Assembly (NCBI GenBank): GCA_038246345.1 | Contig: JBBRWA010000001.1 | Coordinates: forward strand, 1-57,063 | Direction: 5' to 3' | Origin: Chitinophagales bacterium | GTDB lineage: Bacteria; Bacteroidota; Bacteroidia; Chitinophagales; Saprospiraceae | DNA length: 57,063 nucleotides | In this document: piece by piece, positions 1 through 57,063 of the stretch | Layout: the number at the start of each line of letters is the position of its first letter | How positions within the stretch are numbered: position 1 is the first letter of the stretch | Notes under the pieces: generated by a model | The model's database searches: none | The model's input: only the letters and a program-made list of their open reading frames with translations | What the model was told of the DNA's origin: nothing | Made by a program: the position numbers and the translations under genes

Positions 1-581
1 ATGCCGTACGTGGCCAAGGCGCGTTCCACGCCTCCGAGGTCGATACCCCGCAGATCGCCGGGCATGTTGAGGGCCAGGTTCGGATCAGTGGGGTCGAGGT
101 ATCGCGCAAAAACGCGCATACCACCGGAATAAGGTTGCCCCGATTCTGTGGTGATGCCATTGGCTGGAAAGACCAGTTTCACACCACCCGGCACTTCTAC
201 CAAGCCGCCCGTAGCCGCATTGATGGCAGCTGTTTGCGTCTTTTTAAGCAGTTGGATGGTGATATTTTGGAAAGAGTTGTTTTCCACGTAGTAGGCTCGA
301 CTGAACTCGAAATAACCAATCTTGGTCACAAAAAGCTTGGCGTCATTGGCCGCGATACGCAAGTCTTTGAGCCGGAAAACACCATTTTCATCGGTGCGAA
401 CGACAGCACCCCCTGCGCGCACCTGCGCATCGGATATTGCCTCGCCATTTTCATCGATGACACGACCTGCGAAGGCAACTTCGGCCATCGGTTCGGGGTA
501 AAAAAGTTTGTCTTTGAGACAGGCGGAAAAAAGGATGACGGTTAAAAAGGATAGAAGGAAGGACAGTTTAATTTTTGACAT
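1..581 (-). CDS. lipoprotein with carboxypeptidase-regulatory-like domain, partial (3' end outside window)
   Basis: Not in the ORF track because it runs off the window. Reverse complement from ATG at 581 reads MSKIKLSFLLSFLTVILFSAC (lipobox) ...AFAGRVIDENGEAISDAQVR...TKIGYFEFSR...RYLDPTDPNLALNMPGDLRGI. By eye it is about half identical to the 734..1771 product. The + ORF 135..545 is its antisense shadow. Confidence 0.65.
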   Translation of the reverse strand, partial: MSKIKLSFLLSFLTVILFSACLKDKLFYPEPMAEVAFAGRVIDENGEAISDAQVRAGGAVVRTDENGVFRLKDLRIAANDAKLFVTKIGYFEFSRAYYVENNSFQNITIQLLKKTQTAAINAATGGLVEVPGGVKLVFPANGITTESGQPYSGGMRVFARYLDPTDPNLALNMPGDLRGIDLGGVERALATYG

Positions 582-733
582 AAAAGGCGACGTTTAAACG
601 GTTAATGCTCCCCGAATGGGGAACCAAAATCGCTTGAAAAACGTCGCCTTGAAAGAAAACAACATGAATGCTACACCAATTGGTGTAGAATCCGGGTTTA
701 CACCCCGAATGTTTTACATGGTTTACCCTTAGT

Positions 734-1771
734 TTAGTAATCGCGGATCACGCGGTAGCTGCCGGAAATCGTGTGCGCATTGCCATAAATATCTTTAAAA
801 CTCGTGCCAAAGGTGCCGATGATTGGATCGCCAACAACAGCGGGAGCAGTGGTTACCTTTGTGCTTAGGTTACTGTTGGCAAAATCAATCTCGAAAGTAT
901 CGATACGCATCCCATCAATCGCAAAGGTGCCGGGTTGGTTGTTGCTATTAAAACTTATGAAAGTCCCAAATGAGGTTGGCTCCAAGGCCGAAATTTGGGT
1001 ATAAAAACCGCCGTTGGGCATAGAATCCGACTCAATACCACACCCGGGATCCACTTTTGTAAAAAATTGGCCGTCAAGGGTGTATTGGATAAATTCGCTC
1101 AGGCCATTACATACTTGAATGTCACCGGCATCCAGGTTGTTATTTTGAATGTTAAAGGTCTGTGCTTGGCTTTCCAATTCTACGGCCATCATGCCAAATG
1201 TGGACAAAATTTGAGCGGCACCCTCCGCATTGATGCCCCGCAAATCGCCCGGCATTTTATACGCTAACTCGGGGTCGCTGGGATCGAGGTAGCGGGCGTA
1301 AACCCGGACTGTTCCAGTATATGCGCTGCCCGTTTTGTCGGCAATTGCATTGGCTGGGAAACTAAGTCTTGCGCCATTGACCAGGTTGATATTACCCCCG
1401 GCACTGGCGTTTATAGTACCTGCCTGTTGCTTTTTGAGCAGTTGAATCGTTAGGTTCAGGATGGCGTTGTTTTGCACGATATGCGCTCGACTGAAATCGA
1501 AATAGCCGATTTTATTGACGAACACAATGGCATTGTCCGCATCTACCCGGACAGGCTTGAGGCGAAAAACGCCATTTTTGTCCGTAGAAGCGCTTTCTCC
1601 TTCCACGCGCACTTGCGCGCCCTGGATGGCTTGGCCATTCTCGTCCAAGATACGGCCCGCGAAAGTGACCGTGGCTTGTGGCCCTGATGAATTTAGGTTG
1701 TCTTTGTTACAGGCAATGTAAAGGCCACTGCAAAGCAGCAGCAAGGCGAAAAGCAATTTTGGCTTGTACAT
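734..1771 (-). CDS. lipoprotein with carboxypeptidase-regulatory-like domain (paralog of 1..581)
   Basis: ORF 734..1813. I prefer the internal ATG at 1771, giving MYKPKLLFALLLLCSGLYIAC (signal plus lipobox Cys). The FAGRILDENGQAIQGAQVRVEG...TDKNGVFRL pattern is typical of CarboxypepD_reg. Confidence 0.7.
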   Translation of the reverse strand: MYKPKLLFALLLLCSGLYIACNKDNLNSSGPQATVTFAGRILDENGQAIQGAQVRVEGESASTDKNGVFRLKPVRVDADNAIVFVNKIGYFDFSRAHIVQNNAILNLTIQLLKKQQAGTINASAGGNINLVNGARLSFPANAIADKTGSAYTGTVRVYARYLDPSDPELAYKMPGDLRGINAEGAAQILSTFGMMAVELESQAQTFNIQNNNLDAGDIQVCNGLSEFIQYTLDGQFFTKVDPGCGIESDSMPNGGFYTQISALEPTSFGTFISFNSNNQPGTFAIDGMRIDTFEIDFANSNLSTKVTTAPAVVGDPIIGTFGTSFKDIYGNAHTISGSYRVIRDY

Positions 1772-1908
1772 AACGAAAGTAGTTTTTGTGAATAATGAAT
1801 GGTCTGTCAACATACTACCCGTAGCATTGTCACCAAAGGTTGGGTAGAAGGGGCTAACTTTGCGATAAAAGGAATTGGACAGCCATAAATTGTTACAAAA
1901 ACCGCATC

Positions 1909-2718
1909 ATGCAACAAGAAGACCTTGCTCAACTCACCCAGCGCGCCTGCAAAGCAGTGGAAGAAACCGCCACTTTCATCCAACAAGAAGCTGGTAAAGT
2001 GCAAAGCGGCCAAATAGAAGAAAAATTCCTCAACGGCTTGGTCAGTTATGTAGACCGCACTGCGGAGGAAATGCTCGTGGAGCGGCTCTCGGCCATCCTT
2101 CCGGGGGCAACCTTCATCACGGAAGAAGAAACCGTGGCACAAGGCAGCAGCGACCTGCAATGGATCATTGACCCGCTGGACGGCACCACCAATTTTTTGT
2201 ACAATGTGCCGCAGTATTCCATCAGTGTCGGCTTAAAAGCAGGCGATGAACTCGTGCTCGGCATCGTACACCATGTGCCCGCCAAGGAGCTTTTTTATGC
2301 CTGGAAAGGCGGCGGTGCCTGGTGCAATGGCCAGCCCATACGCGTAAGCAACCGCAGCAACATGCGGCAAGCATTGGTCGCGACGGGATTTCCTTACTAC
2401 GATTTTGAGCGTTCCGAAGCCTGGTTCGCAGCCATAAAAGTATTTATGGAACAAAGTCGCGGCATTCGGCGCTTCGGCTCGGCTGCGCTGGATCTGGCCT
2501 GGGTGGCCTGTGGCAGGTTCGATGTGTTTTTTGAATACGGCCTCAACGCCTGGGATGTTGCGGCAGGGGCGGTACTGGTTCGGGAGGCTGGCGGGCAGGT
2601 ATGTGATTTCTCTGGCGGAGATGATTTTATTGACAAAAGGGAGCTGTTTGCTGCCAATGCTGGGGTTTTTGAGGCTGCGATGGGGATTGTGAAAAAGGCG
2701 TTTGGTAAAACCTCGTAG
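1909..2718 (+). CDS. suhB: inositol monophosphatase family protein (SuhB-like)
   Basis: 269-aa ORF with IMPase motifs WIIDPLDGTTNF, ATGFPY and GSAALDLAWVACGRFD. Confidence 0.85.
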   Translation: MQQEDLAQLTQRACKAVEETATFIQQEAGKVQSGQIEEKFLNGLVSYVDRTAEEMLVERLSAILPGATFITEEETVAQGSSDLQWIIDPLDGTTNFLYNVPQYSISVGLKAGDELVLGIVHHVPAKELFYAWKGGGAWCNGQPIRVSNRSNMRQALVATGFPYYDFERSEAWFAAIKVFMEQSRGIRRFGSAALDLAWVACGRFDVFFEYGLNAWDVAAGAVLVREAGGQVCDFSGGDDFIDKRELFAANAGVFEAAMGIVKKAFGKTS

Positions 2719-2798
2719 GTCTTAAACCTCAGAACCCCCTACCCTAAAAGCGCCGCTTTTAGGGTAGGGGGTTCTGAGGTTTAAGACCTACGAGGTTT
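2708..2798. repeat. perfect 91-nt palindrome (45-bp arms, 1-nt centre at 2753)
   Basis: aaacctcgtaggtcttaaacctcagaaccccctaccctaaaagcg / c / exact reverse complement. The left arm contains the last 11 nt of the suhB-like CDS, including its TAG at 2716-2718. Confidence 0.9.
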
Positions 2799-2875
2799 CT
2801 GGCTCTCCTACCCAGCCTTTTTGAAAATTCAACTGTCTTATCGGCACTGCCCTTTCACCGAAAAAATAAATTGAC

Positions 2876-3775
2876 ATGAAAAAACTACTCCTACTTTCCT
2901 TGTTTATCGCCGCTGTCGCCGCGCCTGCACACACACAAAACTGGTTTTCCGCCGAGCACCGTTGGGTGTTCAACCTCAGCGGCGGATTCGGCGGATTCGA
3001 TCAGGATTTTGAAATGGTTGCCGAAGCAGACACCATGATTCAAGGCCACCCCGCCCGGAAATGGGTGTTTAATTTCAGTGGATTCCTATATATTGAACCA
3101 AAATTCACCTACAGCGATGGGCCCCGTGCATATTCCTTTGCCACAGGCCTTGATTCATTTGTCAAAATTTACGATTTCTCCCTATCTGTTGGCGACCAGG
3201 TCAAAATCCCCAATGGATGGAGCACTTTTACCTATAAAATTGAGTCTATTGACCAAGTACAAGCGGGGAACCTGACGCTCAAGCGTCAGCGGGTACGCTA
3301 CATCGACCCTGATGGTACCCCTACCGACTGGAAATTTGACGTCCTGGAAAATGCCGGGATGATCGGCCAGGCACTTGATGTGAGCTACCCTACATGCTCC
3401 TTCGTGCTGATTCCAGATTACGCATGTGGCAGCGTCGTGGATGGTTTTGACATCAAATTCCTTTGTTTTTCAACACCAACGGGCAGTTTTAATCCTTTTA
3501 ACGGCTCCTGTTCGGTGGTAGCAACAAACGACCCGGAAACCAGTGATTTCAACATAGCGCCAAACCCGGCATCTGATTACTTCGAAATCTTGGGGAACAA
3601 TAACGGCGATGCCCTCCAGTCGGTGGTATTGATGGGTGCTAGTGGGAAAGCGATGCGGCACTGGGAAGAAGGCCAGGTTCGTTACTCTTTGCGAAACCTG
3701 CCTGCGGGTGTTTATTTTGTGGAAGTACGGTTTCGTAACGGCGCGCGGGCGACAAAAAAGATCATGAAGCAATAG
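2876..3775 (+). CDS. secreted hypothetical protein with T9SS type-A C-terminal sorting domain
   Basis: Signal peptide MKKLLLLSLFIAAVAAPAHTQ. C-terminus NIAPNPASDYFEIL...LPAGVYFVEVRFRNGARATKKIMKQ fits the Por_Secre_tail pattern. Confidence 0.75.
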   Translation: MKKLLLLSLFIAAVAAPAHTQNWFSAEHRWVFNLSGGFGGFDQDFEMVAEADTMIQGHPARKWVFNFSGFLYIEPKFTYSDGPRAYSFATGLDSFVKIYDFSLSVGDQVKIPNGWSTFTYKIESIDQVQAGNLTLKRQRVRYIDPDGTPTDWKFDVLENAGMIGQALDVSYPTCSFVLIPDYACGSVVDGFDIKFLCFSTPTGSFNPFNGSCSVVATNDPETSDFNIAPNPASDYFEILGNNNGDALQSVVLMGASGKAMRHWEEGQVRYSLRNLPAGVYFVEVRFRNGARATKKIMKQ

Positions 3776-3844
3776 CACAAATAGATGCCGCAGAAAACGG
3801 TGGTTGCTTTGCCGCCATCGGATCGGTACAATCTGTGTAAGATA

Positions 3845-3911
3845 CCGTTCCGATGGAACGGGCGCAACATGCCCGGGCATTTGCTACAAAGGTAGCGTCC
3901 CGATGGGACGC
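3845..3911. repeat. family F double-hairpin repeat, copy 1
   Basis: ccgttcc-gat-ggaacgg (3845-3861), atgcccgggcat palindrome (3869-3880), ctacaaaggta, then gcgtccc-gat-gggacgc (3895-3911). The second copy is at 45596..45648. Confidence 0.75.
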
Positions 3912-3923
3912 GTTGGGTAGCCA

Positions 3924-4040
3924 CTTTCAGGTCTCAAGGTTTCAGGTTTACGCGATTGGTTCGTGACTTTGAAACTCAATTTCAAAAATGACGATAAATC
4001 GAGTAAACCAGAAACCATGAAACCTGAAACCGTGAAACCC
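3924..4040. repeat. family E palindromic element with GGTTTCA/TGAAACC heptad arms
   Basis: Left arm ctttcaggtctcaaggtttcaggtttac (3924-3951). Right arm gtaaaccagaaaccatgaaacctgaaaccgtgaaaccc (4003-4040). The unique core is about 50 nt. Confidence 0.7.
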
Positions 4041-4046
4041 TCCTTT

Positions 4047-4844
4047 TCATCCATTCGTTTTGATGTGCTCTCCCAACTCCTCCCCAATCAAACGATGCCC
4101 TTCATCCAACCAAAAAACGCGGACATTGGGCAAACCTTCGTACAGTTTTTTCAAGGTTTTTTGTCGCAGCATTGGGTCGCTTAAGCCAATATACACATCG
4201 GCAGGCAACTTGCTATCGCCCAAAATGCGCTGGATGATGTGTCGGCTCAGGTAAAAGGAACGCATGGCCAGCCAACAGCCGAAGGTGCGCCGGAAACGCT
4301 CCGGGCGGTTGAGGTTGTTGGTCAGGAAATGGTGGATCATGGGGGGCGCTACCCCGATTTTTTTGCCAAAATTCAAGAGTGCAATAAACCATCCCGGTTT
4401 TTGCAAAATGCGGTAGAGTAGTTTACGCACCCACATAGGTGTATGCGCGGCCATGCTCATGCCTTTGGTTTTTACGCCGTCGGGCGAGAGCAGGTACAGT
4501 TTGTTCAATTGGCCAATGAGGTCGGGCAGCATAGCCTGTGCCAGTCGGGCACCAAAACTGAAGCCCATCAAGCTGAAACGCTCCTTGCCATTTTCGGCCA
4601 AAACATGGTGAATGATTTCGAGCAGGTCTTCTTTTGAAAACAGGTTGGATTCCCAGGTCGTTTGCCCGTGAAAAGGCCAATCGACTGCCACAACTGTGTA
4701 TTTTTCGGACAAAGCAGGTTCCAACACGGCGAACATCCGGGCGCGATCGCTAAAGCCGTGCAGCGCAATCAGTAGCTCCGGGCCTGTGCCAAAATGGAGA
4801 CAATGGATGTCGCCCTTTGGTAATTTTATGAAAGAAGATTGCAT
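4047..4844 (-). CDS. alpha/beta hydrolase
   Basis: 265-aa ORF with LIALHGFSD (oxyanion region) and nucleophile elbow GFSFG. Confidence 0.8.
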   Translation of the reverse strand: MQSSFIKLPKGDIHCLHFGTGPELLIALHGFSDRARMFAVLEPALSEKYTVVAVDWPFHGQTTWESNLFSKEDLLEIIHHVLAENGKERFSLMGFSFGARLAQAMLPDLIGQLNKLYLLSPDGVKTKGMSMAAHTPMWVRKLLYRILQKPGWFIALLNFGKKIGVAPPMIHHFLTNNLNRPERFRRTFGCWLAMRSFYLSRHIIQRILGDSKLPADVYIGLSDPMLRQKTLKKLYEGLPNVRVFWLDEGHRLIGEELGEHIKTNG

Positions 4845-5026
4845 CGCAGAATGATTGGTTTAGCGTTTTTTAAAAGTCGGATTGTTTTGCAAAAATGGAA
4901 AAGTTCTGCGGGTTCTTATATCAATTGCACAATCAAAGGTCAACTTGACAATAAAAAAGGCCTAATTCAATCATTGATAGAGCGCATTACTTGATTTGAA
5001 CTTATTTTGCTTCAAAAATATCTGAC

Positions 5027-6310
5027 ATGAAAATATTGAAACTTATGCTTTGCTGCGCTATGCTGAGCAACCAGACATTTGCCCAAAACTGGACTACCTT
5101 GAATATTCCGAATGCCGGACGCTACGACGACTTGTTTTTCCTAAACGATTCTGTCGCCTGGGCCTGCAATAGCCAAGGGCAATCGTACAAAACGACCAAC
5201 AGCGGCCAATCATGGGTCAATTACCCGGTGTTTCCGGGCGACTATCTGCGCAGCATTAAATTTATGGATGCCGACACGGGTTTCTGTGGCGGGCTGGATA
5301 ATGGAAGTTATTTGTTCAGGTCCACCAACGGGGGACAAACCTGGACAAACATCACCAATAAAATTCCCGGCTTGTCGGGCGGTATTTGCGGACTATCTTG
5401 TCCGGGGGGAAAGGTTATATATGGCAGCGGTTATTTTGGCTCTCCGGCACATATTATAAAAAGTATCGATGGCGGCATTTCCTGGCAAAAGATAAACATG
5501 TCTGCTCAGGTATTATCTTTGGTCGATATCTTATTCACCAGCCAGGATACAGGCTGGGTAAGCGGAAGAGCCCTTCAGGATGGCGGCGGTGTTATTTTAC
5601 ATACTACTGATGGAGGCTCCAGTTGGCAAACAGTACACGATACTGGCATTCACGGCGATTACGTCTGGAAAATTCAGCGCTTGGATGCACAAAACTGGTT
5701 CGCTTCTGTTGAAAGGGATAACACCATTGGAGCCCAAACCAATATCCTTAAAAGCACCGATGGCGGTATTTCCTGGCAAACAATTTTAGTCAGCAACAGC
5801 TACCATAGGATCCAGGCGATAGGATTTGTTACCCCGCAGCATGGATGGGCAGGAGACACCAGACTTTTTGAAACAACCAACGGCGGCCAGTCCTGGCAGG
5901 ACATCAACCCTGGTTTGGGTATTGGCTACGCATTTAACCGCTTTGTGCGAATAAGTGACAAAAAAGCCTTTTTAACGGGGGGTAGGGTGTATCAATTCAA
6001 TGCCCCTTCAAGTGCTGCAGTAGATCCAATACCACCGGATGCCAACCATGACTTCCATGGCTTAACGGTATCACCCAACCCGACCAGCGACAAGGTTCAA
6101 ATCTCCATCACCTTGCGGCAAAAGACCCATGTAATTCTAAAAGTTTACGCCTTCAATGGCGGCTATGAGGAATTGCTTTGGACGGGAGAGCATGCCGAGG
6201 GCGACTATCTCTTGCAAGCAAGTCTTGCACACCAGCCAGCAGGCAACTATGTCGTGTATTTGAAAACAAACCACGGCACACAAACCCGGATGGTAACTTT
6301 GATACGGTAG
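5027..6310 (+). CDS. BNR/Asp-box repeat beta-propeller protein (Ycf48-like) with T9SS type-A sorting domain
   Basis: Signal peptide. Repeated S/TxDGGxSW boxes (STNGGQTW, SIDGGISW, TTDGGSSW, STDGGISW, TTNGGQSW). C-terminus LTVSPNPTSDKVQISI...GNYVVYLKT. Confidence 0.8.
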   Translation: MKILKLMLCCAMLSNQTFAQNWTTLNIPNAGRYDDLFFLNDSVAWACNSQGQSYKTTNSGQSWVNYPVFPGDYLRSIKFMDADTGFCGGLDNGSYLFRSTNGGQTWTNITNKIPGLSGGICGLSCPGGKVIYGSGYFGSPAHIIKSIDGGISWQKINMSAQVLSLVDILFTSQDTGWVSGRALQDGGGVILHTTDGGSSWQTVHDTGIHGDYVWKIQRLDAQNWFASVERDNTIGAQTNILKSTDGGISWQTILVSNSYHRIQAIGFVTPQHGWAGDTRLFETTNGGQSWQDINPGLGIGYAFNRFVRISDKKAFLTGGRVYQFNAPSSAAVDPIPPDANHDFHGLTVSPNPTSDKVQISITLRQKTHVILKVYAFNGGYEELLWTGEHAEGDYLLQASLAHQPAGNYVVYLKTNHGTQTRMVTLIR

Positions 6311-6511
6311 ACGGTAGACGGTAGACGGTGGACGGTGGGCGTTGGACGGTGGGCGGTTTGCACGGCGGTGTTTTTAGGCTTGGCATTTGTGTTTCAGCAC
6401 CCTTGATGTATCAAATTGATCGTTGGCTAAAGGCGCTGAAACACAAATGCTATTAGGTATTGAAATGTTGGGCCCCGTCCACCGTCTACCGTCTACCGTC
6501 TACCGTCTACC
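6306..6511. repeat. family A heptad-armed palindromic element, copy A1
   Basis: Left arm is 7 heptads (ggtagac x3, ggtggac, ggtgggc, gttggac, ggtgggc). Then ggtttgcac... inner gtgtttcagc/gctgaaacac pair. Right arm is gtccacc plus gtctacc x4. Confidence 0.9.
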
Positions 6512-6515
6512 GTTT

Positions 6516-7604
6516 CTACACCTCTTCCGGCCCTTCCCCAACCCAGTCCTGCTGCACCGCATTGTCTTCACAGTGCTCCAGCAATTGCTCGTCTATAAAC
6601 GCCCGCACTTCGTGTACGATATTGCCGGGGTAAAGTAAGTGCACATTTGGGCCAGCATCCAAAGTGAAATACACCGGATTGCCCGTATCGTGGCGGTATT
6701 GCCGTACTTTTTCAATGATGGCCAAAGAGCCAGGGCGCATAAGCGTGTAAGAAGGGTTGCTGGCCATCATCAGGGCGTGCAGGGTCAGGGCTTCGTCTTC
6801 CGCGATTTTACCAAACGCTTCAACGTCTCCAGCCCGCAACACATCCAGCAGTTTGCCGAGTCGCGCCCGCGCCTGGGCGTAGCGCGGCTCGGAAAATGGG
6901 TTGCCGTCCATCAGTTCATGGCCAGCACGGCTGCTAACAGCCTTTTCTTCTCGACTGACCAACAGAATATCATCGTGAAAATCTTTGAAGGTTTCGTGCA
7001 GCAGGTGATCCACCGGGATGGCAAATTCGTTGCTGCTGCCTTCCAACTGCAACGTTTCGCCCCACACTGCCGCTTGCGGGAAAATGGAGCGACAAGCTGA
7101 ACCACTGCCCAAACGCGCCAGATAAGAGGCTTTTTTATCATAAGCTGCCGGATCTTTCAAGGTTCCAAAAAGCTCGTCTTCCAGCGAGCACAGACACAAG
7201 GCCAGGGCCGACATGCTGGAGGCTGATGAAGCAATGCCCGCCGAATGGGGAAAGGAATTGCCGGATTGAACCGACAATTTCAGTTGTTTCAAAAATGGAT
7301 AAATGGGCAACAAGCTTTGCAAATATTCGAGGATTTTAGCGCAAAAAGCTTCGTTTTCTTGTTGGTGAAATAAAAATTCAAGCTCGATCTGCCCGTCGGG
7401 TTGGCCTTCTCTGAATTCATAATTGAGCATGGTATCTGTGAAGGACGCGGAAAGCGTCAAGCTCAGGGAAGGATTTCTAGGTAATTGAATGCCGTATTTG
7501 CCCCAATATTTAATGATGGCGATGTTGCTGGGGGAGCGCCAAGTGATGCTTCCGGCTTCAGGGATGTTGGATGAGTCGATGATAAGACGTGAATTCTCGT
7601 ACAT
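6516..7604 (-). CDS. mvaD: diphosphomevalonate (mevalonate diphosphate) decarboxylase
   Basis: 362-aa ORF with hallmark NIAIIKYWGK, GHMP-kinase-like SAGIASSASSMSALA, and RLGSGSACRS. Confidence 0.85.
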   Translation of the reverse strand: MYENSRLIIDSSNIPEAGSITWRSPSNIAIIKYWGKYGIQLPRNPSLSLTLSASFTDTMLNYEFREGQPDGQIELEFLFHQQENEAFCAKILEYLQSLLPIYPFLKQLKLSVQSGNSFPHSAGIASSASSMSALALCLCSLEDELFGTLKDPAAYDKKASYLARLGSGSACRSIFPQAAVWGETLQLEGSSNEFAIPVDHLLHETFKDFHDDILLVSREEKAVSSRAGHELMDGNPFSEPRYAQARARLGKLLDVLRAGDVEAFGKIAEDEALTLHALMMASNPSYTLMRPGSLAIIEKVRQYRHDTGNPVYFTLDAGPNVHLLYPGNIVHEVRAFIDEQLLEHCEDNAVQQDWVGEGPEEV

Positions 7605-7776
7605 GCAGCATTTTTCGTTTAAGGGCGGTGGCCCGTCGAATGATTGTTTGTCGCAAACGGTTGATAGTTGGACAAGTAATTACTAACAAAACAATGATTC
7701 CTTTGCATTTAAACAGGAATCTGGGGCAAAGAACGGCATCTTGCACAAAACTAGTGGGTGAATTGCCTGACTATTC

Positions 7777-7784
7777 TAATTTTG
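7777..7784 (+). promoter_or_regulatory. candidate Bacteroidota -7 box (TAnnTTTG)
   Basis: TAATTTTG lies 41 nt upstream of the ATG at 7825. This is a motif match only. Confidence 0.35.
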
Positions 7785-7824
7785 CAACAAAGTATCCCGC
7801 AAACAAAACCTAAACCAATCAAAA

Positions 7825-8649
7825 ATGTGGCAAAGAATCCGGCGCTTGGGCGTTGAACTATATGCGTTTTTTACAACGCCTTTCGTGCTCAAAAACTGCC
7901 TGAGCATGCTGGGCTTAATGGCGGGCATACTCATGCTTACCTTTTGGTGGCTTAAGTGCTACACCAACCACGGCGATAGCGTGCAGGTGCCGAGCTACGT
8001 GGGCATGAGCTTCCGGGAAGCTGCCCGAAAAGCCCGCTCCCGCGACTTTGGGGTTGCCGTAAGCGACTCACTCTATGTACCGGGAAAACCGCCAGGCGAA
8101 ATCGTATCGCAAGACCCAAAGGCCGAAAGCCGGGTAAAAGAAGGGCGTACGATATATTTTACCGTAACCAAAAACAACCCCGACATCATCAAGCTCCCTG
8201 ATTTGGCGGGCAGCGACGACTATGAACTATACAGCCGAAAATTGAGCCGTTTGGGATTAAAACCACGCATTGTAGCGCGTGTCCCCGATCCGAAACTCGG
8301 ACCAAATGTCATCGTGGATGTAATGTATCACGGCGATACCATTACTCGAAAAATTCGATACGGAGTTCCGGTTGAAATGGGTTCCACCATTGATTTTATT
8401 GTGAGTGAGGAGGTTACGCTCACCGTCAACATCCCCGAATGTATCGGACAAACACTGGATGCGGCCAAATTTTTGATCCAAACCAGCGAACTAAATGTCG
8501 GCACCGTCATTCCCGATGGCACCGTTACCAAAGACGACCTCAATGCCTACGTGTACCGCCAGAGCCCGAAGTATGATGCGAACGGCACCATGCGCAAAGG
8601 GGAACAAATTGACCTTTATATCACGGCTGAAAAGCCCCCAAATAATTAA
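7825..8649 (+). CDS. PASTA domain-containing membrane protein
   Basis: N-terminal TM helix followed by three PASTA-like units (VPSYVGMSFREAARKA..., LPDLAGSDDYELYSRKLSRLGL..., IPECIGQTLDAAKFLI...). Confidence 0.75.
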   Translation: MWQRIRRLGVELYAFFTTPFVLKNCLSMLGLMAGILMLTFWWLKCYTNHGDSVQVPSYVGMSFREAARKARSRDFGVAVSDSLYVPGKPPGEIVSQDPKAESRVKEGRTIYFTVTKNNPDIIKLPDLAGSDDYELYSRKLSRLGLKPRIVARVPDPKLGPNVIVDVMYHGDTITRKIRYGVPVEMGSTIDFIVSEEVTLTVNIPECIGQTLDAAKFLIQTSELNVGTVIPDGTVTKDDLNAYVYRQSPKYDANGTMRKGEQIDLYITAEKPPNN

Positions 8650-8683
8650 TTTGACAATTTGACAATTTGACAATTTGACAATT
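8648..8683. repeat. tandem octamer array (AATTTGAC x4.5)
   Basis: aatttgac repeated four times plus aatt. It begins inside the TAA stop of the PASTA gene (8647-8649). Confidence 0.9.
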
Positions 8684-8749
8684 ATTAAGGATTTGTGATA
8701 AGCTGGGACCTTTTTCTTCCCGGACAAAATAAGGTCGCCAGCTCCCAAG

Positions 8750-8794
8750 CACTCATTCACCACTCACCACTCATCTCTCATCACTCATCACTCA
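8750..8794. repeat. family D tandem heptad array (TCAYCAC/CACTCAT), copy D1
   Basis: cactcat tcaccac tcaccac tcatctc tcatcac tcatcac tca. It ends 4 nt before the rhodanese ATG at 8799. Confidence 0.85.
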
Positions 8795-8798
8795 AAAT

Positions 8799-9113
8799 AT
8801 GGAGATTACTGTCCAACAACTTAAAGAAAAACTCAATTCAGGCGATAAATTTCTGTTGCTCGATGTGCGCGAGCCCTGGGAATTTGAAGAATTTAACCTG
8901 GGTGGCCAGCTTATGCCAGTCGGTGACCTCATGAATAAAATGTGGGAACTTGAAGACCAAAAAGAAGCCGAAATCGTAGTGCATTGCCGCTCTGGCGCAC
9001 GGTCGGCCATGGCGCAAGGCTTGCTGATGGCCAATGGCTTCAAAAACGTGCGCAACTTGAAAGGTGGCGCCATAGAATGGGAGGCCGTATTTGGAAAGGG
9101 TGTGAAACCCTGA
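8799..9113 (+). CDS. rhodanese-like sulfurtransferase domain protein
   Basis: 104-aa ORF with LLDVREPWEF and active-site loop HCRSGARS. Confidence 0.85.
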   Translation: MEITVQQLKEKLNSGDKFLLLDVREPWEFEEFNLGGQLMPVGDLMNKMWELEDQKEAEIVVHCRSGARSAMAQGLLMANGFKNVRNLKGGAIEWEAVFGKGVKP

Positions 9114-11504
9114 TCACTCCTGCCAATACACCCGTTTCACCCGTTCCGCCACATTCGTAAACACCTCATACGGAATGGTTTGCAGGCAAGCCGCGAGTTC
9201 CTGCGCCGCAGGATTCTCTCCAAACACCAGCACCTCATCGCCCGCCTGGGCTGCGGGAATAAGCGTTATGTCTATCATGCACATATCCATGCAGATATTG
9301 CCGACAGTGGGCGCTTTTTGTCCGCGAACCAATATGCTGTACCGTCCATTGCCTGCCAGGCGGAGTAGTCCGTCAGCATAGCCAATGCTGATGGTCGCAA
9401 TGCGCTTGGGCTGCTCCAGTATACCGCTGTTGCGGTTGTATCCTACCGAGTCGCCCACAGGAATATTTTTGATCTGGCTGATGGTCGCCTTTAGCACATT
9501 CACCGTGCGGAGCTGCTGTTGGATTTTTTCGCCGCCTATACCATATAGCCCAATGCCCAGGCGTACCATGTCGAAATGGTATTCCGGGAAATGTTCGATC
9601 CCACCAGTATTGCAGATATGCCGGATGGGCGCATAACCAAGCCCGGATTTCAGGGTCTCGTATATTTCAGTAAAAACTGCCGCTTGTTTGTGGGTAAAGG
9701 CGTTGTGCGCCGGATTGTCGCTGGCAGAAAGGTGGGAAAAAACGGATTGAACCCGCAAATTGGGATGGGCGTTCAGGTGCGCCAACAAGGCTGGAATATC
9801 AGCGTGCTCAAAACCCAGGCGGTGCATGCCGGTGTCAATTTTCAAGTGAATATCGAGCTGCTTCTCCTTTCCGCTGTATTCTATCAGCCCTGCCAGCATC
9901 GACAGGCTGTATATCTCTGGTTCCAGTCTGTAGCGATACAAGGCATCAAAACTCGCTCGTTCGGGGTTTAGAACCAAAATGGGCGATCGAAGCCCTGCCT
10001 GCCGCAGCTCAATGCCTTCGTCGGCATAAGCCACACCGAGGTAATCGACTCGGTGAAACTCCAGCAATTTGGCTACTTCTGCCGAGCCGGAGCCATAGCC
10101 TGCTGCCTTCACCATCGCCATCATTTTCGCGCCGGGGCGCAGTAGTTTGTTGTACACATTGAGGTTGTGCACCATGGCGGTAAGGTTCACCTCCATTACA
10201 GTTTTGTGGGACTTCTGTTCCAGCCGCCGGGCAATGCGCTCAAACTCAAAAGGCCGTGCACCTTTCAGCAAGATGGTTTCGTCGTGAAAATCGGCGTTTT
10301 CAAGTTGCTGCAAAAAACTGCTTGTATCAGGGAAAAGCTCCAATGAAAAGCCTACGGGCAACAGCGTTTGAATGGCCGGAATTGCCGTGCCAATGCCAAT
10401 GAGCCGCTGTACGCCCTGCGCTTGAATGGCTGCGGCCACTTCGCCCCAGAGGATTTTGGGCGGCATGCCGCTTTGCAAAATATCGGAAAGCACCAGGGTG
10501 AGTCGGCCATTGCGCGCTTGTTGCCGGGCGAATTGAAGCGCGATGCGCAGGCCCGCTAGGTCGTTGTTGTAAAAGTCGTTGACAAGGGTACAATCGCGGA
10601 TGCCGGCTTTTAGCTCGAGCCGCATTTCCACAGGTTCCAAACGGCGTATGCGCTCGGCAATAGCTGTTTCGGCTACACCCAAGAGCTCCAAAACTGACTT
10701 GCAAAGCATCGCGCCTTGCGCCAGTCCACCAGCAGGTGCCGGGAATGGAAATTCCCAGTCCTTCGAAAATACCCACTTTGCACCAGGTACCTGAGTGCCC
10801 CAGGTGGGATGCTCGCCATCATTCGGTGGACTTGGGGGCGCTATCAGCCATTCTACGCCCTCAAAAAGCTTCATTTTTTCTTCCAACTTTTGCCCCTCGG
10901 AACTAAAGCCTTCCTGGTGCGCTGGCCCAAGATTGGTGAATACGCCGATGGTTGGTCTAATGATCTTGGCCAGCTTTTCCATTTCGCCAGGTTGGGAGAT
11001 ACCCGCCTCGAAAATGGCCAGGGTATGGTGTTCATTCATTTGCCAAACAGAGAGCGGCACGCCCACCTGGGAGTTGTAACTTTTGGGGCTGCGCACGATG
11101 TTGAAGTCTGGGGAAAGCAGTTGCCAAAGCCACTCTTTTATGACGGTTTTACCCGCGCTGCCCGTGATACCAATTACGGGAATATTGAAGCGGGAACGGT
11201 GGAAAGCTGCCAAAGCTTGCAAGGCATCGAGGGTGTCATCTACGCGCAACACATTGGCATCGGGCAGTTTTTCAAGGTCAATTTCCTGACAAACGACAAA
11301 CTGCCGCACCCCGCGTTCATACAAGTCGTCGAGAAAGCGATGGCCATTGTGGCGTTTTCCCGGCAGGGCAAAAAACAAGGATACCGTCGGTGCCACCACT
11401 TGCCTGCTGTCGATCAGCAGGTTTTCGATACGGGCATCAGCTTCCCGAGTTTGTAACCAGGTGGCAGAAAGGATTTGTTGGATACGGGATATAGAATAGG
11501 CCAA
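9114..11504 (-). CDS. murF-alr: bifunctional UDP-N-acetylmuramoyl-tripeptide--D-alanyl-D-alanine ligase (MurF) / alanine racemase (Alr)
   Basis: 796-aa ORF. The N-terminal half has the Mur ligase P-loop GITGSAGKT. The C-terminal half has the PLP-lysine motif AMVKAAGYGSG and a racemase C-terminus (GYADG, ICMDMCMID, IPYEVF). Confidence 0.85.
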   Translation of the reverse strand: MAYSISRIQQILSATWLQTREADARIENLLIDSRQVVAPTVSLFFALPGKRHNGHRFLDDLYERGVRQFVVCQEIDLEKLPDANVLRVDDTLDALQALAAFHRSRFNIPVIGITGSAGKTVIKEWLWQLLSPDFNIVRSPKSYNSQVGVPLSVWQMNEHHTLAIFEAGISQPGEMEKLAKIIRPTIGVFTNLGPAHQEGFSSEGQKLEEKMKLFEGVEWLIAPPSPPNDGEHPTWGTQVPGAKWVFSKDWEFPFPAPAGGLAQGAMLCKSVLELLGVAETAIAERIRRLEPVEMRLELKAGIRDCTLVNDFYNNDLAGLRIALQFARQQARNGRLTLVLSDILQSGMPPKILWGEVAAAIQAQGVQRLIGIGTAIPAIQTLLPVGFSLELFPDTSSFLQQLENADFHDETILLKGARPFEFERIARRLEQKSHKTVMEVNLTAMVHNLNVYNKLLRPGAKMMAMVKAAGYGSGSAEVAKLLEFHRVDYLGVAYADEGIELRQAGLRSPILVLNPERASFDALYRYRLEPEIYSLSMLAGLIEYSGKEKQLDIHLKIDTGMHRLGFEHADIPALLAHLNAHPNLRVQSVFSHLSASDNPAHNAFTHKQAAVFTEIYETLKSGLGYAPIRHICNTGGIEHFPEYHFDMVRLGIGLYGIGGEKIQQQLRTVNVLKATISQIKNIPVGDSVGYNRNSGILEQPKRIATISIGYADGLLRLAGNGRYSILVRGQKAPTVGNICMDMCMIDITLIPAAQAGDEVLVFGENPAAQELAACLQTIPYEVFTNVAERVKRVYWQE

Positions 11505-11595
11505 AGTTGTGATTTTTGGGCTCTTAGCAAGAGTCAGCCCTTATTTTTGTTAGCGAAAAAACAGCGAAGAATTCAGGCATTTGCGTATACTTATT

Positions 11596-11659
11596 GGTCG
11601 GACAATGAAAAATCGTCAGACCAAATCGCCCTCGTCCGACCACTTTTCGTGGTCTGACG
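11596..11659. other. interleaved inverted repeats (pseudoknot or alternative-hairpin topology)
   Basis: ggtcggac (11596-603) pairs with gtccgacc (11634-641). cgtcagacca (11614-623) pairs with tggtctgacg (11650-659). Order is x-y-x'-y'. Confidence 0.6.
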
Positions 11660-11819
11660 AATAAGGATAAACGAATACAGCCTTTCTCCTAGTGCCTCCA
11701 GCTGAAAACACCAAGGTTTCACCAAAATTCGGGATGACTCAATTTTAGCCACAAAATTCAGCTTTTATTTCCTGAAAACGCAAAAACAGCAATAATTGCA
11801 AATCATCTTTCACGCGGAT

Positions 11820-11827
11820 TACTTTTG
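11820..11827 (+). promoter_or_regulatory. candidate -7 box (TAnnTTTG) for tsaE
   Basis: TACTTTTG at 11820-11827. If real, it excludes the ORF-track start at 11796. Confidence 0.3.
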
Positions 11828-11831
11828 CCAG

Positions 11832-12272
11832 ATGAAATTTATGGTCAATTCTCCTGATGCGCTGCCCGGCCTAATGTCCCAGGTACTTGAAGCGCTCCAA
11901 GGCCGCCGAAAAGTGGCGCTATACGGCGAAATGGGCGCCGGCAAAACAACCTTCGTGCGGGCGTTCTGCCAATACCTCGGCGTAGAAGGCAATCCTTCCA
12001 GTCCGACGTATTCTCTGGTGAATGAATACGCCTACACAGCACAGGATGGCTCCACGGCATTGTTTCACCACTTAGACCTTTATCGGCTAAAGAACACCCG
12101 GGAAGCCCTGGATATCGGCATTGAGGAGTTGCTGGACGACCCCTGGTATTGTTTTATTGAGTGGCCGGAGTTGGTGGAGGAGCTGCTGGGGGAGGATGTG
12201 GTGCGAATGCGGTTGGAGATGGTTGGGGAGGAAGAGCGGGTGCTTTGGGTTGGGGGTTTGTATCAGGATTAA
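11832..12272 (+). CDS. tsaE: tRNA threonylcarbamoyladenosine biosynthesis ATPase TsaE
   Basis: LYGEMGAGKTTFVRAF (P-loop), SPTYSLVNEY and HHLDLYRL. The start is ambiguous between 11796, 11832 and 11841. I chose 11832. Confidence 0.8.
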   Translation: MKFMVNSPDALPGLMSQVLEALQGRRKVALYGEMGAGKTTFVRAFCQYLGVEGNPSSPTYSLVNEYAYTAQDGSTALFHHLDLYRLKNTREALDIGIEELLDDPWYCFIEWPELVEELLGEDVVRMRLEMVGEEERVLWVGGLYQD

Positions 12273-12441
12273 TAGGATTTTTAGACTATTCAGGATTATT
12301 GGTGTCTGCTCCTAACCCGACCACGGGCTTCGTGAACATGTCAACATTACTCCCCCAAAGGAATCATTAATGTTTTTTAACGGTGGTAAATTGCTGCTGC
12401 GCCAGGGCGTAAGCGATGGGCAAAGTTTCTTTGATACGCAA

Positions 12442-13608
12442 TTAACTATTTTCCTTCGGTGCTATTTTCTTAACAGCCCGCTTCTGAGCTTCAAAGCGCG
12501 CAAAATTCGACAAGCCCATTTCATCAATCACCCCAACCAGTCCGTTGTCGTCTACCACGCCGATGATGCCATGGCCCTGGTGCCGAATCAAATGGTTGAC
12601 TTTCAGCAAAGAATCTGAGATGTGCACGACTTCCGGGCTGTGCATGAACTGGCCAATCTCCGTCGTTACGTTCGACTTTTGCATAGCCTTGATAATTTCG
12701 CCTTCGTCCAATACACCGACCAGCGTTTCCTGAAAATCAAACACCAGGAAATGTCGCTCCAGTCCGTGCCGCAGCAGCTCAATGGCAGAAAGCATCCAGT
12801 CGTTGTTGCGCAAGCGGGTGTATTGTCGGCGCACAAGATCCTTGGCGGTGTAGCGGCTCATAAAATCCTCTGTCTGCACCATGTCGTTCTCGCTGCGGGC
12901 AGCATAGATCACAAATATGCCCAAAATGGCGAGCATAAAAGCGTCGTTCATAAGCCCGTATGCAACCAGCCCAAGCGCGATGACCTGGCCTACCGTGGCA
13001 GCAATGCGGGTGGCCTTGGCCCTGCCGGTACGCATGGAAAGCAGGGCGCGAAACACCCGGCCACCGTCCATAGGGAAGGCAGGTATCATGTTGAACACCA
13101 CCAAAGCAATATTTGTAGCTGTGAGGTTGACGGCAAATTGCAACAACTGCGGGATTTGCACATTGGCCTCTTCGATCATGTCTTCGCTGTTGTTTTCCAA
13201 TATGACATTGCGCAGCATATCCAGGTGTACGGGATCAGCAAAAATGCCGATCAATACCATCAAAATGATGGCGATGGCCACATTGACCAAAGGCCCTGCG
13301 ATGGCTACGATAAACTCCTGCATGGGTTTTTCAGGCATTCGTTCCAGTCGGGCAACGCCGCCGATGGGCATTAGCACAATGTCCCTGGTTTGTACCCCAT
13401 AGCGCCGGGCCGACAGCGCGTGGCCGTATTCGTGCAGCAGCACGCACACGAAGAGCGCCATAAACAGCGCCGTGAGCCAAACGGTTTCATAAACGGAGAG
13501 GCCATTGGCTTGGGCATGCCATAGTATGTAGACGAAAATCAATCCAAATGTCCAGTGAAGGAAAACAGGGATGCCAAACCAGGTAAAAAGCTTTAGTGCG
13601 CCGCGCAT
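12442..13608 (-). CDS. site-2 protease family (M50) zinc metalloprotease with C-terminal CBS pair
   Basis: HEYGHAL (HExxH) in a TM helix, a second motif AFPMDGGRV, and a C-terminal CBS-like tandem. Confidence 0.85.
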
Positions 13609-13612
13609 GTAT

Positions 13613-14374
13613 TTAATTTTCGGCCGCTGAGGCCTGTTTTTCAGGTTTTGACGCGATCACGATGTATTGAAAATCGAGTGCGTCCTTATCAATTTTTTCG
13701 ATATTAAAGCCTGCTGCAAGCAGTTCCTTTTCTACCTGATTCAATGCTACTTTGTATTCATCTGGCGGTCCAACAGGTATGTTGTTCTTCTTGAAGTCGA
13801 TGATGAGCAACCGGCCACCAGGGGAAATACCTTTAATAAGCGTTTTCAAATACTGTATGCGGTTTTCGATGTATCCGTAGGTGTTGACAATCACAACAGC
13901 ATCTGCTTCGCCGGGGCGCAACAAGGGGTCGTTGGGTTTGGCGAGCCGTGCCTCAAATCTTGACCGATACGTCTCTGGCAAGCGCACTTTCATGCTATCC
14001 AAAAAGGAAATGAAACGTTGATCGATGTCAATACCGATCACTTTTTTTGCCTTGGGAACAATTCTAAATGTGAAATACCCCGTTCCGGCGCCAATGTCTG
14101 CTACCGTTTTGTCGTCCAGGTTGCCCAGCAGGGATATAACCATGTTGGGTTTTTGCCAGATTCCCCGATCCTTGTTTTCATAATCAGTGATCAGGTTTTC
14201 AAAGTTTCCCTGACTGTTGGAAGGCTGCTGCATCTGTTCAGAGACGCTCGTGGCGGTAGATGGGTTTTCCCGGAAAAGCGATGGAGCATCCGAATTCGTA
14301 TTCGATTCGTTGCGACAAGCAAAAAACAAGGACACTCCAAGGAGGAATAATGTAGTGGTGATGGCGCGTTTCAT
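13613..14374 (-). CDS. class I SAM-dependent methyltransferase (probable lipoprotein)
   Basis: ORF 13613..14401. The internal ATG at 14374 gives [23 protein letters not shown] motif I is [11 protein letters not shown]. Confidence 0.75.
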
Positions 14375-14440
14375 AATTTTGTTAGGAGGAGAACAACGCA
14401 AATGTAGGGAAGTTCGCCGATATGGGCTAGGAGTCTATCT

Positions 14441-15772
14441 TTGCCCTGGCATAGAGTTGCAATCACAAATAGTTTGACATTGAAAACGAAATTTTTAAAA
14501 CCGATAAACACCCCGGAGGGACTAAGCTTTTGGAGCGCATGCCTACTGGTGGTCAGCATGGTGGTTTCGCCATTTTTGCTGTCGATCAGCATGTGGGGAC
14601 TCGTAGCAGCAGCCCTTTGGAATGTGGCAGCAAAATTATGTCAGGAAACGCCAGGAGTGTTCCTAAATTCGACCAACACCTGGAAAAAGGCACTGCTGCG
14701 CTCCTTCGAAAATCTCTGGGCAAACAAAAGTTTGACCCTTATGTCGCTCCTGCTGCTGGTGCCGGCATTGAGCATTTTTTGGAGCGAAGACCTAAGTTAT
14801 TGGCTTCGGGTAACGCAGGTGCGGCTCCCCTTTTTGGTGCTGCCCTGGGCATTTGCCAATCTGCCTGTATTGCAGGAACAAGACCACAAAAAGGTGCTAT
14901 ACCTATTGGTGTGGTTTATGGTATTGGTATGTATCGGCGTGGGCATTAACTTTTTATTGCACTACAACGAAATCATAGAAAAACTGGGGCATGGGCAGCC
15001 CATGCCCGTGCCAAGGCAGCATGTTCGTTTTAGCCTGGTGCTTGCTACTGCGATTATTGCTGGCGCCTGGCTATGGCGCACCCGCTTTTATGTGAAATTC
15101 CCTTGGGAACGGCAAGCCTTGGCGATTGCCCTAGCATTCCTTTTTCTATTTATCCATGTCCTTTCTGTGCGCGGGGGGCTTGCTGTTTTATATGCAGCGC
15201 TCCTGGTCTCCATTGCCTGGTACATTCAGCAAACCAAGCGTTGGGCCGTTGGCATCGTCGCCATAATATCCCTTTTCCTGTTGCTCTGGGCTGCTGTAGA
15301 AACCATACCAAGTCTTCGGCAGCGCGTTGCTTACATGCAATACGATTGGAAAAAATATAAAGCCGACGAAGGGGAGACTTATTCAGACGCAGAAAGGTGG
15401 ATATCCCTAAAGGTCGGATTCAGTATATGGGAAAAAAGCCCCTTGCTTGGCACTGGCGCCGGCGATTTGGAGGATGAGGTGATCCGCACAACAGCAGAAA
15501 AATTTCCGGATTATGCTGAAACACCCAAACTGCCGCACAACCAATGGATACACATCATGGCCAGCACGGGATTGTTGGGTTTAGCCCTAAGTCTGGTCGG
15601 TTTTTTTGCGCCTGTTTTCTCCCAAAAAAATCGAAAGAAGTACCTGTTTGTCATCTTTCAGGTCATGGTCTTTACCACCTTTATTATTGAATGCACGCTG
15701 GAAAACGCCATTGGGGTTTCGTGGTATCTTTTTTATACGCTCTGGTTTTTGACTATTGACGGTAGACGGTAG
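14441..15772 (+). CDS. O-antigen ligase (Wzy_C)-like polytopic membrane protein
   Basis: About 10 TM segments with a loop GTGAGD...PHNQWIHIMASTGLLG typical of O-antigen ligase-like proteins. The start is uncertain. The stop TAG lies in the second heptad of A2. Confidence 0.6.
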   Translation: MPWHRVAITNSLTLKTKFLKPINTPEGLSFWSACLLVVSMVVSPFLLSISMWGLVAAALWNVAAKLCQETPGVFLNSTNTWKKALLRSFENLWANKSLTLMSLLLLVPALSIFWSEDLSYWLRVTQVRLPFLVLPWAFANLPVLQEQDHKKVLYLLVWFMVLVCIGVGINFLLHYNEIIEKLGHGQPMPVPRQHVRFSLVLATAIIAGAWLWRTRFYVKFPWERQALAIALAFLFLFIHVLSVRGGLAVLYAALLVSIAWYIQQTKRWAVGIVAIISLFLLLWAAVETIPSLRQRVAYMQYDWKKYKADEGETYSDAERWISLKVGFSIWEKSPLLGTGAGDLEDEVIRTTAEKFPDYAETPKLPHNQWIHIMASTGLLGLALSLVGFFAPVFSQKNRKKYLFVIFQVMVFTTFIIECTLENAIGVSWYLFYTLWFLTIDGRR

Positions 15773-15926
15773 ACGGTGGACGGTTTGGACAGCGATTCGA
15801 GTTGCTTATGGGATGCGTTTTTCAGCACTATTGGCCAGAAAGTGGACGCTGAACCAAACGTGCTGAAAACCGATACCAAACGTGAAAACCAACGTTGTGC
15901 AAACCGTCCACCGTCTACAGTCCACC
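15761..15926. repeat. family A element, copy A2
   Basis: ggtagac ggtagac ggtggac ggtttggac...tttttcagcac...gtgctgaaaacc...tgtgcaaacc gtccacc gtctaca gtccacc. Confidence 0.9.
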
Positions 15927-15935
15927 GTTGAAAAA

Positions 15936-17621
15936 CTAAATCCGCTCCCGGACATACGCCAATATCTCCCCTTCCATCTTTATCGCCTTTTCTAGTATCG
16001 CTTCGCTATCTGCCACCACCTTAACTGCGTACACCTTATCGTCCAGGCCGCCCGTGTTGATTTTCACATTCAGGTAGGCACCGTACACGGCCACGCGGGC
16101 GCACAATGCCCCCACCGCAGCATCCGTGATGGAGTTGGGGTTACCCGTTTCTACCATTTGTTTGATTAGGGGGAAGCTTTCCATGCCCAGTTGCATCACC
16201 TTGAAAGGTATCTCGATGGCTGTTTTTGTTGCCGCCTGGATGGCCGCTTTGCGGGCCGCTTTCTCTGCATCGTTCGATTTGGGCAAGCCGAAAGCATTCA
16301 TAATGAGGGTGAAGGCATCCGTATCTTCATCAACGGCGCGGAGCAGGGCATCCTTGAGTTTTTGGCCTTTTTCGGCGGCATCCGAGAATTCTTCCCAGCG
16401 CTCGTCCCAGCCGCGCTTGTGGCTGCTGAGGTTGGCCGACATGGCGGCCAGGGAAACACCCAGTGCGCCCACGTAGGCACTGATGGAGCCCCCGCCTGGC
16501 GCGGGGCTTTCGCTTGCTGTTTCGTCGGCAAAAGCTACCAGGTCTTTTTTGATCAACTTATTGGCCGCCGCCGCGTCGCCTTTTTCCAGGTTGTATTCGA
16601 TGATTTTTTGCTGCGGATCAAAAGGGGCCAATTCGTCGAGGCCCATTGATTTTACGGCAATTTTTAGCAACTCTTGTTCCGAAACACCGACGCTGCGCTG
16701 TTGTTTTTTTAAAAAATAACGCCCTGCTTCCAGCATCACTTCCAGCGGCACCAATCCGACCAATTCCGAACCCGTGACGCGCATGCCGCGGCGATCGGCG
16801 CTTTCATGGCAAGCTTCAAAGGCCAAATGCAGGGGCGTGAGCCGGGTATCGGTGATGTTCATGGAAATTTGCGCCACGCCGTATTCCTCAATAAACCAGC
16901 CGATGGCCTTTACACCTTTCAACACGCCAGGTTGGCGTTTAGGTTCGCCATTGGCATCCTTCATGGGCTTTCCGGTGGCGGGGTCGTTCATCACACGGCC
17001 TTTTTCCCGGATGTCGAAAGCCACGGAATTGGCGCGACGCACCGATGTGGTGTTCAAATTGACGTTGTAAGCAATCAGAAAATCACGGGCGCCAATAGCA
17101 GTCGCCCCGCTTTTGGCATTGAACGCAGCGGGACCAAAATCCGGTTTCCAATCCGGCTTTGTGAATTTATCAGCCAGCCCCTCGTACTCCCCAGCGCGTA
17201 CGGTGGCCAGGTTCTTGCGTTCCGGGCGACTAGCGGCTGATTCATACAAATAAATAGGTAAATTCAAATCGCGGCCCACACGCGCGCCGAGCTTGCGCGC
17301 CCAGGCAGCCGTTTCTTCCATGGAAATATTGGCGATCGGGATGAGGGGGCAAACGTCAGTGGCACCCATGCGCGGGTGCTCGCCGGTGTGTTTGCTCATG
17401 TCAATAACCGCACAGGCAGTTTTTATCGCTTGAAATGCCGCCTCAAGCACAGCTTCCGGCTCGCCCACAAAAGTGACCACCGTTCGGTTGGTCGCTTTTC
17501 CGGGATCTACGTCGAGTAATTTCACGCCGTCAACGGCCTCAATAGCATCCGTGATTTGTTTTATAACGGCCATATCGCGCCCTTCTGAGAAGTTGGGGAC
17601 GCATTCAATGAGTTGTTTCAT
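15936..17621 (-). CDS. ftcD: bifunctional glutamate formimidoyltransferase / formimidoyltetrahydrofolate cyclodeaminase
   Basis: 561-aa ORF. The N-terminus LIECVPNFSEGRD is the formiminotransferase hallmark. The C-terminal ~200 aa are helical and cyclodeaminase-like. Confidence 0.85.
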   Translation of the reverse strand: MKQLIECVPNFSEGRDMAVIKQITDAIEAVDGVKLLDVDPGKATNRTVVTFVGEPEAVLEAAFQAIKTACAVIDMSKHTGEHPRMGATDVCPLIPIANISMEETAAWARKLGARVGRDLNLPIYLYESAASRPERKNLATVRAGEYEGLADKFTKPDWKPDFGPAAFNAKSGATAIGARDFLIAYNVNLNTTSVRRANSVAFDIREKGRVMNDPATGKPMKDANGEPKRQPGVLKGVKAIGWFIEEYGVAQISMNITDTRLTPLHLAFEACHESADRRGMRVTGSELVGLVPLEVMLEAGRYFLKKQQRSVGVSEQELLKIAVKSMGLDELAPFDPQQKIIEYNLEKGDAAAANKLIKKDLVAFADETASESPAPGGGSISAYVGALGVSLAAMSANLSSHKRGWDERWEEFSDAAEKGQKLKDALLRAVDEDTDAFTLIMNAFGLPKSNDAEKAARKAAIQAATKTAIEIPFKVMQLGMESFPLIKQMVETGNPNSITDAAVGALCARVAVYGAYLNVKINTGGLDDKVYAVKVVADSEAILEKAIKMEGEILAYVRERI

Positions 17622-17679
17622 AGATATTGATCGTAATTATTTTGAATAAGGAGCGGCAAAGGTACGCAATGCTTTTTTC

Positions 17680-17862
17680 GGTAGACGGTGGACGTTAGAC
17701 GGCGGATGGTTTGCTCGGCTTTTGTGATGACTTAATCATTTGTTTTCCAGCACTTAAGTCAATATGTACTAATTATTTTTTTGATTTAAGTGCTGAAAAT
17801 CAATGCTAATCAATAAAGCAGATGCTGTGCAGCCGTCTACCGTCCACCGTCTACCGTCCACC
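17680..17862. repeat. family A element, copy A3
   Basis: ggtagac ggtggac gttagac ggcggat ggtttgctc...ttttccagcac...gtgctgaaaatcaatgctaat...gtctacc gtccacc gtctacc gtccacc. Confidence 0.9.
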
Positions 17863-18492
17863 GTTTTTCAGAACCGTTACCACATGGTCTTCAATTTCAG
17901 TCCCCACCGGATGCAAATAACTACGGATCCCCAGCGCCGCTGCTGCGGCAATATTTTCCGGAACATCATCAAAAAATATAGACTCTTCGGGTAAAATCTC
18001 CGCATCGGCCAATACATACTCGTAAATGGCGGTATCGGGCTTCCGAAGCCGGATCAAATGAGAGAAGTACACCCCATCGAAAAATCGGGATTCGTAGTCA
18101 TTGATGCCGTGCGCACGGGGCATATAATCAGCGATCCAACGCTCGTGCAGGTCGTTTATATTGCTGAGCAAGAACACCTTGTATTGTTGACGGAGCCGCA
18201 GCAGCATATCGAAACGGTGGCGCGGCATGTCAATAAATATAGCGTTCCAGGCGGCGATAACATCTGATTCAGCGAGCGGAGGATAGGCTGCGGTACAAAT
18301 GCTATCGACAAACTCTGCGGTGCTGATACCGCCCGTTTCATACATTTCAAAAAGCATGGCGCGGCGAAGCTTTTCTACCGCACTGTCATAATTATCGCCA
18401 AAAAACGGGCGGAGGTTGCGCTCAATAGCAGGCAGGTCAATGTCGAAAAGCACATTCCCGAAATCGAAGATGATGTTTTTTATTACAGGCAT
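17851..18492 (-). CDS. HAD-superfamily hydrolase (subfamily IA-like)
   Basis: Motif I-like IIFDFGNVLFD, motif II LLSNIN, and motif III/IV region FFDDVPENI. The stop TAG and the last 4 codons lie in the A3 right arm. Confidence 0.75.
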   Translation of the reverse strand: MPVIKNIIFDFGNVLFDIDLPAIERNLRPFFGDNYDSAVEKLRRAMLFEMYETGGISTAEFVDSICTAAYPPLAESDVIAAWNAIFIDMPRHRFDMLLRLRQQYKVFLLSNINDLHERWIADYMPRAHGINDYESRFFDGVYFSHLIRLRKPDTAIYEYVLADAEILPEESIFFDDVPENIAAAAALGIRSYLHPVGTEIEDHVVTVLKNGGR

Positions 18493-18573
18493 ACGGGCAT
18501 GTTTGGAATTCTAATGGGGCGCAAAGTTGCGGAAAACTGACTAAAATACACACGAAACTGCCAAGTGAAAACG

Positions 18574-18581
18574 TACCTTTG
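18574..18581 (+). promoter_or_regulatory. candidate -7 box (TAnnTTTG)
   Basis: TACCTTTG lies 19 nt upstream of the ATG at 18600. This supports the internal start over 18579. Confidence 0.4.
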
Positions 18582-18599
18582 CGGCCTAAATACTCAACA

Positions 18600-19913
18600 A
18601 TGGCTCGTGTAGAACTTGTGATGCCCAAAATGGGCGAAAGCATCATGGAGGCAACCATCCTCAAATGGCGTAAACAACCAGGCGACAGCATCGAACTCGA
18701 TGAAGCGGTACTGGATATTGCTACCGACAAGGTAGACAGCGAAGTGCCCTCTCCCGTGGCTGGCACGCTGGTAGAAATTCTTTTTCAGGAAAATGAAGTG
18801 GTGGCGATCAACAAGGCCATCGCCATCATAGAAACAGAAGCGGGCAGCGCGCAGACATCTGCAACCTCCGCTGTCGCCGAAAGTCCGGCAAAAGCTACGG
18901 CCCAAGCCTCAGCGTCGAACGGCAATCAAGAATCTGCTTCCGTGCCATTTGTGCCAACACCAGGCCAACAGGCGAGCAGCAGCCTGCGTTTCTACTCGCC
19001 GTTGGTGCGTACCATCGCCAAAGAAGAAAACATCGCGCAAGCTGAATTGGATGCCCTGCCAGGCTCCGGTCAGGACGGTCGCGTGACGAAAAAAGATATA
19101 CTGGCATACCTGGCCAACCGCAGTGCGGCACCGCAGGCAAAAGCCCAACCCACACCTGCCGCCGTAAGCGCGCCGCGAAGCATGCCCGCAACTGCCGGCA
19201 GCGGCAACGTTGAAATCGTGGAAATGGATCGCATGCGCCGCCTCATCGCCGACCACATGGTAATGAGCAAGCACACCAGTCCGCACGTCACCTCTTTTGT
19301 AGAAGTCGACGTGACCAATATGGTCAACTGGCGCAACAACATAAAAGGGGCCTTCAAAAAACAGCATGGGGAAAACATCACCTTTACCCCCCTGTTTATC
19401 GAGGCTGTGGCCCGGGCCATCAAAGATTATCCATTTATCAACTCCTCGATAGACGGTACCCGCATCCTAGTAAAAAAAGACATCAACATCGGCATGGCTG
19501 CGGCATTGCCCAGCGGCAACCTGATCGTTCCGGTCATCAAAAACGCCGATTACCTCAGCCTTACCGGACTCACCAAAGTGGTGAACGACCTCGCCAACCG
19601 CGCCCGCCTCAACCAACTCAAGCCTGATGAAATTCAGGGCGGCACCTTCACGCTCACCAACGTGGGCACTTTCGGCAACCTCATGGGTACGCCGATCATC
19701 AACCAACCACAAGTGGCCATCATGGCTTTGGGCGCGATTCGCAAAAAGCCAGCTGTTTTGGAAACGGAATATGGCGACGTAATTGCCATCCGCCAAATGA
19801 TGTTCCTGTCGCTGTCGTACGATCACCGCGTGGTGGATGGTATGCTTGGTGGTTCGTTTTTGCGCCGGGTGGCCGATTATTTGGAGGCCTTTGACGGCGA
19901 ACAAACGATTTGA
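18600..19913 (+). CDS. 2-oxoacid dehydrogenase E2 component (dihydrolipoamide acyltransferase)
   Basis: Lipoyl domain with DIATDKVDSEVPSPVAG, a peripheral subunit-binding domain (SPLVRTIAKEENI) and a catalytic SYDHRVVDG. No E1 or E3 gene is adjacent. Confidence 0.85.
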   Translation: MARVELVMPKMGESIMEATILKWRKQPGDSIELDEAVLDIATDKVDSEVPSPVAGTLVEILFQENEVVAINKAIAIIETEAGSAQTSATSAVAESPAKATAQASASNGNQESASVPFVPTPGQQASSSLRFYSPLVRTIAKEENIAQAELDALPGSGQDGRVTKKDILAYLANRSAAPQAKAQPTPAAVSAPRSMPATAGSGNVEIVEMDRMRRLIADHMVMSKHTSPHVTSFVEVDVTNMVNWRNNIKGAFKKQHGENITFTPLFIEAVARAIKDYPFINSSIDGTRILVKKDINIGMAAALPSGNLIVPVIKNADYLSLTGLTKVVNDLANRARLNQLKPDEIQGGTFTLTNVGTFGNLMGTPIINQPQVAIMALGAIRKKPAVLETEYGDVIAIRQMMFLSLSYDHRVVDGMLGGSFLRRVADYLEAFDGEQTI

Positions 19914-20830
19914 AACACTATTGGATACTTCAGGGTAAACGGCTGGAAAGAAAGCTCACAGAAATTGGAATTAATCCAATTTTCGGCTACCTGCTGATGC
20001 TCCTCGGTTTTCTGTTCCTCTCCAAATATCTGTTTTACAAAACCGAATACGCTGCATGGATATACGGCGTACTGGCGCTCAGCTCCGTGCTGGGTTTGTG
20101 TGATGTCAAGCGCAATGACATGCTGCGCTCCATTTTCAGGAAAACAGCATTTTACAGTATCCGGGCTGTAGAAAACGTTGCGCTAGCCCTTCCATTTGCG
20201 CTTTATCTCTTGTATGAAGGTCGTTATGCAATGGCCCTGGGCTTGCTGCCCTTGGCGCTGCTGGCCGTTTTTGCCAATTTCCGGCAAGCCTTTTACGTCA
20301 CTATTCCCACCCCTTTCCGTAAACTCCCTTTTGAGTTTATTGTTGGCTTCCGCAAATCGCTGCTTTTTTTGCTGCTGGCTGGCTTCCTGCTGTACAAAGG
20401 CCTTGAAATCTCCAATTTCAACCTGGCGATATTTTCCCTGGGACTGGTTTTTTTGATAAGTATGTCGTTTTACCTGGAGCCAGAAGCGCTGTATTTTGTC
20501 TGGATTTACAAGCTGAATGCAACTGGTTTTCTGCGCCAGAAAATGCTGCACGCCTTGATCTGTGTTTCCATTGTAAGCTTGCCGTTTTTGCTATTTTTAA
20601 GCGTTGGTTTTCCAGATAAAATCTGGATTGTGGCCATCACGCAACTTGTCGGTTATGGCATGTTGATTGCCGTGCTACTGGCCAAGTACTCCGCATTTCC
20701 CGATACGATGAGCTTGCCCCAAGGCATCTTTTTTGCCTTGAGCCTTTGGTTTCCGCCCATGTTGCTCATCACCATCCCCATCTTTTATGTGCAATCCAAA
20801 AAACGATTAAAACCAATACTGGAATGGTGA
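19910..20830 (+). CDS. polytopic membrane protein (possible permease partner of the downstream ABC ATPase)
   Basis: 306-aa ORF with about 8 hydrophobic segments. A TTG start overlaps the E2 stop (ATTTGA). Its stop overlaps the next ATG (ATGGTGA). I recognise no family. Confidence 0.55.
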   Translation: MKHYWILQGKRLERKLTEIGINPIFGYLLMLLGFLFLSKYLFYKTEYAAWIYGVLALSSVLGLCDVKRNDMLRSIFRKTAFYSIRAVENVALALPFALYLLYEGRYAMALGLLPLALLAVFANFRQAFYVTIPTPFRKLPFEFIVGFRKSLLFLLLAGFLLYKGLEISNFNLAIFSLGLVFLISMSFYLEPEALYFVWIYKLNATGFLRQKMLHALICVSIVSLPFLLFLSVGFPDKIWIVAITQLVGYGMLIAVLLAKYSAFPDTMSLPQGIFFALSLWFPPMLLITIPIFYVQSKKRLKPILEW

Positions 20831-21501
20831 GCATTAAGGAAGTTTCGAAGGCTTATGGCAGCAAACGGGTGCTTCAACAAGTAAATCTGGAGTTACAGTC
20901 AGGGCGGGTGTACGGCATTGCTGGTGAAAACGGCGCTGGCAAAACCACGCTTTTCCGGTGCATGGCAGGTTTTGAAAGCTACGAAGGCATTATCACTTCG
21001 GAATTCGATAACCTGAAAAACCACCTCGGCTTCCTGCCGACCAACCCGGTTTTTATGTCGCATATTACCGGATGGGAATACCTCAAACTTTTATGCCTTG
21101 CCCGGAACATCCAATCGGATGATTTTGAAAGCCAGAATATATTTGAATTGCCCTTGAAAGAATACGCGGAAAACTACTCCACGGGCATGAAAAAGAAATT
21201 GGCTTTAATGGGCATCCTGCTGCAACAAAACGAGGTTTTTATCCTCGACGAGCCTTTCAACGGCGTTGATATTCACAGCAATATGATTATTGTGGCCATC
21301 ATTGAAAAGCTGAAGGCCCGGCATAAAACGGTGCTGATCTCCTCGCATATTTTTTCAACGTTGAGTGATACTTGCGATGAAATTCACCTGTTGAAAAACG
21401 GGGTGTTTGACAAGCGGGTGGAAAGGCAGGACTTTAAGGAATTGGATGCGGAGATGAAGGCGTTTTTTGTAGGGGATCGGGTGGAGAAATTGGGGTTGTG
21501 A
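20824..21501 (+). CDS. ABC transporter ATP-binding protein
   Basis: Walker A GENGAGKTT, signature-like YSTGMKKK and Walker B FILDEP. I chose the start at ATG 20824 (MVSIKEVSKAYG). Confidence 0.85.
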   Translation: MVSIKEVSKAYGSKRVLQQVNLELQSGRVYGIAGENGAGKTTLFRCMAGFESYEGIITSEFDNLKNHLGFLPTNPVFMSHITGWEYLKLLCLARNIQSDDFESQNIFELPLKEYAENYSTGMKKKLALMGILLQQNEVFILDEPFNGVDIHSNMIIVAIIEKLKARHKTVLISSHIFSTLSDTCDEIHLLKNGVFDKRVERQDFKELDAEMKAFFVGDRVEKLGL

Positions 21502-21653
21502 ATATCTGAAATTGGTTTACCCCCAAAGGATTCGCCCAGGATAATTTGTTTGTAAATCCCAAAAATGGGAAGCAACCCTAGTGGCGCGAATACCAATGAG
21601 CAATACCCAGAGGTACCATTGGTTGAAGCGTTGGGTTTCTTTAAAATTGAGGA

Positions 21654-22052
21654 TCATGTTAGTCTTTTAGCCGTTTTTAGCTCAAGTATTACCAGCAAAA
21701 TTATAACAACTAATTCGAGTATAAAATAGCCCAGCCCCCAAACGCTGAGTTTTTGATGCCAATAAAAAACCAGCCCCATTGTAAGGCAACAATATAGCAG
21801 ATTAGCAAAGGCGATAACCTTAAGATATGGCCGCCAGTTTTCCTTAATGCGCAAAAAGCATATAAAAGAGTAGATGGAAAAAACGCCGGCAATAAAAGCC
21901 AAAGGGTAAAGTACTTGCCGTGGCATTCCGAAACTGCTTTCAAATTGTACGAGGATCATGCCTAGTAGGAGCGCTGTTAGAATTGCTCCAAGGCTATCGA
22001 GCAAAAAGAGCTTCTTGGGAGGAATGTTGTTTAGAAATTGATTCAATAACAC
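21654..22052 (-). CDS. small membrane protein (4 predicted TM helices), unknown function
   Basis: 132-aa ORF with four hydrophobic stretches. I recognise no motif. Confidence 0.5.
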   Translation of the reverse strand: MLLNQFLNNIPPKKLFLLDSLGAILTALLLGMILVQFESSFGMPRQVLYPLAFIAGVFSIYSFICFLRIKENWRPYLKVIAFANLLYCCLTMGLVFYWHQKLSVWGLGYFILELVVIILLVILELKTAKRLT

Positions 22053-22207
22053 GTTTTAATTCTGTTTTTGTTTACATCTTGTTCGGGACTTATTGATTAA
22101 CAACTGCGCCGAAAGATAAGCGCAAGTAGGGAAATTTATTGCAGCACCAAAAACGCTTCGTTTTATCTCCACCATCCTTCCCTCTTCCCAAACCCAACTT
22201 TCATTCG

Positions 22208-22215
22208 TAGTTTTG
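22208..22215 (+). promoter_or_regulatory. candidate -7 box (TAnnTTTG)
   Basis: TAGTTTTG lies 32 nt upstream of the ATG at 22247. Confidence 0.35.
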
Positions 22216-22246
22216 CCCAATATACACTAAGCTGCCATAAACAACC

Positions 22247-24055
22247 ATGGACTTCCTTCGCATCTTCGACATTCTTCCCTACCAACAATCCCGCTTCCCG
22301 CAACGGGTGGCCATGGCTGGGCGCGAAAACGGCCAATGGCGTACCTGGAGCACGGAAGAATTGCTCTACGAACGGGATTGCATCAGCGCTGGCTTGATGG
22401 AACGAAACATTCACCACGGCGACTACATTGGCATATTGGCCCATGGCGGAAGCCCACAGTGGTGCATCGCCGATGCCGCCATGTTGCAGGTAGGTATTAT
22501 TCCAGTGCCCATCCACGCCACCGCCCGACCTGATGAAATAGCGCATATCGTAAAGGATGCGGGCCTGAAGGCCTGCTTCGTGGGCAGTGCGGACATGATG
22601 GCCAAAATCACTGCTGCCGGATTAGCGCCTGAACACGTTTTTTCCTTCGAAAACAAAGCGGTAAAAGCGAATGATGCCGAGCAATATTCCGGCATTCCAT
22701 GGGGTGAACTGGCCTGCGAACCCGACGAACAGCTCAGCGGCCGCATCCTATATTTCCGCGACGGCGTCCGCCCTGAAGACCTGGCCACCATCCTGTACAC
22801 CTCCGGCACCACAGGCCTGCCCAAAGGCGTCATGCTCAGCCACGCCAACATTGTGAGCAATGTAAAATCGGTACTGGCCATTGTGCCGGTAGGCCCGGAG
22901 ACTACCACCGTCAGCTTCCTGCCACTCAGCCATATTTTAGAGCGCATGGTCACTTATACTTACCAGGCCGCGGGTGTTCCTATATGGTTTGCCGATAGCA
23001 TAGATCGACTGCCCAAAACACTGCGGGAAGTGCGCCCCCACTTTTTTACGGCTGTGCCACGGGTGCTGGAGCGCACCTACGAACGCTTGCTCGAAGTACG
23101 CGACAAAAAGGGAAAGCTGAGTCGGAAAGTCATGAATTGGGCCATTGCCCTCGGGGAGCGTTTTCCCTACTCCGGCAACCAGGCCATGCCCTTCGATTAC
23201 CGCCTAAAACGCTGGCTGGCCGATATATTGGTGTACCGACAATGGCGCAAACGCATGGGCGGCCGCATCCAGTACATCGCCGTGGGCGCAGCGGCCCTGC
23301 AACCGCGTCTGGGTAGGCTGTTTTCCGCCGCAGGCGTGGATGTGCGGGAAGGCTACGGCCTCACCGAAACCAGCCCCGTCATCGCCTTCAACCGATTCGA
23401 GCCGGGTGGCGTGCATTTTGGTACCGTGGGTATTCCCGCGCCAGGCGTGGAAGTGCGCATCGCCGCTGAACAGGACGCGGAGGGCAATGGCGAAATTGAA
23501 GTGCGCGGCAGCAATGTGATGATGGGCTACCTGCATTTGCCGGAAGAAACAGCGGAGCGTTTCACGCCCGATGGCTGGTTTAAAACGGGCGACATGGGCC
23601 GTTTTGAATTCAAGCGTTTTTTGAAAATAACGGGCCGGAAAAGCGAAATTTTTAAAACCACCACGGGCAAGTTTGTTGCCCCGGCATTTGTGGAGCAGCA
23701 ATTACTCGGTTCGCCCTACGTCAGCCAGTGCATGGCCGTTGGGCTCAACCAACCCTATGTGGCGGCGCTTATAGTGCCCAATTTCAGCGCGCTGGAAACC
23801 TGGTGCCAGGACAACAAGGTGCATTGGACGGCGCCGCAATACATGATCTTGAACCCCAAAATTGAGAAATTCTACCGCCAGGAAATTGACCGCATCAATG
23901 CCGAAAAACTCGGCACTGTTGAAACCGTCCATACCTTTCAGTTGCTGCACGAAGATTGGACACCTGAAAACGGCTTGCTCACCCCAACCCTGAAAATCAG
24001 GCGGGACCGGGTCGCCGAGCGATTTTCGGAAGAGATTGGAAAGTTGTTCACGTAA
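22247..24055 (+). CDS. fadD: long-chain fatty acid--CoA ligase (AMP-dependent synthetase)
   Basis: 602-aa ORF with AMP-binding motif ILYTSGTTGLPKGVMLSH, plus GYGLTETSP and TGDMG. Confidence 0.85.
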   Translation: MDFLRIFDILPYQQSRFPQRVAMAGRENGQWRTWSTEELLYERDCISAGLMERNIHHGDYIGILAHGGSPQWCIADAAMLQVGIIPVPIHATARPDEIAHIVKDAGLKACFVGSADMMAKITAAGLAPEHVFSFENKAVKANDAEQYSGIPWGELACEPDEQLSGRILYFRDGVRPEDLATILYTSGTTGLPKGVMLSHANIVSNVKSVLAIVPVGPETTTVSFLPLSHILERMVTYTYQAAGVPIWFADSIDRLPKTLREVRPHFFTAVPRVLERTYERLLEVRDKKGKLSRKVMNWAIALGERFPYSGNQAMPFDYRLKRWLADILVYRQWRKRMGGRIQYIAVGAAALQPRLGRLFSAAGVDVREGYGLTETSPVIAFNRFEPGGVHFGTVGIPAPGVEVRIAAEQDAEGNGEIEVRGSNVMMGYLHLPEETAERFTPDGWFKTGDMGRFEFKRFLKITGRKSEIFKTTTGKFVAPAFVEQQLLGSPYVSQCMAVGLNQPYVAALIVPNFSALETWCQDNKVHWTAPQYMILNPKIEKFYRQEIDRINAEKLGTVETVHTFQLLHEDWTPENGLLTPTLKIRRDRVAERFSEEIGKLFT

Positions 24056-24139
24056 AGGCATTGAAAGACATTTACGCCTGTTATAGTCATTGCGCGCCGC
24101 GCTGAAAAACGAAATGCCCACTAGCCATTCCAGAAAACC

Positions 24140-24700
24140 TTGCATCTTTGCCCCACTTTGAAACAAGTCCCGCGACATGGCAACGGCTTTTTGTCCGTTT
24201 TTTTACTCACCCTGGTATTGGCGCAGGGCATGGGCTGGTTTTTGGCGTGGCAAGGCGTACAGTGGCAAGCCAAAATTGCCGCGCATGCAGTGCTTTTTGA
24301 GGAAAATACTGCCGTTAGTTCCGTCACCTTAACCCAAAACCATTTTCAGAAAATAAAAGTTGGAAAACGAGAGGTGCGCCTGAATGGCTACCTTTACGAC
24401 ATCCGCAGCAGCGAAGTGCGGGGCGATTCTATCTTTTTGGTACTGTACCACGACAAACACGAACAAGCCCTTTATGCCTTGCTGGGCGTTCATTTTTCCC
24501 AACTCGACGGCACCACAGATGGCAAGCCCAAGCCTATTTCAGTTTTGATCGCCCGATGGCTCGGCGCGGCTTTTTTGGCACCGGATGTTGTGACCATGCC
24601 TGTGGCTGGGGCAGATCAAAGCACGGCTACTTTTTACTGGCGTTTCCCCGATACCTTGGGGATTCGGATCCCGCCGTTTATGCCGCCGAGGAAGGTCTGA
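24140..24700 (+). CDS. hypothetical single-pass membrane protein
   Basis: 186-aa ORF with only TTG starts (24140 or 24158) ahead of a TM segment FLSVFLLTLVLAQGMGWFLAW. I recognise no family, so coding status is uncertain. Confidence 0.4.
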   Translation: MHLCPTLKQVPRHGNGFLSVFLLTLVLAQGMGWFLAWQGVQWQAKIAAHAVLFEENTAVSSVTLTQNHFQKIKVGKREVRLNGYLYDIRSSEVRGDSIFLVLYHDKHEQALYALLGVHFSQLDGTTDGKPKPISVLIARWLGAAFLAPDVVTMPVAGADQSTATFYWRFPDTLGIRIPPFMPPRKV

Positions 24701-24808
24701 AAGTGCGCAGGAAAGCGAGTTTTCTTGCCAAACCTAAGCGCTGCTTTGTAAAGTTTAGCATTAGCGGTTAGTGCGTTCCTTCATTATTAATTGAAAAGCT
24801 TACTTCCT

Positions 24809-24941
24809 CTTACCCTGGGTTGTCTTGCTGTAGGCATCTGCCCACGTCTTGTGCGCTGAAAGCACAATAGGCTGCAGCATCGCGGTATTCTTTCCACTAG
24901 TGACGTGGACAGATGCTTACAGCAAGACAACTCAGGGTAAG
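24809..24941 (+). other. long imperfect hairpin (about 39-bp stem, 53-nt loop), candidate structured RNA or palindromic element
   Basis: cttaccctgggttgtcttgctgtaggcatctg-c-ccacgtc pairs with gacgtgg-a-cagatgcttacagcaagacaactcagggtaag. Both mismatches in the 32-bp part are G-U on the + strand. There is an inner hairpin ttgtgc-gctgaaa-gcacaa. Confidence 0.6.
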
Positions 24942-25063
24942 GGGACGAAAGTTCTGAACACGCTTCTCCCTTTTTCTCACAACAACAGCGCAACATTCCA
25001 TTCTCCGCCATTTGGATTTACCCCCAATGGCCCGTTTTGTATTTTCAAAACATGATTCTTTTC

Positions 25064-27277
25064 ATGAAAAAAATATTTTCACTCAGCATATTGCTGCTGG
25101 CTGCCCTGTGGGCCGCTGCGCAAACCTCAAAAATTGACACTACCTTAAATGTGGTACCCCTCAACGAAGCCGTTATTTCTGTCAGCCGTGGCGTACAGGC
25201 CAAAAAGGGCGTGGCGCAACAAGTTAAAGTAATTCGACGCTCCGAAATTGAATTCGCCAATGCCCAATCAACGGCTGATTTGCTGTCGGGCACCGGGCAG
25301 GTGTTTGTCCAAAAAAGCCAGCAAGGCGGCGGAAGCCCGGTGCTGCGCGGCTTTGAAGCCAGTCGCGTACTGATCGTCGTGGATGGTGTGCGCATGAACA
25401 ACGCCATTTACCGCTCCGGTCACCTGCAAAATGTGATCACGATGGACAATGCCGCGCTGGATCGGGCGGAGGTGTTGTTTGGGCCAGCTTCAACGGTGTA
25501 TGGCTCGGATGCCTTGGGCGGCGCCATTTGTTTTTTTACCAAAAACCCAAATTTTGCGGCAGAAGGAGAACGCCTGAACCTGGGAGCCAACGCCTTTTTC
25601 CGTTACGGCACGGTGAACGAAGAAAAAACCGGACACCTTGATTTTAACATTGGTTGTAAAAAACTCGCTTCGTTTACGTCATTTACTGTAAGCGATTTCG
25701 GCGATTTGCGCATGGGCGAAAATGCGGGCTCGAAAGGTGTTTTTGGCCAACGCGATTTTTATGTGGAACGCATAAACGGGAAGGACTCACTGGTACGCAA
25801 CAGCGATCGGTACTTGCAAAAGTTTAGCGGGTTTAAGCAATACGATTTCTTAGAAAAAATTGTGTTCAAACAAAATGCCCGTACAAGCCACACGTTGAAT
25901 TTCCAATACAGCACTTCAACCAACATCCCCCGTTACGACCGCCTGACGGACAAAAGTGCCAGCGGCCTGGCTTCAGCAGAATGGTACTACGGCCCACAAG
26001 ACCGAATGATGGCAGCATACACCCTAAACCTGAAAAATGTGGGCATGTTCAACAGCTTAAACATCACCGCCAGCTACCAGGATATTGAGGAAAGCCGCCA
26101 CAACCGCAATTTTGGCAACAGTCGCCGTAACGATCGGGTAGAACAGGTAAAAGTGTATGGCCTGCTCGCTGAATTGGTGAAAGTATGGGAAACTCAAAGC
26201 CTGCGCATCGGCCTTGATGGGCAGTACAATGACGTTACTTCTACCGCCCAACGTGTCAACGTCAATACAGGAGAAGTGACAACTCAAAGCACCCGCTACC
26301 CCGATGGCGGTAGCGCCATGCTAAGTGCAGCAGTTTATGCTACCCATTTTTGGAAGCCGGGCAGCGACAGCAAGTGGTCGTTCAGCGAAGGACTGCGGGC
26401 TGGTTTTTCCAGCCTGAATGCCGCATTTTTGAGTCGGGAATTTTACCCCTTCTCCTTTGACAAGGTAGAACAAAGCTCCCCGACTTTCTCTGGAAACCTG
26501 GGTGCCGTTTGGAACAGCACGGAAGACTGGCGCGTGGCCATCAATGCCTCCACGGGTTTCCGGGTGCCGAATGTCGACGACCTGACCAAATTATTTGATT
26601 CCCAAAAGGGCAGCGTCGTGGTACCCAACACTGATTTGAAGCCAGAAAAAACGATGAACCTGGATTTAAGCCTGACGCACCCAATTTCTGACAACGTTCG
26701 CTGGGAAAATGTGGCCTGGATCACCGGATTCCGCGATGCCATCGTGACCGATATTTTCCACTTCAACGGGCAAGACAGCATCCTTTATGACGGTGAGTTG
26801 AGCAGGGTATTGGCCAGCCAGAACAAACGGAATGCCAATCTTTTTGGGTTCAGCAGCATCCTTGAAGCGGATGTGTACCCAAATTTGGCCATGTACGCTT
26901 CGTTGACTTATACCAAAGGACGCATTAAAGACGATGCCCGCGGCGATACTCCCCTTGATCATATTCCGCCGATGTATGGCAAATTCGGCTCCCGTTGGCA
27001 CAATACCCGTGGCTCTGTGGAAGCGTTCGTATTGTTCAACGGCAAAAAGAAACTGGAAGATTACAGCCTGGAAGGAGAGGACAACCTGCAATATGCGCCT
27101 GCGAATGGAACCGCAGCTTGGTACACCGCCAATATTCGTGGGGCCTTCAAATTCAATAAAAATCTGACCTTGCAAGCAGGCATCGACAATATTTTTGATA
27201 CCAATTACCGCGCGTTTGCGTCTGGTATCAATGCGCCTGGGAGGAATTTCTGGGTGACGGTGCGGGCAGGGTTTTAG
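25064..27277 (+). CDS. TonB-dependent receptor
   Basis: Signal peptide MKKIFSLSILLLAALWAAAQ. Plug region QQGGGSPVLRGFEASRVLIVVDGVRMNNAIYRSGHLQN. C-terminal beta-barrel ends in F. I chose the start at ATG 25064. Confidence 0.85.
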   Translation: MKKIFSLSILLLAALWAAAQTSKIDTTLNVVPLNEAVISVSRGVQAKKGVAQQVKVIRRSEIEFANAQSTADLLSGTGQVFVQKSQQGGGSPVLRGFEASRVLIVVDGVRMNNAIYRSGHLQNVITMDNAALDRAEVLFGPASTVYGSDALGGAICFFTKNPNFAAEGERLNLGANAFFRYGTVNEEKTGHLDFNIGCKKLASFTSFTVSDFGDLRMGENAGSKGVFGQRDFYVERINGKDSLVRNSDRYLQKFSGFKQYDFLEKIVFKQNARTSHTLNFQYSTSTNIPRYDRLTDKSASGLASAEWYYGPQDRMMAAYTLNLKNVGMFNSLNITASYQDIEESRHNRNFGNSRRNDRVEQVKVYGLLAELVKVWETQSLRIGLDGQYNDVTSTAQRVNVNTGEVTTQSTRYPDGGSAMLSAAVYATHFWKPGSDSKWSFSEGLRAGFSSLNAAFLSREFYPFSFDKVEQSSPTFSGNLGAVWNSTEDWRVAINASTGFRVPNVDDLTKLFDSQKGSVVVPNTDLKPEKTMNLDLSLTHPISDNVRWENVAWITGFRDAIVTDIFHFNGQDSILYDGELSRVLASQNKRNANLFGFSSILEADVYPNLAMYASLTYTKGRIKDDARGDTPLDHIPPMYGKFGSRWHNTRGSVEAFVLFNGKKKLEDYSLEGEDNLQYAPANGTAAWYTANIRGAFKFNKNLTLQAGIDNIFDTNYRAFASGINAPGRNFWVTVRAGF

Positions 27278-27439
27278 GTAACCATTCTGCATATTAGTTT
27301 CACACATTACGTTGTGCTTGCCGTCTCATTGTGTGAAATAATAGTGCCTTGAACCTACAAACCCGAATCTCTTAATAGAACTTTCCTACTTTTACGCCCT
27401 TCAAAACGACAAACCATCACCACCTAACACAATCCATTC

Positions 27440-28726
27440 ATGTCCGACATCATTTTTTCCCTGATCGACAAAGAACTCGCGCGCCAGCGCCACGGCGCAG
27501 AACTCATTGCTTCTGAAAACTTTACAAGTCAGGCCGTACTGGATGCGATGGGTTCCTGCCTGACCAATAAATACGCGGAAGGGTATCCGGGCAAACGCTA
27601 TTACGGCGGTTGTGCGGTGGTGGATGAAGTGGAAACAATAGCCATAGACCGGGCCAAGGAAATCTTTGGTGCTGCCTGGGCCAATGTGCAGCCGCACTCC
27701 GGCGCGCAAGCCAATGCGGCGGTTTTCCTAGCTTGCTTGCAACCGGGCGATACTATTCTAGGTTTTGACCTGGCGCACGGTGGCCACTTGTCGCACGGCT
27801 CACCGGTGAACTATTCGGGCAAGGTGTACAGCCCCGTTTTTTACGGCGTTGAAAAAGAAACTGGCCTTGTGGATATGGATAAAGTAGAAACCATCGCACT
27901 GGCAAGCAAACCAAAGTTGATCATTTGTGGCGCATCGGCCTACTCCCGTGATTGGGATTACGCGCGTTTCCGCCAAATTGCCGATACCGTAGGCGCGCTC
28001 CTGTTGGCAGATGTATCGCACCCGGCGGGCCTCATTGCGGCCAAATTATTGAATGACCCATTGCCACATTGCCATATCGTGACCACCACGACCCACAAAA
28101 CACTCCGTGGACCAAGGGGCGGACTTATTATGATGGGCAAAGATTTTGACAATCCCTGGGGCCGCACCACGAAAAAAGGCAACACCATTCAAATGTCGAG
28201 CATCCTTGACAGCGGGGTGTTCCCTGGAATGCAAGGCGGGCCACTGGAGCACGTGATCGCTGCCAAGGCAGTCGCTTTTGGGGAAATCTTACTGCCTTCT
28301 TTCAGGGCTTACGGACAACAAGTCATAAAAAACGCGCAAGCAATGGCCGCCGAGTTTGTCTCCCGTGGCTACGACATTATCTCCGGCGGTACCGACAACC
28401 ACATGATGCTGCTTGATTTGCAAAGCAAAAATGTAACGGGCAAGGCAGCCGATCATGCCCTGGGCCTGGCCGATATCACGGTGAATAAAAACATGATTCC
28501 TTTTGACCCCCAACCGCCCATGACTACTTCTGGTATCCGGGTAGGAACGGCAGCAGTAACCACCCGCGGATTCAAAGAAGAGGATTGCCGCCAACTCGCC
28601 GTGTGGATGGATGAAGTGATGAGCAGCCCGGATGATGCCAGTGTGCAGGCCAAGGTGAAGGGTGCGGTGAATGACTATATGAAGGGGTTCCCTTTGTATG
28701 AAGGAACGGTGGACGGTGGACGGTAG
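27440..28726 (+). CDS. glyA: serine hydroxymethyltransferase
   Basis: [18 protein letters not shown] and PLP-lysine motif [14 protein letters not shown]. The last 6 codons (TVDGGR) and the TAG lie in the A4 left arm. Confidence 0.95.
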
Positions 28727-28884
28727 ACGGTTTGCACAGCATTCGTTTTTTTCTTGTATTGGTTGTTTCAGCACCTAAATTCAACATTTGTTGAGCTATT
28801 CTTGACTAAAGTGCTGAAAATCAATGCCAATGGTAAGAACAAAAATTGTGCAAACCGTCCACCGTCTATCGTCCACCGTCTACC
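28708..28884. repeat. family A element, copy A4
   Basis: ggtggac ggtggac ggtagac ggtttgcacagc...tgtttcagcac...gtgctgaaaatcaatgccaat...tgtgcaaacc gtccacc gtctatc gtccacc gtctacc. Confidence 0.9.
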
Positions 28885-29486
28885 GTTTTAAGCTTTCTCC
28901 GCCATTCCACATACCCCATCACGGCCAAAATCAGGAATACGATATACTGGAAACTGGTAAAAACATAGCCTTTGATGAAATACAGTGGGATTGAAGCCAG
29001 GTTCGTCACGATCCACCAAATCCAGTTTTCCAGTTTTTTGCGGGTCATCAGCCACATGCCCGTATAGGCGGAGGCAGCGGCAAAACCGTCGGCCAGGGGC
29101 ACGGTACTGTCGGTAAAACGGCTTAAAATATACCACAATACCAGCCAGCTTCCCGCAAAAAACAGCAAGGAATTGCGCCACTCCGATGCTGAAGAAGCCG
29201 TTATTTGCAGCCCCCCTGCCCCCTCCGTTTTTCTGGACCACATTACCCAGCCAATGACGCTCATCACGGTGTAGTAGGTGTTCACGCTGGCTTCGGCATA
29301 AAGTCCGGCAACGAGGCATAAGTAAATGTACAGGGAGGTATTGACGAGGCCCGTGGGGTACACCAGAATGTTTTCTGCGCGGGAGTACAACACGCTGACG
29401 ATGCCAAAAATGACCGCGATAAACTCAAGCCAGGAGGTGGCAAAGAGGCCTTCAAGTAATTGGCGCCAAATTTCTGGGAAGGACAT
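28866..29486 (-). CDS. pnuC: nicotinamide riboside transporter PnuC family
   Basis: 206-aa, about 7-TM ORF with WIWWIVTNLASIPLYFIKGYVFTSFQY, characteristic of PnuC. The C-terminal TVDGGR and the stop lie in the A4 right arm. Confidence 0.8.
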   Translation of the reverse strand: MSFPEIWRQLLEGLFATSWLEFIAVIFGIVSVLYSRAENILVYPTGLVNTSLYIYLCLVAGLYAEASVNTYYTVMSVIGWVMWSRKTEGAGGLQITASSASEWRNSLLFFAGSWLVLWYILSRFTDSTVPLADGFAAASAYTGMWLMTRKKLENWIWWIVTNLASIPLYFIKGYVFTSFQYIVFLILAVMGYVEWRRKLKTVDGGR

Positions 29487-29530
29487 AAGGGGCGAGCGCG
29501 GATAAGCACATATTACGCGTGAAAAATTTT

Positions 29531-29642
29531 AAACACATAGACACATAGACACATAGAAAACATAGACGCATAGAGACATAGAAAACATAGGTTTTGAGTG
29601 CGTAATGCTATGTTTTCTATGTCCCTATGTGTCTATGTGTTT
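29531..29642. repeat. family B palindromic element with CATAGA octad arms, copy B1
   Basis: Left arm aaacacatagacacatagacacatagaaaacatagacgcatagagacatagaaaacatagg. Loop is about 17 nt. Right arm ctatgttttctatgtccctatgtgtctatgtgttt. Confidence 0.9.
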
Positions 29643-29655
29643 TAAAAATATGTGC

Positions 29656-30909
29656 TTACAAATCCATCATTAACAGGATCGGATCTTCCAGCAACTCCTT
29701 CACCTTAACCAGGAAGGTCACAGAAGTGCTGCCATCAATAACCCGGTGGTCATAGCTGAGTGCCAGGTACATCATGGGGCGCACTTCCACTTTGCCATCC
29801 ACTGCAATGGGGCGATCCTTGATGGCGTGCATGCCCAGTATGGCACTTTGTGGCTCGTTGATAATTGGTGTGCTCATCAAGCTGCCAAAAACGCCGCCGT
29901 TGGTGATGGTAAAGGTACCGCCCGACATTTCTTCGAGCGAGAGTTTCCCGTCGCGGGCTTTGATGGCAAGTTCCTTTATTTTTAGTTCAATATCACTGTA
30001 ATGCAGGCTTTCCACGTTGCGGATGGGCGGCACCACCAATCCGGTCGGCGTGCTGATGGCAAAGCTGATGTCGGCGTAATCGTGGTACACAAAATCATCG
30101 CCATCGATCATCGCATTCACGTCGGGCATTTCGAGCAGCACCTTGGCACATGCCTTGGCGAAGAGCGACATAAAACCCAGTTTGACGCCGTATTTCTTGA
30201 CAAAAGCCTCCTGGTATTTTTCCCGGAAGGCCATGATGGCGCTCATGTCCACCTCATTGAAAGTGGTAAGCATGGCGGTATTATTCTTGGCGCTCACGAG
30301 GCGTTTGGCGATGGTACGGCGCATGCGGCTCATGCGTTCGCGGCGATCGTTGCGGGAAAACGCAGCAACAGGCGCAGCTTGAATTGGCGGCTTGCTTGGC
30401 GCTGCAACAGGTGCAGGAGAAGCTGGAGTAGTTGCCGGTGGTGCAGCAACCGCTTTTTGCGCATCTTCTTTGGTGATGCGGCCATCGCGGCCGGTGCCGT
30501 TCACATCTTCTGGATTCACCCCTGCTTCCGTCAGCATTTTGGCTGCAGCGGGCGAGGGTGTACCTGTTGCGTAAGAAGTTGTTTTTTCAGCCACTTTTTC
30601 ACTCGTTTGAGCCACAGCAGGCGCAGCAGCCTCCGCTTGTTTTGAACTGCCTGTTGCAGCCGGAGCGCTGGCATCGCTGTCGATTGTGGCAAAGAGCGCA
30701 CCAATGGCAAGGTCTTCGCCTTCCTGCGCTACCCAGGTCAATTTTCCGCTGGAGTCGGCAGATAATTCCTGATTGGCTTTTTCGGTTTCAATTTCACACA
30801 GCGGCTCGTCCATAGCAACGATGGAGCCATTGGGCTTGAGCCATTTAGAAAAGGTAACACTGGATATAGATTCACCCAAATTTGGGATTTTCAGTTCAAC
30901 AACAGGCAT
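29656..30909 (-). CDS. sucB: dihydrolipoyllysine-residue succinyltransferase-like E2 (2-oxoglutarate dehydrogenase E2)
   Basis: Lipoyl motif [11 protein letters not shown], an Ala/Pro linker, and catalytic SYDHRVIDG. The substrate assignment is a family-level guess, and no sucA is adjacent. Confidence 0.75.
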
Positions 30910-31076
30910 TGATGGTATAATTTGATAATGTGATAATTAGATAGTGTGATAATTTTCGGCATCTGTGTCAGGCTTAATTAACGCAGGTTTTTGGGGTGTG
31001 AATTTGGGTAGGATGCGTAAAATTGAGTGCAAAGGTACGGATTCAGAATCCACAACGCGATATTTCAGCTTTGGTT

Positions 31077-31970
31077 CTATTTTTTGTGATAATCAAACTT
31101 CAATAACCTGCCATTGTCCTTTTTTCCTTCGCTGCTGATGTAGAGATTACCTTCGGAATCAAAAGCAATGCCTTCTGGTTGTGGGAACACACTTTTCTCA
31201 AGACGGGTAGCAAACCGAATTTTTCCGCTGCTTTTATCCAAGACTACCAGGCGTTTTAGTGCCGTTGAAATCACGTACACATTACCGTCAATGGGGTGTA
31301 TGGCTACTGCGGAGGGACTGAAAAAATCATGTTTTTCTGTGTCGAGATAAGGCACAAGGCGGTTTATTATTTTGGGATCGATGGCATACAGTGGCTTTTC
31401 ATCCAGCATTTTGGTTTGCAGGTCAAAAGTATAAATATTTCGGAGGTAGGCACTGTCCGGATCGCCTTTGCAAGCCAATAGCAAGGCATGCCTTCCCGCG
31501 TCATAGCCCAAGCCTTCAACATCGTCCTTTTTTTTAAGGGGGGTGTCAAATTCCTTCACTTGAATCGGTTCGCTTTTCCATGGGCTGATTTCAAACAATG
31601 TGCCATCGCTTTTTAGGGCCCAAAGCGCGTCTCCAACCATTTCTGCACCTTCAAAATCGCCTTTTTCCCGAAACAACACGCGGCGCGTAATGGTACCAGT
31701 CCCAGCATCAATGAAAAAAAACTCCCCTTTTTCGTCAGAAATAGCAAGATAGATACCTTTTTCGTCGGTCGGACTCAAGGCTGAAATCTCCTTTAAATCT
31801 TCGTTGTCAAAGGTTATGATGGAGGCTGGGTGATCCAGGTCGTAATACAGGGGAGCGGGGACCTCGACAGCAACAGCTGCTGGTTTTTGGGCATGACAAA
31901 AACAAAAGCCCAGCGCCATAAACGCCAGAATAGCCTGAAAAAAAAGATTTCTGCTGGAAAACTGATGCAT
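31077..31970 (-). CDS. secreted beta-propeller protein, SdiA-regulated/YjiK-like
   Basis: Signal peptide. Repeated blade-like segments ending in QPEGIAFDSEGNLYISSEG. The family call is from motif memory only. Confidence 0.5.
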   Translation of the reverse strand: MHQFSSRNLFFQAILAFMALGFCFCHAQKPAAVAVEVPAPLYYDLDHPASIITFDNEDLKEISALSPTDEKGIYLAISDEKGEFFFIDAGTGTITRRVLFREKGDFEGAEMVGDALWALKSDGTLFEISPWKSEPIQVKEFDTPLKKKDDVEGLGYDAGRHALLLACKGDPDSAYLRNIYTFDLQTKMLDEKPLYAIDPKIINRLVPYLDTEKHDFFSPSAVAIHPIDGNVYVISTALKRLVVLDKSSGKIRFATRLEKSVFPQPEGIAFDSEGNLYISSEGKKDNGRLLKFDYHKK

Positions 31971-32000
31971 GGTAGCAGGCGGTTTTATGCTAGATTAAAA

Positions 32001-32420
32001 TCACTCCGAAAAGACCTCAATTTCATGTTGGCGCGTCACCAAATCAGTGAATTTTCCCTTGAATTGGGTAGCACGTACGATATGGTTATCGATCCAATGG
32101 TAGTTGCCGCCACGAGGTTTGCCGAAAACAATGCCGTGGTACTTGAAACCGTGCTTATTAAGCCATGCTTCTGTGATAGGTCTATGCGCTTCTGTACGAC
32201 TGGTAAAGAAGAAGATGATATGCCCTTCGTCGTACCAGCGGTTGAGTACCACCAATGCGTCGGGGTAAGGGGCCACGGTTCCCATACGTTCAGGCTCTTC
32301 GTTTGGCACATCGTCGCAAACAGTACCATCAATGTCGATCAGGTAGTTTTTGACGTGCGTCGGAAGTTTCGGGCTGATGCGTTGCCCATGTTCGTCGAAG
32401 GCTTCTTGTAAATTATCCAT
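32001..32420 (-). CDS. HAD-superfamily phosphatase-like protein (DxDxT)
   Basis: 139-aa ORF with LIDIDGTVCDD (DxDxT), FFTSRTE and a GKPRGG region. Confidence 0.55.
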   Translation of the reverse strand: MDNLQEAFDEHGQRISPKLPTHVKNYLIDIDGTVCDDVPNEEPERMGTVAPYPDALVVLNRWYDEGHIIFFFTSRTEAHRPITEAWLNKHGFKYHGIVFGKPRGGNYHWIDNHIVRATQFKGKFTDLVTRQHEIEVFSE

Positions 32421-32426
32421 TATTTC

Positions 32427-32701
32427 GTTGATAGTTGTTCGTTGATAGTTGTTCGTTCGCGTTGCTTGAGCTGGTGAAGAGGTAGCACCGCATTCAGGTC
32501 AATCCAGTTGACTTAAGAAGTCGGAGTGGTCAAACCATTAGGTCAACGATATTGGCCTGAAGGCAGCCTTCTGTGGTGCCGTGAAAATTCGTTGATGGTT
32601 TTCACAGAACCTGAGAGAGTCTTTGTAGAGTGGATTACACCAAACTACATTGAAACGCTAAACGCTCGGAAACGAACAACTATCAACAAACAACTATCAA
32701 C
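32427..32701. repeat. family C palindromic element with GTTGTTC/GTTGATA heptad arms, copy C1
   Basis: Left arm gttgata gttgttc gttgata gttgttc (32427-32454, degenerate to ~32466). Right arm gaacaac tatcaac aaacaac tatcaac (32674-32701). The unique structured core is about 200 nt. Confidence 0.85.
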
Positions 32702-32896
32702 GAAAACCGTAAAGGTAGAAGTCTCCCGAGGCTATTTGAGCCATTTTGGGCATAATATTGAAAACTTGGTCAAAACATGGACTTCTCAAAAAAGCCCGAA
32801 TTGTAGCTGTTGCAAATTTCCCGCTATTTTCACGTTGCCAAATTAATCGATCAGCACAGTGTACTTTGGAATTGCCATGTTACCTTTCGCCCCGTT

Positions 32897-33574
32897 ATGC
32901 GCATATTACTCGTAGAAGATGAACTAAAAACCCTGCTTTCTTTACGCCAAGGGCTGGAAGAGCAAGGCTGGACGGTGAATACCGCTACTGATGGCGATTC
33001 CGGCCTGCGACTCGCGTCTAACGATGATTACGACGTAATTGTTTCCGACATTACGCTTCCGGGCATTAGTGGGCTGGAATTGTGCGCAAAATTGCGCAGC
33101 CTGGGCGTCCGAACACCCTTATTATTGCTCACAGCACTTTCCGATACGGACGACAAAGTGGCTGGCCTGGAAGCTGGCGCGGATGATTATCTTGCCAAAC
33201 CATTTGAATTCAAAGAGTTACAGGCGCGCATAAAAGCCCTTGCGCGACGACCAACGACGACCATCAGGGCTGAAAACATCCTTCGATTTGCAGATATTGC
33301 CCTTGATCTCGACGCCAAAAAGGTAAGCCGTGCAGGCAAAGAAATCAACCTGACCCCCAGAGAATTTTCCCTGCTGGAGTTTTTTCTCCGAAACCCTGGC
33401 ATCGTTTTGTCCAAACTGGAAATCGCTGAAAAAGTTTGGGATGTGAATTTCGACACGGGCACCAATGTGATTGAGGTCTATGTTAATTATTTGCGCAACA
33501 AACTAGACAAAGGATTTGATCAAAAACTGCTGCACACCCTTTTTGGCCAAGGTTATGTGCTGCGAAATGAATGA
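32897..33574 (+). CDS. OmpR/PhoB-type two-component response regulator
   Basis: MRILLVEDE..., receiver domain (DVIVSDITLPG, KPF) plus a winged-helix output domain (LTPREFSLLEFF, VYVNYLRNKLD). I chose the start at ATG 32897. There is no adjacent histidine kinase. Confidence 0.85.
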   Translation: MRILLVEDELKTLLSLRQGLEEQGWTVNTATDGDSGLRLASNDDYDVIVSDITLPGISGLELCAKLRSLGVRTPLLLLTALSDTDDKVAGLEAGADDYLAKPFEFKELQARIKALARRPTTTIRAENILRFADIALDLDAKKVSRAGKEINLTPREFSLLEFFLRNPGIVLSKLEIAEKVWDVNFDTGTNVIEVYVNYLRNKLDKGFDQKLLHTLFGQGYVLRNE

Positions 33575-33750
33575 AATTATGCTACCCGGTTTTTTATCGG
33601 ATAATGTTGTGTCGGCAAGGCTGCCAGTTTTGGCAGGGAGTTGCTATTTTTAATTTGGAATCAAATTTTCTTACTTTATTTGCCTGACCTATTGTGTTTC
33701 GCAAAATATCTGTTTCGAAAAAGCTTTTATTGAAAAAACAAACAGTACGT

Positions 33751-36558
33751 ATGAAGCAAATCTACAAAATATTAGTTTTCAGTATGTTGTGCCTGGTGTT
33801 TTTGCCTGGCATAATTGATGCCCAAACCACCATCAAAGGGAAAGTTCGGGATGCAGAAACAGGTGAAGACCTGATCGGCGCTACCATCGTAGTTCCCGGC
33901 GCCGAAGGTGGCACCCTGACCAACTACGACGGTGAGTTTGTGCTGAAAGTAGAATCCTTTCCAGTAACGATTAAAATCTCCTACACCGGCTACGAACCGA
34001 AGGAGTTGGTAGTTGCCAATGCTACTGACCGCATCGACATCCGCCTTGGTTCCAGTGCTATTGTCATGTCTGAAGCCCTGGTGGTAGGCCAACGCATCGA
34101 CGACAAACAAAAAGCGGCGCCGCTGACCGTGGAAAGTCTGGATGCCATTGCCATCAAGCAATCGGCATCCATCAGTTTTTACAACAGCTTGGGAAATTTA
34201 AAGGGCGTAGACCTTACGACCGCAAGCCTTGGCTTTACCGTTATCAACATGCGGGGCTTCAACTCTACCAGCCCGGTGCGCTCACTCCAAATCATCGACG
34301 GCGTGGACAACCAGGCACCCGGACTAAACTTCTCACTGGGCAACTTTCTGGGTGCCAGCGACCTGGATGTCAATAAAGTAGACTTGGTCGTTGGTGCAAG
34401 TTCGGCTTTTTACGGCCCGAATGCTTTTAACGGGGTGATTTCCATTGAATCCAAAAATCCGTTTGTGCACCGCGGCTTGGCTGTTTCACTCAAAACAGGC
34501 GAGCGCAATTTGTATGAGGGCGCTTTTCGCTATGCCGATGCCATCAAAAACAAAGCCGGGCATACTTTTATGGCTTATAAACTCAACTTTTTTGGCTTGC
34601 AAGCCAATGACTGGGTGGCTGATAATTACCAACCAATCACTGATTCCAAAGACAATCAGGTATTTGCTGCCAACCAGAATCCCGGGGGCTGGAATGCCGT
34701 CAACATTTACGGCGATGAGTATTCAGGGAGTTTTGTCTCCACGTATGATGGTCGTGCGGGCCTCAACAGTTTTCACCGCCAGGGCTACAAAGAGATAGAC
34801 ATCGTAGATTACAACACCAAAAACGCAAAAGCAAGTGCTGCCGTGCATTTCCGGCTCAACCCATCGAAGGAATTTGATTCGCCCGAATTGATTTTGGCAT
34901 CCAGCTATGGAACAGGCACTACGGTGTACCAAGGCGACAACCGTTTTAGCCTCCGGGGCATTCAATTTTACCAGAACCGTATAGAGCTGCGCCAAACGGA
35001 CAAGTTCTTTATTCGGGTTTATTCCACCAATGAAGATGCCGGACGTTCTTACGACCCATATTTCACTGCCCTGAAAATGCAAGAAGCCTCCAAAACAAAC
35101 GAAAAATGGCAACAAGCCTATGAGTTTTGGTGGACACGCAACGACCTAGGCGCGGTATTTAACAAAATGAAGGCCGACGGGTACGGCCCTCCTGAAGATT
35201 TTAATGGGCTGCTACAATGGCAACAAGACAATAGCGCCACGCTGCAAAGCTATCATGAGCAAGCGCAGTCTTATGCCAACCAGGCCAACTCCTCAACAGG
35301 TACACTGGCATTTTTCGAACCCGGTACTGCGCGATTTGACTCCCTGTTCAATCAGATTGTTAGCCGGAAGAACAATACTACTGAAAATGGCACCTTGTTT
35401 TACGACAAATCAGCCCTGTATCACGCGCACGGCGAATACCATTTCAAACCAAAATTCCTTTCTGATTTGACCGTGGGCGGAAATGTGCGCCTGTACCGTC
35501 CAAACTCTGATGGTACCATTTTTAATGATTCCTTGGGAATACGGATCAAGAATTCGGAATTCGGTGTCTACACGGGCGCATCAAAACAGATGGGCGACTT
35601 TAAAGCGTCGGCGACCATTCGGGTCGATAAAAACCAAAATTTTGACTACCTGGCCACCCCGGCAGCCTCCTTGGTGTGGACACCCCGCAAAAACAATTAC
35701 CTGCGTTTCTCCTTCTCCTCCGCCATCAGAAACCCAACCCTCACCGACCAGTACCTCAACCTGGGAGTAGGGCCTGCTACGCTCGTCGGCAACCTGAACG
35801 GCTTTAGTGGCTTGATTCCGCTGGAAGGATTCAGGGCGTGGAATGAAAACCCTTCCATTGGTCTTGACTCCTTAAATATCGGGCCGATTCGCCCGGAAAG
35901 GGTAAAAACCTTTGAATTGGGCTACCGCACGACCATTTTTGAACGACTGTATGTAGATGCCGGTTATTATTACAACATCTACAATGATTTCATCGGGTAT
36001 AATATTGGTGTTAAACTGCCTTTTGAAAGCGTTGAAATTTTCCCAGGCAACTTCGTAAACCTCCCGCTTTATAGCGAATTAGAAGTGTACCGTGTAGCAT
36101 CCAATGCATCGCAGCAAGTTACATCACAAGGTTTTGCTATTGCGCTGAACTACTATTTCGGAGACTACTTTATGGCACAGGGTAATTACAGTTGGAACAA
36201 GCTTAATACCGCGGAGGCTGACCCGATCGTACCCGCTTTTAATACGCCAGAGCATAAATTTAATATTGGATTCTCTGGTCGCGACATCAAGGTTTGGGGC
36301 CGGAACACCTTAGGGTTTATGGTAAATTACAAATGGATCGAAAGCTTCATTTTTGAAGGCTCTCCACAGTTCACGGGTGTTATCCCTTCGTATGATATGG
36401 TGGATGCACAAGTCAATATGACGTTCCCTAGCCTCAACACCACCGTCAAGCTCGGCGCATCAAATGTGCTCAACAACAAACAATTTCAAACCTATGGAGG
36501 CCCGCGTATCGGGAGAATGGCTTATCTTTCGCTTATCTACGATTTCCATAAAAAATAA
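33751..36558 (+). CDS. TonB-dependent receptor with N-terminal CarboxypepD_reg domain
   Basis: Signal peptide, TIKGKVRDAETGEDLIGATIVVPG...TNYDGEF, a plug region and a terminal aromatic-rich barrel (LSLIYDF). I chose the start at ATG 33751. Confidence 0.8.
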   Translation: MKQIYKILVFSMLCLVFLPGIIDAQTTIKGKVRDAETGEDLIGATIVVPGAEGGTLTNYDGEFVLKVESFPVTIKISYTGYEPKELVVANATDRIDIRLGSSAIVMSEALVVGQRIDDKQKAAPLTVESLDAIAIKQSASISFYNSLGNLKGVDLTTASLGFTVINMRGFNSTSPVRSLQIIDGVDNQAPGLNFSLGNFLGASDLDVNKVDLVVGASSAFYGPNAFNGVISIESKNPFVHRGLAVSLKTGERNLYEGAFRYADAIKNKAGHTFMAYKLNFFGLQANDWVADNYQPITDSKDNQVFAANQNPGGWNAVNIYGDEYSGSFVSTYDGRAGLNSFHRQGYKEIDIVDYNTKNAKASAAVHFRLNPSKEFDSPELILASSYGTGTTVYQGDNRFSLRGIQFYQNRIELRQTDKFFIRVYSTNEDAGRSYDPYFTALKMQEASKTNEKWQQAYEFWWTRNDLGAVFNKMKADGYGPPEDFNGLLQWQQDNSATLQSYHEQAQSYANQANSSTGTLAFFEPGTARFDSLFNQIVSRKNNTTENGTLFYDKSALYHAHGEYHFKPKFLSDLTVGGNVRLYRPNSDGTIFNDSLGIRIKNSEFGVYTGASKQMGDFKASATIRVDKNQNFDYLATPAASLVWTPRKNNYLRFSFSSAIRNPTLTDQYLNLGVGPATLVGNLNGFSGLIPLEGFRAWNENPSIGLDSLNIGPIRPERVKTFELGYRTTIFERLYVDAGYYYNIYNDFIGYNIGVKLPFESVEIFPGNFVNLPLYSELEVYRVASNASQQVTSQGFAIALNYYFGDYFMAQGNYSWNKLNTAEADPIVPAFNTPEHKFNIGFSGRDIKVWGRNTLGFMVNYKWIESFIFEGSPQFTGVIPSYDMVDAQVNMTFPSLNTTVKLGASNVLNNKQFQTYGGPRIGRMAYLSLIYDFHKK

Positions 36559-36605
36559 ACATTCCCTTTCTTTCTCATTCATTTAACTAATTAAATCAGT
36601 TGACC

Positions 36606-38174
36606 ATGCAATTTTCAAAATTAACTACCCTGCTGTTCTTGCTGGCTTTTGGGGTGAGTCTATCTGCCCAGAATCGCTATCTGGAGCCTGTATTTACGGA
36701 GGTAACCAAAACCACGGCGGTATATGGCTCCAACTTTACCATCTTGCCCGCACTGTTTGGCGGCAACACTGCAAGGCAGCCTTTGGCCATGCAAGTATAT
36801 GCCCCTGTTGGTGATTCAAAAACCGATCGCCCGCTGATTATTTACCTGCACACAGGCAACTTTTTCCCTTTCCCGCAAAACGGATCATGCGGTGGTGCTT
36901 TGAACGACTCTTCTAACGTTGAGTTTGCCACACGTTTGGCCAAAATGGGTTATGTCGTTGCGGTAGCAGATTACCGTCAAGGTTGGGCTGCCACCCACCC
37001 ACAGGAATTGGTACGCCGTTTTTTCTTGATCAACGCCGCGTATAGGGGCGTACAGGACGTGCGTTCTTGCATCCGTTACTTCCGCAAGACTGCTGATGTG
37101 GGCGGCAATCCATGGGGCGTAGATCCAAGCAAAATTGTGGTTTGGGGACAAGGTACTGGCGGTTATTTGTCACTGGCAACAGCCTATTTGGATAAGTTTT
37201 CAGAAATTTATACCACGGCTGATCCCAATAAGTTCAAATTACAAATACAGCCAGGCGTTTTTTATCCAAACATTCAGGAGTCCTACAATGGTGATATCAA
37301 CGGCGTGCAAGCTGCCCCTGGTCTTGTTGATGCAACGTATAATTCGCTCACCAATTTCAAGATCGGCGACACCCTTTATGTCCAAAATACGCCGGGATAT
37401 AGTTCAGATTTCAATTTGGCGGTAAATATGGGCGGTGCATTGGGCGACAGCTCATGGATGGAGCCAGGCGATATTCCGCTCATTTCCTTCCACGTGCCTT
37501 CCGACTTTTTTGCACCTTGTGGTACCAATATTTTGAATGTTCCTACTGCCAATGGCCCACAACCAGTGGTAGAAGTATCAGGTTCTTGCGACATGCAGGT
37601 AATTGCAGCTAGCTTCAACCTGAATGCTGTTTTTAATACCATTCCTGCGGGACACGATCCTTATGGCGCAAACTCCATTAGCAGTTTTAATAGTTATTAT
37701 CCCTTCATTGGAACGCCCACACCTCCAGGTGCCACCATGGAATCATCGGGGCCATGGGCTTGGACCAATTATAGTGGAACGCCTGCGCCGCTGCCTACGA
37801 CAACAGGCTGTGAGATAGATGCGGTTTCTGCCCGCCTATACATCGATACCATCGTTGGCTATTTTGCACCACGTGCTTGTGTTGCACTCGGCCTGGGCTG
37901 CAACTTCACCAATACTACGGAGCTGAATGGCCTGGATTTGGGCTTGAAAGTAGCGCCTGTACCTGCTTCTGATGCCGTAACTTTCCAAACCAAAGAAGTT
38001 CCAATGCGTCAAATTTATGTGTACGATCTGAATGGCCGCCTGGTAAAAGCCGTTACGAGCATCGACAACAATGTATATCAAATGCAGCGCAACAACCTAC
38101 CCAATGGCATGTACATCGCAGAGCTGCGATTTGACAGCGGGTTTGTGAAGCGTAAAATTGTGTTCAACAATTAA
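36606..38174 (+). CDS. secreted alpha/beta-fold esterase-like protein with T9SS type-A sorting domain
   Basis: Signal peptide MQFSKLTTLLFLLAFGVSLSAQ. PLIIYLHTGNFF plus VVWGQGTGGY, where the nucleophile elbow is degenerate (GQGTG has no Ser). C-terminus LKVAPVPASDAVTF...LPNGMYIAELRF. Confidence 0.65.
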   Translation: MQFSKLTTLLFLLAFGVSLSAQNRYLEPVFTEVTKTTAVYGSNFTILPALFGGNTARQPLAMQVYAPVGDSKTDRPLIIYLHTGNFFPFPQNGSCGGALNDSSNVEFATRLAKMGYVVAVADYRQGWAATHPQELVRRFFLINAAYRGVQDVRSCIRYFRKTADVGGNPWGVDPSKIVVWGQGTGGYLSLATAYLDKFSEIYTTADPNKFKLQIQPGVFYPNIQESYNGDINGVQAAPGLVDATYNSLTNFKIGDTLYVQNTPGYSSDFNLAVNMGGALGDSSWMEPGDIPLISFHVPSDFFAPCGTNILNVPTANGPQPVVEVSGSCDMQVIAASFNLNAVFNTIPAGHDPYGANSISSFNSYYPFIGTPTPPGATMESSGPWAWTNYSGTPAPLPTTTGCEIDAVSARLYIDTIVGYFAPRACVALGLGCNFTNTTELNGLDLGLKVAPVPASDAVTFQTKEVPMRQIYVYDLNGRLVKAVTSIDNNVYQMQRNNLPNGMYIAELRFDSGFVKRKIVFNN

Positions 38175-38229
38175 AGCGAAATATTACACTAAGCCATTAA
38201 TACAATACCCGAAAGGGTAACCAACATGT

Positions 38230-38264
38230 AGAAGCCGCTCCAATTTGGGGCGGCTTCTGTTTTT
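38230..38264 (+). terminator. Rho-independent terminator
   Basis: agaagccgc (38230-38) / gcggcttct (38250-58), 9-bp GC-rich stem followed by gttttt. It lies 56 nt after the stop at 38174. Confidence 0.7.
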
Positions 38265-38294
38265 AGCATTGGCCAGAATTGGCATGTTTGGAAT

Positions 38295-38317
38295 AAGTGC
38301 TTGAAAATCAAGCACTT
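38295..38317. repeat. perfect 10-bp hairpin resembling the family A core (solo core?)
   Basis: aagtgcttga-aaa-tcaagcactt. Compare the A3/A4 core aagtgctgaaaatcaatgc. Confidence 0.5.
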
Positions 38318-38547
38318 TATGGCTGCACACTGCAGCGCTGTTATTTTTTTTCAAAAAAAGAACAAATCCTAGGCAGCACTTTGATGGGGGCAATACGTTT
38401 GTAAAACGTCTTTAATCATAAACCGACAACACTGACCATGACAGCAACTTTCACGTACACACTTGTGCTCGCCGCCATTTACGTTGGCCGCAAATTGACT
38501 GCTTTGAAGCCTCATGCCGCTTAACCAAGGATCACCACCACCACATG

Positions 38548-38615
38548 TGGCCAAGCCCTTCCAGGTTTTTAAAACCTGGAAGGGCTAACGCTCGAATAGA
38601 ATATTGTTTTGTTTA
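38548..38615. repeat. family G hairpin repeat, copy G1
   Basis: ggccaagcccttccaggtttttaaaacctggaagggctaacgctcgaata... It is near-identical to 56138..56205. Confidence 0.85.
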
Positions 38616-38753
38616 CAAGGTACGGCGAAGCCTTTTAACACAGCCCTGAAGGCCACTTGATCCGGCGATTTCTCATCGTCCGATCAATAACTTTACACAA
38701 ATGCCTGTATTTCCCCCGCTTTCCCTTCCAATAAAAATAAGGGATGACGCATG

Positions 38754-39434
38754 TTATTGCTCCCCTTTTAAGATGAGCCGCATGGCCTCCCGCTTGGTCA
38801 GTGCCGATAGCCGGGTGCTTGCCAAAAATTCCCGCACCGCTTCCGGGTTGGTTCTTGAGTACTGACGCAAGGCCCAACCTGCCCCTTTTTGTAGGAAAAA
38901 TTCTTTAGAATCAGCCACCCGCCGCACGTATTTAAACATCAAATCAGCATCTGTTTTTTCTTTGTAGGACAATTGAAAAATCAGGCAAACCCGTTGCAGC
39001 CAAAAATTGCCGGAATCCATCCAGCGCTCGGTAACCGGTACAATCAGCTGCGGGAAACGCTTGAAATGCATGCCCACCAGCTTGCTGATCCAATCCACTG
39101 TATCCCACCAGGAATTGGCAAGGATCAGCTCTTCCAGGAATTCAATAAATTCAGGAGCTTGTGCTTTTAGCGTTTTTTGCACGGTTTCAAGCGCGAAGTA
39201 GTGCATTTCCCGGTGATCGTCCTGGAAACAAAGGCGGGCCAATTGCTTTAAATCCTCGCCTTGTGGCAAGCCTTGTTCTTTGTGTATAACCTTGGTAAGG
39301 GCCGCCCACGCTGGCATTTTCAGGCCAAAATATTCAAACTGCTGACGCATGTACGCCATTTGGCCCTGGGCTGTTTCCGGGTTGCCGTGGGTGTGGAAGG
39401 TATCGCGGACGAGCACGTAGTAAGCTGCGGGCAT
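38754..39434 (-). CDS. DNA alkylation repair enzyme family (AlkD-like HEAT repeat) protein
   Basis: 226-aa helical-repeat ORF with NSWWDTVDWI and KEFFLQKGAGWALRQYS, typical of the DNA_alkylation family. Confidence 0.7.
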   Translation of the reverse strand: MPAAYYVLVRDTFHTHGNPETAQGQMAYMRQQFEYFGLKMPAWAALTKVIHKEQGLPQGEDLKQLARLCFQDDHREMHYFALETVQKTLKAQAPEFIEFLEELILANSWWDTVDWISKLVGMHFKRFPQLIVPVTERWMDSGNFWLQRVCLIFQLSYKEKTDADLMFKYVRRVADSKEFFLQKGAGWALRQYSRTNPEAVREFLASTRLSALTKREAMRLILKGEQ

Positions 39435-39472
39435 TTTTTTGCCAAAAGTAGGGCTTACCGGATAAATTTTTT

Positions 39473-39681
39473 ACCCATAGAGTTTTTACCACATAGCACA
39501 CATAGTCCACATAGCCGATTTTACGTACACCATTATTTTCTGCCAAATAGCACACATCGTTTTTTCTCAAAAACACCATAGCACTTCATGACGCCCAAAC
39601 GCAACGCCTATGTTTTCTATGTCCCTATGTGTCTATGTGTTGAATAACTATGTTTTCTATGTCCCTATGTATCTATGTGTT
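39473..39681. repeat. family B element, copy B2 (degenerate left arm, duplicated right arm)
   Basis: The left side has scattered cacATAGc units (39473-39582). The right arm ctatgttttctatgtccctatgtgtctatgtgtt occurs at 39608-39641, identical to 29608-29641, and again at 39648-39681 with 1 mismatch. Confidence 0.85.
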
Positions 39682-39820
39682 AAAAAACCGCCGCGGTAGC
39701 CCAGAAAACACGTCAAATTCGGACAATTCAGCATTTTCAGAAACCCAATGCCAATTAGGTCACGCAAAGAGATTATCTTAGCGCATTCAACCCTGAGAAC
39801 AACAACCAATTGCCTGCTTT

Positions 39821-42442
39821 ATGTTTCAACAACAAAACCGTCCAACTTTCCCTACGCGGAACATCGTGGTACTCGCTGCCGCAGTGCTTGGCTTGCTGTA
39901 TTTTATGTGGAGCAAAATGCGGGATCAGCGCGCTCAAGAAACACAAGGCGTTGAAAATGAAGCAGCGGAACAACGCGATAGCGCGCTGATGCCTTTCGAG
40001 GAGTTTTATGCCATGCGCGATTATCCGGACTTTCGGCCTGATGTGCAGACCTATGCGGAAGCAATCGCCGTAGCCCGCCATGGCTACGAGGCCGCCCGGC
40101 CACGCGGCGGAAAAGAAGGGGTTTATGCGCCCTGGATCCTGCAAGGCCCTGGAAATATCGGCGCAAGAATCAATACCATAGCCATTGACCCAAGCGACAA
40201 GAACACAATATATATCGGATACTCCAACGGTGGTGTTTGGAAGACGAAAAACGGTGGCCAAAGCTGGAAGCCTGTATTCGATGACCAAAATTTTCTCTCT
40301 ATCGGGCACATCGCCATCGATCCTAGCCACCCCGAATATGTGTACGTTGGCACGGGTGACCCCAACATCAGTGGCTACCCCTTTATTGGCGACGGGGTTT
40401 GGAGAAGTACTGACAAAGGTGAAACCTGGGCGCCCTACGGCCTTGAAAACCAACGTATTGTTTCAAAGTTGATTGTGAATCCTTCCGGCTCCACAAAAGT
40501 ATATGCCGCCACGATGGGGCTTCCATTTGAAAGAAACAACAACCGCGGGTTATACAACGGATCCATCGCCAACCCCGTTTGGCAATCATCGCTGTTTGTT
40601 TCAAATGAGGCAGGTGTTATAGACATCGCAGTTTCGCCAACCGATCCCTTCACCATTTATGCAGCATCCTGGGATCGTATCCGCAACAATCAAGAAAGTA
40701 TCGTTTCGGGCGAAAATGGCCGGATTTGGAAAAGTATAGATGGAGGTATCAGCTGGAATAAACTTAGTGGCGGTCTCCCACAGGGGGCACAATGCCGCAT
40801 TGGCCTTGCCATAGATCCAAGCAATGCGGAGCACTTGTTTGCGTCTTATGTTGACCCAAGCCTGTCCTTCTCTGGCTTGTATGAAACCTTTGACGGCGGC
40901 GCTTCCTGGCAGTTGAACCCGACCAATGGCCTAAACATGAATTTCCAAAGCAACTTCGCCTGGTATTTTGGAAAAATACGCATCAACCCATTTAATGCGC
41001 AGGACATCTGGCTGCTGGGCGTTACCTCTTATCGCTCAACCGACGGCGGCCAAAACTGGTCGGAAGCTGCCGGATTTCAGCAAGACGTACACGCCGATCA
41101 CCACGACCTGGTCTTTTTGTCGGCCACCGAATTCTTACTGGCAACCGATGGCGGGCTTTACCGCAGCACCGACAATGCCAGTACCTGGGCCCGGGCTGAA
41201 AATATTCCAACAACCCAGTTCTACCGGGTGGCTTACAACCAACACAACCCAGATTTTTACTACGGCGGCGCCCAAGACAACGGCACATCCGTTGGTAATG
41301 CGTCTGCACTCAATAATTGGCAACGCGTTTTTGGCGGCGACGGCTTTCAAGCAGTATTTCACCCCACAGACCCCAATATTACCTATTACGAATACCAAAA
41401 CGGAGCAATTGGCGGCACCACCGACGGTGCTAACTTCGACGATGCCACCGAGGGTATTGACCCAAATGACCGTCGCCACTGGGATATGCAGTACATACTG
41501 AGCCAGCACGACCCCAATGTGATGTACACGGGTACTTACCGACTGTACAAAAGTTACGGCCACCTGCCCCTCTGGTCGCCCATTACCGACGACCTCACAG
41601 ATGGCATCATTTTCGGCTCGCGCTACCATACCATCAGTACTTTAGACGAAAGCCCGCTTGATCCCGAACAGGTATATGTAGGCACCAGCGATGGCAACCT
41701 GTGGCGTATCAACACCGCATCAAAAGCTAAAGCCAGCATCAGCAACGGCTTACCCAAACGCTATGTATCCTCCGTAAAAGCCTCTCCAAGCAATCCAAAC
41801 CGTTTATTTGTGACCCAAACTGGGTACCGCGACAACGATTTCACCCCGCGCATGCACCGCTCCGACGACAAAGGAACCAACTGGACACCCATCGTTGGCG
41901 ACCTGCCCAACCTGGCCATCAACGACATTCAAATACTGCCAGGACACCAGGATTCGGTCATTTTTGTGGCCACCGATGGCGGTGTTTACCTGACTTTCAA
42001 CAGCGGCCAAAACTGGGAGCGCCTCGGAACCGGGATGCCTTTTGTTCCTGTATATGATTTGGCGCTTAACCTCTCGAAAAAAACGCTCATTGCAGGCACG
42101 TTTGCCCGCAGTATTATGAGCTTCCCAATTGATTCGCTGCGTATCGGCGAAAACTCATCCACTTTTAGCCCAGGCGGCGTAGCACCACCCATCCTCACGT
42201 TAAATCCAACACTGGCCTACAGCTCCACCTATTTGAACGTCGACAACTTAAAGTCGAACCAAAGCGCTGAAGTTTTCATCACTGATTTTTCCGGAAGAAC
42301 CCTCTGGAGAGAATTGTACAAAGGGTTTGGGAAACACGACGCGCAGATTGACCTGAGCAATTTCGCGCCAGGGGTTTACGTGGTGTTTGCGAGGAGCAAT
42401 GGAAAGGTGTGGGGGACGAAGAAGTTTGTGGTCACCAAATGA
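39821..42442 (+). CDS. BNR/Asp-box (sortilin-VPS10 / GH74-like) multi-propeller protein with T9SS type-A sorting domain
   Basis: N-terminal anchor or signal. At least 8 Asp-boxes (KTKNGGQSW, RSTDKGETW, KSIDGGISW, TFDGGASW, RSTDGGQNW, RSTDNASTW, RSDDKGTNW, FNSGQNW). C-terminus LNPTLAYSSTYLNV...FAPGVYVVFARSNG. Confidence 0.8.
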   Translation: MFQQQNRPTFPTRNIVVLAAAVLGLLYFMWSKMRDQRAQETQGVENEAAEQRDSALMPFEEFYAMRDYPDFRPDVQTYAEAIAVARHGYEAARPRGGKEGVYAPWILQGPGNIGARINTIAIDPSDKNTIYIGYSNGGVWKTKNGGQSWKPVFDDQNFLSIGHIAIDPSHPEYVYVGTGDPNISGYPFIGDGVWRSTDKGETWAPYGLENQRIVSKLIVNPSGSTKVYAATMGLPFERNNNRGLYNGSIANPVWQSSLFVSNEAGVIDIAVSPTDPFTIYAASWDRIRNNQESIVSGENGRIWKSIDGGISWNKLSGGLPQGAQCRIGLAIDPSNAEHLFASYVDPSLSFSGLYETFDGGASWQLNPTNGLNMNFQSNFAWYFGKIRINPFNAQDIWLLGVTSYRSTDGGQNWSEAAGFQQDVHADHHDLVFLSATEFLLATDGGLYRSTDNASTWARAENIPTTQFYRVAYNQHNPDFYYGGAQDNGTSVGNASALNNWQRVFGGDGFQAVFHPTDPNITYYEYQNGAIGGTTDGANFDDATEGIDPNDRRHWDMQYILSQHDPNVMYTGTYRLYKSYGHLPLWSPITDDLTDGIIFGSRYHTISTLDESPLDPEQVYVGTSDGNLWRINTASKAKASISNGLPKRYVSSVKASPSNPNRLFVTQTGYRDNDFTPRMHRSDDKGTNWTPIVGDLPNLAINDIQILPGHQDSVIFVATDGGVYLTFNSGQNWERLGTGMPFVPVYDLALNLSKKTLIAGTFARSIMSFPIDSLRIGENSSTFSPGGVAPPILTLNPTLAYSSTYLNVDNLKSNQSAEVFITDFSGRTLWRELYKGFGKHDAQIDLSNFAPGVYVVFARSNGKVWGTKKFVVTK

Positions 42443-44010
42443 TTCCCGGCATTTACTTTGACTATCAGCATTCCAATAGGCATATTGGAAAGGCTTATTT
42501 GTTGTAAGCTGCCGGAACTTTGTTGTTGGAGTAACAATTGGCCATTCATGTTAAAAATGCTGATGTCCTTGTTGCGGAGGATTATGTCGAAATCTTCGAT
42601 AATTAAAACATCCTGGGACTGGTAAACAGCCAACCCAAATGGCAGCTCGCTTCCGCTGCGGTTATCGGAGTTACTACCACTAAAGTTGCCGCAAAGGTGG
42701 CCGTCGATGCGGATAATCCAGGGAGCGCTTGGTTCACTTGGGTTGTATATCGGAGGGTTCCCGCAGTAGTCAAGTGGGGTGACCACTGCATAAGTAGACC
42801 TGGATGCTTCCAAGGTGCTTTTGATGCAGATGGTGTTGCCTGTTACAGTGATTTGCAAATTTGGATCATTGTTAGTTACGGAATAGGAAGCAACACAGGG
42901 GTTGTCTGGGAGCGTAACACATTCTTCAATGCCGGTGCAAATTTCACTCAGTTCAATTGGCATAGGAACAAAGTTGGGCAAAGGACAACTAGCGGAAGGC
43001 GTCAAGCATGGCCATGTGCCCAAAAGCGCATTGATTTGTGCCACTGATGTTGCGCTCCAGGTATTGGTACATCCAGTGTAAACCGCGCCCATAATATCGG
43101 TATTGTGACTGGCTCCAAAAGAGTGTCCCATCTCATGGCTCACGACAGTGCGCAACCCACAGGCCGACAAGGATTTATCGGACAATACGCCAAAACGGTG
43201 AGCCGTACACAATTGTCCGGTATAAGCCGCACCCAAAGCTCCTCCATCAAAATCCCTGGTAGCCCTTAAATGACCTAAATCAAAGGCCAAGGTTCCAAAA
43301 CCTCCAGCATTTGCCCAGGTATCGAAAAATGCGATGAGATTTGCGATGTTTGTGGTGGAAGGAAATGGGTCTGCACTTTGGGAAGCTGGTACAAACTGAG
43401 CCACAATTTTGAACATCACTGGGGTGCTGAATTCATCGTCCCAGTTGGCTTGTGCATCATTCATCACGCCTACATTGTGGGTTAGTACATTATTGACCGA
43501 ACCATACTTTAGTACCATCTTGTAATCACTGGCAATCGCAAGTTCTAACTCAGGCGGGCCACAATTTTCCCGAGTGGAATTTGTGCGATCATTTGCGGTT
43601 TCGAGTTCGTGGTGGGCTTCCAGCTTGGCACAAAAATTACCGGGAACCGGCAACACATCCGCACTTTCATAAACAACAAATAAATCATGTGCTTGGGTAT
43701 TGTCATAATACCAAAGTGGCTCAATATACCAGGTCTGGCCACCCTGGCTAAACAACCCGTATAAAAAGCCAGGAGCAACAGTGAGTGCTGCTTTAGCTGT
43801 TTTGCCGTCCTTGGCTTTACTAATGAACGGAAGGATTGAGCTGCGTTCTGTGCTGGTTTTAGTACCACTTTCCTCCGCAATAATGGTGGTGTAGCCTTCT
43901 GCCAATAACCCGCTTGGTTGTAGCTGCACATTTAGCGTTGGCAGTCCGGTGAATTCCAATTCCATTCCAAATCCTTTTTGAAGCTTTATGGTCGGAGTAA
44001 GGTGTAACAC
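42376..44010 (-). CDS. reprolysin-like (M12B) zinc metallopeptidase with T9SS type-A sorting domain, N-terminus apparently incomplete
   Basis: HEMGHSFGASHN (HExxHxxGxxH). C-terminus YQSQDVLIIED...ISIFNMNGQLL...MPIGMLIVKV. The ORF opens right after a TAA. The first codons (GTG 44010 or ATG 43965) give no signal peptide. Confidence 0.7.
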   Translation of the reverse strand: MLHLTPTIKLQKGFGMELEFTGLPTLNVQLQPSGLLAEGYTTIIAEESGTKTSTERSSILPFISKAKDGKTAKAALTVAPGFLYGLFSQGGQTWYIEPLWYYDNTQAHDLFVVYESADVLPVPGNFCAKLEAHHELETANDRTNSTRENCGPPELELAIASDYKMVLKYGSVNNVLTHNVGVMNDAQANWDDEFSTPVMFKIVAQFVPASQSADPFPSTTNIANLIAFFDTWANAGGFGTLAFDLGHLRATRDFDGGALGAAYTGQLCTAHRFGVLSDKSLSACGLRTVVSHEMGHSFGASHNTDIMGAVYTGCTNTWSATSVAQINALLGTWPCLTPSASCPLPNFVPMPIELSEICTGIEECVTLPDNPCVASYSVTNNDPNLQITVTGNTICIKSTLEASRSTYAVVTPLDYCGNPPIYNPSEPSAPWIIRIDGHLCGNFSGSNSDNRSGSELPFGLAVYQSQDVLIIEDFDIILRNKDISIFNMNGQLLLQQQSSGSLQQISLSNMPIGMLIVKVNAGNHLVTTNFFVPHTFPLLLANTT

Positions 44011-44200
44011 TTTTGATTAATTTTTCTGCGTTGGGGGGATTACTGCTCAGGAGTTTGGGTTAAAAATTTCCAAGTCGATACTTGAAATGCTCGGCAAAAA
44101 CAGCATTCAGCCTAAATAAGAGATCGTCTATCACACGATAGCAAAATCAACCTAAATTCATCCCAAAACACACCTAATTTCGCCCAATCAAACCCAACTA

Positions 44201-44231
44201 CTCATCGCTCATCACTCATCACTCATCACTC
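44201..44231. repeat. family D heptad array (CTCATCA x4.4), copy D2
   Basis: ctcatcg ctcatca ctcatca ctcatca ctc. It is in frame with, and upstream of, the DUF2142-like ORF. Confidence 0.85.
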
Positions 44232-44341
44232 TAATAGGGTTAGTTTTCGCCCTGCTTGTCCCGCCATTTCAATCGCCGGACGAGCCAAACCATTTTCTGC
44301 GGGCCTGGCAGGTAAGTGATGGGCAGTTTTTTCCCGAAAAG

Positions 44342-45523
44342 ATGGAAAACAGGCTGGGTGGGACATTGCCCGTCAGCCTGACGCAGGTGCGTGATTCCTT
44401 GTCGTTTTTGAAAAACGACCCAAGTGCGCGATTGGATATTAACACCTTACGGAAGGTTCTTGCCATTCCGTTAAATCCTGAAAACCGACAATTCACCGAT
44501 TTTGCGAATACAGCCATTTATGCCCCTACGGCCTATATACCCCAAGCGGCGGCCATCGCTGTTTTTCGGCCATTGGGCGCTACGCCTTTGCAATTACTCT
44601 ACGCTGCCCGGATTGCCAACTTGCTGGTTTGGATGCTCTTGGTGTCGGCAGCGCTGCGCCTGATGCCTTTTATGCGCAGTACTTTGGCTGCAATAGCCCT
44701 GCTACCTGCCACGCTTTGTATCGCGGCCTCCGCCAATGCCGATGTGCTGACGAACGGGCTTTGCTGGTTCCTGATAGCGGCTTTGCTGGCAAAGCCTTCG
44801 GCAAGTTTGTTTTCGGAAAAATTATTGGCGACAGTGCTGGTCGCAGCGCATAAACTCATCGCCATGCCTTTGCTGCTACTTGGCTATTTTGCCCGAATGG
44901 ATCGGCGGACCGTGACCGTATTATGCATTGCTGGAATGCTGGCGGCAATTTTTTGGGGGCGTTTGGCGCAGCAATGGTTTATCCCCTACGATGCTTATAA
45001 CCCAGTTTTTCGGGACACACAAACGCTCAATTCAGGGGTAAACCCAGCAAGGCAAATGACGTTTGTAGCAGAGAATCCCCTTTTTTTCATAAAAACCTGC
45101 ACCAAATCGCTGTTTCATGCTTTGCCTTCCATGGCGGCTCATTTTGTCGGAAAATTTGGGTGGGAGAAAAATTACCTGCCAACGGGATGGATTTTGTTGT
45201 TGTGGATGATGTTGTCAGCCATGCTTTTGTCAGAAAAAAATCCCTTGTCAACCCGCCAGCGCTTGGGCGTGGGCGGCATAGTTGTGCTGTACGTTGGAGC
45301 ATTTGCCATCACCATGTATGCTTTATGGCATGCTGTGGGAGCCAACCATATCGGCAATTGGCAGGCGCGGTATTTTTTGCCTGTGGTGCCCCTGGTAGTA
45401 TTTTGTCTTGCAAGCGGATTTTTGGAGAAATGGAAGTCTAAAATCGACTTGTTCGCACTAGCCATTTTGATCCTCAACAATGCCGCAATGGCCTATAGCA
45501 TTTGGATGCGGTATTATTCCTGA
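44342..45523 (+). CDS. DUF2142-like polytopic membrane protein (first ATG; conserved N-terminal region lies upstream without a canonical start)
   Basis: 393 aa from ATG 44342, with multiple TM helices. The same frame is open from 44156 and encodes LIGLVFALLVPPFQSPDEPNHFLRAWQVSDG, which resembles the DUF2142 N-terminal motif as I recall it. No ATG, GTG or TTG occurs in 44156-44341. Confidence 0.6.
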   Translation: MENRLGGTLPVSLTQVRDSLSFLKNDPSARLDINTLRKVLAIPLNPENRQFTDFANTAIYAPTAYIPQAAAIAVFRPLGATPLQLLYAARIANLLVWMLLVSAALRLMPFMRSTLAAIALLPATLCIAASANADVLTNGLCWFLIAALLAKPSASLFSEKLLATVLVAAHKLIAMPLLLLGYFARMDRRTVTVLCIAGMLAAIFWGRLAQQWFIPYDAYNPVFRDTQTLNSGVNPARQMTFVAENPLFFIKTCTKSLFHALPSMAAHFVGKFGWEKNYLPTGWILLLWMMLSAMLLSEKNPLSTRQRLGVGGIVVLYVGAFAITMYALWHAVGANHIGNWQARYFLPVVPLVVFCLASGFLEKWKSKIDLFALAILILNNAAMAYSIWMRYYS

Positions 45524-45595
45524 ACTACCTTTATTGTTCCAATACTTTTTTACCTGCCCAATTGGGAAATAATACTTACAATCCTGCTGAAGGTA

Positions 45596-45648
45596 CCGTT
45601 CCGCTGGAACGGGTGCGTTTCTACAAAGGTAAAGTCCCGATGGGACTT
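45596..45648. repeat. family F double-hairpin repeat, copy 2
   Basis: ccgttcc-gct-ggaacgg, ctacaaaggta, then aagtccc-gat-gggactt. The second stem differs from copy 1 by paired (compensatory) changes. Confidence 0.75.
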
Positions 45649-45658
45649 GTGTTATGCT

Positions 45659-46294
45659 CTATGCAATTAACTCAAGGGCATCAAAAATTTCATCAATCTC
45701 CTCAAACGATTTCACGCCTACCTGTTCTTCTTCTCCACCGACCAGGCTAAAGCCGCCCAGTTTGAATTTTTGCAACAATTCCGGCAATTGTGCTGCAGAA
45801 ACATCTGCCTGCAAAAGCGTCGGGCGCAAGGAAAACAGTTCGTTCCAAAAATCAATGTTCTCGGTTAATATGGTTTCCCAGTCACTTGTTTCAGAAAAAT
45901 CAAGCAGAAAACAGGAAACATTTGGTGCAGCGCCACGAAATGTACGTTCCAAAGTAGCGGCATCAATGGCTCCATTTACGCGCAAAATAATTTCAACCCC
46001 TGGCAATTGCAGCAAGCTGTCTTCATGGTGTTCCGCTGTAAGCTGTACAGCATCCAAGCCAAAAAAATCCAAGGCCGCCTTCACATGTGCGATGGGTAAC
46101 TTCGTGAATTCACCCACAATTTTTGGCCCGGCCACCCATTCCCGAATGGCTTTCATGTACATGGGGTCCAGGTACCCGGGTGTGCCTTCTTCGAGGTTAA
46201 ACCCAAGATAATCAACCTCTTTGGCCGCAAAATAGCGGGCATCGGTGAGATTTGTGACGGCGGAAACCTTTGTTTTTAGTTGTTCGTTGTTCAT
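45659..46294 (-). CDS. phosphoribosylanthranilate isomerase (TrpF)-like TIM-barrel protein, divergent
   Basis: By eye it aligns with PRAI landmarks: K-V-S-A-V-T..DA where TrpF has K-I-C-G-I-T, then VGEF, DAVQL, and a C-terminal GG.E...GVKS..EI. The start codon lies inside the C2 repeat arm. Confidence 0.45.
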   Translation of the reverse strand: MNNEQLKTKVSAVTNLTDARYFAAKEVDYLGFNLEEGTPGYLDPMYMKAIREWVAGPKIVGEFTKLPIAHVKAALDFFGLDAVQLTAEHHEDSLLQLPGVEIILRVNGAIDAATLERTFRGAAPNVSCFLLDFSETSDWETILTENIDFWNELFSLRPTLLQADVSAAQLPELLQKFKLGGFSLVGGEEEQVGVKSFEEIDEIFDALELIA

Positions 46295-46577
46295 TGCTCG
46301 TTGTTCGTTTTCATTCGCTCAAATCTTGTTTGGCATCCTGATAATGCCGCATTTGTTCGGTAGTTGGCGATGGAAATCGCCAAAGGTAGTTGTTCGTTGA
46401 TAGTTGTTCGTTGTTCGTTCTCATTCACTCAAATCTTGTTTGGCACCCAGATAATGCCGCTATCGAGTAGATGAGGATAAACAGAATATCCAGCGAGAAT
46501 TGAGTGGATGAGAACGAACAACGAACAACGAACAACTATCAACGACTAACGAACAACGAACAACGAGCAACGAACAA
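46279..46577. repeat. family C element, copy C2 (internally duplicated)
   Basis: Left arm gttgttc gttgttc attgctc gttgttc (46279-46306). A ~110-bp tandem duplication restarts the arm at 46389-46416. Right arm is 9 heptads gaacaac/tatcaac/gactaac/gagcaac (46515-46577). Confidence 0.85.
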
Positions 46578-46589
46578 CGAAGAAAGAAC

Positions 46590-46597
46590 GTAGTTTT
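46590..46597 (+). promoter_or_regulatory. candidate -7 box (TAnnTTTG)
   Basis: TAGTTTTG lies 13 nt after the C2 right arm and 46 nt upstream of the ATG at 46644. Confidence 0.4.
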
Positions 46598-46643
46598 GCA
46601 GCGCTGCCCAGGTATTCGAGCAGCATTCAATTAAAATAATGAT

Positions 46644-47705
46644 ATGCGCAACAGAATATTGCTCTGGTTAGCGCTCGCTGTCATCGTGGGGCTTACGGTT
46701 TGGAAATTATCGTCCAATAAAAAAGAGTTGGATAGCGAGGCCCAACTTTCTACTATGACGCGGGCTTTTGTGCCGGTAGAAGTCGTTGAACCAAAAATGG
46801 AGACACTGGCCAACCGCCTGGAAGCGGACGGGATTTTCCTGCCCGCCAAAGAGATGTTCATCATTTCAGAAACCGCGGGCCGGGTGTTAGAAGTATTTAA
46901 AAACAAAGGAGAATGGGTTGAAGAAGGCCAGGTAATTGCCAAAGTAGACGATGAGCTGTTGCGCATCGAACTGGAAGCAACCCAGGCTAACCTTGCTAAA
47001 CTCCACAAAGACCAGGAACGTGTGGCCAAACTCATTGAAGGCGAAGCAGCGCCCAAAAATAAAATTGAGGATTTGCAATTGGGCATTTTGGCCGCCGAAG
47101 CGAAAGAAAAAGGCCTGAAGAAACAAATAGCCAATACCAGCATTAAAGCGCCGATGACCGGAACGCTGGGCCTGCGCTTTATCGAGCGCGGCAGCGTCAT
47201 CGGTCCAGGCATTCAGGTAGGGCAAATGACCAACCTGGAACGGCTGTTTCTAATGGTGAAAGTCACCGAACGCGACGTGCTCAATGTGCGCAAAGGTCAG
47301 TCGGTCAGTGTGACACCGGATGTATATCCCGGCTCCAGTATTACAGGCAAAGTAACCAATATTGGACTCCGGGCCGATAATGCATTTACCTACGACGTTG
47401 AAATAGAAGTGATTAACCCAACTGCAGCACCCCTGCGCGGGGGCATGCACGCCAGGGCATACTTCACCTTTAATGCCAACCGGCAAGGTTTGACGCTGCC
47501 GCGCAGAACCATTGCCGGTAGCTTGCAGGACCCGAAAGTATTTTTGGTGGTGCAGGATTCCTTGGCGGAGCAGCGATCCATTACCCTGGGTGGTGTTTTC
47601 GGCGACAAAGTAGAGGTAATATCTGGTGTAAAACAAGGAGATCGGGTGGTGCTTACGGGCCAGCTGAACCTGAGCGATGGTGCCCGGGTACAGGTGATTC
47701 GATAA
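46644..47705 (+). CDS. efflux transporter periplasmic adaptor subunit (HlyD/MFP family)
   Basis: N-terminal anchor, a coiled-coil hairpin region, a lipoyl-like IKAPMTGTLGLRFIERGSVIGPG and a beta-barrel C-terminus. Confidence 0.8.
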   Translation: MRNRILLWLALAVIVGLTVWKLSSNKKELDSEAQLSTMTRAFVPVEVVEPKMETLANRLEADGIFLPAKEMFIISETAGRVLEVFKNKGEWVEEGQVIAKVDDELLRIELEATQANLAKLHKDQERVAKLIEGEAAPKNKIEDLQLGILAAEAKEKGLKKQIANTSIKAPMTGTLGLRFIERGSVIGPGIQVGQMTNLERLFLMVKVTERDVLNVRKGQSVSVTPDVYPGSSITGKVTNIGLRADNAFTYDVEIEVINPTAAPLRGGMHARAYFTFNANRQGLTLPRRTIAGSLQDPKVFLVVQDSLAEQRSITLGGVFGDKVEVISGVKQGDRVVLTGQLNLSDGARVQVIR

Positions 47706-47719
47706 ATTGATGCAAACCC

Positions 47720-48853
47720 ATGAAAGCGCAAAACACATCAGAAATCAACTTCCGAGGCCATATTCCCGCCCTCGACGGGGTGCGGGGTATCGCCATCGCG
47801 TTGGTGCTGCTGAGCCATTTCATGTTGCGGGCGTATTTTCAAGACGAGCGGGCGTACTTTATCACCCAGTTTGGCTGGATCGGGGTCGACTTGTTTTTTG
47901 TGCTTTCCGGCTTTCTCATCACGGGCATTCTGCTTGACTCCAAATACAACGAACATTATTGGCGCAATTTTTATCGGCGTCGGGCACTGCGAATTCTGCC
48001 CTTGTATTATTTCGTGGTGTTGGTGACCTGGCTGACCATATTATTTATTGAAAAGGCGCCTGAGCGATTGCAGGGATACGATTCATTTACCTGGTTTTTC
48101 ACCTTCACGCCCAATATTGCGATGGGCTTGAAAAATGACTTTTTATACCACAGTCATATTTTCAACCTCAACCACTTGTGGTCGCTCGCCATTGAGGAGC
48201 AGTTCTATTTGTTTTGGCCCTTAATTGTGCGCTTTGTACCCATGCGCCCGCTCGCCATTTTTTGCCTGGTGCTGCTTGCCATGGGCACAGGGCTTCGGCA
48301 TATGACCGATCATATCGTTGGTACAACACTTTCGATATCTTCTTACACCTTTCCTTTTTGCCGCATGGACGGCCTGGCTGCAGGCAGCTTTATTGCCGTG
48401 GCCTTGCGATTGGGTTGGTTGCAAAAACTGCCTTATCATAATTTGATTGCCCGTATCCTTTTTGTCTGGATGGGCATCATGGTCATCGGCAATTTTATCT
48501 TTGGAACCCAACAAAGCCTGTACACTGAATCCGCAATATTCTTTGGAGCACTGTTGTTTCTGTCGCTCAATGCCAGCCCTAAGGCGCTCATACGCCGTGT
48601 TTGCGAAAACCGCTTTTTGCGGCACTTAGGCAAGTACAGCTATGGGTTGTATGTATTCCACCACATGTTTGAGTATTTCTGGCGCGATTGGGTTGGTATA
48701 CGCGTGTTGGCCAGTGGCTTACACCCTTTTATCGGGCAAAGCATTTTCATTTTGGTTGCGTTTGCGGGTACTTATCTGGCCTCCAGGCTGAGTTGGTTGT
48801 TGGTGGAGCAGCCATTTTTGAAATTAAAAAAGCGCAAAAACAAAACCACCTAG
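47720..48853 (+). CDS. acyltransferase family 3 (OafA/YrhL-like) membrane protein
   Basis: IPALDGVRGIAIALVLLSH, VDLFFVLSGFLI, WSLAIEEQFYLFWPL, and about 10 TM helices. Confidence 0.85.
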   Translation: MKAQNTSEINFRGHIPALDGVRGIAIALVLLSHFMLRAYFQDERAYFITQFGWIGVDLFFVLSGFLITGILLDSKYNEHYWRNFYRRRALRILPLYYFVVLVTWLTILFIEKAPERLQGYDSFTWFFTFTPNIAMGLKNDFLYHSHIFNLNHLWSLAIEEQFYLFWPLIVRFVPMRPLAIFCLVLLAMGTGLRHMTDHIVGTTLSISSYTFPFCRMDGLAAGSFIAVALRLGWLQKLPYHNLIARILFVWMGIMVIGNFIFGTQQSLYTESAIFFGALLFLSLNASPKALIRRVCENRFLRHLGKYSYGLYVFHHMFEYFWRDWVGIRVLASGLHPFIGQSIFILVAFAGTYLASRLSWLLVEQPFLKLKKRKNKTT

Positions 48854-49009
48854 TGCCGCAACCAGTATTCCTACCTACCAACTTTTACCGGGCAATTATT
48901 TCCTGATTCCAAGTGGCAAAAAAGCAGCCGCAGTTCGGTTTATCGTGGCGCGGTAGCAATGTTGAAATAATTTAACGCAAAATCAAAATCCCCGCTTCAC
49001 ATTGCGGGT

Positions 49010-49017
49010 TACCTTTG
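49010..49017 (+). promoter_or_regulatory. candidate -7 box (TAnnTTTG)
   Basis: TACCTTTG overlaps the ORF-track TTG start at 49015. This argues for the ATG at 49081 as the true start. Confidence 0.4.
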
Positions 49018-49080
49018 CGTGTTTCAATCCTGCCGGTCGCCTATTTTTTCGCTCACTTCAATTCGGAAAAACTTATTCTG

Positions 49081-52000
49081 ATGCGCCTATCCAAACTTTT
49101 CAACATATTCGCTTTCGGGCTTTTTTGTGCTGCTACATCCATTCAGGCCCAGACCGTCATTTATACCAACGCGGGAACCACACACACCAATACGGATCAG
49201 GTGACAACCGATACCTACGGCCCCGTGGATGTTTCAAACTGCACTTCCATCTCCTTTTCCATCAGTTATAATTTCTCCTTGCCTTTTCCGGGAAACGGCA
49301 ATATGGAATCGAGCGATGAGTGCCTTATCGGAATACCACCTTGCCAAGGCGATCCCAATGACCCTTATGGCGGCGGATGTGATAATTGCTGGGATTTTTT
49401 CTACGTCCAGTTTCAAATAAATGGCGCGACGGTAAATACCAGACTTGTGGGCGTTCCTGGTATGACCAACCAATCAGGCACGATTACCTACGGCCCCGTT
49501 TGTACCAATGGCGCGGCAACGGCGGGCTTGATCGTCCAAACCAATACCTGGGCCATGAATGAAAGCATCACCTTCAACGCTATCAGCATCACCTGTTGGG
49601 ATGCCACTTCTTCCAACTTGATGGCCAACCCAAGCCCCGCCTGCACGGGCGTACCTTTCACGCTGGGTGCTACCTTGGTTCACCCTGCTGATGTGACGAC
49701 GACCGTTTGGACGGGCCCTGGCACCATTACGCCACCCACGAGCCTCAACCCCACTGTGACCAATGCCCCAGCGGGCAACAATACGTATGTCCTTACTGTA
49801 ACAGACGACAACGGATGCACCAAAACCAACTCCATTGACGTGTTGGTGACAACCGGCCCAACCATGGACGATCCGCCCAACCAAATCGTCTGTGCTGGCG
49901 ATCCGGTCAACGCCATTTTTGTGGGCACCGGAAACCCTACCTTCAACTGGACAAACTCGAATACAGCCATAGGCTTGGCCGCCAGCGGCTCCGGCGACAT
50001 CAGTTTCACCGCATCCAATGTAGCTGCTCCAACTACCGGAACCATTACCGTCACGCCGTCGGAAAATGGCTGCGTCGGCACGCCCCAAACTTTTACGGTC
50101 ACCGTAAATCCTTTGCCCAGCGTCAACCAACCGAATAACGTGTTGATCTGTGCTGGGTTGCCTGTAAACATACCTTTCACGGGCACCCCAGGCGCTACCT
50201 TCTCCTGGACGAACGACAACACCGCCATTGGCCTTGGAGCCAGTGGCAACGGCAATATCAGTTTCGTATCAGCCCTTGTGGCCAATCAGGAAGTTGCCAA
50301 TATTACGGTAATCCCTTTCCGCAATGGCTGCCCTGGCCCGCCTGTGAATTTCACCATCACCGTGAACCCTAGGCCCACTGTGGTAGATCCGCCTGACATG
50401 AGTGTATGCGCCGGAAACCCGGTAGACTTGGTATTTACAGGCACCGGAAACCCGACGTTTAATTGGCTAAATAACAATACCAACATTGGCCTCAGCTCCA
50501 ATGGAATGGGCGATATTTCCTTTACAGCTGCTAATGTCGGTGTGCCAACCACGGGCACTATTACGGTTACCCCAACGGCCAATGGCTGTGTTGGTACGAA
50601 CCAAAGTTTTACCATCATGGTAAATCCTACCCCGTCGGTCAATCAACCCAGCAACGTGGTGGTTTGCTCCGGAGCTCCGGTAATCACGGTGATTTCAGGC
50701 AGTCCGGGCGCCAGTTTTTCCTGGACAAATGACAACACCAACGTTGGTCTGGGCGCTGCTGGCTTGGGCAGCATTAACTTCACTGCTGCGAACGTGAGCA
50801 CCCAACAAGTAGCCAATATTTTCATAACCCCCACCATAAACGGCTGTCCTGGCCCCCCGGTTTCCTATACCATTACCGTAAATCCAATACCAACGGTGGT
50901 GGATCCGCCCAACCAAACAGTTTGCTCCGGTGCCATGGTGACGCTGCCTTTTAGCGGTACTGTTAACCCGACTTTCAGTTGGACAAACTCCAATACAGCC
51001 ATTGGACTGGGTGCCAGCGGTACTGGAAGCATCAGTTTTACAGCCGCCAACGTAGGTGCTCCTACCACGGGCAACTTGACCGTAACACCCACAGAAAATG
51101 GCTGCCCTGGCATGCCACAAAACTTTACCATAACCGTAACCCCGGCACCAAGCGTGAACCAGCCTAGCAACATACTCGCTTGCGCAAATACAAGTATCAT
51201 GGCCGCTTTTACGGGTACTTCAGGCGCTACCTTCAACTGGACAAACTCCAATACATCCATTGGACTTGCAGCCAGTGGCACAGGCGACCTCAATTTTATC
51301 GCAGCAGGTGTAGGCACACAGCAAACAGCCACCATCACGGTGACACCAGTCATCGGAACCTGTTCAGGTACAGCCGTGACGTTTACGATTATCATTAATC
51401 CAGCGCCTGCGGTGACCGACCCGCCCAATCAAACCGTTTGTTCGGGAACCACGGTTGCGGTTAATTTCACGGGCACCAGCAATCCAACATTCAATTGGGT
51501 AAACGATAATACCGCCATAGGACTTGCTGCCAGCGGTGCGGGAAATATCAGTTTCACCGCAGCAGCCATCGGTGTGGGCACTGTCACCGTTACCCCGGTT
51601 GCCAATGGCTGCATTGGTGCCAGCCAAAACTTCACCATTACGGTCATTGCTGCGCCAATAGTAGACCTGCCAGTCGCCGTGGGTGCCTGTGCGGGTAATC
51701 CCGTAGCGACGACATTCACCGGAACTTCGGGCGCTACTTTTGCCTGGACAAATAGTAATACTGCCATTGGCTTAGGTGCCAACGGCACTGGAAACATTGC
51801 TTTCAGCGCTGCCAACGTAGGCGTCATAACCACCGGAAACATTAGCGTCACCCCAAGTCTGGGCGGCTGTACCGGAACGCCGCAGAATTTTGTCATTACC
51901 ATTAACCCGCTGCCGACGATAAGCATCACATCCGTCGTTTGCGCAGCCGATTTGTTGACATATAACGTAATAATAAGCACCAGCGGCACCATGGTAACCG

Positions 52001-55000
52001 CTACCGCGGGAACTGTAACGGGCAGTGCGGGCAATTTTACCATCAGCGGTATTACGGCTGGCACCAATGTGGACATTTCAAGTACCAACACCACTACGGG
52101 CTGCCAATTGGTACAATCGGTGAATGCGCCGAACTGCAATTGCGCCCCGGTGAATGCGCCGACCACGCCAAACAATCCTATGATTTGTGAAGGCGCACCT
52201 ATCCCCGCACTGACCGTAACAACCGACCCCGGCAATACCGTAGATTGGTACACTTCCGCTACAGGCGGCACCTTGCTGTTGATGGGAAGTGCCAGTTTCA
52301 CACCAACAGGCCCATTCATGCCGGGCGTGTATAATTTTTACGCAGAATCGAGAGACCCCTCCACCAGTTGCGTAAGCTCAATACGCTTGCTTGTCACCCT
52401 GACGGTGAATGCATTGCCAACAGTTACACTGCCTTTGAACCAAGCGGTTTGTGCGGGCGTTCAGGTCGGTGTTGTTTTTGCGGGAACTGCTTCTGCCGCT
52501 TTCGCCTGGACAAATTCTGAGCCAGCCATTGGACTTGCGGCCTCAGGCAGCGGAGATATTAATTTTATGGCAACAAACGTGGGTAGCACACCATTGGTCG
52601 CCAACTTAACCGTAACGCCAAACTTGAACGGTTGCCCAGGTACGCCACAAAATTTTACCATTACCGTCAATCCAATTCCGACCGTTACCGCACCCGTGAA
52701 TCAAACCGTCTGCGGCGGTGCTTCTGTTATGCAAGTGTTCAGCGGAACCACTGGTGCCATGTACAACTGGACGAACTCCAATATTGCCATTGGGCTGGCC
52801 GCCAGCGGTGCGGGCAACATCAGCTTTACGGCTGCCAATGTAGCGGCCCCCACGCTTGGAAACCTCACCGTTACGCCCACGTTGGCGGGCTGTATTGGCA
52901 GCACGCAGAATTTTAATATTACGGTAAATCCACTGCCGACCGTCATGGCGCCCGCCAATCAGAGCGTTTGCGCGGGCAATGCGGTCGCGGTCAATTTCAG
53001 CGGCACCAACGGCGCTACCTTCAATTGGACAAACGCCAATACGGCCATCGGATTGGCAGCCACGGGCATGGGCAATATCAGTTTTATGGGTACAAATGCC
53101 GGAGCAATACCCATCGTTGCCAATTTGGTGGTAACACCCACCCAAAATGGCTGCACGGGCGCTGCACAAAATTTCAGCATTACCATCGATCCGCGACCAA
53201 CGATCACCGTCAACAGCACCACTTGTTCCCCGGATTTGTTGACCTATTCCGTCAACCTCACGTCCAACGCAAATACCATCCTGTCTACGCTTGGAACCGT
53301 ATCGGGCAATGGTACCAATTTCAACATCACGGGCATTCCAAATGGCAGCCTAATTATCCTAACCGCCACCATCACGGCAACTGGCTGCTCCATTCAACAA
53401 TCCGTGAATCCGCCGAACTGCACCTGTCCACTGTTGACAGCGCCCAATGGCCCCAATTTCCCTGTTATTTGCGAAGGAACTGCCACGCCTGCTTTGATGG
53501 TAAATGCACCCGGAGCAGGCAATGCGGTTGACTGGTATACGACACCCGCTGGCGGCGTACCGGTTTTTGTAGGCAGCAACAGTTATACGCCTCCCGGTAC
53601 ATTTACCCCGGGTACCTATATTTTTTACGCAGAAACCCGAGAAATATCCTCCAATTGCAAAAGCCCAACACGAACACCAGTATTTTTAACGGTCAATGGA
53701 GCGCCCAGCATGACCCAGCCGATTAACCAATCGGTGTGTGCAGGTTTTACGATTTCTGTCGGCTTTAATGGTACCAGCGGTGCATTGTTCAACTGGACAA
53801 ACTCCAACCCAGGCATTGGGCTGCCTGCAAGTGGATCGGGCAATATTAGTTTCTCTGCCACCAATACGGGTCTTGCACCCATTGTCGCCACCATTGTCGT
53901 CACCCCTACTTTGTTTGGCTGTAATGGGCAAGCGCGAACGTTTACGATTACCGTTTTGCCTTCTCCTTCGCTCACCGATCCAGCGGATATTGCCGCCTGT
54001 GTTGGACAATCTGTTTCTGCTAATTTTTCAGGTTCAGCGGGCGCGACGTTTTCATGGATCAATACCAATGCTGCTATTGGTCTGCCTGCCAGCGGTATGG
54101 GTAATATCAGTTTCAACGCAAGTACCGCGGGAAATGCAACGGTTACCGTAATTCCAATGGCCAACAGTTGTTCCGGTACGCCGCAAACGTTCAATATAAC
54201 GGTCATCAGCAATCCTACCATGACCAATCCTGGAAACCAGGCTGCCTGTGCAGGCGCGAATGTTTCCCTTGTTTTTACGGGAACACCGGGCCTGACCTAT
54301 TCCTGGACGAACACCAACCCTGCCATTGGCCTGCCAGCCAGTGGCGCTGGAAATCTCAACTTCAGCGCAGCAGCCGTTACAACCGTGCAAAATGCTCAAA
54401 TAAGCGTCACTCCAATTTTTGGCGCTTGCGTCGGACAATCACAAACCTTTTCGATCACGGTTAATCCGCTTCCCGTGGCCAGTATTTCGGGCAATACCAC
54501 CATTTGCAGTGGTAGTGCCACCACCCTCACGGCAATGGGTGGCACAAGCGCCAGCTGGCTTAGCGGGCAATCAACAGCTGCTATCACCGTGAGCCCCACC
54601 ACCACCACGACCTACACCGCTACTGTCACGGCCAATGCTTGCAGCAGCACGGCCACAGCCACGGTAATTGTCAACCAGCCCACATCCTCTACCGTCAACG
54701 CACTCACTTGCGATCCGGCACAGGTAGGTTCCGTTACCAATGTCATTCCAAATGCTGCGGGCTGCGACAGTACCATTACCACCGTCACCACGCTTGATGT
54801 GGTGAACTGCGCCCCAGCGCTAACGCTGAGCAATGGCGCGGTAAGTTGTTTTGGCGATGGCGATGGAAGTTTGTCCTTGAGCGCTGCCGGTGGCCTTGCG
54901 CCCTATAGCTACATATGGTCGAATGGCAGCAACCAAATGGGTGCTGGTATGATCACAACAGGCGGAACGACCGCTCAACTGCTGAATTTGCCTGCGGGAA

Positions 55001-56079
55001 ATTACACCGTCACGGTCACGGGTGCCAATGGCCTCACCAAAACAATATCGGGAACGGTGAGTTCTCCGGCGGTGCTGGCCACCAACGCTATGGCACAGTT
55101 GGCTTTCGGGCAATTCCCGCTGAGCTGCATCGGTGCAACAGATGCGACCATACAAACAATGACCACGGGTGGTACCACGGCGTATCAATATGCCTGGAGT
55201 GTTGCCGGGCAAACGGGCGCGACCCTTTCAAACATCGGGGTTGGCACGTATACGGTCACCATAACAGATGCCAATCAATGCAGCACGACCAGTTCGGCAA
55301 TGGTTATTGCGCCGCCGCCGCTGCGTTTCGACATCGCCATTGCGGGCGTGGAATGTGGAGAAGACGTTGCTACGGCCCTGATTACCCCTTCTGGTGGTGC
55401 AACGCCGTTCAAGGTGCAAGTAGATGGCGTTCCAGCCGCCGGTGGCCTGATGCCAAGCATTCCCGATGGGCAGCATTTGGTTGAAATCAGCGATGCGTAT
55501 GGTTGTACGGCCGATACGATGGTTACAGTGACATTACCGCCTGTGCCCTTCATTGCCTTGCCTGCTGAAGAGACGGTTTCGCTCGGCGAAACACTGGTAC
55601 TACAGGCCCAAACAAACCTCGCAAGCTGGCAAAGCCTGGTGTGGACACCATTGCCGGACTCCGCTTGCGCCAATTGCTTGCGCCAGGAGTGGATACCCGA
55701 AGTTTCCAGGGTGTACACAGTCGCCATCACCGATACTTTTGGCTGCCGCGCCACCGCTTCCGTGCGGGTAATGGTGCGCAAACAAATAGACATCTACATC
55801 CCGAACGTATTTTCGCCCAACCTCGACGGCTCCAATGATTTTTGGGTGCTGAATGCCGGGCCATCCGTAGTAGCCTTGAATTCACTTCAAATTTTCGACC
55901 GCTGGGGCAGCATGGTCTATTACTGGGATTCACCCATACCGGCGAATGAATGGCCGGGATGGGACGGAATGTACCGTGGTGACAAAGTCAACCCGGGCGT
56001 TTTTGTGTATTATTTGAGGGTGAAACTGGTGAATGGGGAGGTGGTGTTGAAGATGGGGGATTTGACGGTGGTGCGGTAG
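49081..56079 (+). CDS. giant (2,332 aa) cell-surface adhesin: 14 PKD-like/CHU_C-associated repeat modules, SprB repeats, gliding-motility (T9SS type-B, CHU_C) C-terminal domain
   Basis: Signal peptide MRLSKLFNIFAFGLFCAATSIQAQ. There are 14 modules of ~86 aa with pattern NQxVCAG..V...F.GT.....F.WTN.NTAIGL.ASG.GNISF.A.NV......ITVTP..NGC.G..Q.FTITVNP.P. SprB-type repeats include CFGDGDGSLSLSAAGGLAPYSYIWS. The C-terminus has IYIPNVFSPNLDGSNDFW...IFDRWGSMVY...WDGMYRGDKVNPGVFVYYL. Confidence 0.9.
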   Translation: MRLSKLFNIFAFGLFCAATSIQAQTVIYTNAGTTHTNTDQVTTDTYGPVDVSNCTSISFSISYNFSLPFPGNGNMESSDECLIGIPPCQGDPNDPYGGGCDNCWDFFYVQFQINGATVNTRLVGVPGMTNQSGTITYGPVCTNGAATAGLIVQTNTWAMNESITFNAISITCWDATSSNLMANPSPACTGVPFTLGATLVHPADVTTTVWTGPGTITPPTSLNPTVTNAPAGNNTYVLTVTDDNGCTKTNSIDVLVTTGPTMDDPPNQIVCAGDPVNAIFVGTGNPTFNWTNSNTAIGLAASGSGDISFTASNVAAPTTGTITVTPSENGCVGTPQTFTVTVNPLPSVNQPNNVLICAGLPVNIPFTGTPGATFSWTNDNTAIGLGASGNGNISFVSALVANQEVANITVIPFRNGCPGPPVNFTITVNPRPTVVDPPDMSVCAGNPVDLVFTGTGNPTFNWLNNNTNIGLSSNGMGDISFTAANVGVPTTGTITVTPTANGCVGTNQSFTIMVNPTPSVNQPSNVVVCSGAPVITVISGSPGASFSWTNDNTNVGLGAAGLGSINFTAANVSTQQVANIFITPTINGCPGPPVSYTITVNPIPTVVDPPNQTVCSGAMVTLPFSGTVNPTFSWTNSNTAIGLGASGTGSISFTAANVGAPTTGNLTVTPTENGCPGMPQNFTITVTPAPSVNQPSNILACANTSIMAAFTGTSGATFNWTNSNTSIGLAASGTGDLNFIAAGVGTQQTATITVTPVIGTCSGTAVTFTIIINPAPAVTDPPNQTVCSGTTVAVNFTGTSNPTFNWVNDNTAIGLAASGAGNISFTAAAIGVGTVTVTPVANGCIGASQNFTITVIAAPIVDLPVAVGACAGNPVATTFTGTSGATFAWTNSNTAIGLGANGTGNIAFSAANVGVITTGNISVTPSLGGCTGTPQNFVITINPLPTISITSVVCAADLLTYNVIISTSGTMVTATAGTVTGSAGNFTISGITAGTNVDISSTNTTTGCQLVQSVNAPNCNCAPVNAPTTPNNPMICEGAPIPALTVTTDPGNTVDWYTSATGGTLLLMGSASFTPTGPFMPGVYNFYAESRDPSTSCVSSIRLLVTLTVNALPTVTLPLNQAVCAGVQVGVVFAGTASAAFAWTNSEPAIGLAASGSGDINFMATNVGSTPLVANLTVTPNLNGCPGTPQNFTITVNPIPTVTAPVNQTVCGGASVMQVFSGTTGAMYNWTNSNIAIGLAASGAGNISFTAANVAAPTLGNLTVTPTLAGCIGSTQNFNITVNPLPTVMAPANQSVCAGNAVAVNFSGTNGATFNWTNANTAIGLAATGMGNISFMGTNAGAIPIVANLVVTPTQNGCTGAAQNFSITIDPRPTITVNSTTCSPDLLTYSVNLTSNANTILSTLGTVSGNGTNFNITGIPNGSLIILTATITATGCSIQQSVNPPNCTCPLLTAPNGPNFPVICEGTATPALMVNAPGAGNAVDWYTTPAGGVPVFVGSNSYTPPGTFTPGTYIFYAETREISSNCKSPTRTPVFLTVNGAPSMTQPINQSVCAGFTISVGFNGTSGALFNWTNSNPGIGLPASGSGNISFSATNTGLAPIVATIVVTPTLFGCNGQARTFTITVLPSPSLTDPADIAACVGQSVSANFSGSAGATFSWINTNAAIGLPASGMGNISFNASTAGNATVTVIPMANSCSGTPQTFNITVISNPTMTNPGNQAACAGANVSLVFTGTPGLTYSWTNTNPAIGLPASGAGNLNFSAAAVTTVQNAQISVTPIFGACVGQSQTFSITVNPLPVASISGNTTICSGSATTLTAMGGTSASWLSGQSTAAITVSPTTTTTYTATVTANACSSTATATVIVNQPTSSTVNALTCDPAQVGSVTNVIPNAAGCDSTITTVTTLDVVNCAPALTLSNGAVSCFGDGDGSLSLSAAGGLAPYSYIWSNGSNQMGAGMITTGGTTAQLLNLPAGNYTVTVTGANGLTKTISGTVSSPAVLATNAMAQLAFGQFPLSCIGATDATIQTMTTGGTTAYQYAWSVAGQTGATLSNIGVGTYTVTITDANQCSTTSSAMVIAPPPLRFDIAIAGVECGEDVATALITPSGGATPFKVQVDGVPAAGGLMPSIPDGQHLVEISDAYGCTADTMVTVTLPPVPFIALPAEETVSLGETLVLQAQTNLASWQSLVWTPLPDSACANCLRQEWIPEVSRVYTVAITDTFGCRATASVRVMVRKQIDIYIPNVFSPNLDGSNDFWVLNAGPSVVALNSLQIFDRWGSMVYYWDSPIPANEWPGWDGMYRGDKVNPGVFVYYLRVKLVNGEVVLKMGDLTVVR

Positions 56080-56137
56080 GGGTTATGTCAAAAGTCCGAG
56101 CATTGAAAATGTTGCCAAACTTTATTTCGATTTTATT

Positions 56138-56205
56138 GGCCAAGACCTTCCAGGTTTTTAAAACTTGGAAGGCCTAACGCTCGAATAAAATTAAATTTTG
56201 TTGAT
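56138..56205. repeat. family G hairpin repeat, copy G2
   Basis: ggccaagaccttccaggtttttaaaacttggaaggcctaacgctcgaata... It lies 59 nt after the adhesin stop and 30 nt from the stop of the convergent gene. Confidence 0.85.
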
Positions 56206-56234
56206 AGGCATGGCTAAGCCTTTTGGCACAACCC

Positions 56235-56954
56235 CTACATGGCCTCCAACAGTTTCTCAGCTTGATCACGCCGAGATGATTTGCGCAAGCTTTCCAGTAA
56301 GGGTTTGGCTTTGGCATTTTGTCCGCCTGCGACGTAGGCCAGCGCACTGCGCCAATCAGCGATTTCACGATAGTAGCCAGGTTGTACACGGTTGAAATAT
56401 GCAATGGCGCGTTCCCATTCTCCGGTTTGCAACAAGGATTCTCCCGTGTAAAATAGTATCTCGTCCGTGGCGTTCGGTTCAGCAGCCAGCGCGGTTAATT
56501 GTTGAGCAGCTGTAGTAAAATCCCTCTTTCTATACGCCATATACCCTTGTTGCGCTGCAACACGGATGGTGTCGTTTCCTCCCATAGTGGCCACGGGAGG
56601 GGGATAGGGGGCGGCAAAGGCTTGCGCCATTTTCTGGATGTCCACTTTCTCCGGGCGCTTGTACGACTTCCACGCGGCGAAGCCTCCGAGTGCAAAGATT
56701 GCCCCGATGGTCAGCCAGAGCAGCAAGCGACGGAGGAACGATGGCCTTTCAGGAGAAAGTTTATCGTCAGCAGTTTCCAGGGAAAGTCTCTTTTTCAGGC
56801 GCTGGTTGTCCGCAGCTTTCAGCGCCAGGTACAGGTCAAGTTCTGAAGCCAACTCAGGCTCGTTTTTGAGCCGCTGTTCGAATTCCAGCAATGCCTGGCC
56901 ACTCAACGTGCCCTCCGCGTATTCCCTGATTAATTTTTCGTAGCTGTCGTTCAT
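56235..56954 (-). CDS. membrane-anchored TPR protein, anti-sigma-factor-like N-terminus
   Basis: The N-terminal ~60 aa are helical (YAEGTLSGQALLEFEQRLKNEPELASELDLY). One TM helix (LLLWLTIGAIFALGGFAAW) is followed by TPR-like repeats. Confidence 0.5.
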   Translation of the reverse strand: MNDSYEKLIREYAEGTLSGQALLEFEQRLKNEPELASELDLYLALKAADNQRLKKRLSLETADDKLSPERPSFLRRLLLWLTIGAIFALGGFAAWKSYKRPEKVDIQKMAQAFAAPYPPPVATMGGNDTIRVAAQQGYMAYRKRDFTTAAQQLTALAAEPNATDEILFYTGESLLQTGEWERAIAYFNRVQPGYYREIADWRSALAYVAGGQNAKAKPLLESLRKSSRRDQAEKLLEAM

Positions 56955-56969
56955 ACGCGTATTTTTTTC

Positions 56970-57063
56970 CTAGTTGATGGAACTAGCATCAGGGGTGATT
57001 GTCTGTGTATAATGCAGTTCATGCAGAATGTGTGGTTTGTGTAAGCTGAGACAAAAGCAAATG
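56970..57063 (-). CDS. 3' end of an upstream gene (possibly the cognate sigma factor), partial
   Basis: An open frame reads into the window and ends ...LHKPHILHELHYTQTITPDASSIN-TAG at 56970-56972, 15 nt before the start of 56235..56954. Only 30 codons are visible, so the identity is a guess from context. Confidence 0.25.
   Translation of the reverse strand, partial: ICFCLSLHKPHILHELHYTQTITPDASSIN

What the first reader, a model, noticed from the sequence alone, without database searches (positions are those of the whole stretch)
2708..56205. Window-scale pattern: about 16 of ~40 intergenic spacers hold palindromic elements, most with arms made of 7-8-nt tandem repeats
At least seven sequence-unrelated families appear in the spacers. 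A, B, C and E share one design: a run of short-period tandem units, a unique and often hairpin-rich core, then the reverse-complement run. Family D consists of tandem arrays whose two sides are not complementary. Families F and G are plain hairpin repeats, and there is also one 91-nt perfect palindrome. Family A uses GGTAGAC/GGTGGAC and has 4 copies. Family B uses CACATAGA and has 2 copies. Family C uses GTTGTTC/GTTGATA and has 2 copies. Family D uses CTCATCA plus an AATTTGAC array and has 2 copies. Family E uses GGTTTCA and has 1 copy. F and G have 2 copies each. Different unit sequences with the same architecture suggest a common generating or selecting mechanism rather than one mobile element. 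The closest analogies I know are cyanobacterial STRR heptamer arrays and REP/BIME or MITE-like palindromes. I do not recall heptad arrays used as paired inverted arms being described. No transposase or RAYT-like gene is present in the window.
Basis: partly seen in the sequence, partly recalled or inferred. Interest (0 to 1): 0.8.

Follow-up and report, generated by a model that had tools for sequence, protein, structure and literature searches.

The report
Hairpin repeats with heptad-array arms
About a third of the gene spacers in this Saprospiraceae (Bacteroidota) stretch hold long hairpin-forming repeats whose arms are fast-changing runs of 7-8-base units, a little-studied but already reported kind of bacterial repeat that, in other bacteria, usually brackets a small gene (the 23S rRNA intervening-sequence protein).

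Summary
The window has 22 short-period arrays against about 2 in shuffles, and 10 have an inverted partner against 0. Twelve of 30 spacers of at least 50 nt fold far better than shuffles.

The window is ordinary Saprospiraceae chromosome and encodes no transposase.

Family A, (GACGGTR)n-core-(YACCGTC)n, is a dispersed 190-215-nt imperfect palindrome. The stop codons of the inward-reading neighbour genes lie in or directly beside its outermost heptads. Between strains about 99% identical in one protein, the cores barely change but the arms gain or lose whole units. A sister species carries a different repeat-armed palindrome in the same spacer.

The design is not new. Paired inverted heptamer arrays were reported in Xanthomonas and Geobacter metallireducens, and as STRR hairpins in cyanobacteria.

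I found no report of the following link. The same heptad, design and polarity bracket 23S-rRNA-IVS-protein genes (PF05635). All 4 such genes in the loci fetched with the heptad pattern are flanked this way. So are 67 of 80 metagenomic loci and 3 of 3 Bacteroidaceae contexts, mostly as 5'-(NNNCAGT)n..gene..(ACTGNNN)n-3'.

Best reading: gene-less foldback elements of that class, living at gene ends. How they spread and what they do are inferred, not shown.

The parts
6301..6516 (.). Family A copy 1: (GACGGTR)n, inner boxes GTTTGCAC and TTTCAGCAC, a loop, their complements, then (YACCGTC)n. It fills a convergent spacer.
   Evidence: The stop of 5027-6310 is the TAG of the first heptad. The stop of 6516-7604 directly follows the last heptad. 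The spacer folds with z = -12.1. Unit numbers differ between strains: (6,8), (4,6) and (5,7).
15758..15928 (.). Family A copy 2, in a convergent spacer between the Wzy_C gene and FTCD.
   Evidence: The stop of 14441-15772 lies inside the array. z = -10.0. The right arm has one extra unit in strains L121, L123 and L124.
17679..17864 (.). Family A copy 3, in a tandem spacer downstream of the HAD hydrolase gene and upstream of the FTCD promoter box.
   Evidence: The stop of 17851-18492 is the TAG of a heptad. z = -10.0. The same spacer in L125-L127 holds different repeat-armed palindromes.
28706..28886 (.). Family A copy 4, in a convergent spacer between SHMT and PnuC.
   Evidence: Both stop codons lie inside the arrays. 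SHMT ends ..[11 protein letters not shown], with its last residues read from the heptads. z = -9.7.
29527..29646 (.). Family B copy 1: (CACATAGA)n, a 17-nt core, then (TCTATGTG)n. Tandem spacer.
   Evidence: The DNA fold gives -37.5 kcal/mol, z = -12.1.
39490..39688 (.). Family B copy 2: a degenerate left arm (CACATAGCA), a core of about 90 nt, and a duplicated right arm. Divergent spacer.
   Evidence: D12: the right arm is 91% identical to B1. It is a weak hairpin: the spacer has z = -1.7.
32423..32705 (.). Family C copy 1: (GTTGATA/GTTGTTC)n, a 213-nt core, then the complement array. Divergent spacer, starting 3 nt from the start codon of 32001-32420.
   Evidence: (I10: 35-nt arms, 97% complementary). 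z = -9.1.
46269..46591 (.). Family C copy 2: two left arms (a 74-nt direct repeat) and an 11-unit right array (AACGAAC). Divergent spacer.
   Evidence: D13. z = -11.2. The core is unrelated to that of C1.
3925..4039 (.). Family E: (GGTTTCA)n, a core, then (TGAAACC)n. Convergent spacer.
   Evidence: The DNA fold gives z = -8.0.
8648..8794 (+). D1: (AATTTGAC)4.5 starting at the stop of 7825-8649, and (TCACTCA)6 ending 5 nt before the start of 8799-9113. The two arrays are not complementary.
   Evidence: The spacer has z = -0.6. Both arrays change by whole units between strains.
44142..44231 (+). D2: a 22-nt unit repeated twice, plus (ACTCATC)4.6, lying 110 nt upstream of 44342-45523. Divergent spacer.
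   Evidence: D11.
30917..30955 (.). An unpaired octad array (ATAATKTG)n directly upstream of the start of 29656-30909.
2708..2798 (.). A perfect palindrome of 45 + 1 + 45 nt that overlaps the stop codon of the inositol monophosphatase gene.
   Evidence: I2. The DNA fold gives z = -15.9. No other copy occurs in any locus fetched.
24799..24951 (.). A plain inverted repeat with 50-nt arms, 88% complementary, upstream of a TonB-dependent receptor gene.
   Evidence: I3. The DNA fold gives z = -10.7.
38548..38613 (.). Plain hairpin repeat, copy 1 (15-bp stem plus a conserved tail).
   Evidence: D16; z = -5.5.
56137..56202 (.). Plain hairpin repeat, copy 2 (88% identical to copy 1).
   Evidence: (D16).

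Best explanation
**What they are.** The repeat-armed palindromes (families A, B, C and E) are gene-less members of a widespread class of bacterial stem-loop ("foldback") repeat elements. Their stems are built from tandem 7-8-nt units.

**Same class as.**
- The paired inverted heptamer arrays of Xanthomonas and Geobacter.
- The STRR hairpins of cyanobacteria.
- The inverted heptad arrays that I find around most 23S-rRNA-IVS-protein (IVP, PF05635) genes.

**Shown.**
- The elements are real and form hairpins.
- Copies of a family share arms, and in family A also inner boxes, at unrelated sites. They were therefore copied and dispersed.
- Polarity is fixed.
- They sit at gene ends, with arrays running up to or over the stop codon of the inward-reading gene.
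- Arms change by whole units between near-identical strains while cores stay constant.
- Sister species hold different families in the same spacer.
- The IVP gene and its arms occur together in unrelated genomic contexts.

**Inferred.**
- The window's elements are non-autonomous (MITE-like) relatives of IVP cassettes, or use the same unknown machinery.
- The conserved core of the unit (CAGT, CAAT or CGGT) is a recognition or cleavage motif.
- Arms are kept complementary by arm-to-arm templating together with slippage.
- In transcripts the elements form long double-stranded stems at mRNA 3' ends, or in 5' UTRs for family C. Such stems could block exonucleases, pause or stop transcription, or be cut by RNase III, as happens to IVS stems in 23S rRNA.
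For: **Window.**
- Arrays and partners far exceed chance, and the hairpins have z from -8 to -16.
- Family A has a consensus hairpin of 54 pairs, 9 of them kept through changes on both sides.
- Stop codons lie in or directly beside the outermost heptads for all six inward-reading genes next to family A.

**Across 119 loci from a 185,579-species genome set.**
- The same heptad occurs in Saprospiraceae, Lewinellaceae, Chitinophagales, Gemmatimonadota, Chloroflexota, Acidobacteriota and Planctomycetota.
- Partner orientation is 45 inward against 3 outward.
- Of 161 arrays, 81 have an ORF of at least 100 codons that stops within -30..+20 nt of the outer edge. The control rate is 8.7%.

**Micro-evolution.**
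- Changes come in whole units, the two A1 arms co-vary in unit number, and the cores stay nearly constant.
- The HAD-FTCD spacer holds a different element at 92-93% FTCD identity.

**IVP link.**
- All 4 IVP ORFs in the pattern-selected loci lie between or beside GACGGTR arrays.
- Of 80 metagenomic IVP loci, 67 have period-7 arrays within 350 nt of the gene.
- Of 75 loci with both flanks, 49 have bracketing inverted 10-mers, against 8 of 154 control windows.
- Of the 75 loci with enough sequence on both flanks, 57 have a bracketing stem of at least 24 bp, median 31 bp.
- CAGT occurs in 32 of 59 left arrays and ACTG in 1. ACTG occurs in 31 of 59 right arrays and CAGT in 2.
- Array density is 2.85 per kb beside the gene against 0.23 per kb elsewhere on the same contigs. 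Twenty of the 55 distant arrays carry the same unit within one mismatch.
- IVP pairs at least 75% identical share the unit in 18 of 36 cases, against 81 of 2145 pairs overall. Several such pairs show no flank homology.
- Of 83 outer array edges, 55 abut the stop of an inward-reading ORF.
- Bacteroidaceae IVP genes lie between (AATTGAC)n and (GTCAATT)n in 3 of 3 contexts.

**Literature.** A 28-bp terminal-repeat stem cut by RNase III is established for the Coxiella IVS (PMC4990558).
Against: - No IVP gene or remnant occurs in the window or in any Saprospiraceae or other non-Bacteroidaceae Bacteroidota locus fetched.
- Families B and C and the octads lack the CAGT-type core, so they may be a different system.
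- I saw no target-site duplication, no empty site and no insertion polymorphism among four strains. Mobility is inferred only from dispersal.
- No candidate mobilising enzyme was found. IVP is a four-helix bundle with no known catalytic activity.
- Mismatches in IVP bracket stems show no G.U bias on the sense strand (51 against 65, p = 0.23). Selection on a sense-strand RNA stem is therefore not shown.
- Runs of T after the hairpins are inconsistent, so these are not canonical intrinsic terminators.
- The heptad loci were chosen by the heptad itself, so its spread across phyla cannot be compared with that of other units.
Confidence: 0.6

Rival explanations
1. The elements arise in place. Polymerase slippage seeds 7-8-nt arrays in spacers. 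Template switching at replication forks, or selection for strong 3' hairpins, then copies them into inverted arms. No mobile element is involved, and the shared design reflects a shared mutational process.
For: - Arms change by whole units between strains.
- Unpaired arrays are common: 108 of 156 GACGGTR arrays have no partner, and D1, D2 and 30917 in the window are unpaired.
- Core-less forms exist, such as L017 with 1 nt between the arms.
- A perfect 91-nt palindrome at 2708-2798 suggests that palindromes are being formed recently.
- Heptamer excess was attributed to slippage by Mrazek 2007, as cited in PMC4679880.
- Hairpins are enriched in convergent spacers: 6 of 9, against 2 of 10 divergent spacers.
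Against: - The four family A copies share non-repetitive inner boxes at unrelated sites.
- B1 and B2 share a 46-nt right arm at 91% identity.
- The same unit, with the same fixed polarity (45 against 3), occurs in distant phyla.
- A conserved CAGT with fixed polarity around a homologous gene is not what neutral slippage predicts.
- The IVP gene and its arms occur together in unrelated contexts.
Confidence: 0.2
2. The arrays are arrays of binding sites for a host protein, such as a nucleoid protein, a global regulator or a cold-shock-type single-strand binder. The inverted pairs are functional regulatory or architectural modules kept by selection.
For: - A conserved tetranucleotide sits inside otherwise variable heptads.
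- Arrays lie directly upstream of start codons at 8753-8794 and 30917-30955, as described for TAACTGA repeats (PMC4679880) and for Nostoc heptamers.
- The Geobacter authors proposed IHF/HU or unknown global regulators.
Against: - Several unrelated units coexist in one genome.
- Copy number differs between strains 99% identical in FTCD.
- The same spacer carries unrelated units in sister species.
- Neighbouring genes have no common function.
- A 7-nt period puts successive sites on different faces of the double helix.
Confidence: 0.1
3. They are REP/BIME-type or REPIN elements spread by a RAYT (TnpA-REP) transposase encoded elsewhere in the genome. The GTRG inside GGTRGAC would be the REP tetranucleotide.
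For: - They are intergenic, palindromic, high in copy number and enriched at 3' ends.
- GGT[AG]GAC contains GT[AG]G (read directly from the sequence).
- IS elements insert at a fixed distance from the Geobacter paired sites, as they do at REPs.
Against: - The arms are tandem arrays of variable unit number, not a single 20-40-nt imperfect palindrome.
- Most units (NNNCAGT, CACATAGA, GTTGTTC) have no GTAG.
- No RAYT occurs in the window. None was looked for in the flanks of the other loci.
Confidence: 0.05

Closest known systems
Convergent GGGAATC heptamer arrays of Xanthomonas campestris and X. citri (Rehm et al. 2015, PMC4692102)
   Same: - Two heptamer arrays on opposite strands, close together, able to form stem-loops, with 70-75 pairs per genome.
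- About 90% are intergenic.
- They lie close to the neighbouring ORF (mean 28 nt).
- Length and sequence vary between close species, and most are transcribed.
   Different: - The unit is G-rich, and the authors studied it as a quadruplex former.
- One unit dominates, whereas the window has several.
- No link to IVP genes or to stop codons was reported. The solved IVP structure 2GSC is from X. campestris.
Paired putative global-regulator sites, classes 1-3, of Geobacter metallireducens (Aklujkar et al. 2009, PMC2700814)
   Same: - Several unrelated families coexist in one genome.
- Each family consists of pairs of sites on opposite strands.
- Each site is 3-5 tandem units of 7-9 nt (GTTGCTYN, TCTCCGTS[Y], MTYCTGA).
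- The distance between the two sites of a pair is variable.
   Different: - The authors read them as IHF/HU or regulator sites.
- They are described only in supplementary figures.
- IS elements insert at a fixed distance from them.
- The organism is a deltaproteobacterium.
Cyanobacterial STRR heptamers and bacterial long simple-sequence repeats
   Same: - Intergenic tandem heptamers, hypervariable in copy number.
- STRR hairpins are noted between hupS and hupL and upstream of hoxW (PMC2670836).
- Heptamers are the most over-represented long simple-sequence-repeat class (Mrazek 2007, as cited).
- From memory, not checked here: STRR1 is CCCCAGT and STRR3 is CAACAGT, which would fit the NNNCAGT form.
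   Different: They are usually described as direct arrays. Pairing is mentioned only in passing, and no associated gene is known.
23S rRNA intervening sequences carrying an S23p/IVP ORF (Leptospira, Coxiella; PMC4990558)
   Same: - A stem-loop element with terminal inverted repeats. The Coxiella stem is 28 bp, and the bracket stems found here have a median of 31 bp.
- The IVP ORF lies in the loop.
- They are regarded as selfish and horizontally moved.
   Different: - They are inserted in rRNA helices rather than between protein genes.
- Their stems are not reported to be heptad arrays.
- The window's elements have no ORF.
REP/BIME/REPIN elements with RAYT, and bacterial MITEs
   Same: Short, intergenic, palindromic, dispersed and non-coding, and often at 3' ends.
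   Different: - No single-unit REP hairpin with a 5' GTAG.
- No RAYT and no transposase relative found.
- No target-site duplication.
- Arms made of variable tandem units.
Foldback (FB) transposons of Drosophila (from memory)
   Same: Long inverted arms made of short tandem repeats, variable in number, around a variable or absent centre.
   Different: They are eukaryotic, with units of 10-31 bp. There is no evidence of relatedness, so this is an analogy only.
TAACTGA direct heptamer repeats of Beggiatoaceae, cyanobacteria and Bacteroidetes (MacGregor 2015, PMC4679880)
   Same: - Heptamer arrays scattered across phyla, often next to start codons, like D1, D2 and 30917 here.
- The reverse complement rotates to TATCAGT, which fits NNNCAGT.
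   Different: They are almost all direct repeats: 169 direct sets against one indirect set.

Membership tests
Long simple-sequence repeats / STRR-type heptamer arrays | Head-to-tail copies of a 5-11-nt unit, more and longer than chance, mostly intergenic | tested here: met
   TRF output. There are 22 arrays against about 2 in shuffles. All listed element arrays lie in spacers or overlap only the last codons of genes.
Long simple-sequence repeats / STRR-type heptamer arrays | Copy number varies by whole units between close strains | tested here: met
   A1, A2 and D1 differ by multiples of 7 or 8 nt among the window and L121-L124.
Paired inverted heptamer arrays (Xanthomonas / Geobacter type) | Two arrays of the same unit on opposite strands, in convergent orientation, separated by a variable spacer | tested here: met
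   (arms 74-100% complementary, spacers 1-238 nt). Orientation is 45 inward against 3 outward for the family A unit across loci.
IVS / IVP stem-loop cassette | Terminal inverted repeats forming a stem of about 25-30 bp or more | tested here: met
   Window stems are 27-77 nt. IVP loci have a median stem of 31 bp.
IVS / IVP stem-loop cassette | An ORF of the PF05635 / TIGR02436 family in the loop | tested here: not met
   A jackhmmer search and an HMM built from about 80 IVPs, run against all ORFs of at least 20 aa in the window, found nothing.
IVS / IVP stem-loop cassette | Excision of the stem-loop from RNA by RNase III | not testable with these tools
   This needs RNA end mapping. It is known only for rRNA IVSs.
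REP / BIME / REPIN | A 20-40-nt imperfect palindrome with a conserved 5' GT[AG]G | tested here: not met
   The arms are tandem arrays. GTRG occurs only inside the family A unit and is absent from B, C and E.
REP / BIME / REPIN | A cognate RAYT (Y1 transposase) gene in the genome | tested here: inconclusive
   None occurs in the 57-kb window. The rest of the genome was not available.
MITE | Terminal inverted repeats shared with an autonomous IS, and a target-site duplication | tested here: not met
   There is no direct repeat at the ends of A1-A4. No related IS was found in any locus.
Intrinsic (Rho-independent) terminator | A GC-rich hairpin immediately followed by a run of U on the transcribed strand | tested here: inconclusive
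   TTTT follows A4 and A3 on the + strand. A1, A2 and the minus-strand sides have none. The stems are far longer than those of usual terminators.
Any Rfam family, tRNA or tmRNA | A match at the curated threshold | tested here: not met
   Rfam 15 at gathering thresholds gave 0 matches. ARAGORN found 0 genes.

The most novel reading that the evidence does not exclude
Inverted arrays of heptamers, typically 5'-(NNNCAGT)n ... (ACTGNNN)n-3', would be the ends of a previously unrecognised family of selfish stem-loop elements found across phyla.
- The full form carries the 23S-rRNA-IVS protein gene. That protein is a four-helix bundle related to the Avd protein of diversity-generating retroelements.
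- The gene-less forms, like those in this window, would far outnumber the full form.

If so, one mechanism would account for four things:
- the long-known excess of heptamer repeats in bacterial genomes;
- cyanobacterial STRRs;
- the paired arrays of Xanthomonas and Geobacter;
- the origin of rRNA intervening sequences.
Probability: 0.35. Interest if true: 0.85.

Novelty: new member of a known kind. Interest (0 to 1): 0.62.

Why it matters
Heptamer repeats are the most over-represented long simple repeats in many bacterial genomes. They have lacked an explanation since STRRs were described in cyanobacteria.

This window shows the paired, hairpin-forming version in a new lineage, Saprospiraceae, at high density. 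The elements run into the ends of housekeeping genes and alter their last codons.

Following the family A unit outward gave a concrete lead. The same design brackets most genes of the IVP family, itself a long-standing orphan known from rRNA intervening sequences and related to the DGR protein Avd. That makes the question testable: does IVP, or a partner enzyme, bind or cut the (NNNCAGT)n arms?

There are also practical consequences.
- The arrays break short-read assemblies. Several contigs in this work end inside them.
- They shift predicted stop codons, so gene calls differ between strains. The Wzy gene is called at 393 aa in one strain and 422 aa in another.

Tried and rejected
- **Known RNA genes.** Rfam at gathering thresholds and a tRNA scan of the window found nothing.
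- **Finding the source genome.** An exact-protein look-up of the BNR protein found nothing. The SHMT look-up found only a 3.8-kb contig that ends in the array.
- **Family A core elsewhere.** The core pattern TTCAGCAC..GTGCTGAA is absent from all loci of other species, so the core is species-specific.
- **Literature by sequence.** A search for the family A unit string gave only an unrelated eukaryotic hit. A search for STRR unit strings gave only noise, so the STRR units I quote are from memory.
- **Orthologous spacers beyond about 90% FTCD identity.** Gene order is lost in L128 and L129, and no DNA was available for P0013. I found no empty site.
- **Target-site duplications at A1-A4.** None seen.
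- **RNA against DNA.** A G.U-against-A.C asymmetry test on IVP bracket stems showed no bias. It is inconclusive.
- **IVP remnants** in window cores and in Bacteroidota loci: none.
- **Other copies of the 91-nt palindrome:** none.
- **Stop codons facing inward in all three frames as a designed feature of the units.** This holds for A, B, C and the D octad, but not for E or for most NNNCAGT units. I therefore treat it as a consequence of arrays abutting genes.
- **Telomerase-like addition of units to both ends of a break.** It would explain the fixed polarity and the core-less forms, but no evidence bears on it.
- **CRISPR, integron attC and assembly artefact.** Rejected on anatomy. In addition, independent assemblies from four samples carry the same elements.

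Full report
**1. What is in the window**

The window is 57 kb at about 50% G+C. It holds some 40 ordinary chromosomal genes.
- Examples are SHMT, FTCD, two 2-oxoacid dehydrogenase E2 subunits, alanine racemase fused to a Mur ligase, TonB-dependent receptors, several proteins with type IX secretion tails, and a 2354-aa SprB/CHU_C adhesin.
- Spacers repeatedly contain CAAAGGTA, the reverse of the Bacteroidota -7 promoter box TAnnTTTG (the box itself is from general knowledge).
- Where the closest FTCD homologues carry a source name, they are called Saprospiraceae.
- There is no transposase, RAYT, tRNA or Rfam match.

**2.

The repeat finder pairs them as inverted arms.
- My own scan finds 22 arrays of period 6-9, against a mean of 1.98 in 50 Markov shuffles. 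Ten have an inverted partner, against none in any shuffle.
- Of the 30 spacers of at least 50 nt, 12 fold with z below -3 against dinucleotide shuffles, and most of those fall between -7 and -15.
- By spacer class, that is 6 of 9 convergent, 4 of 11 tandem and 2 of 10 divergent spacers.
- Folded as DNA, B1, E, the 91-nt palindrome and the 24.8-kb inverted repeat give z from -8 to -16.

**3. Anatomy of family A**

- The four copies align over their whole length, on both strands.
- Each reads: (GACGGTR)3-7; GGTTTGCACRGC; about 30 variable nt; TTTCAGCAC; a loop of about 35 nt; GTGCTGAAA; about 30 variable nt; GYTGTGCAAACC; (GTCYACC)3-7.
- The consensus fold is one long hairpin of 54 pairs. Nine pairs are kept through changes on both sides.
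- The inner boxes are not repetitive and occur at four unrelated sites, so family A was copied and dispersed.
- That core occurs only in this species among all loci fetched.
- B1 and B2 share arms (the right arm is 91% identical over 46 nt) but not cores. C1 and C2 likewise share only arms.
- Arms conserved and cores free is therefore the rule.

**4. Position relative to genes**

- A1, A2, A4 and E fill convergent spacers. A3 and B1 lie downstream of one gene and upstream of the next. C1, C2 and B2 lie in divergent spacers.
- For all six genes that read into a family A element, the stop codon lies in or directly beside the outermost heptads, usually as the TAG of a GGTAGAC unit. SHMT ends ...[11 protein letters not shown], with its last residues read from the array.
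- This is general.
- In those loci plus the window, 81 of 161 arrays have an ORF of at least 100 codons that reads inward and stops within -30..+20 nt of the outer edge. At random positions the rate is 8.7%. Peaks fall at -2, -1, +5, +12 and +19, that is, inside the first three heptads.

**5. Spread and polarity of the family A unit**

- The 119 loci come from Saprospiraceae, Lewinellaceae, Haliscomenobacter, Chitinophagales and other Bacteroidota. They also come from Gemmatimonadota, Chloroflexota, Acidobacteriota (Pyrinomonadaceae, Blastocatellia), Planctomycetota and others.
- When an array has a partner within 500 nt, the order is (GACGGTR)n ... (YACCGTC)n in 45 cases and the reverse in 3.
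- Cores range from 1 nt to about 590 nt and are unrelated between taxa.
- The same loci hold about 180 further arrays of other units, many of them paired.
- These loci were selected by the unit itself, so I cannot say whether this unit is more widespread than others.

**6. How the elements change**

*Between strains.* Four assemblies from different samples carry FTCD 99% identical to the window's, in the same gene order.
- The cores of A1, A2, A3 and D1 are nearly invariant, but the arrays differ by whole units.
- In A1 the two arms have (6,8), (4,6) and (5,7) units in three haplotypes. They also switch together from TAGACGG/CCGTCTA units to TGGACGG/CCGTCCA units.
- In A2 only one arm changes.
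- Slippage is therefore shown. Coupling of the two arms is suggested by one element only.

*Between species.* In two species with FTCD 92-93% identical, the HAD-FTCD spacer holds no A3.
- It holds other repeat-armed palindromes instead. One has unit ACAACGAC, and in one of the two species there is also a second with unit GATTGAC.
- More distant Saprospiraceae carry yet other families: three copies with CAATGCG/AATGTAT units in 22 kb, and one with GACGGYT.
- I saw no empty site and no target-site duplication.

**7. The link with IVP genes**

*First sign.* Two of the largest cores, in a Gemmatimonadota locus (L020) and a Planctomycetota locus (L084), each encode a protein of about 125 aa of Pfam family 23S_rRNA_IVP (PF05635; E = 8e-21 and 1e-37). 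The family is also TIGR02436, the "four helix bundle protein". It is related to the Avd protein of diversity-generating retroelements and to PDB 2GSC.

*Within the fetched loci.* A profile search of all ORFs in the roughly 1 Mb of loci found four such genes. All four lie between or directly beside GACGGTR arrays.

*Independent test.* I scanned metagenome contigs with an alignment of three of these proteins and kept the best 80 loci.
- 67 of 80 have period-7 arrays within 350 nt of the gene.
- 49 of 75 loci with both flanks have inverted 10-mers bracketing the gene, against 8 of 154 windows shifted by 1.5-2.2 kb.
- 57 have a bracket stem of at least 24 bp, at least 75% paired, with a median of 31 bp.
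- Array density is 2.85 per kb beside the gene and 0.23 per kb elsewhere on the same contigs.
- Units differ from locus to locus, but CAGT occurs in 32 of 59 left arrays (ACTG in 1) and ACTG in 31 of 59 right arrays (CAGT in 2). A given tetranucleotide is expected in about 3% of random heptads.
- The general form is 5'-(NNNCAGT)n .. gene .. (ACTGNNN)n-3'. The family A unit rotates to RGACGGT, and L084 mixes GACGGTG with GACAGTG.
- IVP proteins at least 75% identical share the unit in 18 of 36 pairs, against 81 of 2145 pairs overall. Several such pairs have no homology in their flanks. Gene and arms therefore occur together in different contexts.
- 20 of 55 arrays far from the gene carry the same unit as the gene's flanks, within one mismatch, including gene-less palindromes such as L187 2160-2247.
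- 55 of 83 outer array edges abut the stop codon of an inward-reading ORF, the same niche as family A.

*In Bacteroidota.* Relatives of the protein of PDB entry 2RLD, which sources name as Bacteroides, Phocaeicola or Bacteroidaceae where they name them at all, lie between (AATTGAC)n and (GTCAATT)n. This holds in all three contexts read: between the aldolase and arabinose isomerase genes in two species, and between an aminotransferase and a DAHP synthase gene. That unit resembles the window's D1 octad AATTTGAC.

**8. What this does and does not show for the window**

- No IVP gene or remnant is present in the window or in any Saprospiraceae locus fetched.
- The tie between family A and IVP cassettes rests on four shared features: the unit, the design, the polarity and the genomic niche.
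- Families B and C and the octads lack the CAGT-type core and may be a separate system.
- A test for G.U over A.C mismatches on the IVP sense strand showed no bias (51 against 65, p = 0.23). Selection on a sense RNA stem is not shown, and a DNA-level or two-strand constraint fits equally well.
- Runs of T after the hairpins are inconsistent.

**9. Comparison with what is known**

The design has been reported before.
- Xanthomonas: 70-75 convergent pairs of GGGAATC arrays, close to ORF ends, variable between species and mostly transcribed (PMC4692102).
- Geobacter metallireducens: three classes of paired sites on opposite strands, each made of 3-5 tandem 7-9-nt units, guessed to bind IHF/HU (PMC2700814).
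- Cyanobacteria: STRR hairpins (PMC2670836).
- Direct heptamer arrays are discussed by MacGregor (PMC4679880).
- rRNA intervening sequences with an S23p ORF are known as selfish stem-loops with a terminal stem of about 28 bp that RNase III cuts (PMC4990558).

I found no paper that connects heptamer arrays with IVP genes. The library covers only open-access papers and preprints, so absence there is not proof.

**10. Verdict**

- The finding is real. It is a new lineage-level instance of a known but unexplained repeat design.
- The most likely account is gene-less foldback elements of the class that brackets IVP genes. They reside at gene ends, and their arms evolve by unit slippage.
- The mode of spread and any function in RNA are inferred, not shown.
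- In-place origin by slippage plus palindrome formation remains a serious rival for the unpaired arrays and for the single perfect palindrome.

Noticed in passing
window 3881-3909 and 45618-45646: A 29-nt repeat (90% identical) combines CAAAGGTA, the reverse of the Bacteroidota -7 promoter box, with a 13-nt hairpin GTCCCGATGGGAC. Both copies lie in convergent spacers. If the box is a promoter, it would drive transcription antisense into the 3' end of the + strand gene.
   Followed up: no
window 38548-38613 and 56137-56202: A 66-nt repeat (88% identical) has a 15-bp hairpin and a conserved tail TAACGCTCGAATA, followed by an ACAAGGTA or similar box. It may be a combined terminator and promoter module. 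The second copy folds more weakly (z = -2.4).
   Followed up: partly
window 2708-2798: A perfect 45 + 1 + 45 palindrome overlaps the stop codon of the inositol monophosphatase gene. No other copy occurs in any locus fetched. Its perfection suggests very recent formation.
   Followed up: partly
window 32423-32720: Element C1 lies between a -7-like box (TACCTTTA on the minus strand, about 32707-32720) and the start codon of 32001-32420. The 5' UTR of that gene would therefore contain the whole 280-nt hairpin.
   Followed up: no
window 8648-8683; L210 1935-1998 and 2395-2425: The window's octad AATTTGAC differs by one extra T from the heptad AATTGAC that flanks IVP genes in Bacteroidaceae. In the window it has no complementary partner.
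   Followed up: partly
L121 11857-13038 against L122 11770-13038: The predicted Wzy_C protein is 393 aa in one strain and 422 aa in another. The predicted end lies in or next to the A2 element, so the element probably accounts for the difference; I did not read the L122 spacer in full. The elements may therefore alter C-termini and gene calls.
   Followed up: partly
L210-L216 (Bacteroidaceae): IVP genes with their heptad arms sit inside operons, in the same direction as the neighbouring genes. One site lies between the aldolase and arabinose isomerase genes. The other lies between an aminotransferase and a DAHP synthase gene. Unit number differs between samples (L210 against L211).
   Followed up: partly
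L125 19004-19197: A tandem repeat of 32-nt period whose 25-nt unit GTACTGCCAACCTCCAGGTTGGCAA is itself largely palindromic, with at least five copies.
   Followed up: no
L014 1330-1570; L080 4230-4570: These are nested designs. Outer GACGGKR arrays enclose inner arms made of a second kind of short repeat: TTTGAGTTTGG-type in L014, and GGCTCCGCCTC-type with GACGGGG units in L080.
   Followed up: no
window 49015-56079: A 2354-aa SprB/CHU_C type IX secretion adhesin with about 20 diverged copies of a 258-nt (86-aa) repeat.
   Followed up: partly
L010, L038, L053, L092, L093, L099, L119, L120: Many contigs begin or end inside heptad arrays, so these repeats break short-read assemblies and will be under-counted in metagenome-assembled genomes.
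   Followed up: no

What the first reader, a model, noticed from the sequence alone, without database searches (positions are those of the whole stretch)
6306..6511. Family A: conserved three-tier palindrome (heptad arms / GGTTTGCAC clamp / GTTTCAGCAC-GTGCTGAAAA inner stem)
The four copies are at 6306-6511, 15761-15926, 17680-17862 and 28708-28884, each 166-206 bp. All share the same order. First come 3-7 GGTRGAC heptads, then GGTTTGCAC(AGC). About 20 nt later comes TGTTT(T)CAGCAC, then a variable 20-45-nt loop. After that come GTGCTGAAAA(TCAATGCYAAT), TGTGCAAACC and the complementary GTCYACC heptads. Arm length varies between copies, which fits slippage, while the clamp and inner stem are conserved. 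All four copies have the same core orientation. In 3 of 4 the right arm is followed by GTTTT. The element has no coding capacity. As RNA it would fold into a ~60-80-bp interrupted hairpin.
Basis: seen in the sequence. Interest (0 to 1): 0.75.

Follow-up and report, generated by a model that had tools for sequence, protein, structure and literature searches.

The report
Heptad-armed palindromic repeat at gene ends
This is a previously undescribed family of about 170-200-bp palindromic repeats in uncultured Saprospiraceae bacteria that has been inserted right at the ends of genes, sometimes giving two converging genes the same short tail and stop codon; it behaves like a mobile or REP-like repeat, not a structured RNA.

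Summary
Four copies sit at the stated coordinates with the stated three tiers, far above chance. About 130 more copies occur in Saprospiraceae MAGs and metagenome contigs. Geometry is strict: GGTTTGCAC, 28-29 nt, TTTCAGCAC, loop, GTGCTGAAA, 28-29 nt, GTGCAAACC.

The RNA-structure reading is not supported. Across 35 non-redundant cores, 72.8% of cells pair, the same as when partners are shuffled between copies (73.0%). The palindrome is therefore a property of the family consensus. Clamp and inner stem are conserved as sequence. "Same orientation" is ill-defined, and copy 2 scores as inverted. GTTTT after the arm is not a family feature.

Elements abut gene 3' ends: 10 convergent, 13 tandem and 0 divergent contexts. 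In the window, 5 of 7 abutting genes stop on a TAG inside a heptad. Two relatives have an empty SHMT/PnuC junction with overlapping genes. In the window both genes end in the heptad-coded tail TVDGGR*. Other relatives carry different hairpins at that junction. Arms and cores are modular.

Best explanation: a REP/MITE-like, foldback-type interspersed element. Its mobilising enzyme is unknown, and a secondary role at transcript 3' ends is possible. It is a new variant of a known kind.

The parts
6306..6354 (.). Copy 1 left arm: 7 GGTRGAC-type heptads. The TAG of the first heptad (6308-6310) is the stop codon of the BNR/T9SS-tail protein gene 5027..6310 (+).
6355..6363 (.). Copy 1 left clamp GGTTTGCAC
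6392..6441 (.). Copy 1 inner stem TTTCAGCAC (6392-6400), 32-nt loop, GCGCTGAAA (6433-6441)
6467..6511 (.). Copy 1 degenerate right clamp (GTTGGGCCCC, 6467-6476) and right arm of 5 GTCYACC heptads (6477-6511). The mevalonate-diphosphate decarboxylase gene 6516..7604 (-) stops 5 nt outside.
15761..15790 (.). Copy 2 left arm (3 heptads, 15761-15781) and clamp GGTTTGGAC (15782-15790). The TAG of heptad 2 (15770-15772) stops the Wzy_C gene 14441..15772 (+).
15820..15868 (.). Copy 2 inner stem TTTCAGCAC, 31-nt loop, GTGCTGAAA. By the weak polarity signal this copy is inverted relative to the other three.
15897..15926 (.). Copy 2 right clamp GTGCAAACC (15897-15905) and right arm (15906-15926). The FTCD gene 15936..17621 (-) stops 10 nt outside.
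17680..17716 (.). Copy 3 left arm (4 partly degenerate heptads) and clamp GGTTTGCTC. It faces the 5' end of FTCD, whose start codon is 58 nt away.
17745..17798 (.). Copy 3 inner stem TTCCAGCAC, 36-nt loop, GTGCTGAAA
17827..17862 (.). Copy 3 degenerate right clamp GTGCAGCC (17827-17834) and right arm (17835-17862). The TAG of the second heptad read on the minus strand (17853-17851) stops the HAD hydrolase gene 17851..18492 (-).
28708..28737 (.). Copy 4 left arm (3 heptads) and clamp GGTTTGCAC. SHMT (27440..28726, +) reads through 2.5 heptads, gaining the tail TVDGGR and the stop TAG at 28724-28726.
28766..28819 (.). Copy 4 inner stem TTTCAGCAC, 36-nt loop, GTGCTGAAA
28848..28884 (.). Copy 4 right clamp GTGCAAACC and right arm (4 heptads). 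PnuC (28866..29486, -) reads into it, gaining the same tail TVDGGR and the stop TAG at 28868-28866.

Best explanation
Family A is a non-coding, interspersed palindromic repeat of the REP/MITE kind with a 'foldback' build.

Anatomy:
- A core of about 115-130 bp has four sequence-conserved 9-nt blocks at fixed spacing: GGTTTGCAC, 28/29 nt, TTTCAGCAC on one arm, and their complements on the other.
- The core is wrapped in inverted arrays of slippage-prone heptads (GGTRGAC).

Shown here:
- Whole cores have been copied to unrelated loci.
- Copies have been gained at gene 3' ends in some lineages and not in others.
- When a copy lands in or against the end of a coding region, the TAG carried by the GGTAGAC heptads, read inward on either strand, ends the truncated or extended gene.
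- Arms and cores are separable modules.

Inferred:
- The conserved blocks are recognition sites for the unknown protein that mobilises or maintains the element. They are not RNA base pairs kept by compensatory change.
- Arm arrays grow and shrink by replication slippage.
- Once in place, the long hairpin may also mark or protect transcript 3' ends, but that is not what keeps the middle tier as it is.
For: Dispersed family:
- About 129 positions in 87 held loci, in at least two species-level MAGs (CAYVPM01, CAZULM01) and many metagenome contigs.
- Paralogues with unrelated flanks share 82-88% identity over the whole core including the loop, for example window copy 4 against L132.

Gain and loss at one junction:
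- L146 (SHMT 86% identical) and L154 (89%) have SHMT and PnuC overlapping by 26 and 13 nt with nothing between them.
- In the window the element lies exactly there. Both genes end in TVDGGR* read from the heptads.
- 419-422-aa SHMTs ending FPLY(EG/EA/GA) are the norm among relatives, so the tail is derived.

Turnover:
- The same junction holds other hairpin families in L155, L147 and L148.
- The HAD-FTCD spacer holds other families in L150 and L151.

Context:
- 10 convergent, 13 tandem and 0 divergent contexts.
- Abutting stops fall at -19..+16, with about 16 abutting stops at +2, +9 or +16, the TAGs of heptads 1-3.
- The same TVDGGR* tail ends an aminotransferase in L145.

Blocks conserved as sequence without covariation.

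Modularity:
- GGTRGAC arms occur with other cores (L013, L029, L053, L068, L075) or with a gene as cargo (L052).
- The Family A core occurs with (ATGAGTT)n arms and with (GTTGTTC)n junctions in a tandem triplication.

Slippage: heptad number differs among orthologous loci.
Against: - No transposase or RAYT gene was found next to or between copies in about 1.2 Mb of held sequence. Genes bracketed by two copies are ordinary.
- No target-site duplication could be read at the single filled/empty junction.
- No identical or near-identical paralogues were found, so there is no sign of current activity.
- The block-versus-middle-tier conservation contrast could also reflect selection at each locus for a host function.
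- Recurrent occupation of one junction by four unrelated hairpin families could mean the host benefits from a hairpin there, rather than insertion bias.
- Arms carry TAG in only part of their heptads. On average 1.35 of 3 frames are stopped inward.
- The enrichment of TAG heptads on arms that face gene 3' ends is not significant (36% vs 21%, p=0.11).
Confidence: 0.6

Rival explanations
1. Host-selected gene-end module. The hairpins are kept because they end or insulate transcription, or stabilise or process mRNA 3' ends, between closely packed and especially convergent genes. Mobility is secondary.
For: - Every element with both flanks resolved abuts at least one gene 3' end, and none lies between divergent genes.
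- No separate canonical terminator is present at those gene ends.
- One SHMT/PnuC junction has independently acquired four different hairpin types in related genomes.
- The single strands fold extremely stably.
- REPs with the same distribution are thought to act this way (PMC3733652).
Against: - There is no T-run after the hairpin in most copies.
- There is no compensatory covariation in the stem.
- The better-folding strand does not track the sense strand.
- Relatives do without any spacer at all, with the genes overlapping.
- The distribution is equally expected from purifying selection against insertions in promoters.
Confidence: 0.2
2. Structured non-coding RNA. A discrete small RNA or cis-regulatory RNA folds into the three-tier hairpin, and the core binds a protein as RNA.
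For: - Very low folding energies.
- Conserved blocks at fixed spacing.
- Some copies show one-sided G.U excess, for example L041 (7 vs 1) and L087 (7 vs 1).
Against: - Pairing equals the shuffled-partner control and the covariation score equals the control.
- Own-arm against other-arm complementarity is 59.4% vs 56.8%.
- The element is symmetric, with almost no polarity.
- The wobble asymmetry is marginal and inflated by duplicated loci.
- Rfam gives only sub-threshold hits to generic long-hairpin miRNA models.
Confidence: 0.06
3. Locally generated palindromes. Each locus built its own hairpin by slippage and template switching at gene ends, and the shared blocks reflect a sequence bias of that process and not copying.
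For: - Heptad and octad arrays of many kinds are common in these genomes.
- Some arrays are not even complementary, as at 8648-8794.
- Arm lengths on the two sides are only weakly correlated (r=0.33).
- The native HAD gene end in L150 (GGGCGGTAA) resembles a heptad.
Against: - Unrelated loci share 82-88% identity across about 125 bp of core, including the loop.
- The spacing is identical in 43 unique core sequences.
- The whole arm-plus-core unit is present or absent at the SHMT/PnuC junction.
Confidence: 0.07
4. Array of duplex-DNA binding sites for a chromosomal protein (nucleoid-associated, gyrase/IHF-like as at BIMEs, or a segregation or uptake signal), with four GCAC-containing sites in two-fold symmetry.
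For: - The blocks are conserved as sequence and not as pairs, share the sub-motif T-rich+GCAC, and keep fixed spacing on both arms.
- Tandem clusters resemble BIME arrays.
Against: - There is no direct evidence for a binding protein.
- The blocks hardly occur outside the elements: 6 of 7 exact GTGCTGAAA sites in the window are inside them.
- The reading does not explain the insertion polymorphism or the heptad arms.
Confidence: 0.07

Closest known systems
REP/BIME elements (GTAG- and CGTC-tagged repetitive extragenic palindromes; Di Nocera et al. 2013, PMC3733652)
   Same: - High-copy extragenic palindromes, found mostly between convergent or unidirectional ORFs and often less than 20 bp from the ORF end.
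- They can occur in clusters.
- They differ between related species.
- They are proposed to be mobilised by a dedicated enzyme and to act secondarily on transcripts.
   Different: - REP units are 20-40 bp with one unpaired GTAG or CGTC tag. This element is 166-206 bp or more and three-tiered.
- Its GTAG and CGTC motifs sit inside paired, tandemly repeated heptads.
- No RAYT gene was seen near copies.
- Per that paper, GTAG REPs were found in Proteobacteria, Cyanobacteria, Chloroflexi and the PVC group, and only CGTC repeats in Bacteroidetes.
Bacterial MITEs (e.g. Correia, RUP, and the P. gingivalis MITE with an internal minisatellite, PMC4596501, seen only as a search hit)
   Same: - Small and non-coding, with inverted-repeat ends.
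- Dispersed copies with unrelated flanks.
- Presence/absence polymorphism.
- Can overlap gene ends and supply stops.
   Different: - No target-site duplication and no parent IS were identified.
- The ends are variable-length arrays of 7-nt repeats, not a fixed TIR.
- The same core occurs with three arm types, and the same arms occur with several cores.
Inverted pairs of heptamer tandem repeats in Xanthomonas (GGGAATC; Rehm et al. 2015, PMC4692102)
   Same: - Heptameric tandem arrays, often as convergent pairs on opposite strands (70-75 pairs per genome).
- Intergenic, close to the upstream ORF, with some overlapping the stop codon.
- Array length differs between species while the type is kept.
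   Different: - Those units are G-tract, quadruplex-forming repeats. GGTRGAC has no G-tracts.
- In the passages read, no conserved core between the paired arrays is mentioned.
- Different phylum.
Eukaryotic foldback (FB-type) transposons such as Drosophila FB, Galileo and Tetris (from my own knowledge; titles seen)
   Same: - Long inverted arms built of short tandem sub-repeats.
- Arm length varies from copy to copy.
- The central region is variable or exchangeable.
   Different: - They are eukaryotic, kilobase-scale and linked to identified transposases.
- This is an analogy of architecture only, with no evidence of relatedness.
23S rRNA intervening sequences carrying a four-helix-bundle protein gene (PF05635/TIGR02436)
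   Same: In L052 the same GGTRGAC arms form a long stem around a PF05635 gene, as an IVS stem surrounds its ORF. Other copies of that gene sit in or beside heptad arrays.
   Different: - Family A cores carry no gene.
- The elements are not in rRNA.
- RNase III processing is not shown.

Membership tests
REP (GTAG/CGTC-tagged) elements | Short palindromic unit of 20-40 bp | tested here: not met
   Elements are 166-206 bp in the window. Cores alone are 114-202 bp.
REP (GTAG/CGTC-tagged) elements | A single unpaired GTAG or CGTC tetranucleotide at one end | tested here: not met
   GTAG occurs inside GGTAGAC heptads and CGTC in the complementary array. Both are repeated and lie within the paired arms on both sides.
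REP (GTAG/CGTC-tagged) elements | Located mainly between convergent or unidirectional ORFs, close to ORF ends | tested here: met
   10 convergent, 13 tandem and 0 divergent contexts. Abutting stops lie at -19..+16 nt.
REP (GTAG/CGTC-tagged) elements | Association with a RAYT (IS200/IS605-like tyrosine transposase) gene flanked by the repeats | tested here: inconclusive
   None among the genes bracketed by copies, and none within arms more than 400 nt apart. Only about 1.2 Mb of fragments was searched, not a whole genome.
MITE | Small, non-coding, with terminal inverted repeats | tested here: met
   Inverted arms plus clamps. No ORF is conserved in the core alignment.
MITE | Dispersed copies with unrelated flanks, and presence/absence at orthologous sites | tested here: met
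   Paralogues are 82-88% identical with unrelated flanks. Empty sites are L146 and L154, against the filled window site.
MITE | Target-site duplication | tested here: inconclusive
   The junction reads GAAGGT|TGATTTT (empty) against GAAGGA|ACGGT...ACCGT|TTTAAG (filled). The genomes differ by 11-14% at protein level, so a duplication of 0-3 nt cannot be read.
MITE | A parent autonomous IS with the same ends | not testable with these tools
   It needs a complete genome of the lineage. Nothing similar was found in the plasmid or phage collections.
Intrinsic (Rho-independent) terminator | Short G+C-rich stem with a small loop followed by a T-run | tested here: not met
   The stem is tens of bp with a large interior. 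Only about 5 of 41 copies have GTTTT after the arm. None was called by the scan, whose loop limit would exclude them anyway.
Structured non-coding RNA family | Base pairs kept by compensatory changes; strand-specific | tested here: not met
   72.8% paired against 73.0% in shuffles, and covariation score 0.149 against 0.149. The profile matches both strands. There is no Rfam match at gathering score.
Xanthomonas-type inverted heptamer arrays | Heptamer tandem arrays in convergent pairs near the 3' side of the upstream ORF | tested here: met
   58 GGTRGAC>GTCYACC pairs lie within 400 nt, against 3 in the opposite order. For context.
Xanthomonas-type inverted heptamer arrays | G-tract units able to form quadruplexes | tested here: not met
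   GGTRGAC has no run of three G.
Integron attC site | Imperfect palindrome at the 3' end of promoterless cassettes, arrayed in one orientation next to an integrase | tested here: not met
   The flanking genes are housekeeping genes in mixed, mostly convergent orientation (SHMT, FTCD, PnuC, MVD). No cassette array is present.

The most novel reading that the evidence does not exclude
The heptad-armed hairpins of Saprospiraceae could be one modular system and not a collection of junk repeats.
- The arms would be a generic chassis: a long duplex stem that carries inward-facing stop codons and could be cut or bound as double-stranded RNA, as in rRNA intervening sequences.
- The chassis would hold exchangeable contents: Family A cores, other palindromic cores, or a four-helix-bundle (Avd/IVS-protein-like) gene.
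- The sequence-conserved blocks of Family A would be the docking sites of a dedicated protein, possibly that four-helix-bundle family, which copies or processes the modules.
- Hosts would recurrently recruit such modules to separate overlapping convergent genes.
Probability: 0.12. Interest if true: 0.8.

Novelty: new variant of a known kind. Interest (0 to 1): 0.5.

Why it matters
- **Breadth of the class.** It adds an abundant, architecturally unusual repeat family from a poorly studied, mostly uncultured lineage (Saprospiraceae, Bacteroidota) to the REP/MITE class.
- **A clean example of insertion into overlapping genes.** A palindromic repeat has landed in the overlap of two convergent housekeeping genes and given both the same new C-terminal tail and stop codon.
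- **Rapid turnover.** One gene junction has been occupied by four different hairpin families in close relatives. This makes it a tractable case for asking whether such repeats are tolerated parasites or recruited gene-end signals.
- **Practical consequences.** These elements break short-read assemblies at gene ends; the Logan contig with this SHMT ends exactly at the element. They also create spurious C-terminal extensions in MAG annotations.

Tried and rejected
1. **Strand-specific G.U wobble as evidence for an RNA strand.** MFE comparison looked promising (|ddG| up to 21 kcal/mol). Direct arm-to-arm mismatch counts gave 133 G.T, 116 A.C and 338 transversions, with overdispersion of only p about 0.02-0.04 and duplicated loci included. 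The better-folding strand agreed with the sense strand in 3 of 11 informative tandem contexts. Dropped.
2. **RNAalifold on 35 cores.** It recovered only the invariant inner stem, which is uninformative. It was replaced by own-versus-other partner complementarity and an explicit-structure count.
3. **Polarity marker in the loop (TTGGCCAAAG-like).** It turned out to be part of a further palindromic layer. A global orientation analysis gave only a very weak signal.
4. **REPtron-like arrangement or arm-bracketed transposase.** None was found. One arm-bracketed gene is a PF05635 protein, not a transposase.
5. **Rfam, gathering and permissive thresholds.** Nothing meaningful.
6. **Plasmid and phage collections.** No match.
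7. **Canonical terminator scan.** Not informative for such long hairpins.
8. **Integron attC reading of the 'GTT...' flank.** Rejected on context.
9. **TAG heptads enriched on arms facing 3' ends.** A trend only (p=0.11).
10. **Inward-versus-outward stop codons across arm families.** Only 5 families were detected, split 3:1. Not significant.
11. **Literature searches for this element or its heptad.** No description found.
Full report
**1. The observation.**
- GGTRGACGGTRGAC with one mismatch occurs 22 times against 0.04 expected, and only at these four places.
- Six of the seven exact GTGCTGAAA sites in the window are inside the elements.
- A profile built from many family members finds exactly these four copies in the window, each on both strands.
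- The single strands fold at -88 and -127 kcal/mol, z = -10.8 and -12.5.
- Rfam and tRNA scans are empty. A permissive Rfam scan returns only sub-threshold matches to generic long-hairpin miRNA models.

**2. The family beyond the window.**
- A scan of species-representative genomes for the arm-clamp junction gave 77 loci. Most are from Saprospiraceae or Lewinellaceae MAGs, and the rest are at about the chance level.
- A metagenome scan for a half-element gave 67 more loci.
- Contig Ga0105053_10000019 is the same or nearly the same organism as the window. L096 equals copy 4, and L099 is nearly identical to copy 2.
- From these I extracted 43 unique core sequences, and a profile search gave about 129 positions in 87 loci.
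- The geometry is strikingly fixed: clamp, 28 or 29 nt, inner arm, a loop of 21-110 nt (mostly 30-37), inner arm, 28 or 29 nt, clamp.
- In the family consensus the loop ends are also complementary (CTTAGCCAA..TTGGCTAAG), though a copy's own loop ends pair no better than those of other copies.
- Among representative genomes the core was seen only in CAYVPM01 and CAZULM01. The GGTRGAC arms occur in many more Saprospiraceae and Chitinophagales MAGs around other cores.

**3. Is it a structured RNA? No support.**
- The core is a palindrome, so it matches on both strands, and 'orientation' is hardly defined.
- A global analysis finds a weak polarity: a 1.1% identity advantage against a null of 0.76 +/- 0.06%.
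- RNAalifold recovers only the invariant inner stem.
- I imposed the full three-tier structure on 35 non-redundant cores. 72.8% of cells pair, against 73.0 +/- 0.7% when the 3' letters are shuffled among copies. The covariation score is 0.149 in both. Sliding the register drops pairing to 36-44%.
- A copy's left middle tier is 59.4% complementary to its own right tier and 56.8% to the right tiers of other copies.
- So the palindrome is a feature of the family consensus. Individual copies do not repair their stems. The clamp and inner stem are conserved as sequence.
- One-sided G.U excess exists in some copies but is marginal overall.
- The better-folding strand does not follow the sense strand of the abutting gene.

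**4. Where the copies sit.**
- The window is from a Bacteroidota genome. Evidence includes a T9SS sorting domain, and SHMT and FTCD homologues named Saprospiraceae.
- Copies 1, 2 and 4 lie between convergent genes. Copy 3 lies between two minus-strand genes.
- Five of the seven gene ends that abut the four copies stop on a TAG inside a heptad:

| Gene | Copy and side | Stop |
|---|---|---|
| T9SS-tail protein | copy 1, left | heptad 1 |
| Wzy_C | copy 2, left | heptad 2 |
| HAD hydrolase | copy 3, right | heptad 2 |
| SHMT | copy 4, left | heptad 3 |
| PnuC | copy 4, right | heptad 3 |

- Over the non-redundant set with both flanks resolved there are 10 convergent, 13 tandem and 0 divergent contexts.
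- Stops of abutting genes lie at -19 to +16, and about 16 of them fall at +2, +9 or +16.
- There is no regular T-run after the hairpin. GT after the right arm is simply the end of the last heptad, and GTTTT follows in about 5 of 41 copies.

**5. Gain, loss and turnover.**
- SHMT in relatives is 419-422 aa and ends FPLY(EG/EA/GA). The window protein is 428 aa and ends FPLYEG+TVDGGR.
- In L146 (86% identical SHMT) and L154 (89%), SHMT and PnuC overlap by 26 and 13 nt with no spacer.
- In the window the element lies exactly at that point. Both genes read into an arm and both end TVDGGR*: ACG GTG GAC GGT GGA CGG TAG, and on the other strand ACG GTA GAC GGT GGA CGA TAG. An aminotransferase in L145 ends with the same tail.
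- The same junction carries a (CACAACGA)n-armed hairpin in L155 (91%), a (GGAAATN)n-armed hairpin in L147, and plain hairpins in L148.
- The HAD-FTCD spacer that holds copy 3 carries other hairpin families in L150 and L151, which are 93% and 92% identical in FTCD.
- Core pairs at 93% identity or more always share flanks, so they are orthologues. Pairs with unrelated flanks reach 82-88% over the whole core, including the loop. Cores were therefore copied between loci, but not very recently.
- No target-site duplication could be read at the available divergence.

**6. Modularity.**
- GGTRGAC arms enclose other palindromic cores (L013, L029, L053, L068, L075).
- In L052 they enclose a 123-aa gene of the 23S-rRNA-intervening-sequence or four-helix-bundle family (PF05635, TIGR02436). 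Further copies of that gene sit in or next to heptad arrays.
- Conversely, the Family A core occurs inside (ATGAGTT)n/(AACTCAT)n arms.
- In a direct triplication it is joined through (GTTGTTC/GTTGATA)n to the same GTTTGCAC.
- The arm polarity is nearly invariant: 58 GGTRGAC>GTCYACC pairs against 3 in the reverse order.
- Heptad number differs between orthologous loci (3, 4 and 5 for copy 2 and its orthologues). Left and right arm lengths correlate only weakly (r=0.33, p=0.07). This fits independent slippage on each side.

**7. What mobilises it is unknown.**
- Genes bracketed by two copies are ordinary: Usp, an ECF sigma factor, transporters, TonB-dependent receptors and a tocopherol cyclase.
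- No arm-bracketed transposase was found in about 1.2 Mb of held sequence.
- Plasmid and phage collections have no match.

**8. Comparison with what is known.**
- No paper in the searchable library describes this element or its heptad.
- The genomic distribution matches REPs (PMC3733652), but size, tagging and the missing RAYT do not.
- The behaviour matches MITEs, but neither a TSD nor a parent IS was identified.
- The arms resemble the inverted heptamer-array pairs of Xanthomonas (PMC4692102). Those are G-quadruplex repeats, and no conserved core is mentioned in the passages I read.
- The TAACTGA direct repeats of Beggiatoaceae lie upstream of start codons and are a different thing (PMC4679880).
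- The architecture, with arms of tandem sub-repeats of variable length around an exchangeable centre, is that of eukaryotic foldback transposons. This is an analogy from my own knowledge only.

**9. Verdict.**
- The RNA-structure interpretation is not supported.
- The most likely explanation (about 0.6) is a REP/MITE-like, foldback-type interspersed element. Its conserved blocks are protein recognition sites, and its heptad arms tolerate and repair insertion at gene ends by supplying TAG.
- A host role at transcript 3' ends is a live rival or add-on (about 0.2).
- The idea that the arms are a designed frame-independent stop is only a trend. Arms stop on average 1.35 of 3 frames inward against 0.04 outward. 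The cross-family test (3:1) and the 3'-facing enrichment (p=0.11) are not significant.

Noticed in passing
window 29527-29646 and 39490-39688: A second hairpin family with octad arms (ACACATAG)n / (CTATGTGT)n. The first copy abuts the 3' end of the minus-strand gene 29656..30909.
   Followed up: partly
window 32423-32705 and 46269-46591: A third family with (GTTGTTC/GTTGATA)n / (GAACAAC/TATCAAC)n arms around cores of about 200 bp. The locus at 46269-46591 has nested or duplicated arms. The same heptads form the internal junctions of the Family A triplication in L123.
   Followed up: partly
window 8648-8794: Two tandem arrays that are not complementary to each other, (AATTTGAC)x4.5 and (TCACTCA)x6, flank a small hairpin. 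Both arrays read TGA when read inward. The first array begins at the stop of gene 7825..8649.
   Followed up: no
window 2708-2798: A perfect 45-nt inverted repeat with a 1-nt spacer (AAACCTCGTAGGTCTTAAACCTCAGAACCCCCTACCCTAAAAGCG / complement) lies between two plus-strand genes.
   Followed up: no
window 24799-24951: A 50-nt inverted repeat (88% complementary, 53 nt apart) lies in the 351-nt spacer upstream of the TonB-dependent-receptor-like gene 25037..27277.
   Followed up: no
window 44142-44231: An (ACTCATC)x4.6 array and a 22-nt tandem repeat lie in a long spacer. The heptad is the same type that forms the alternative arms of Family A cores in L080, L109, L133 and L138.
   Followed up: no
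L052 1947-2429 (CAKZSH010000086): GGTRGAC arms bracket a 123-aa PF05635/TIGR02436 (23S rRNA intervening-sequence, four-helix-bundle) gene instead of a palindromic core. Homologues in L045 and L063 also sit within or next to heptad arrays.
   Followed up: partly
L123 9035-9470 (also L131, L092): A direct triplication of the Family A core unit. Units are joined by (GTTGTTC/GTTGATA)n + GTTTGCAC in place of a right clamp and GGTRGAC arms. A fourth copy lies 229 nt further on, beyond a short minus-strand ORF.
   Followed up: partly
L151 4225-4320 (CAZULM010000068): A tandem array of 11-12-nt units (CCTCAGGCACC(C)G) fills the spacer between convergent FTCD and SAM-synthetase genes. Read inward from the SAM-synthetase side, it contains TGA.
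   Followed up: no
L001 (Logan SRR19962013 contig, 3820 bp): The only other contig encoding the identical SHMT ends 5 nt after the SHMT stop, inside the element's left arm. These repeats break short-read assemblies.
   Followed up: no
window 49015-56079: A 2354-aa ORF on the plus strand, the largest in the window. It was not examined.
   Followed up: no
L150 2270-2277 versus window 17851-17862: The native 3' end of the HAD gene in a relative (GGGCGGTAA) resembles one heptad plus stop (GGACGGTAG). The two proteins have C-termini of equal length (..QGIGR* against ..KNGGR*). This could be chance, or a hint that insertion uses microhomology to the arm.
   Followed up: no
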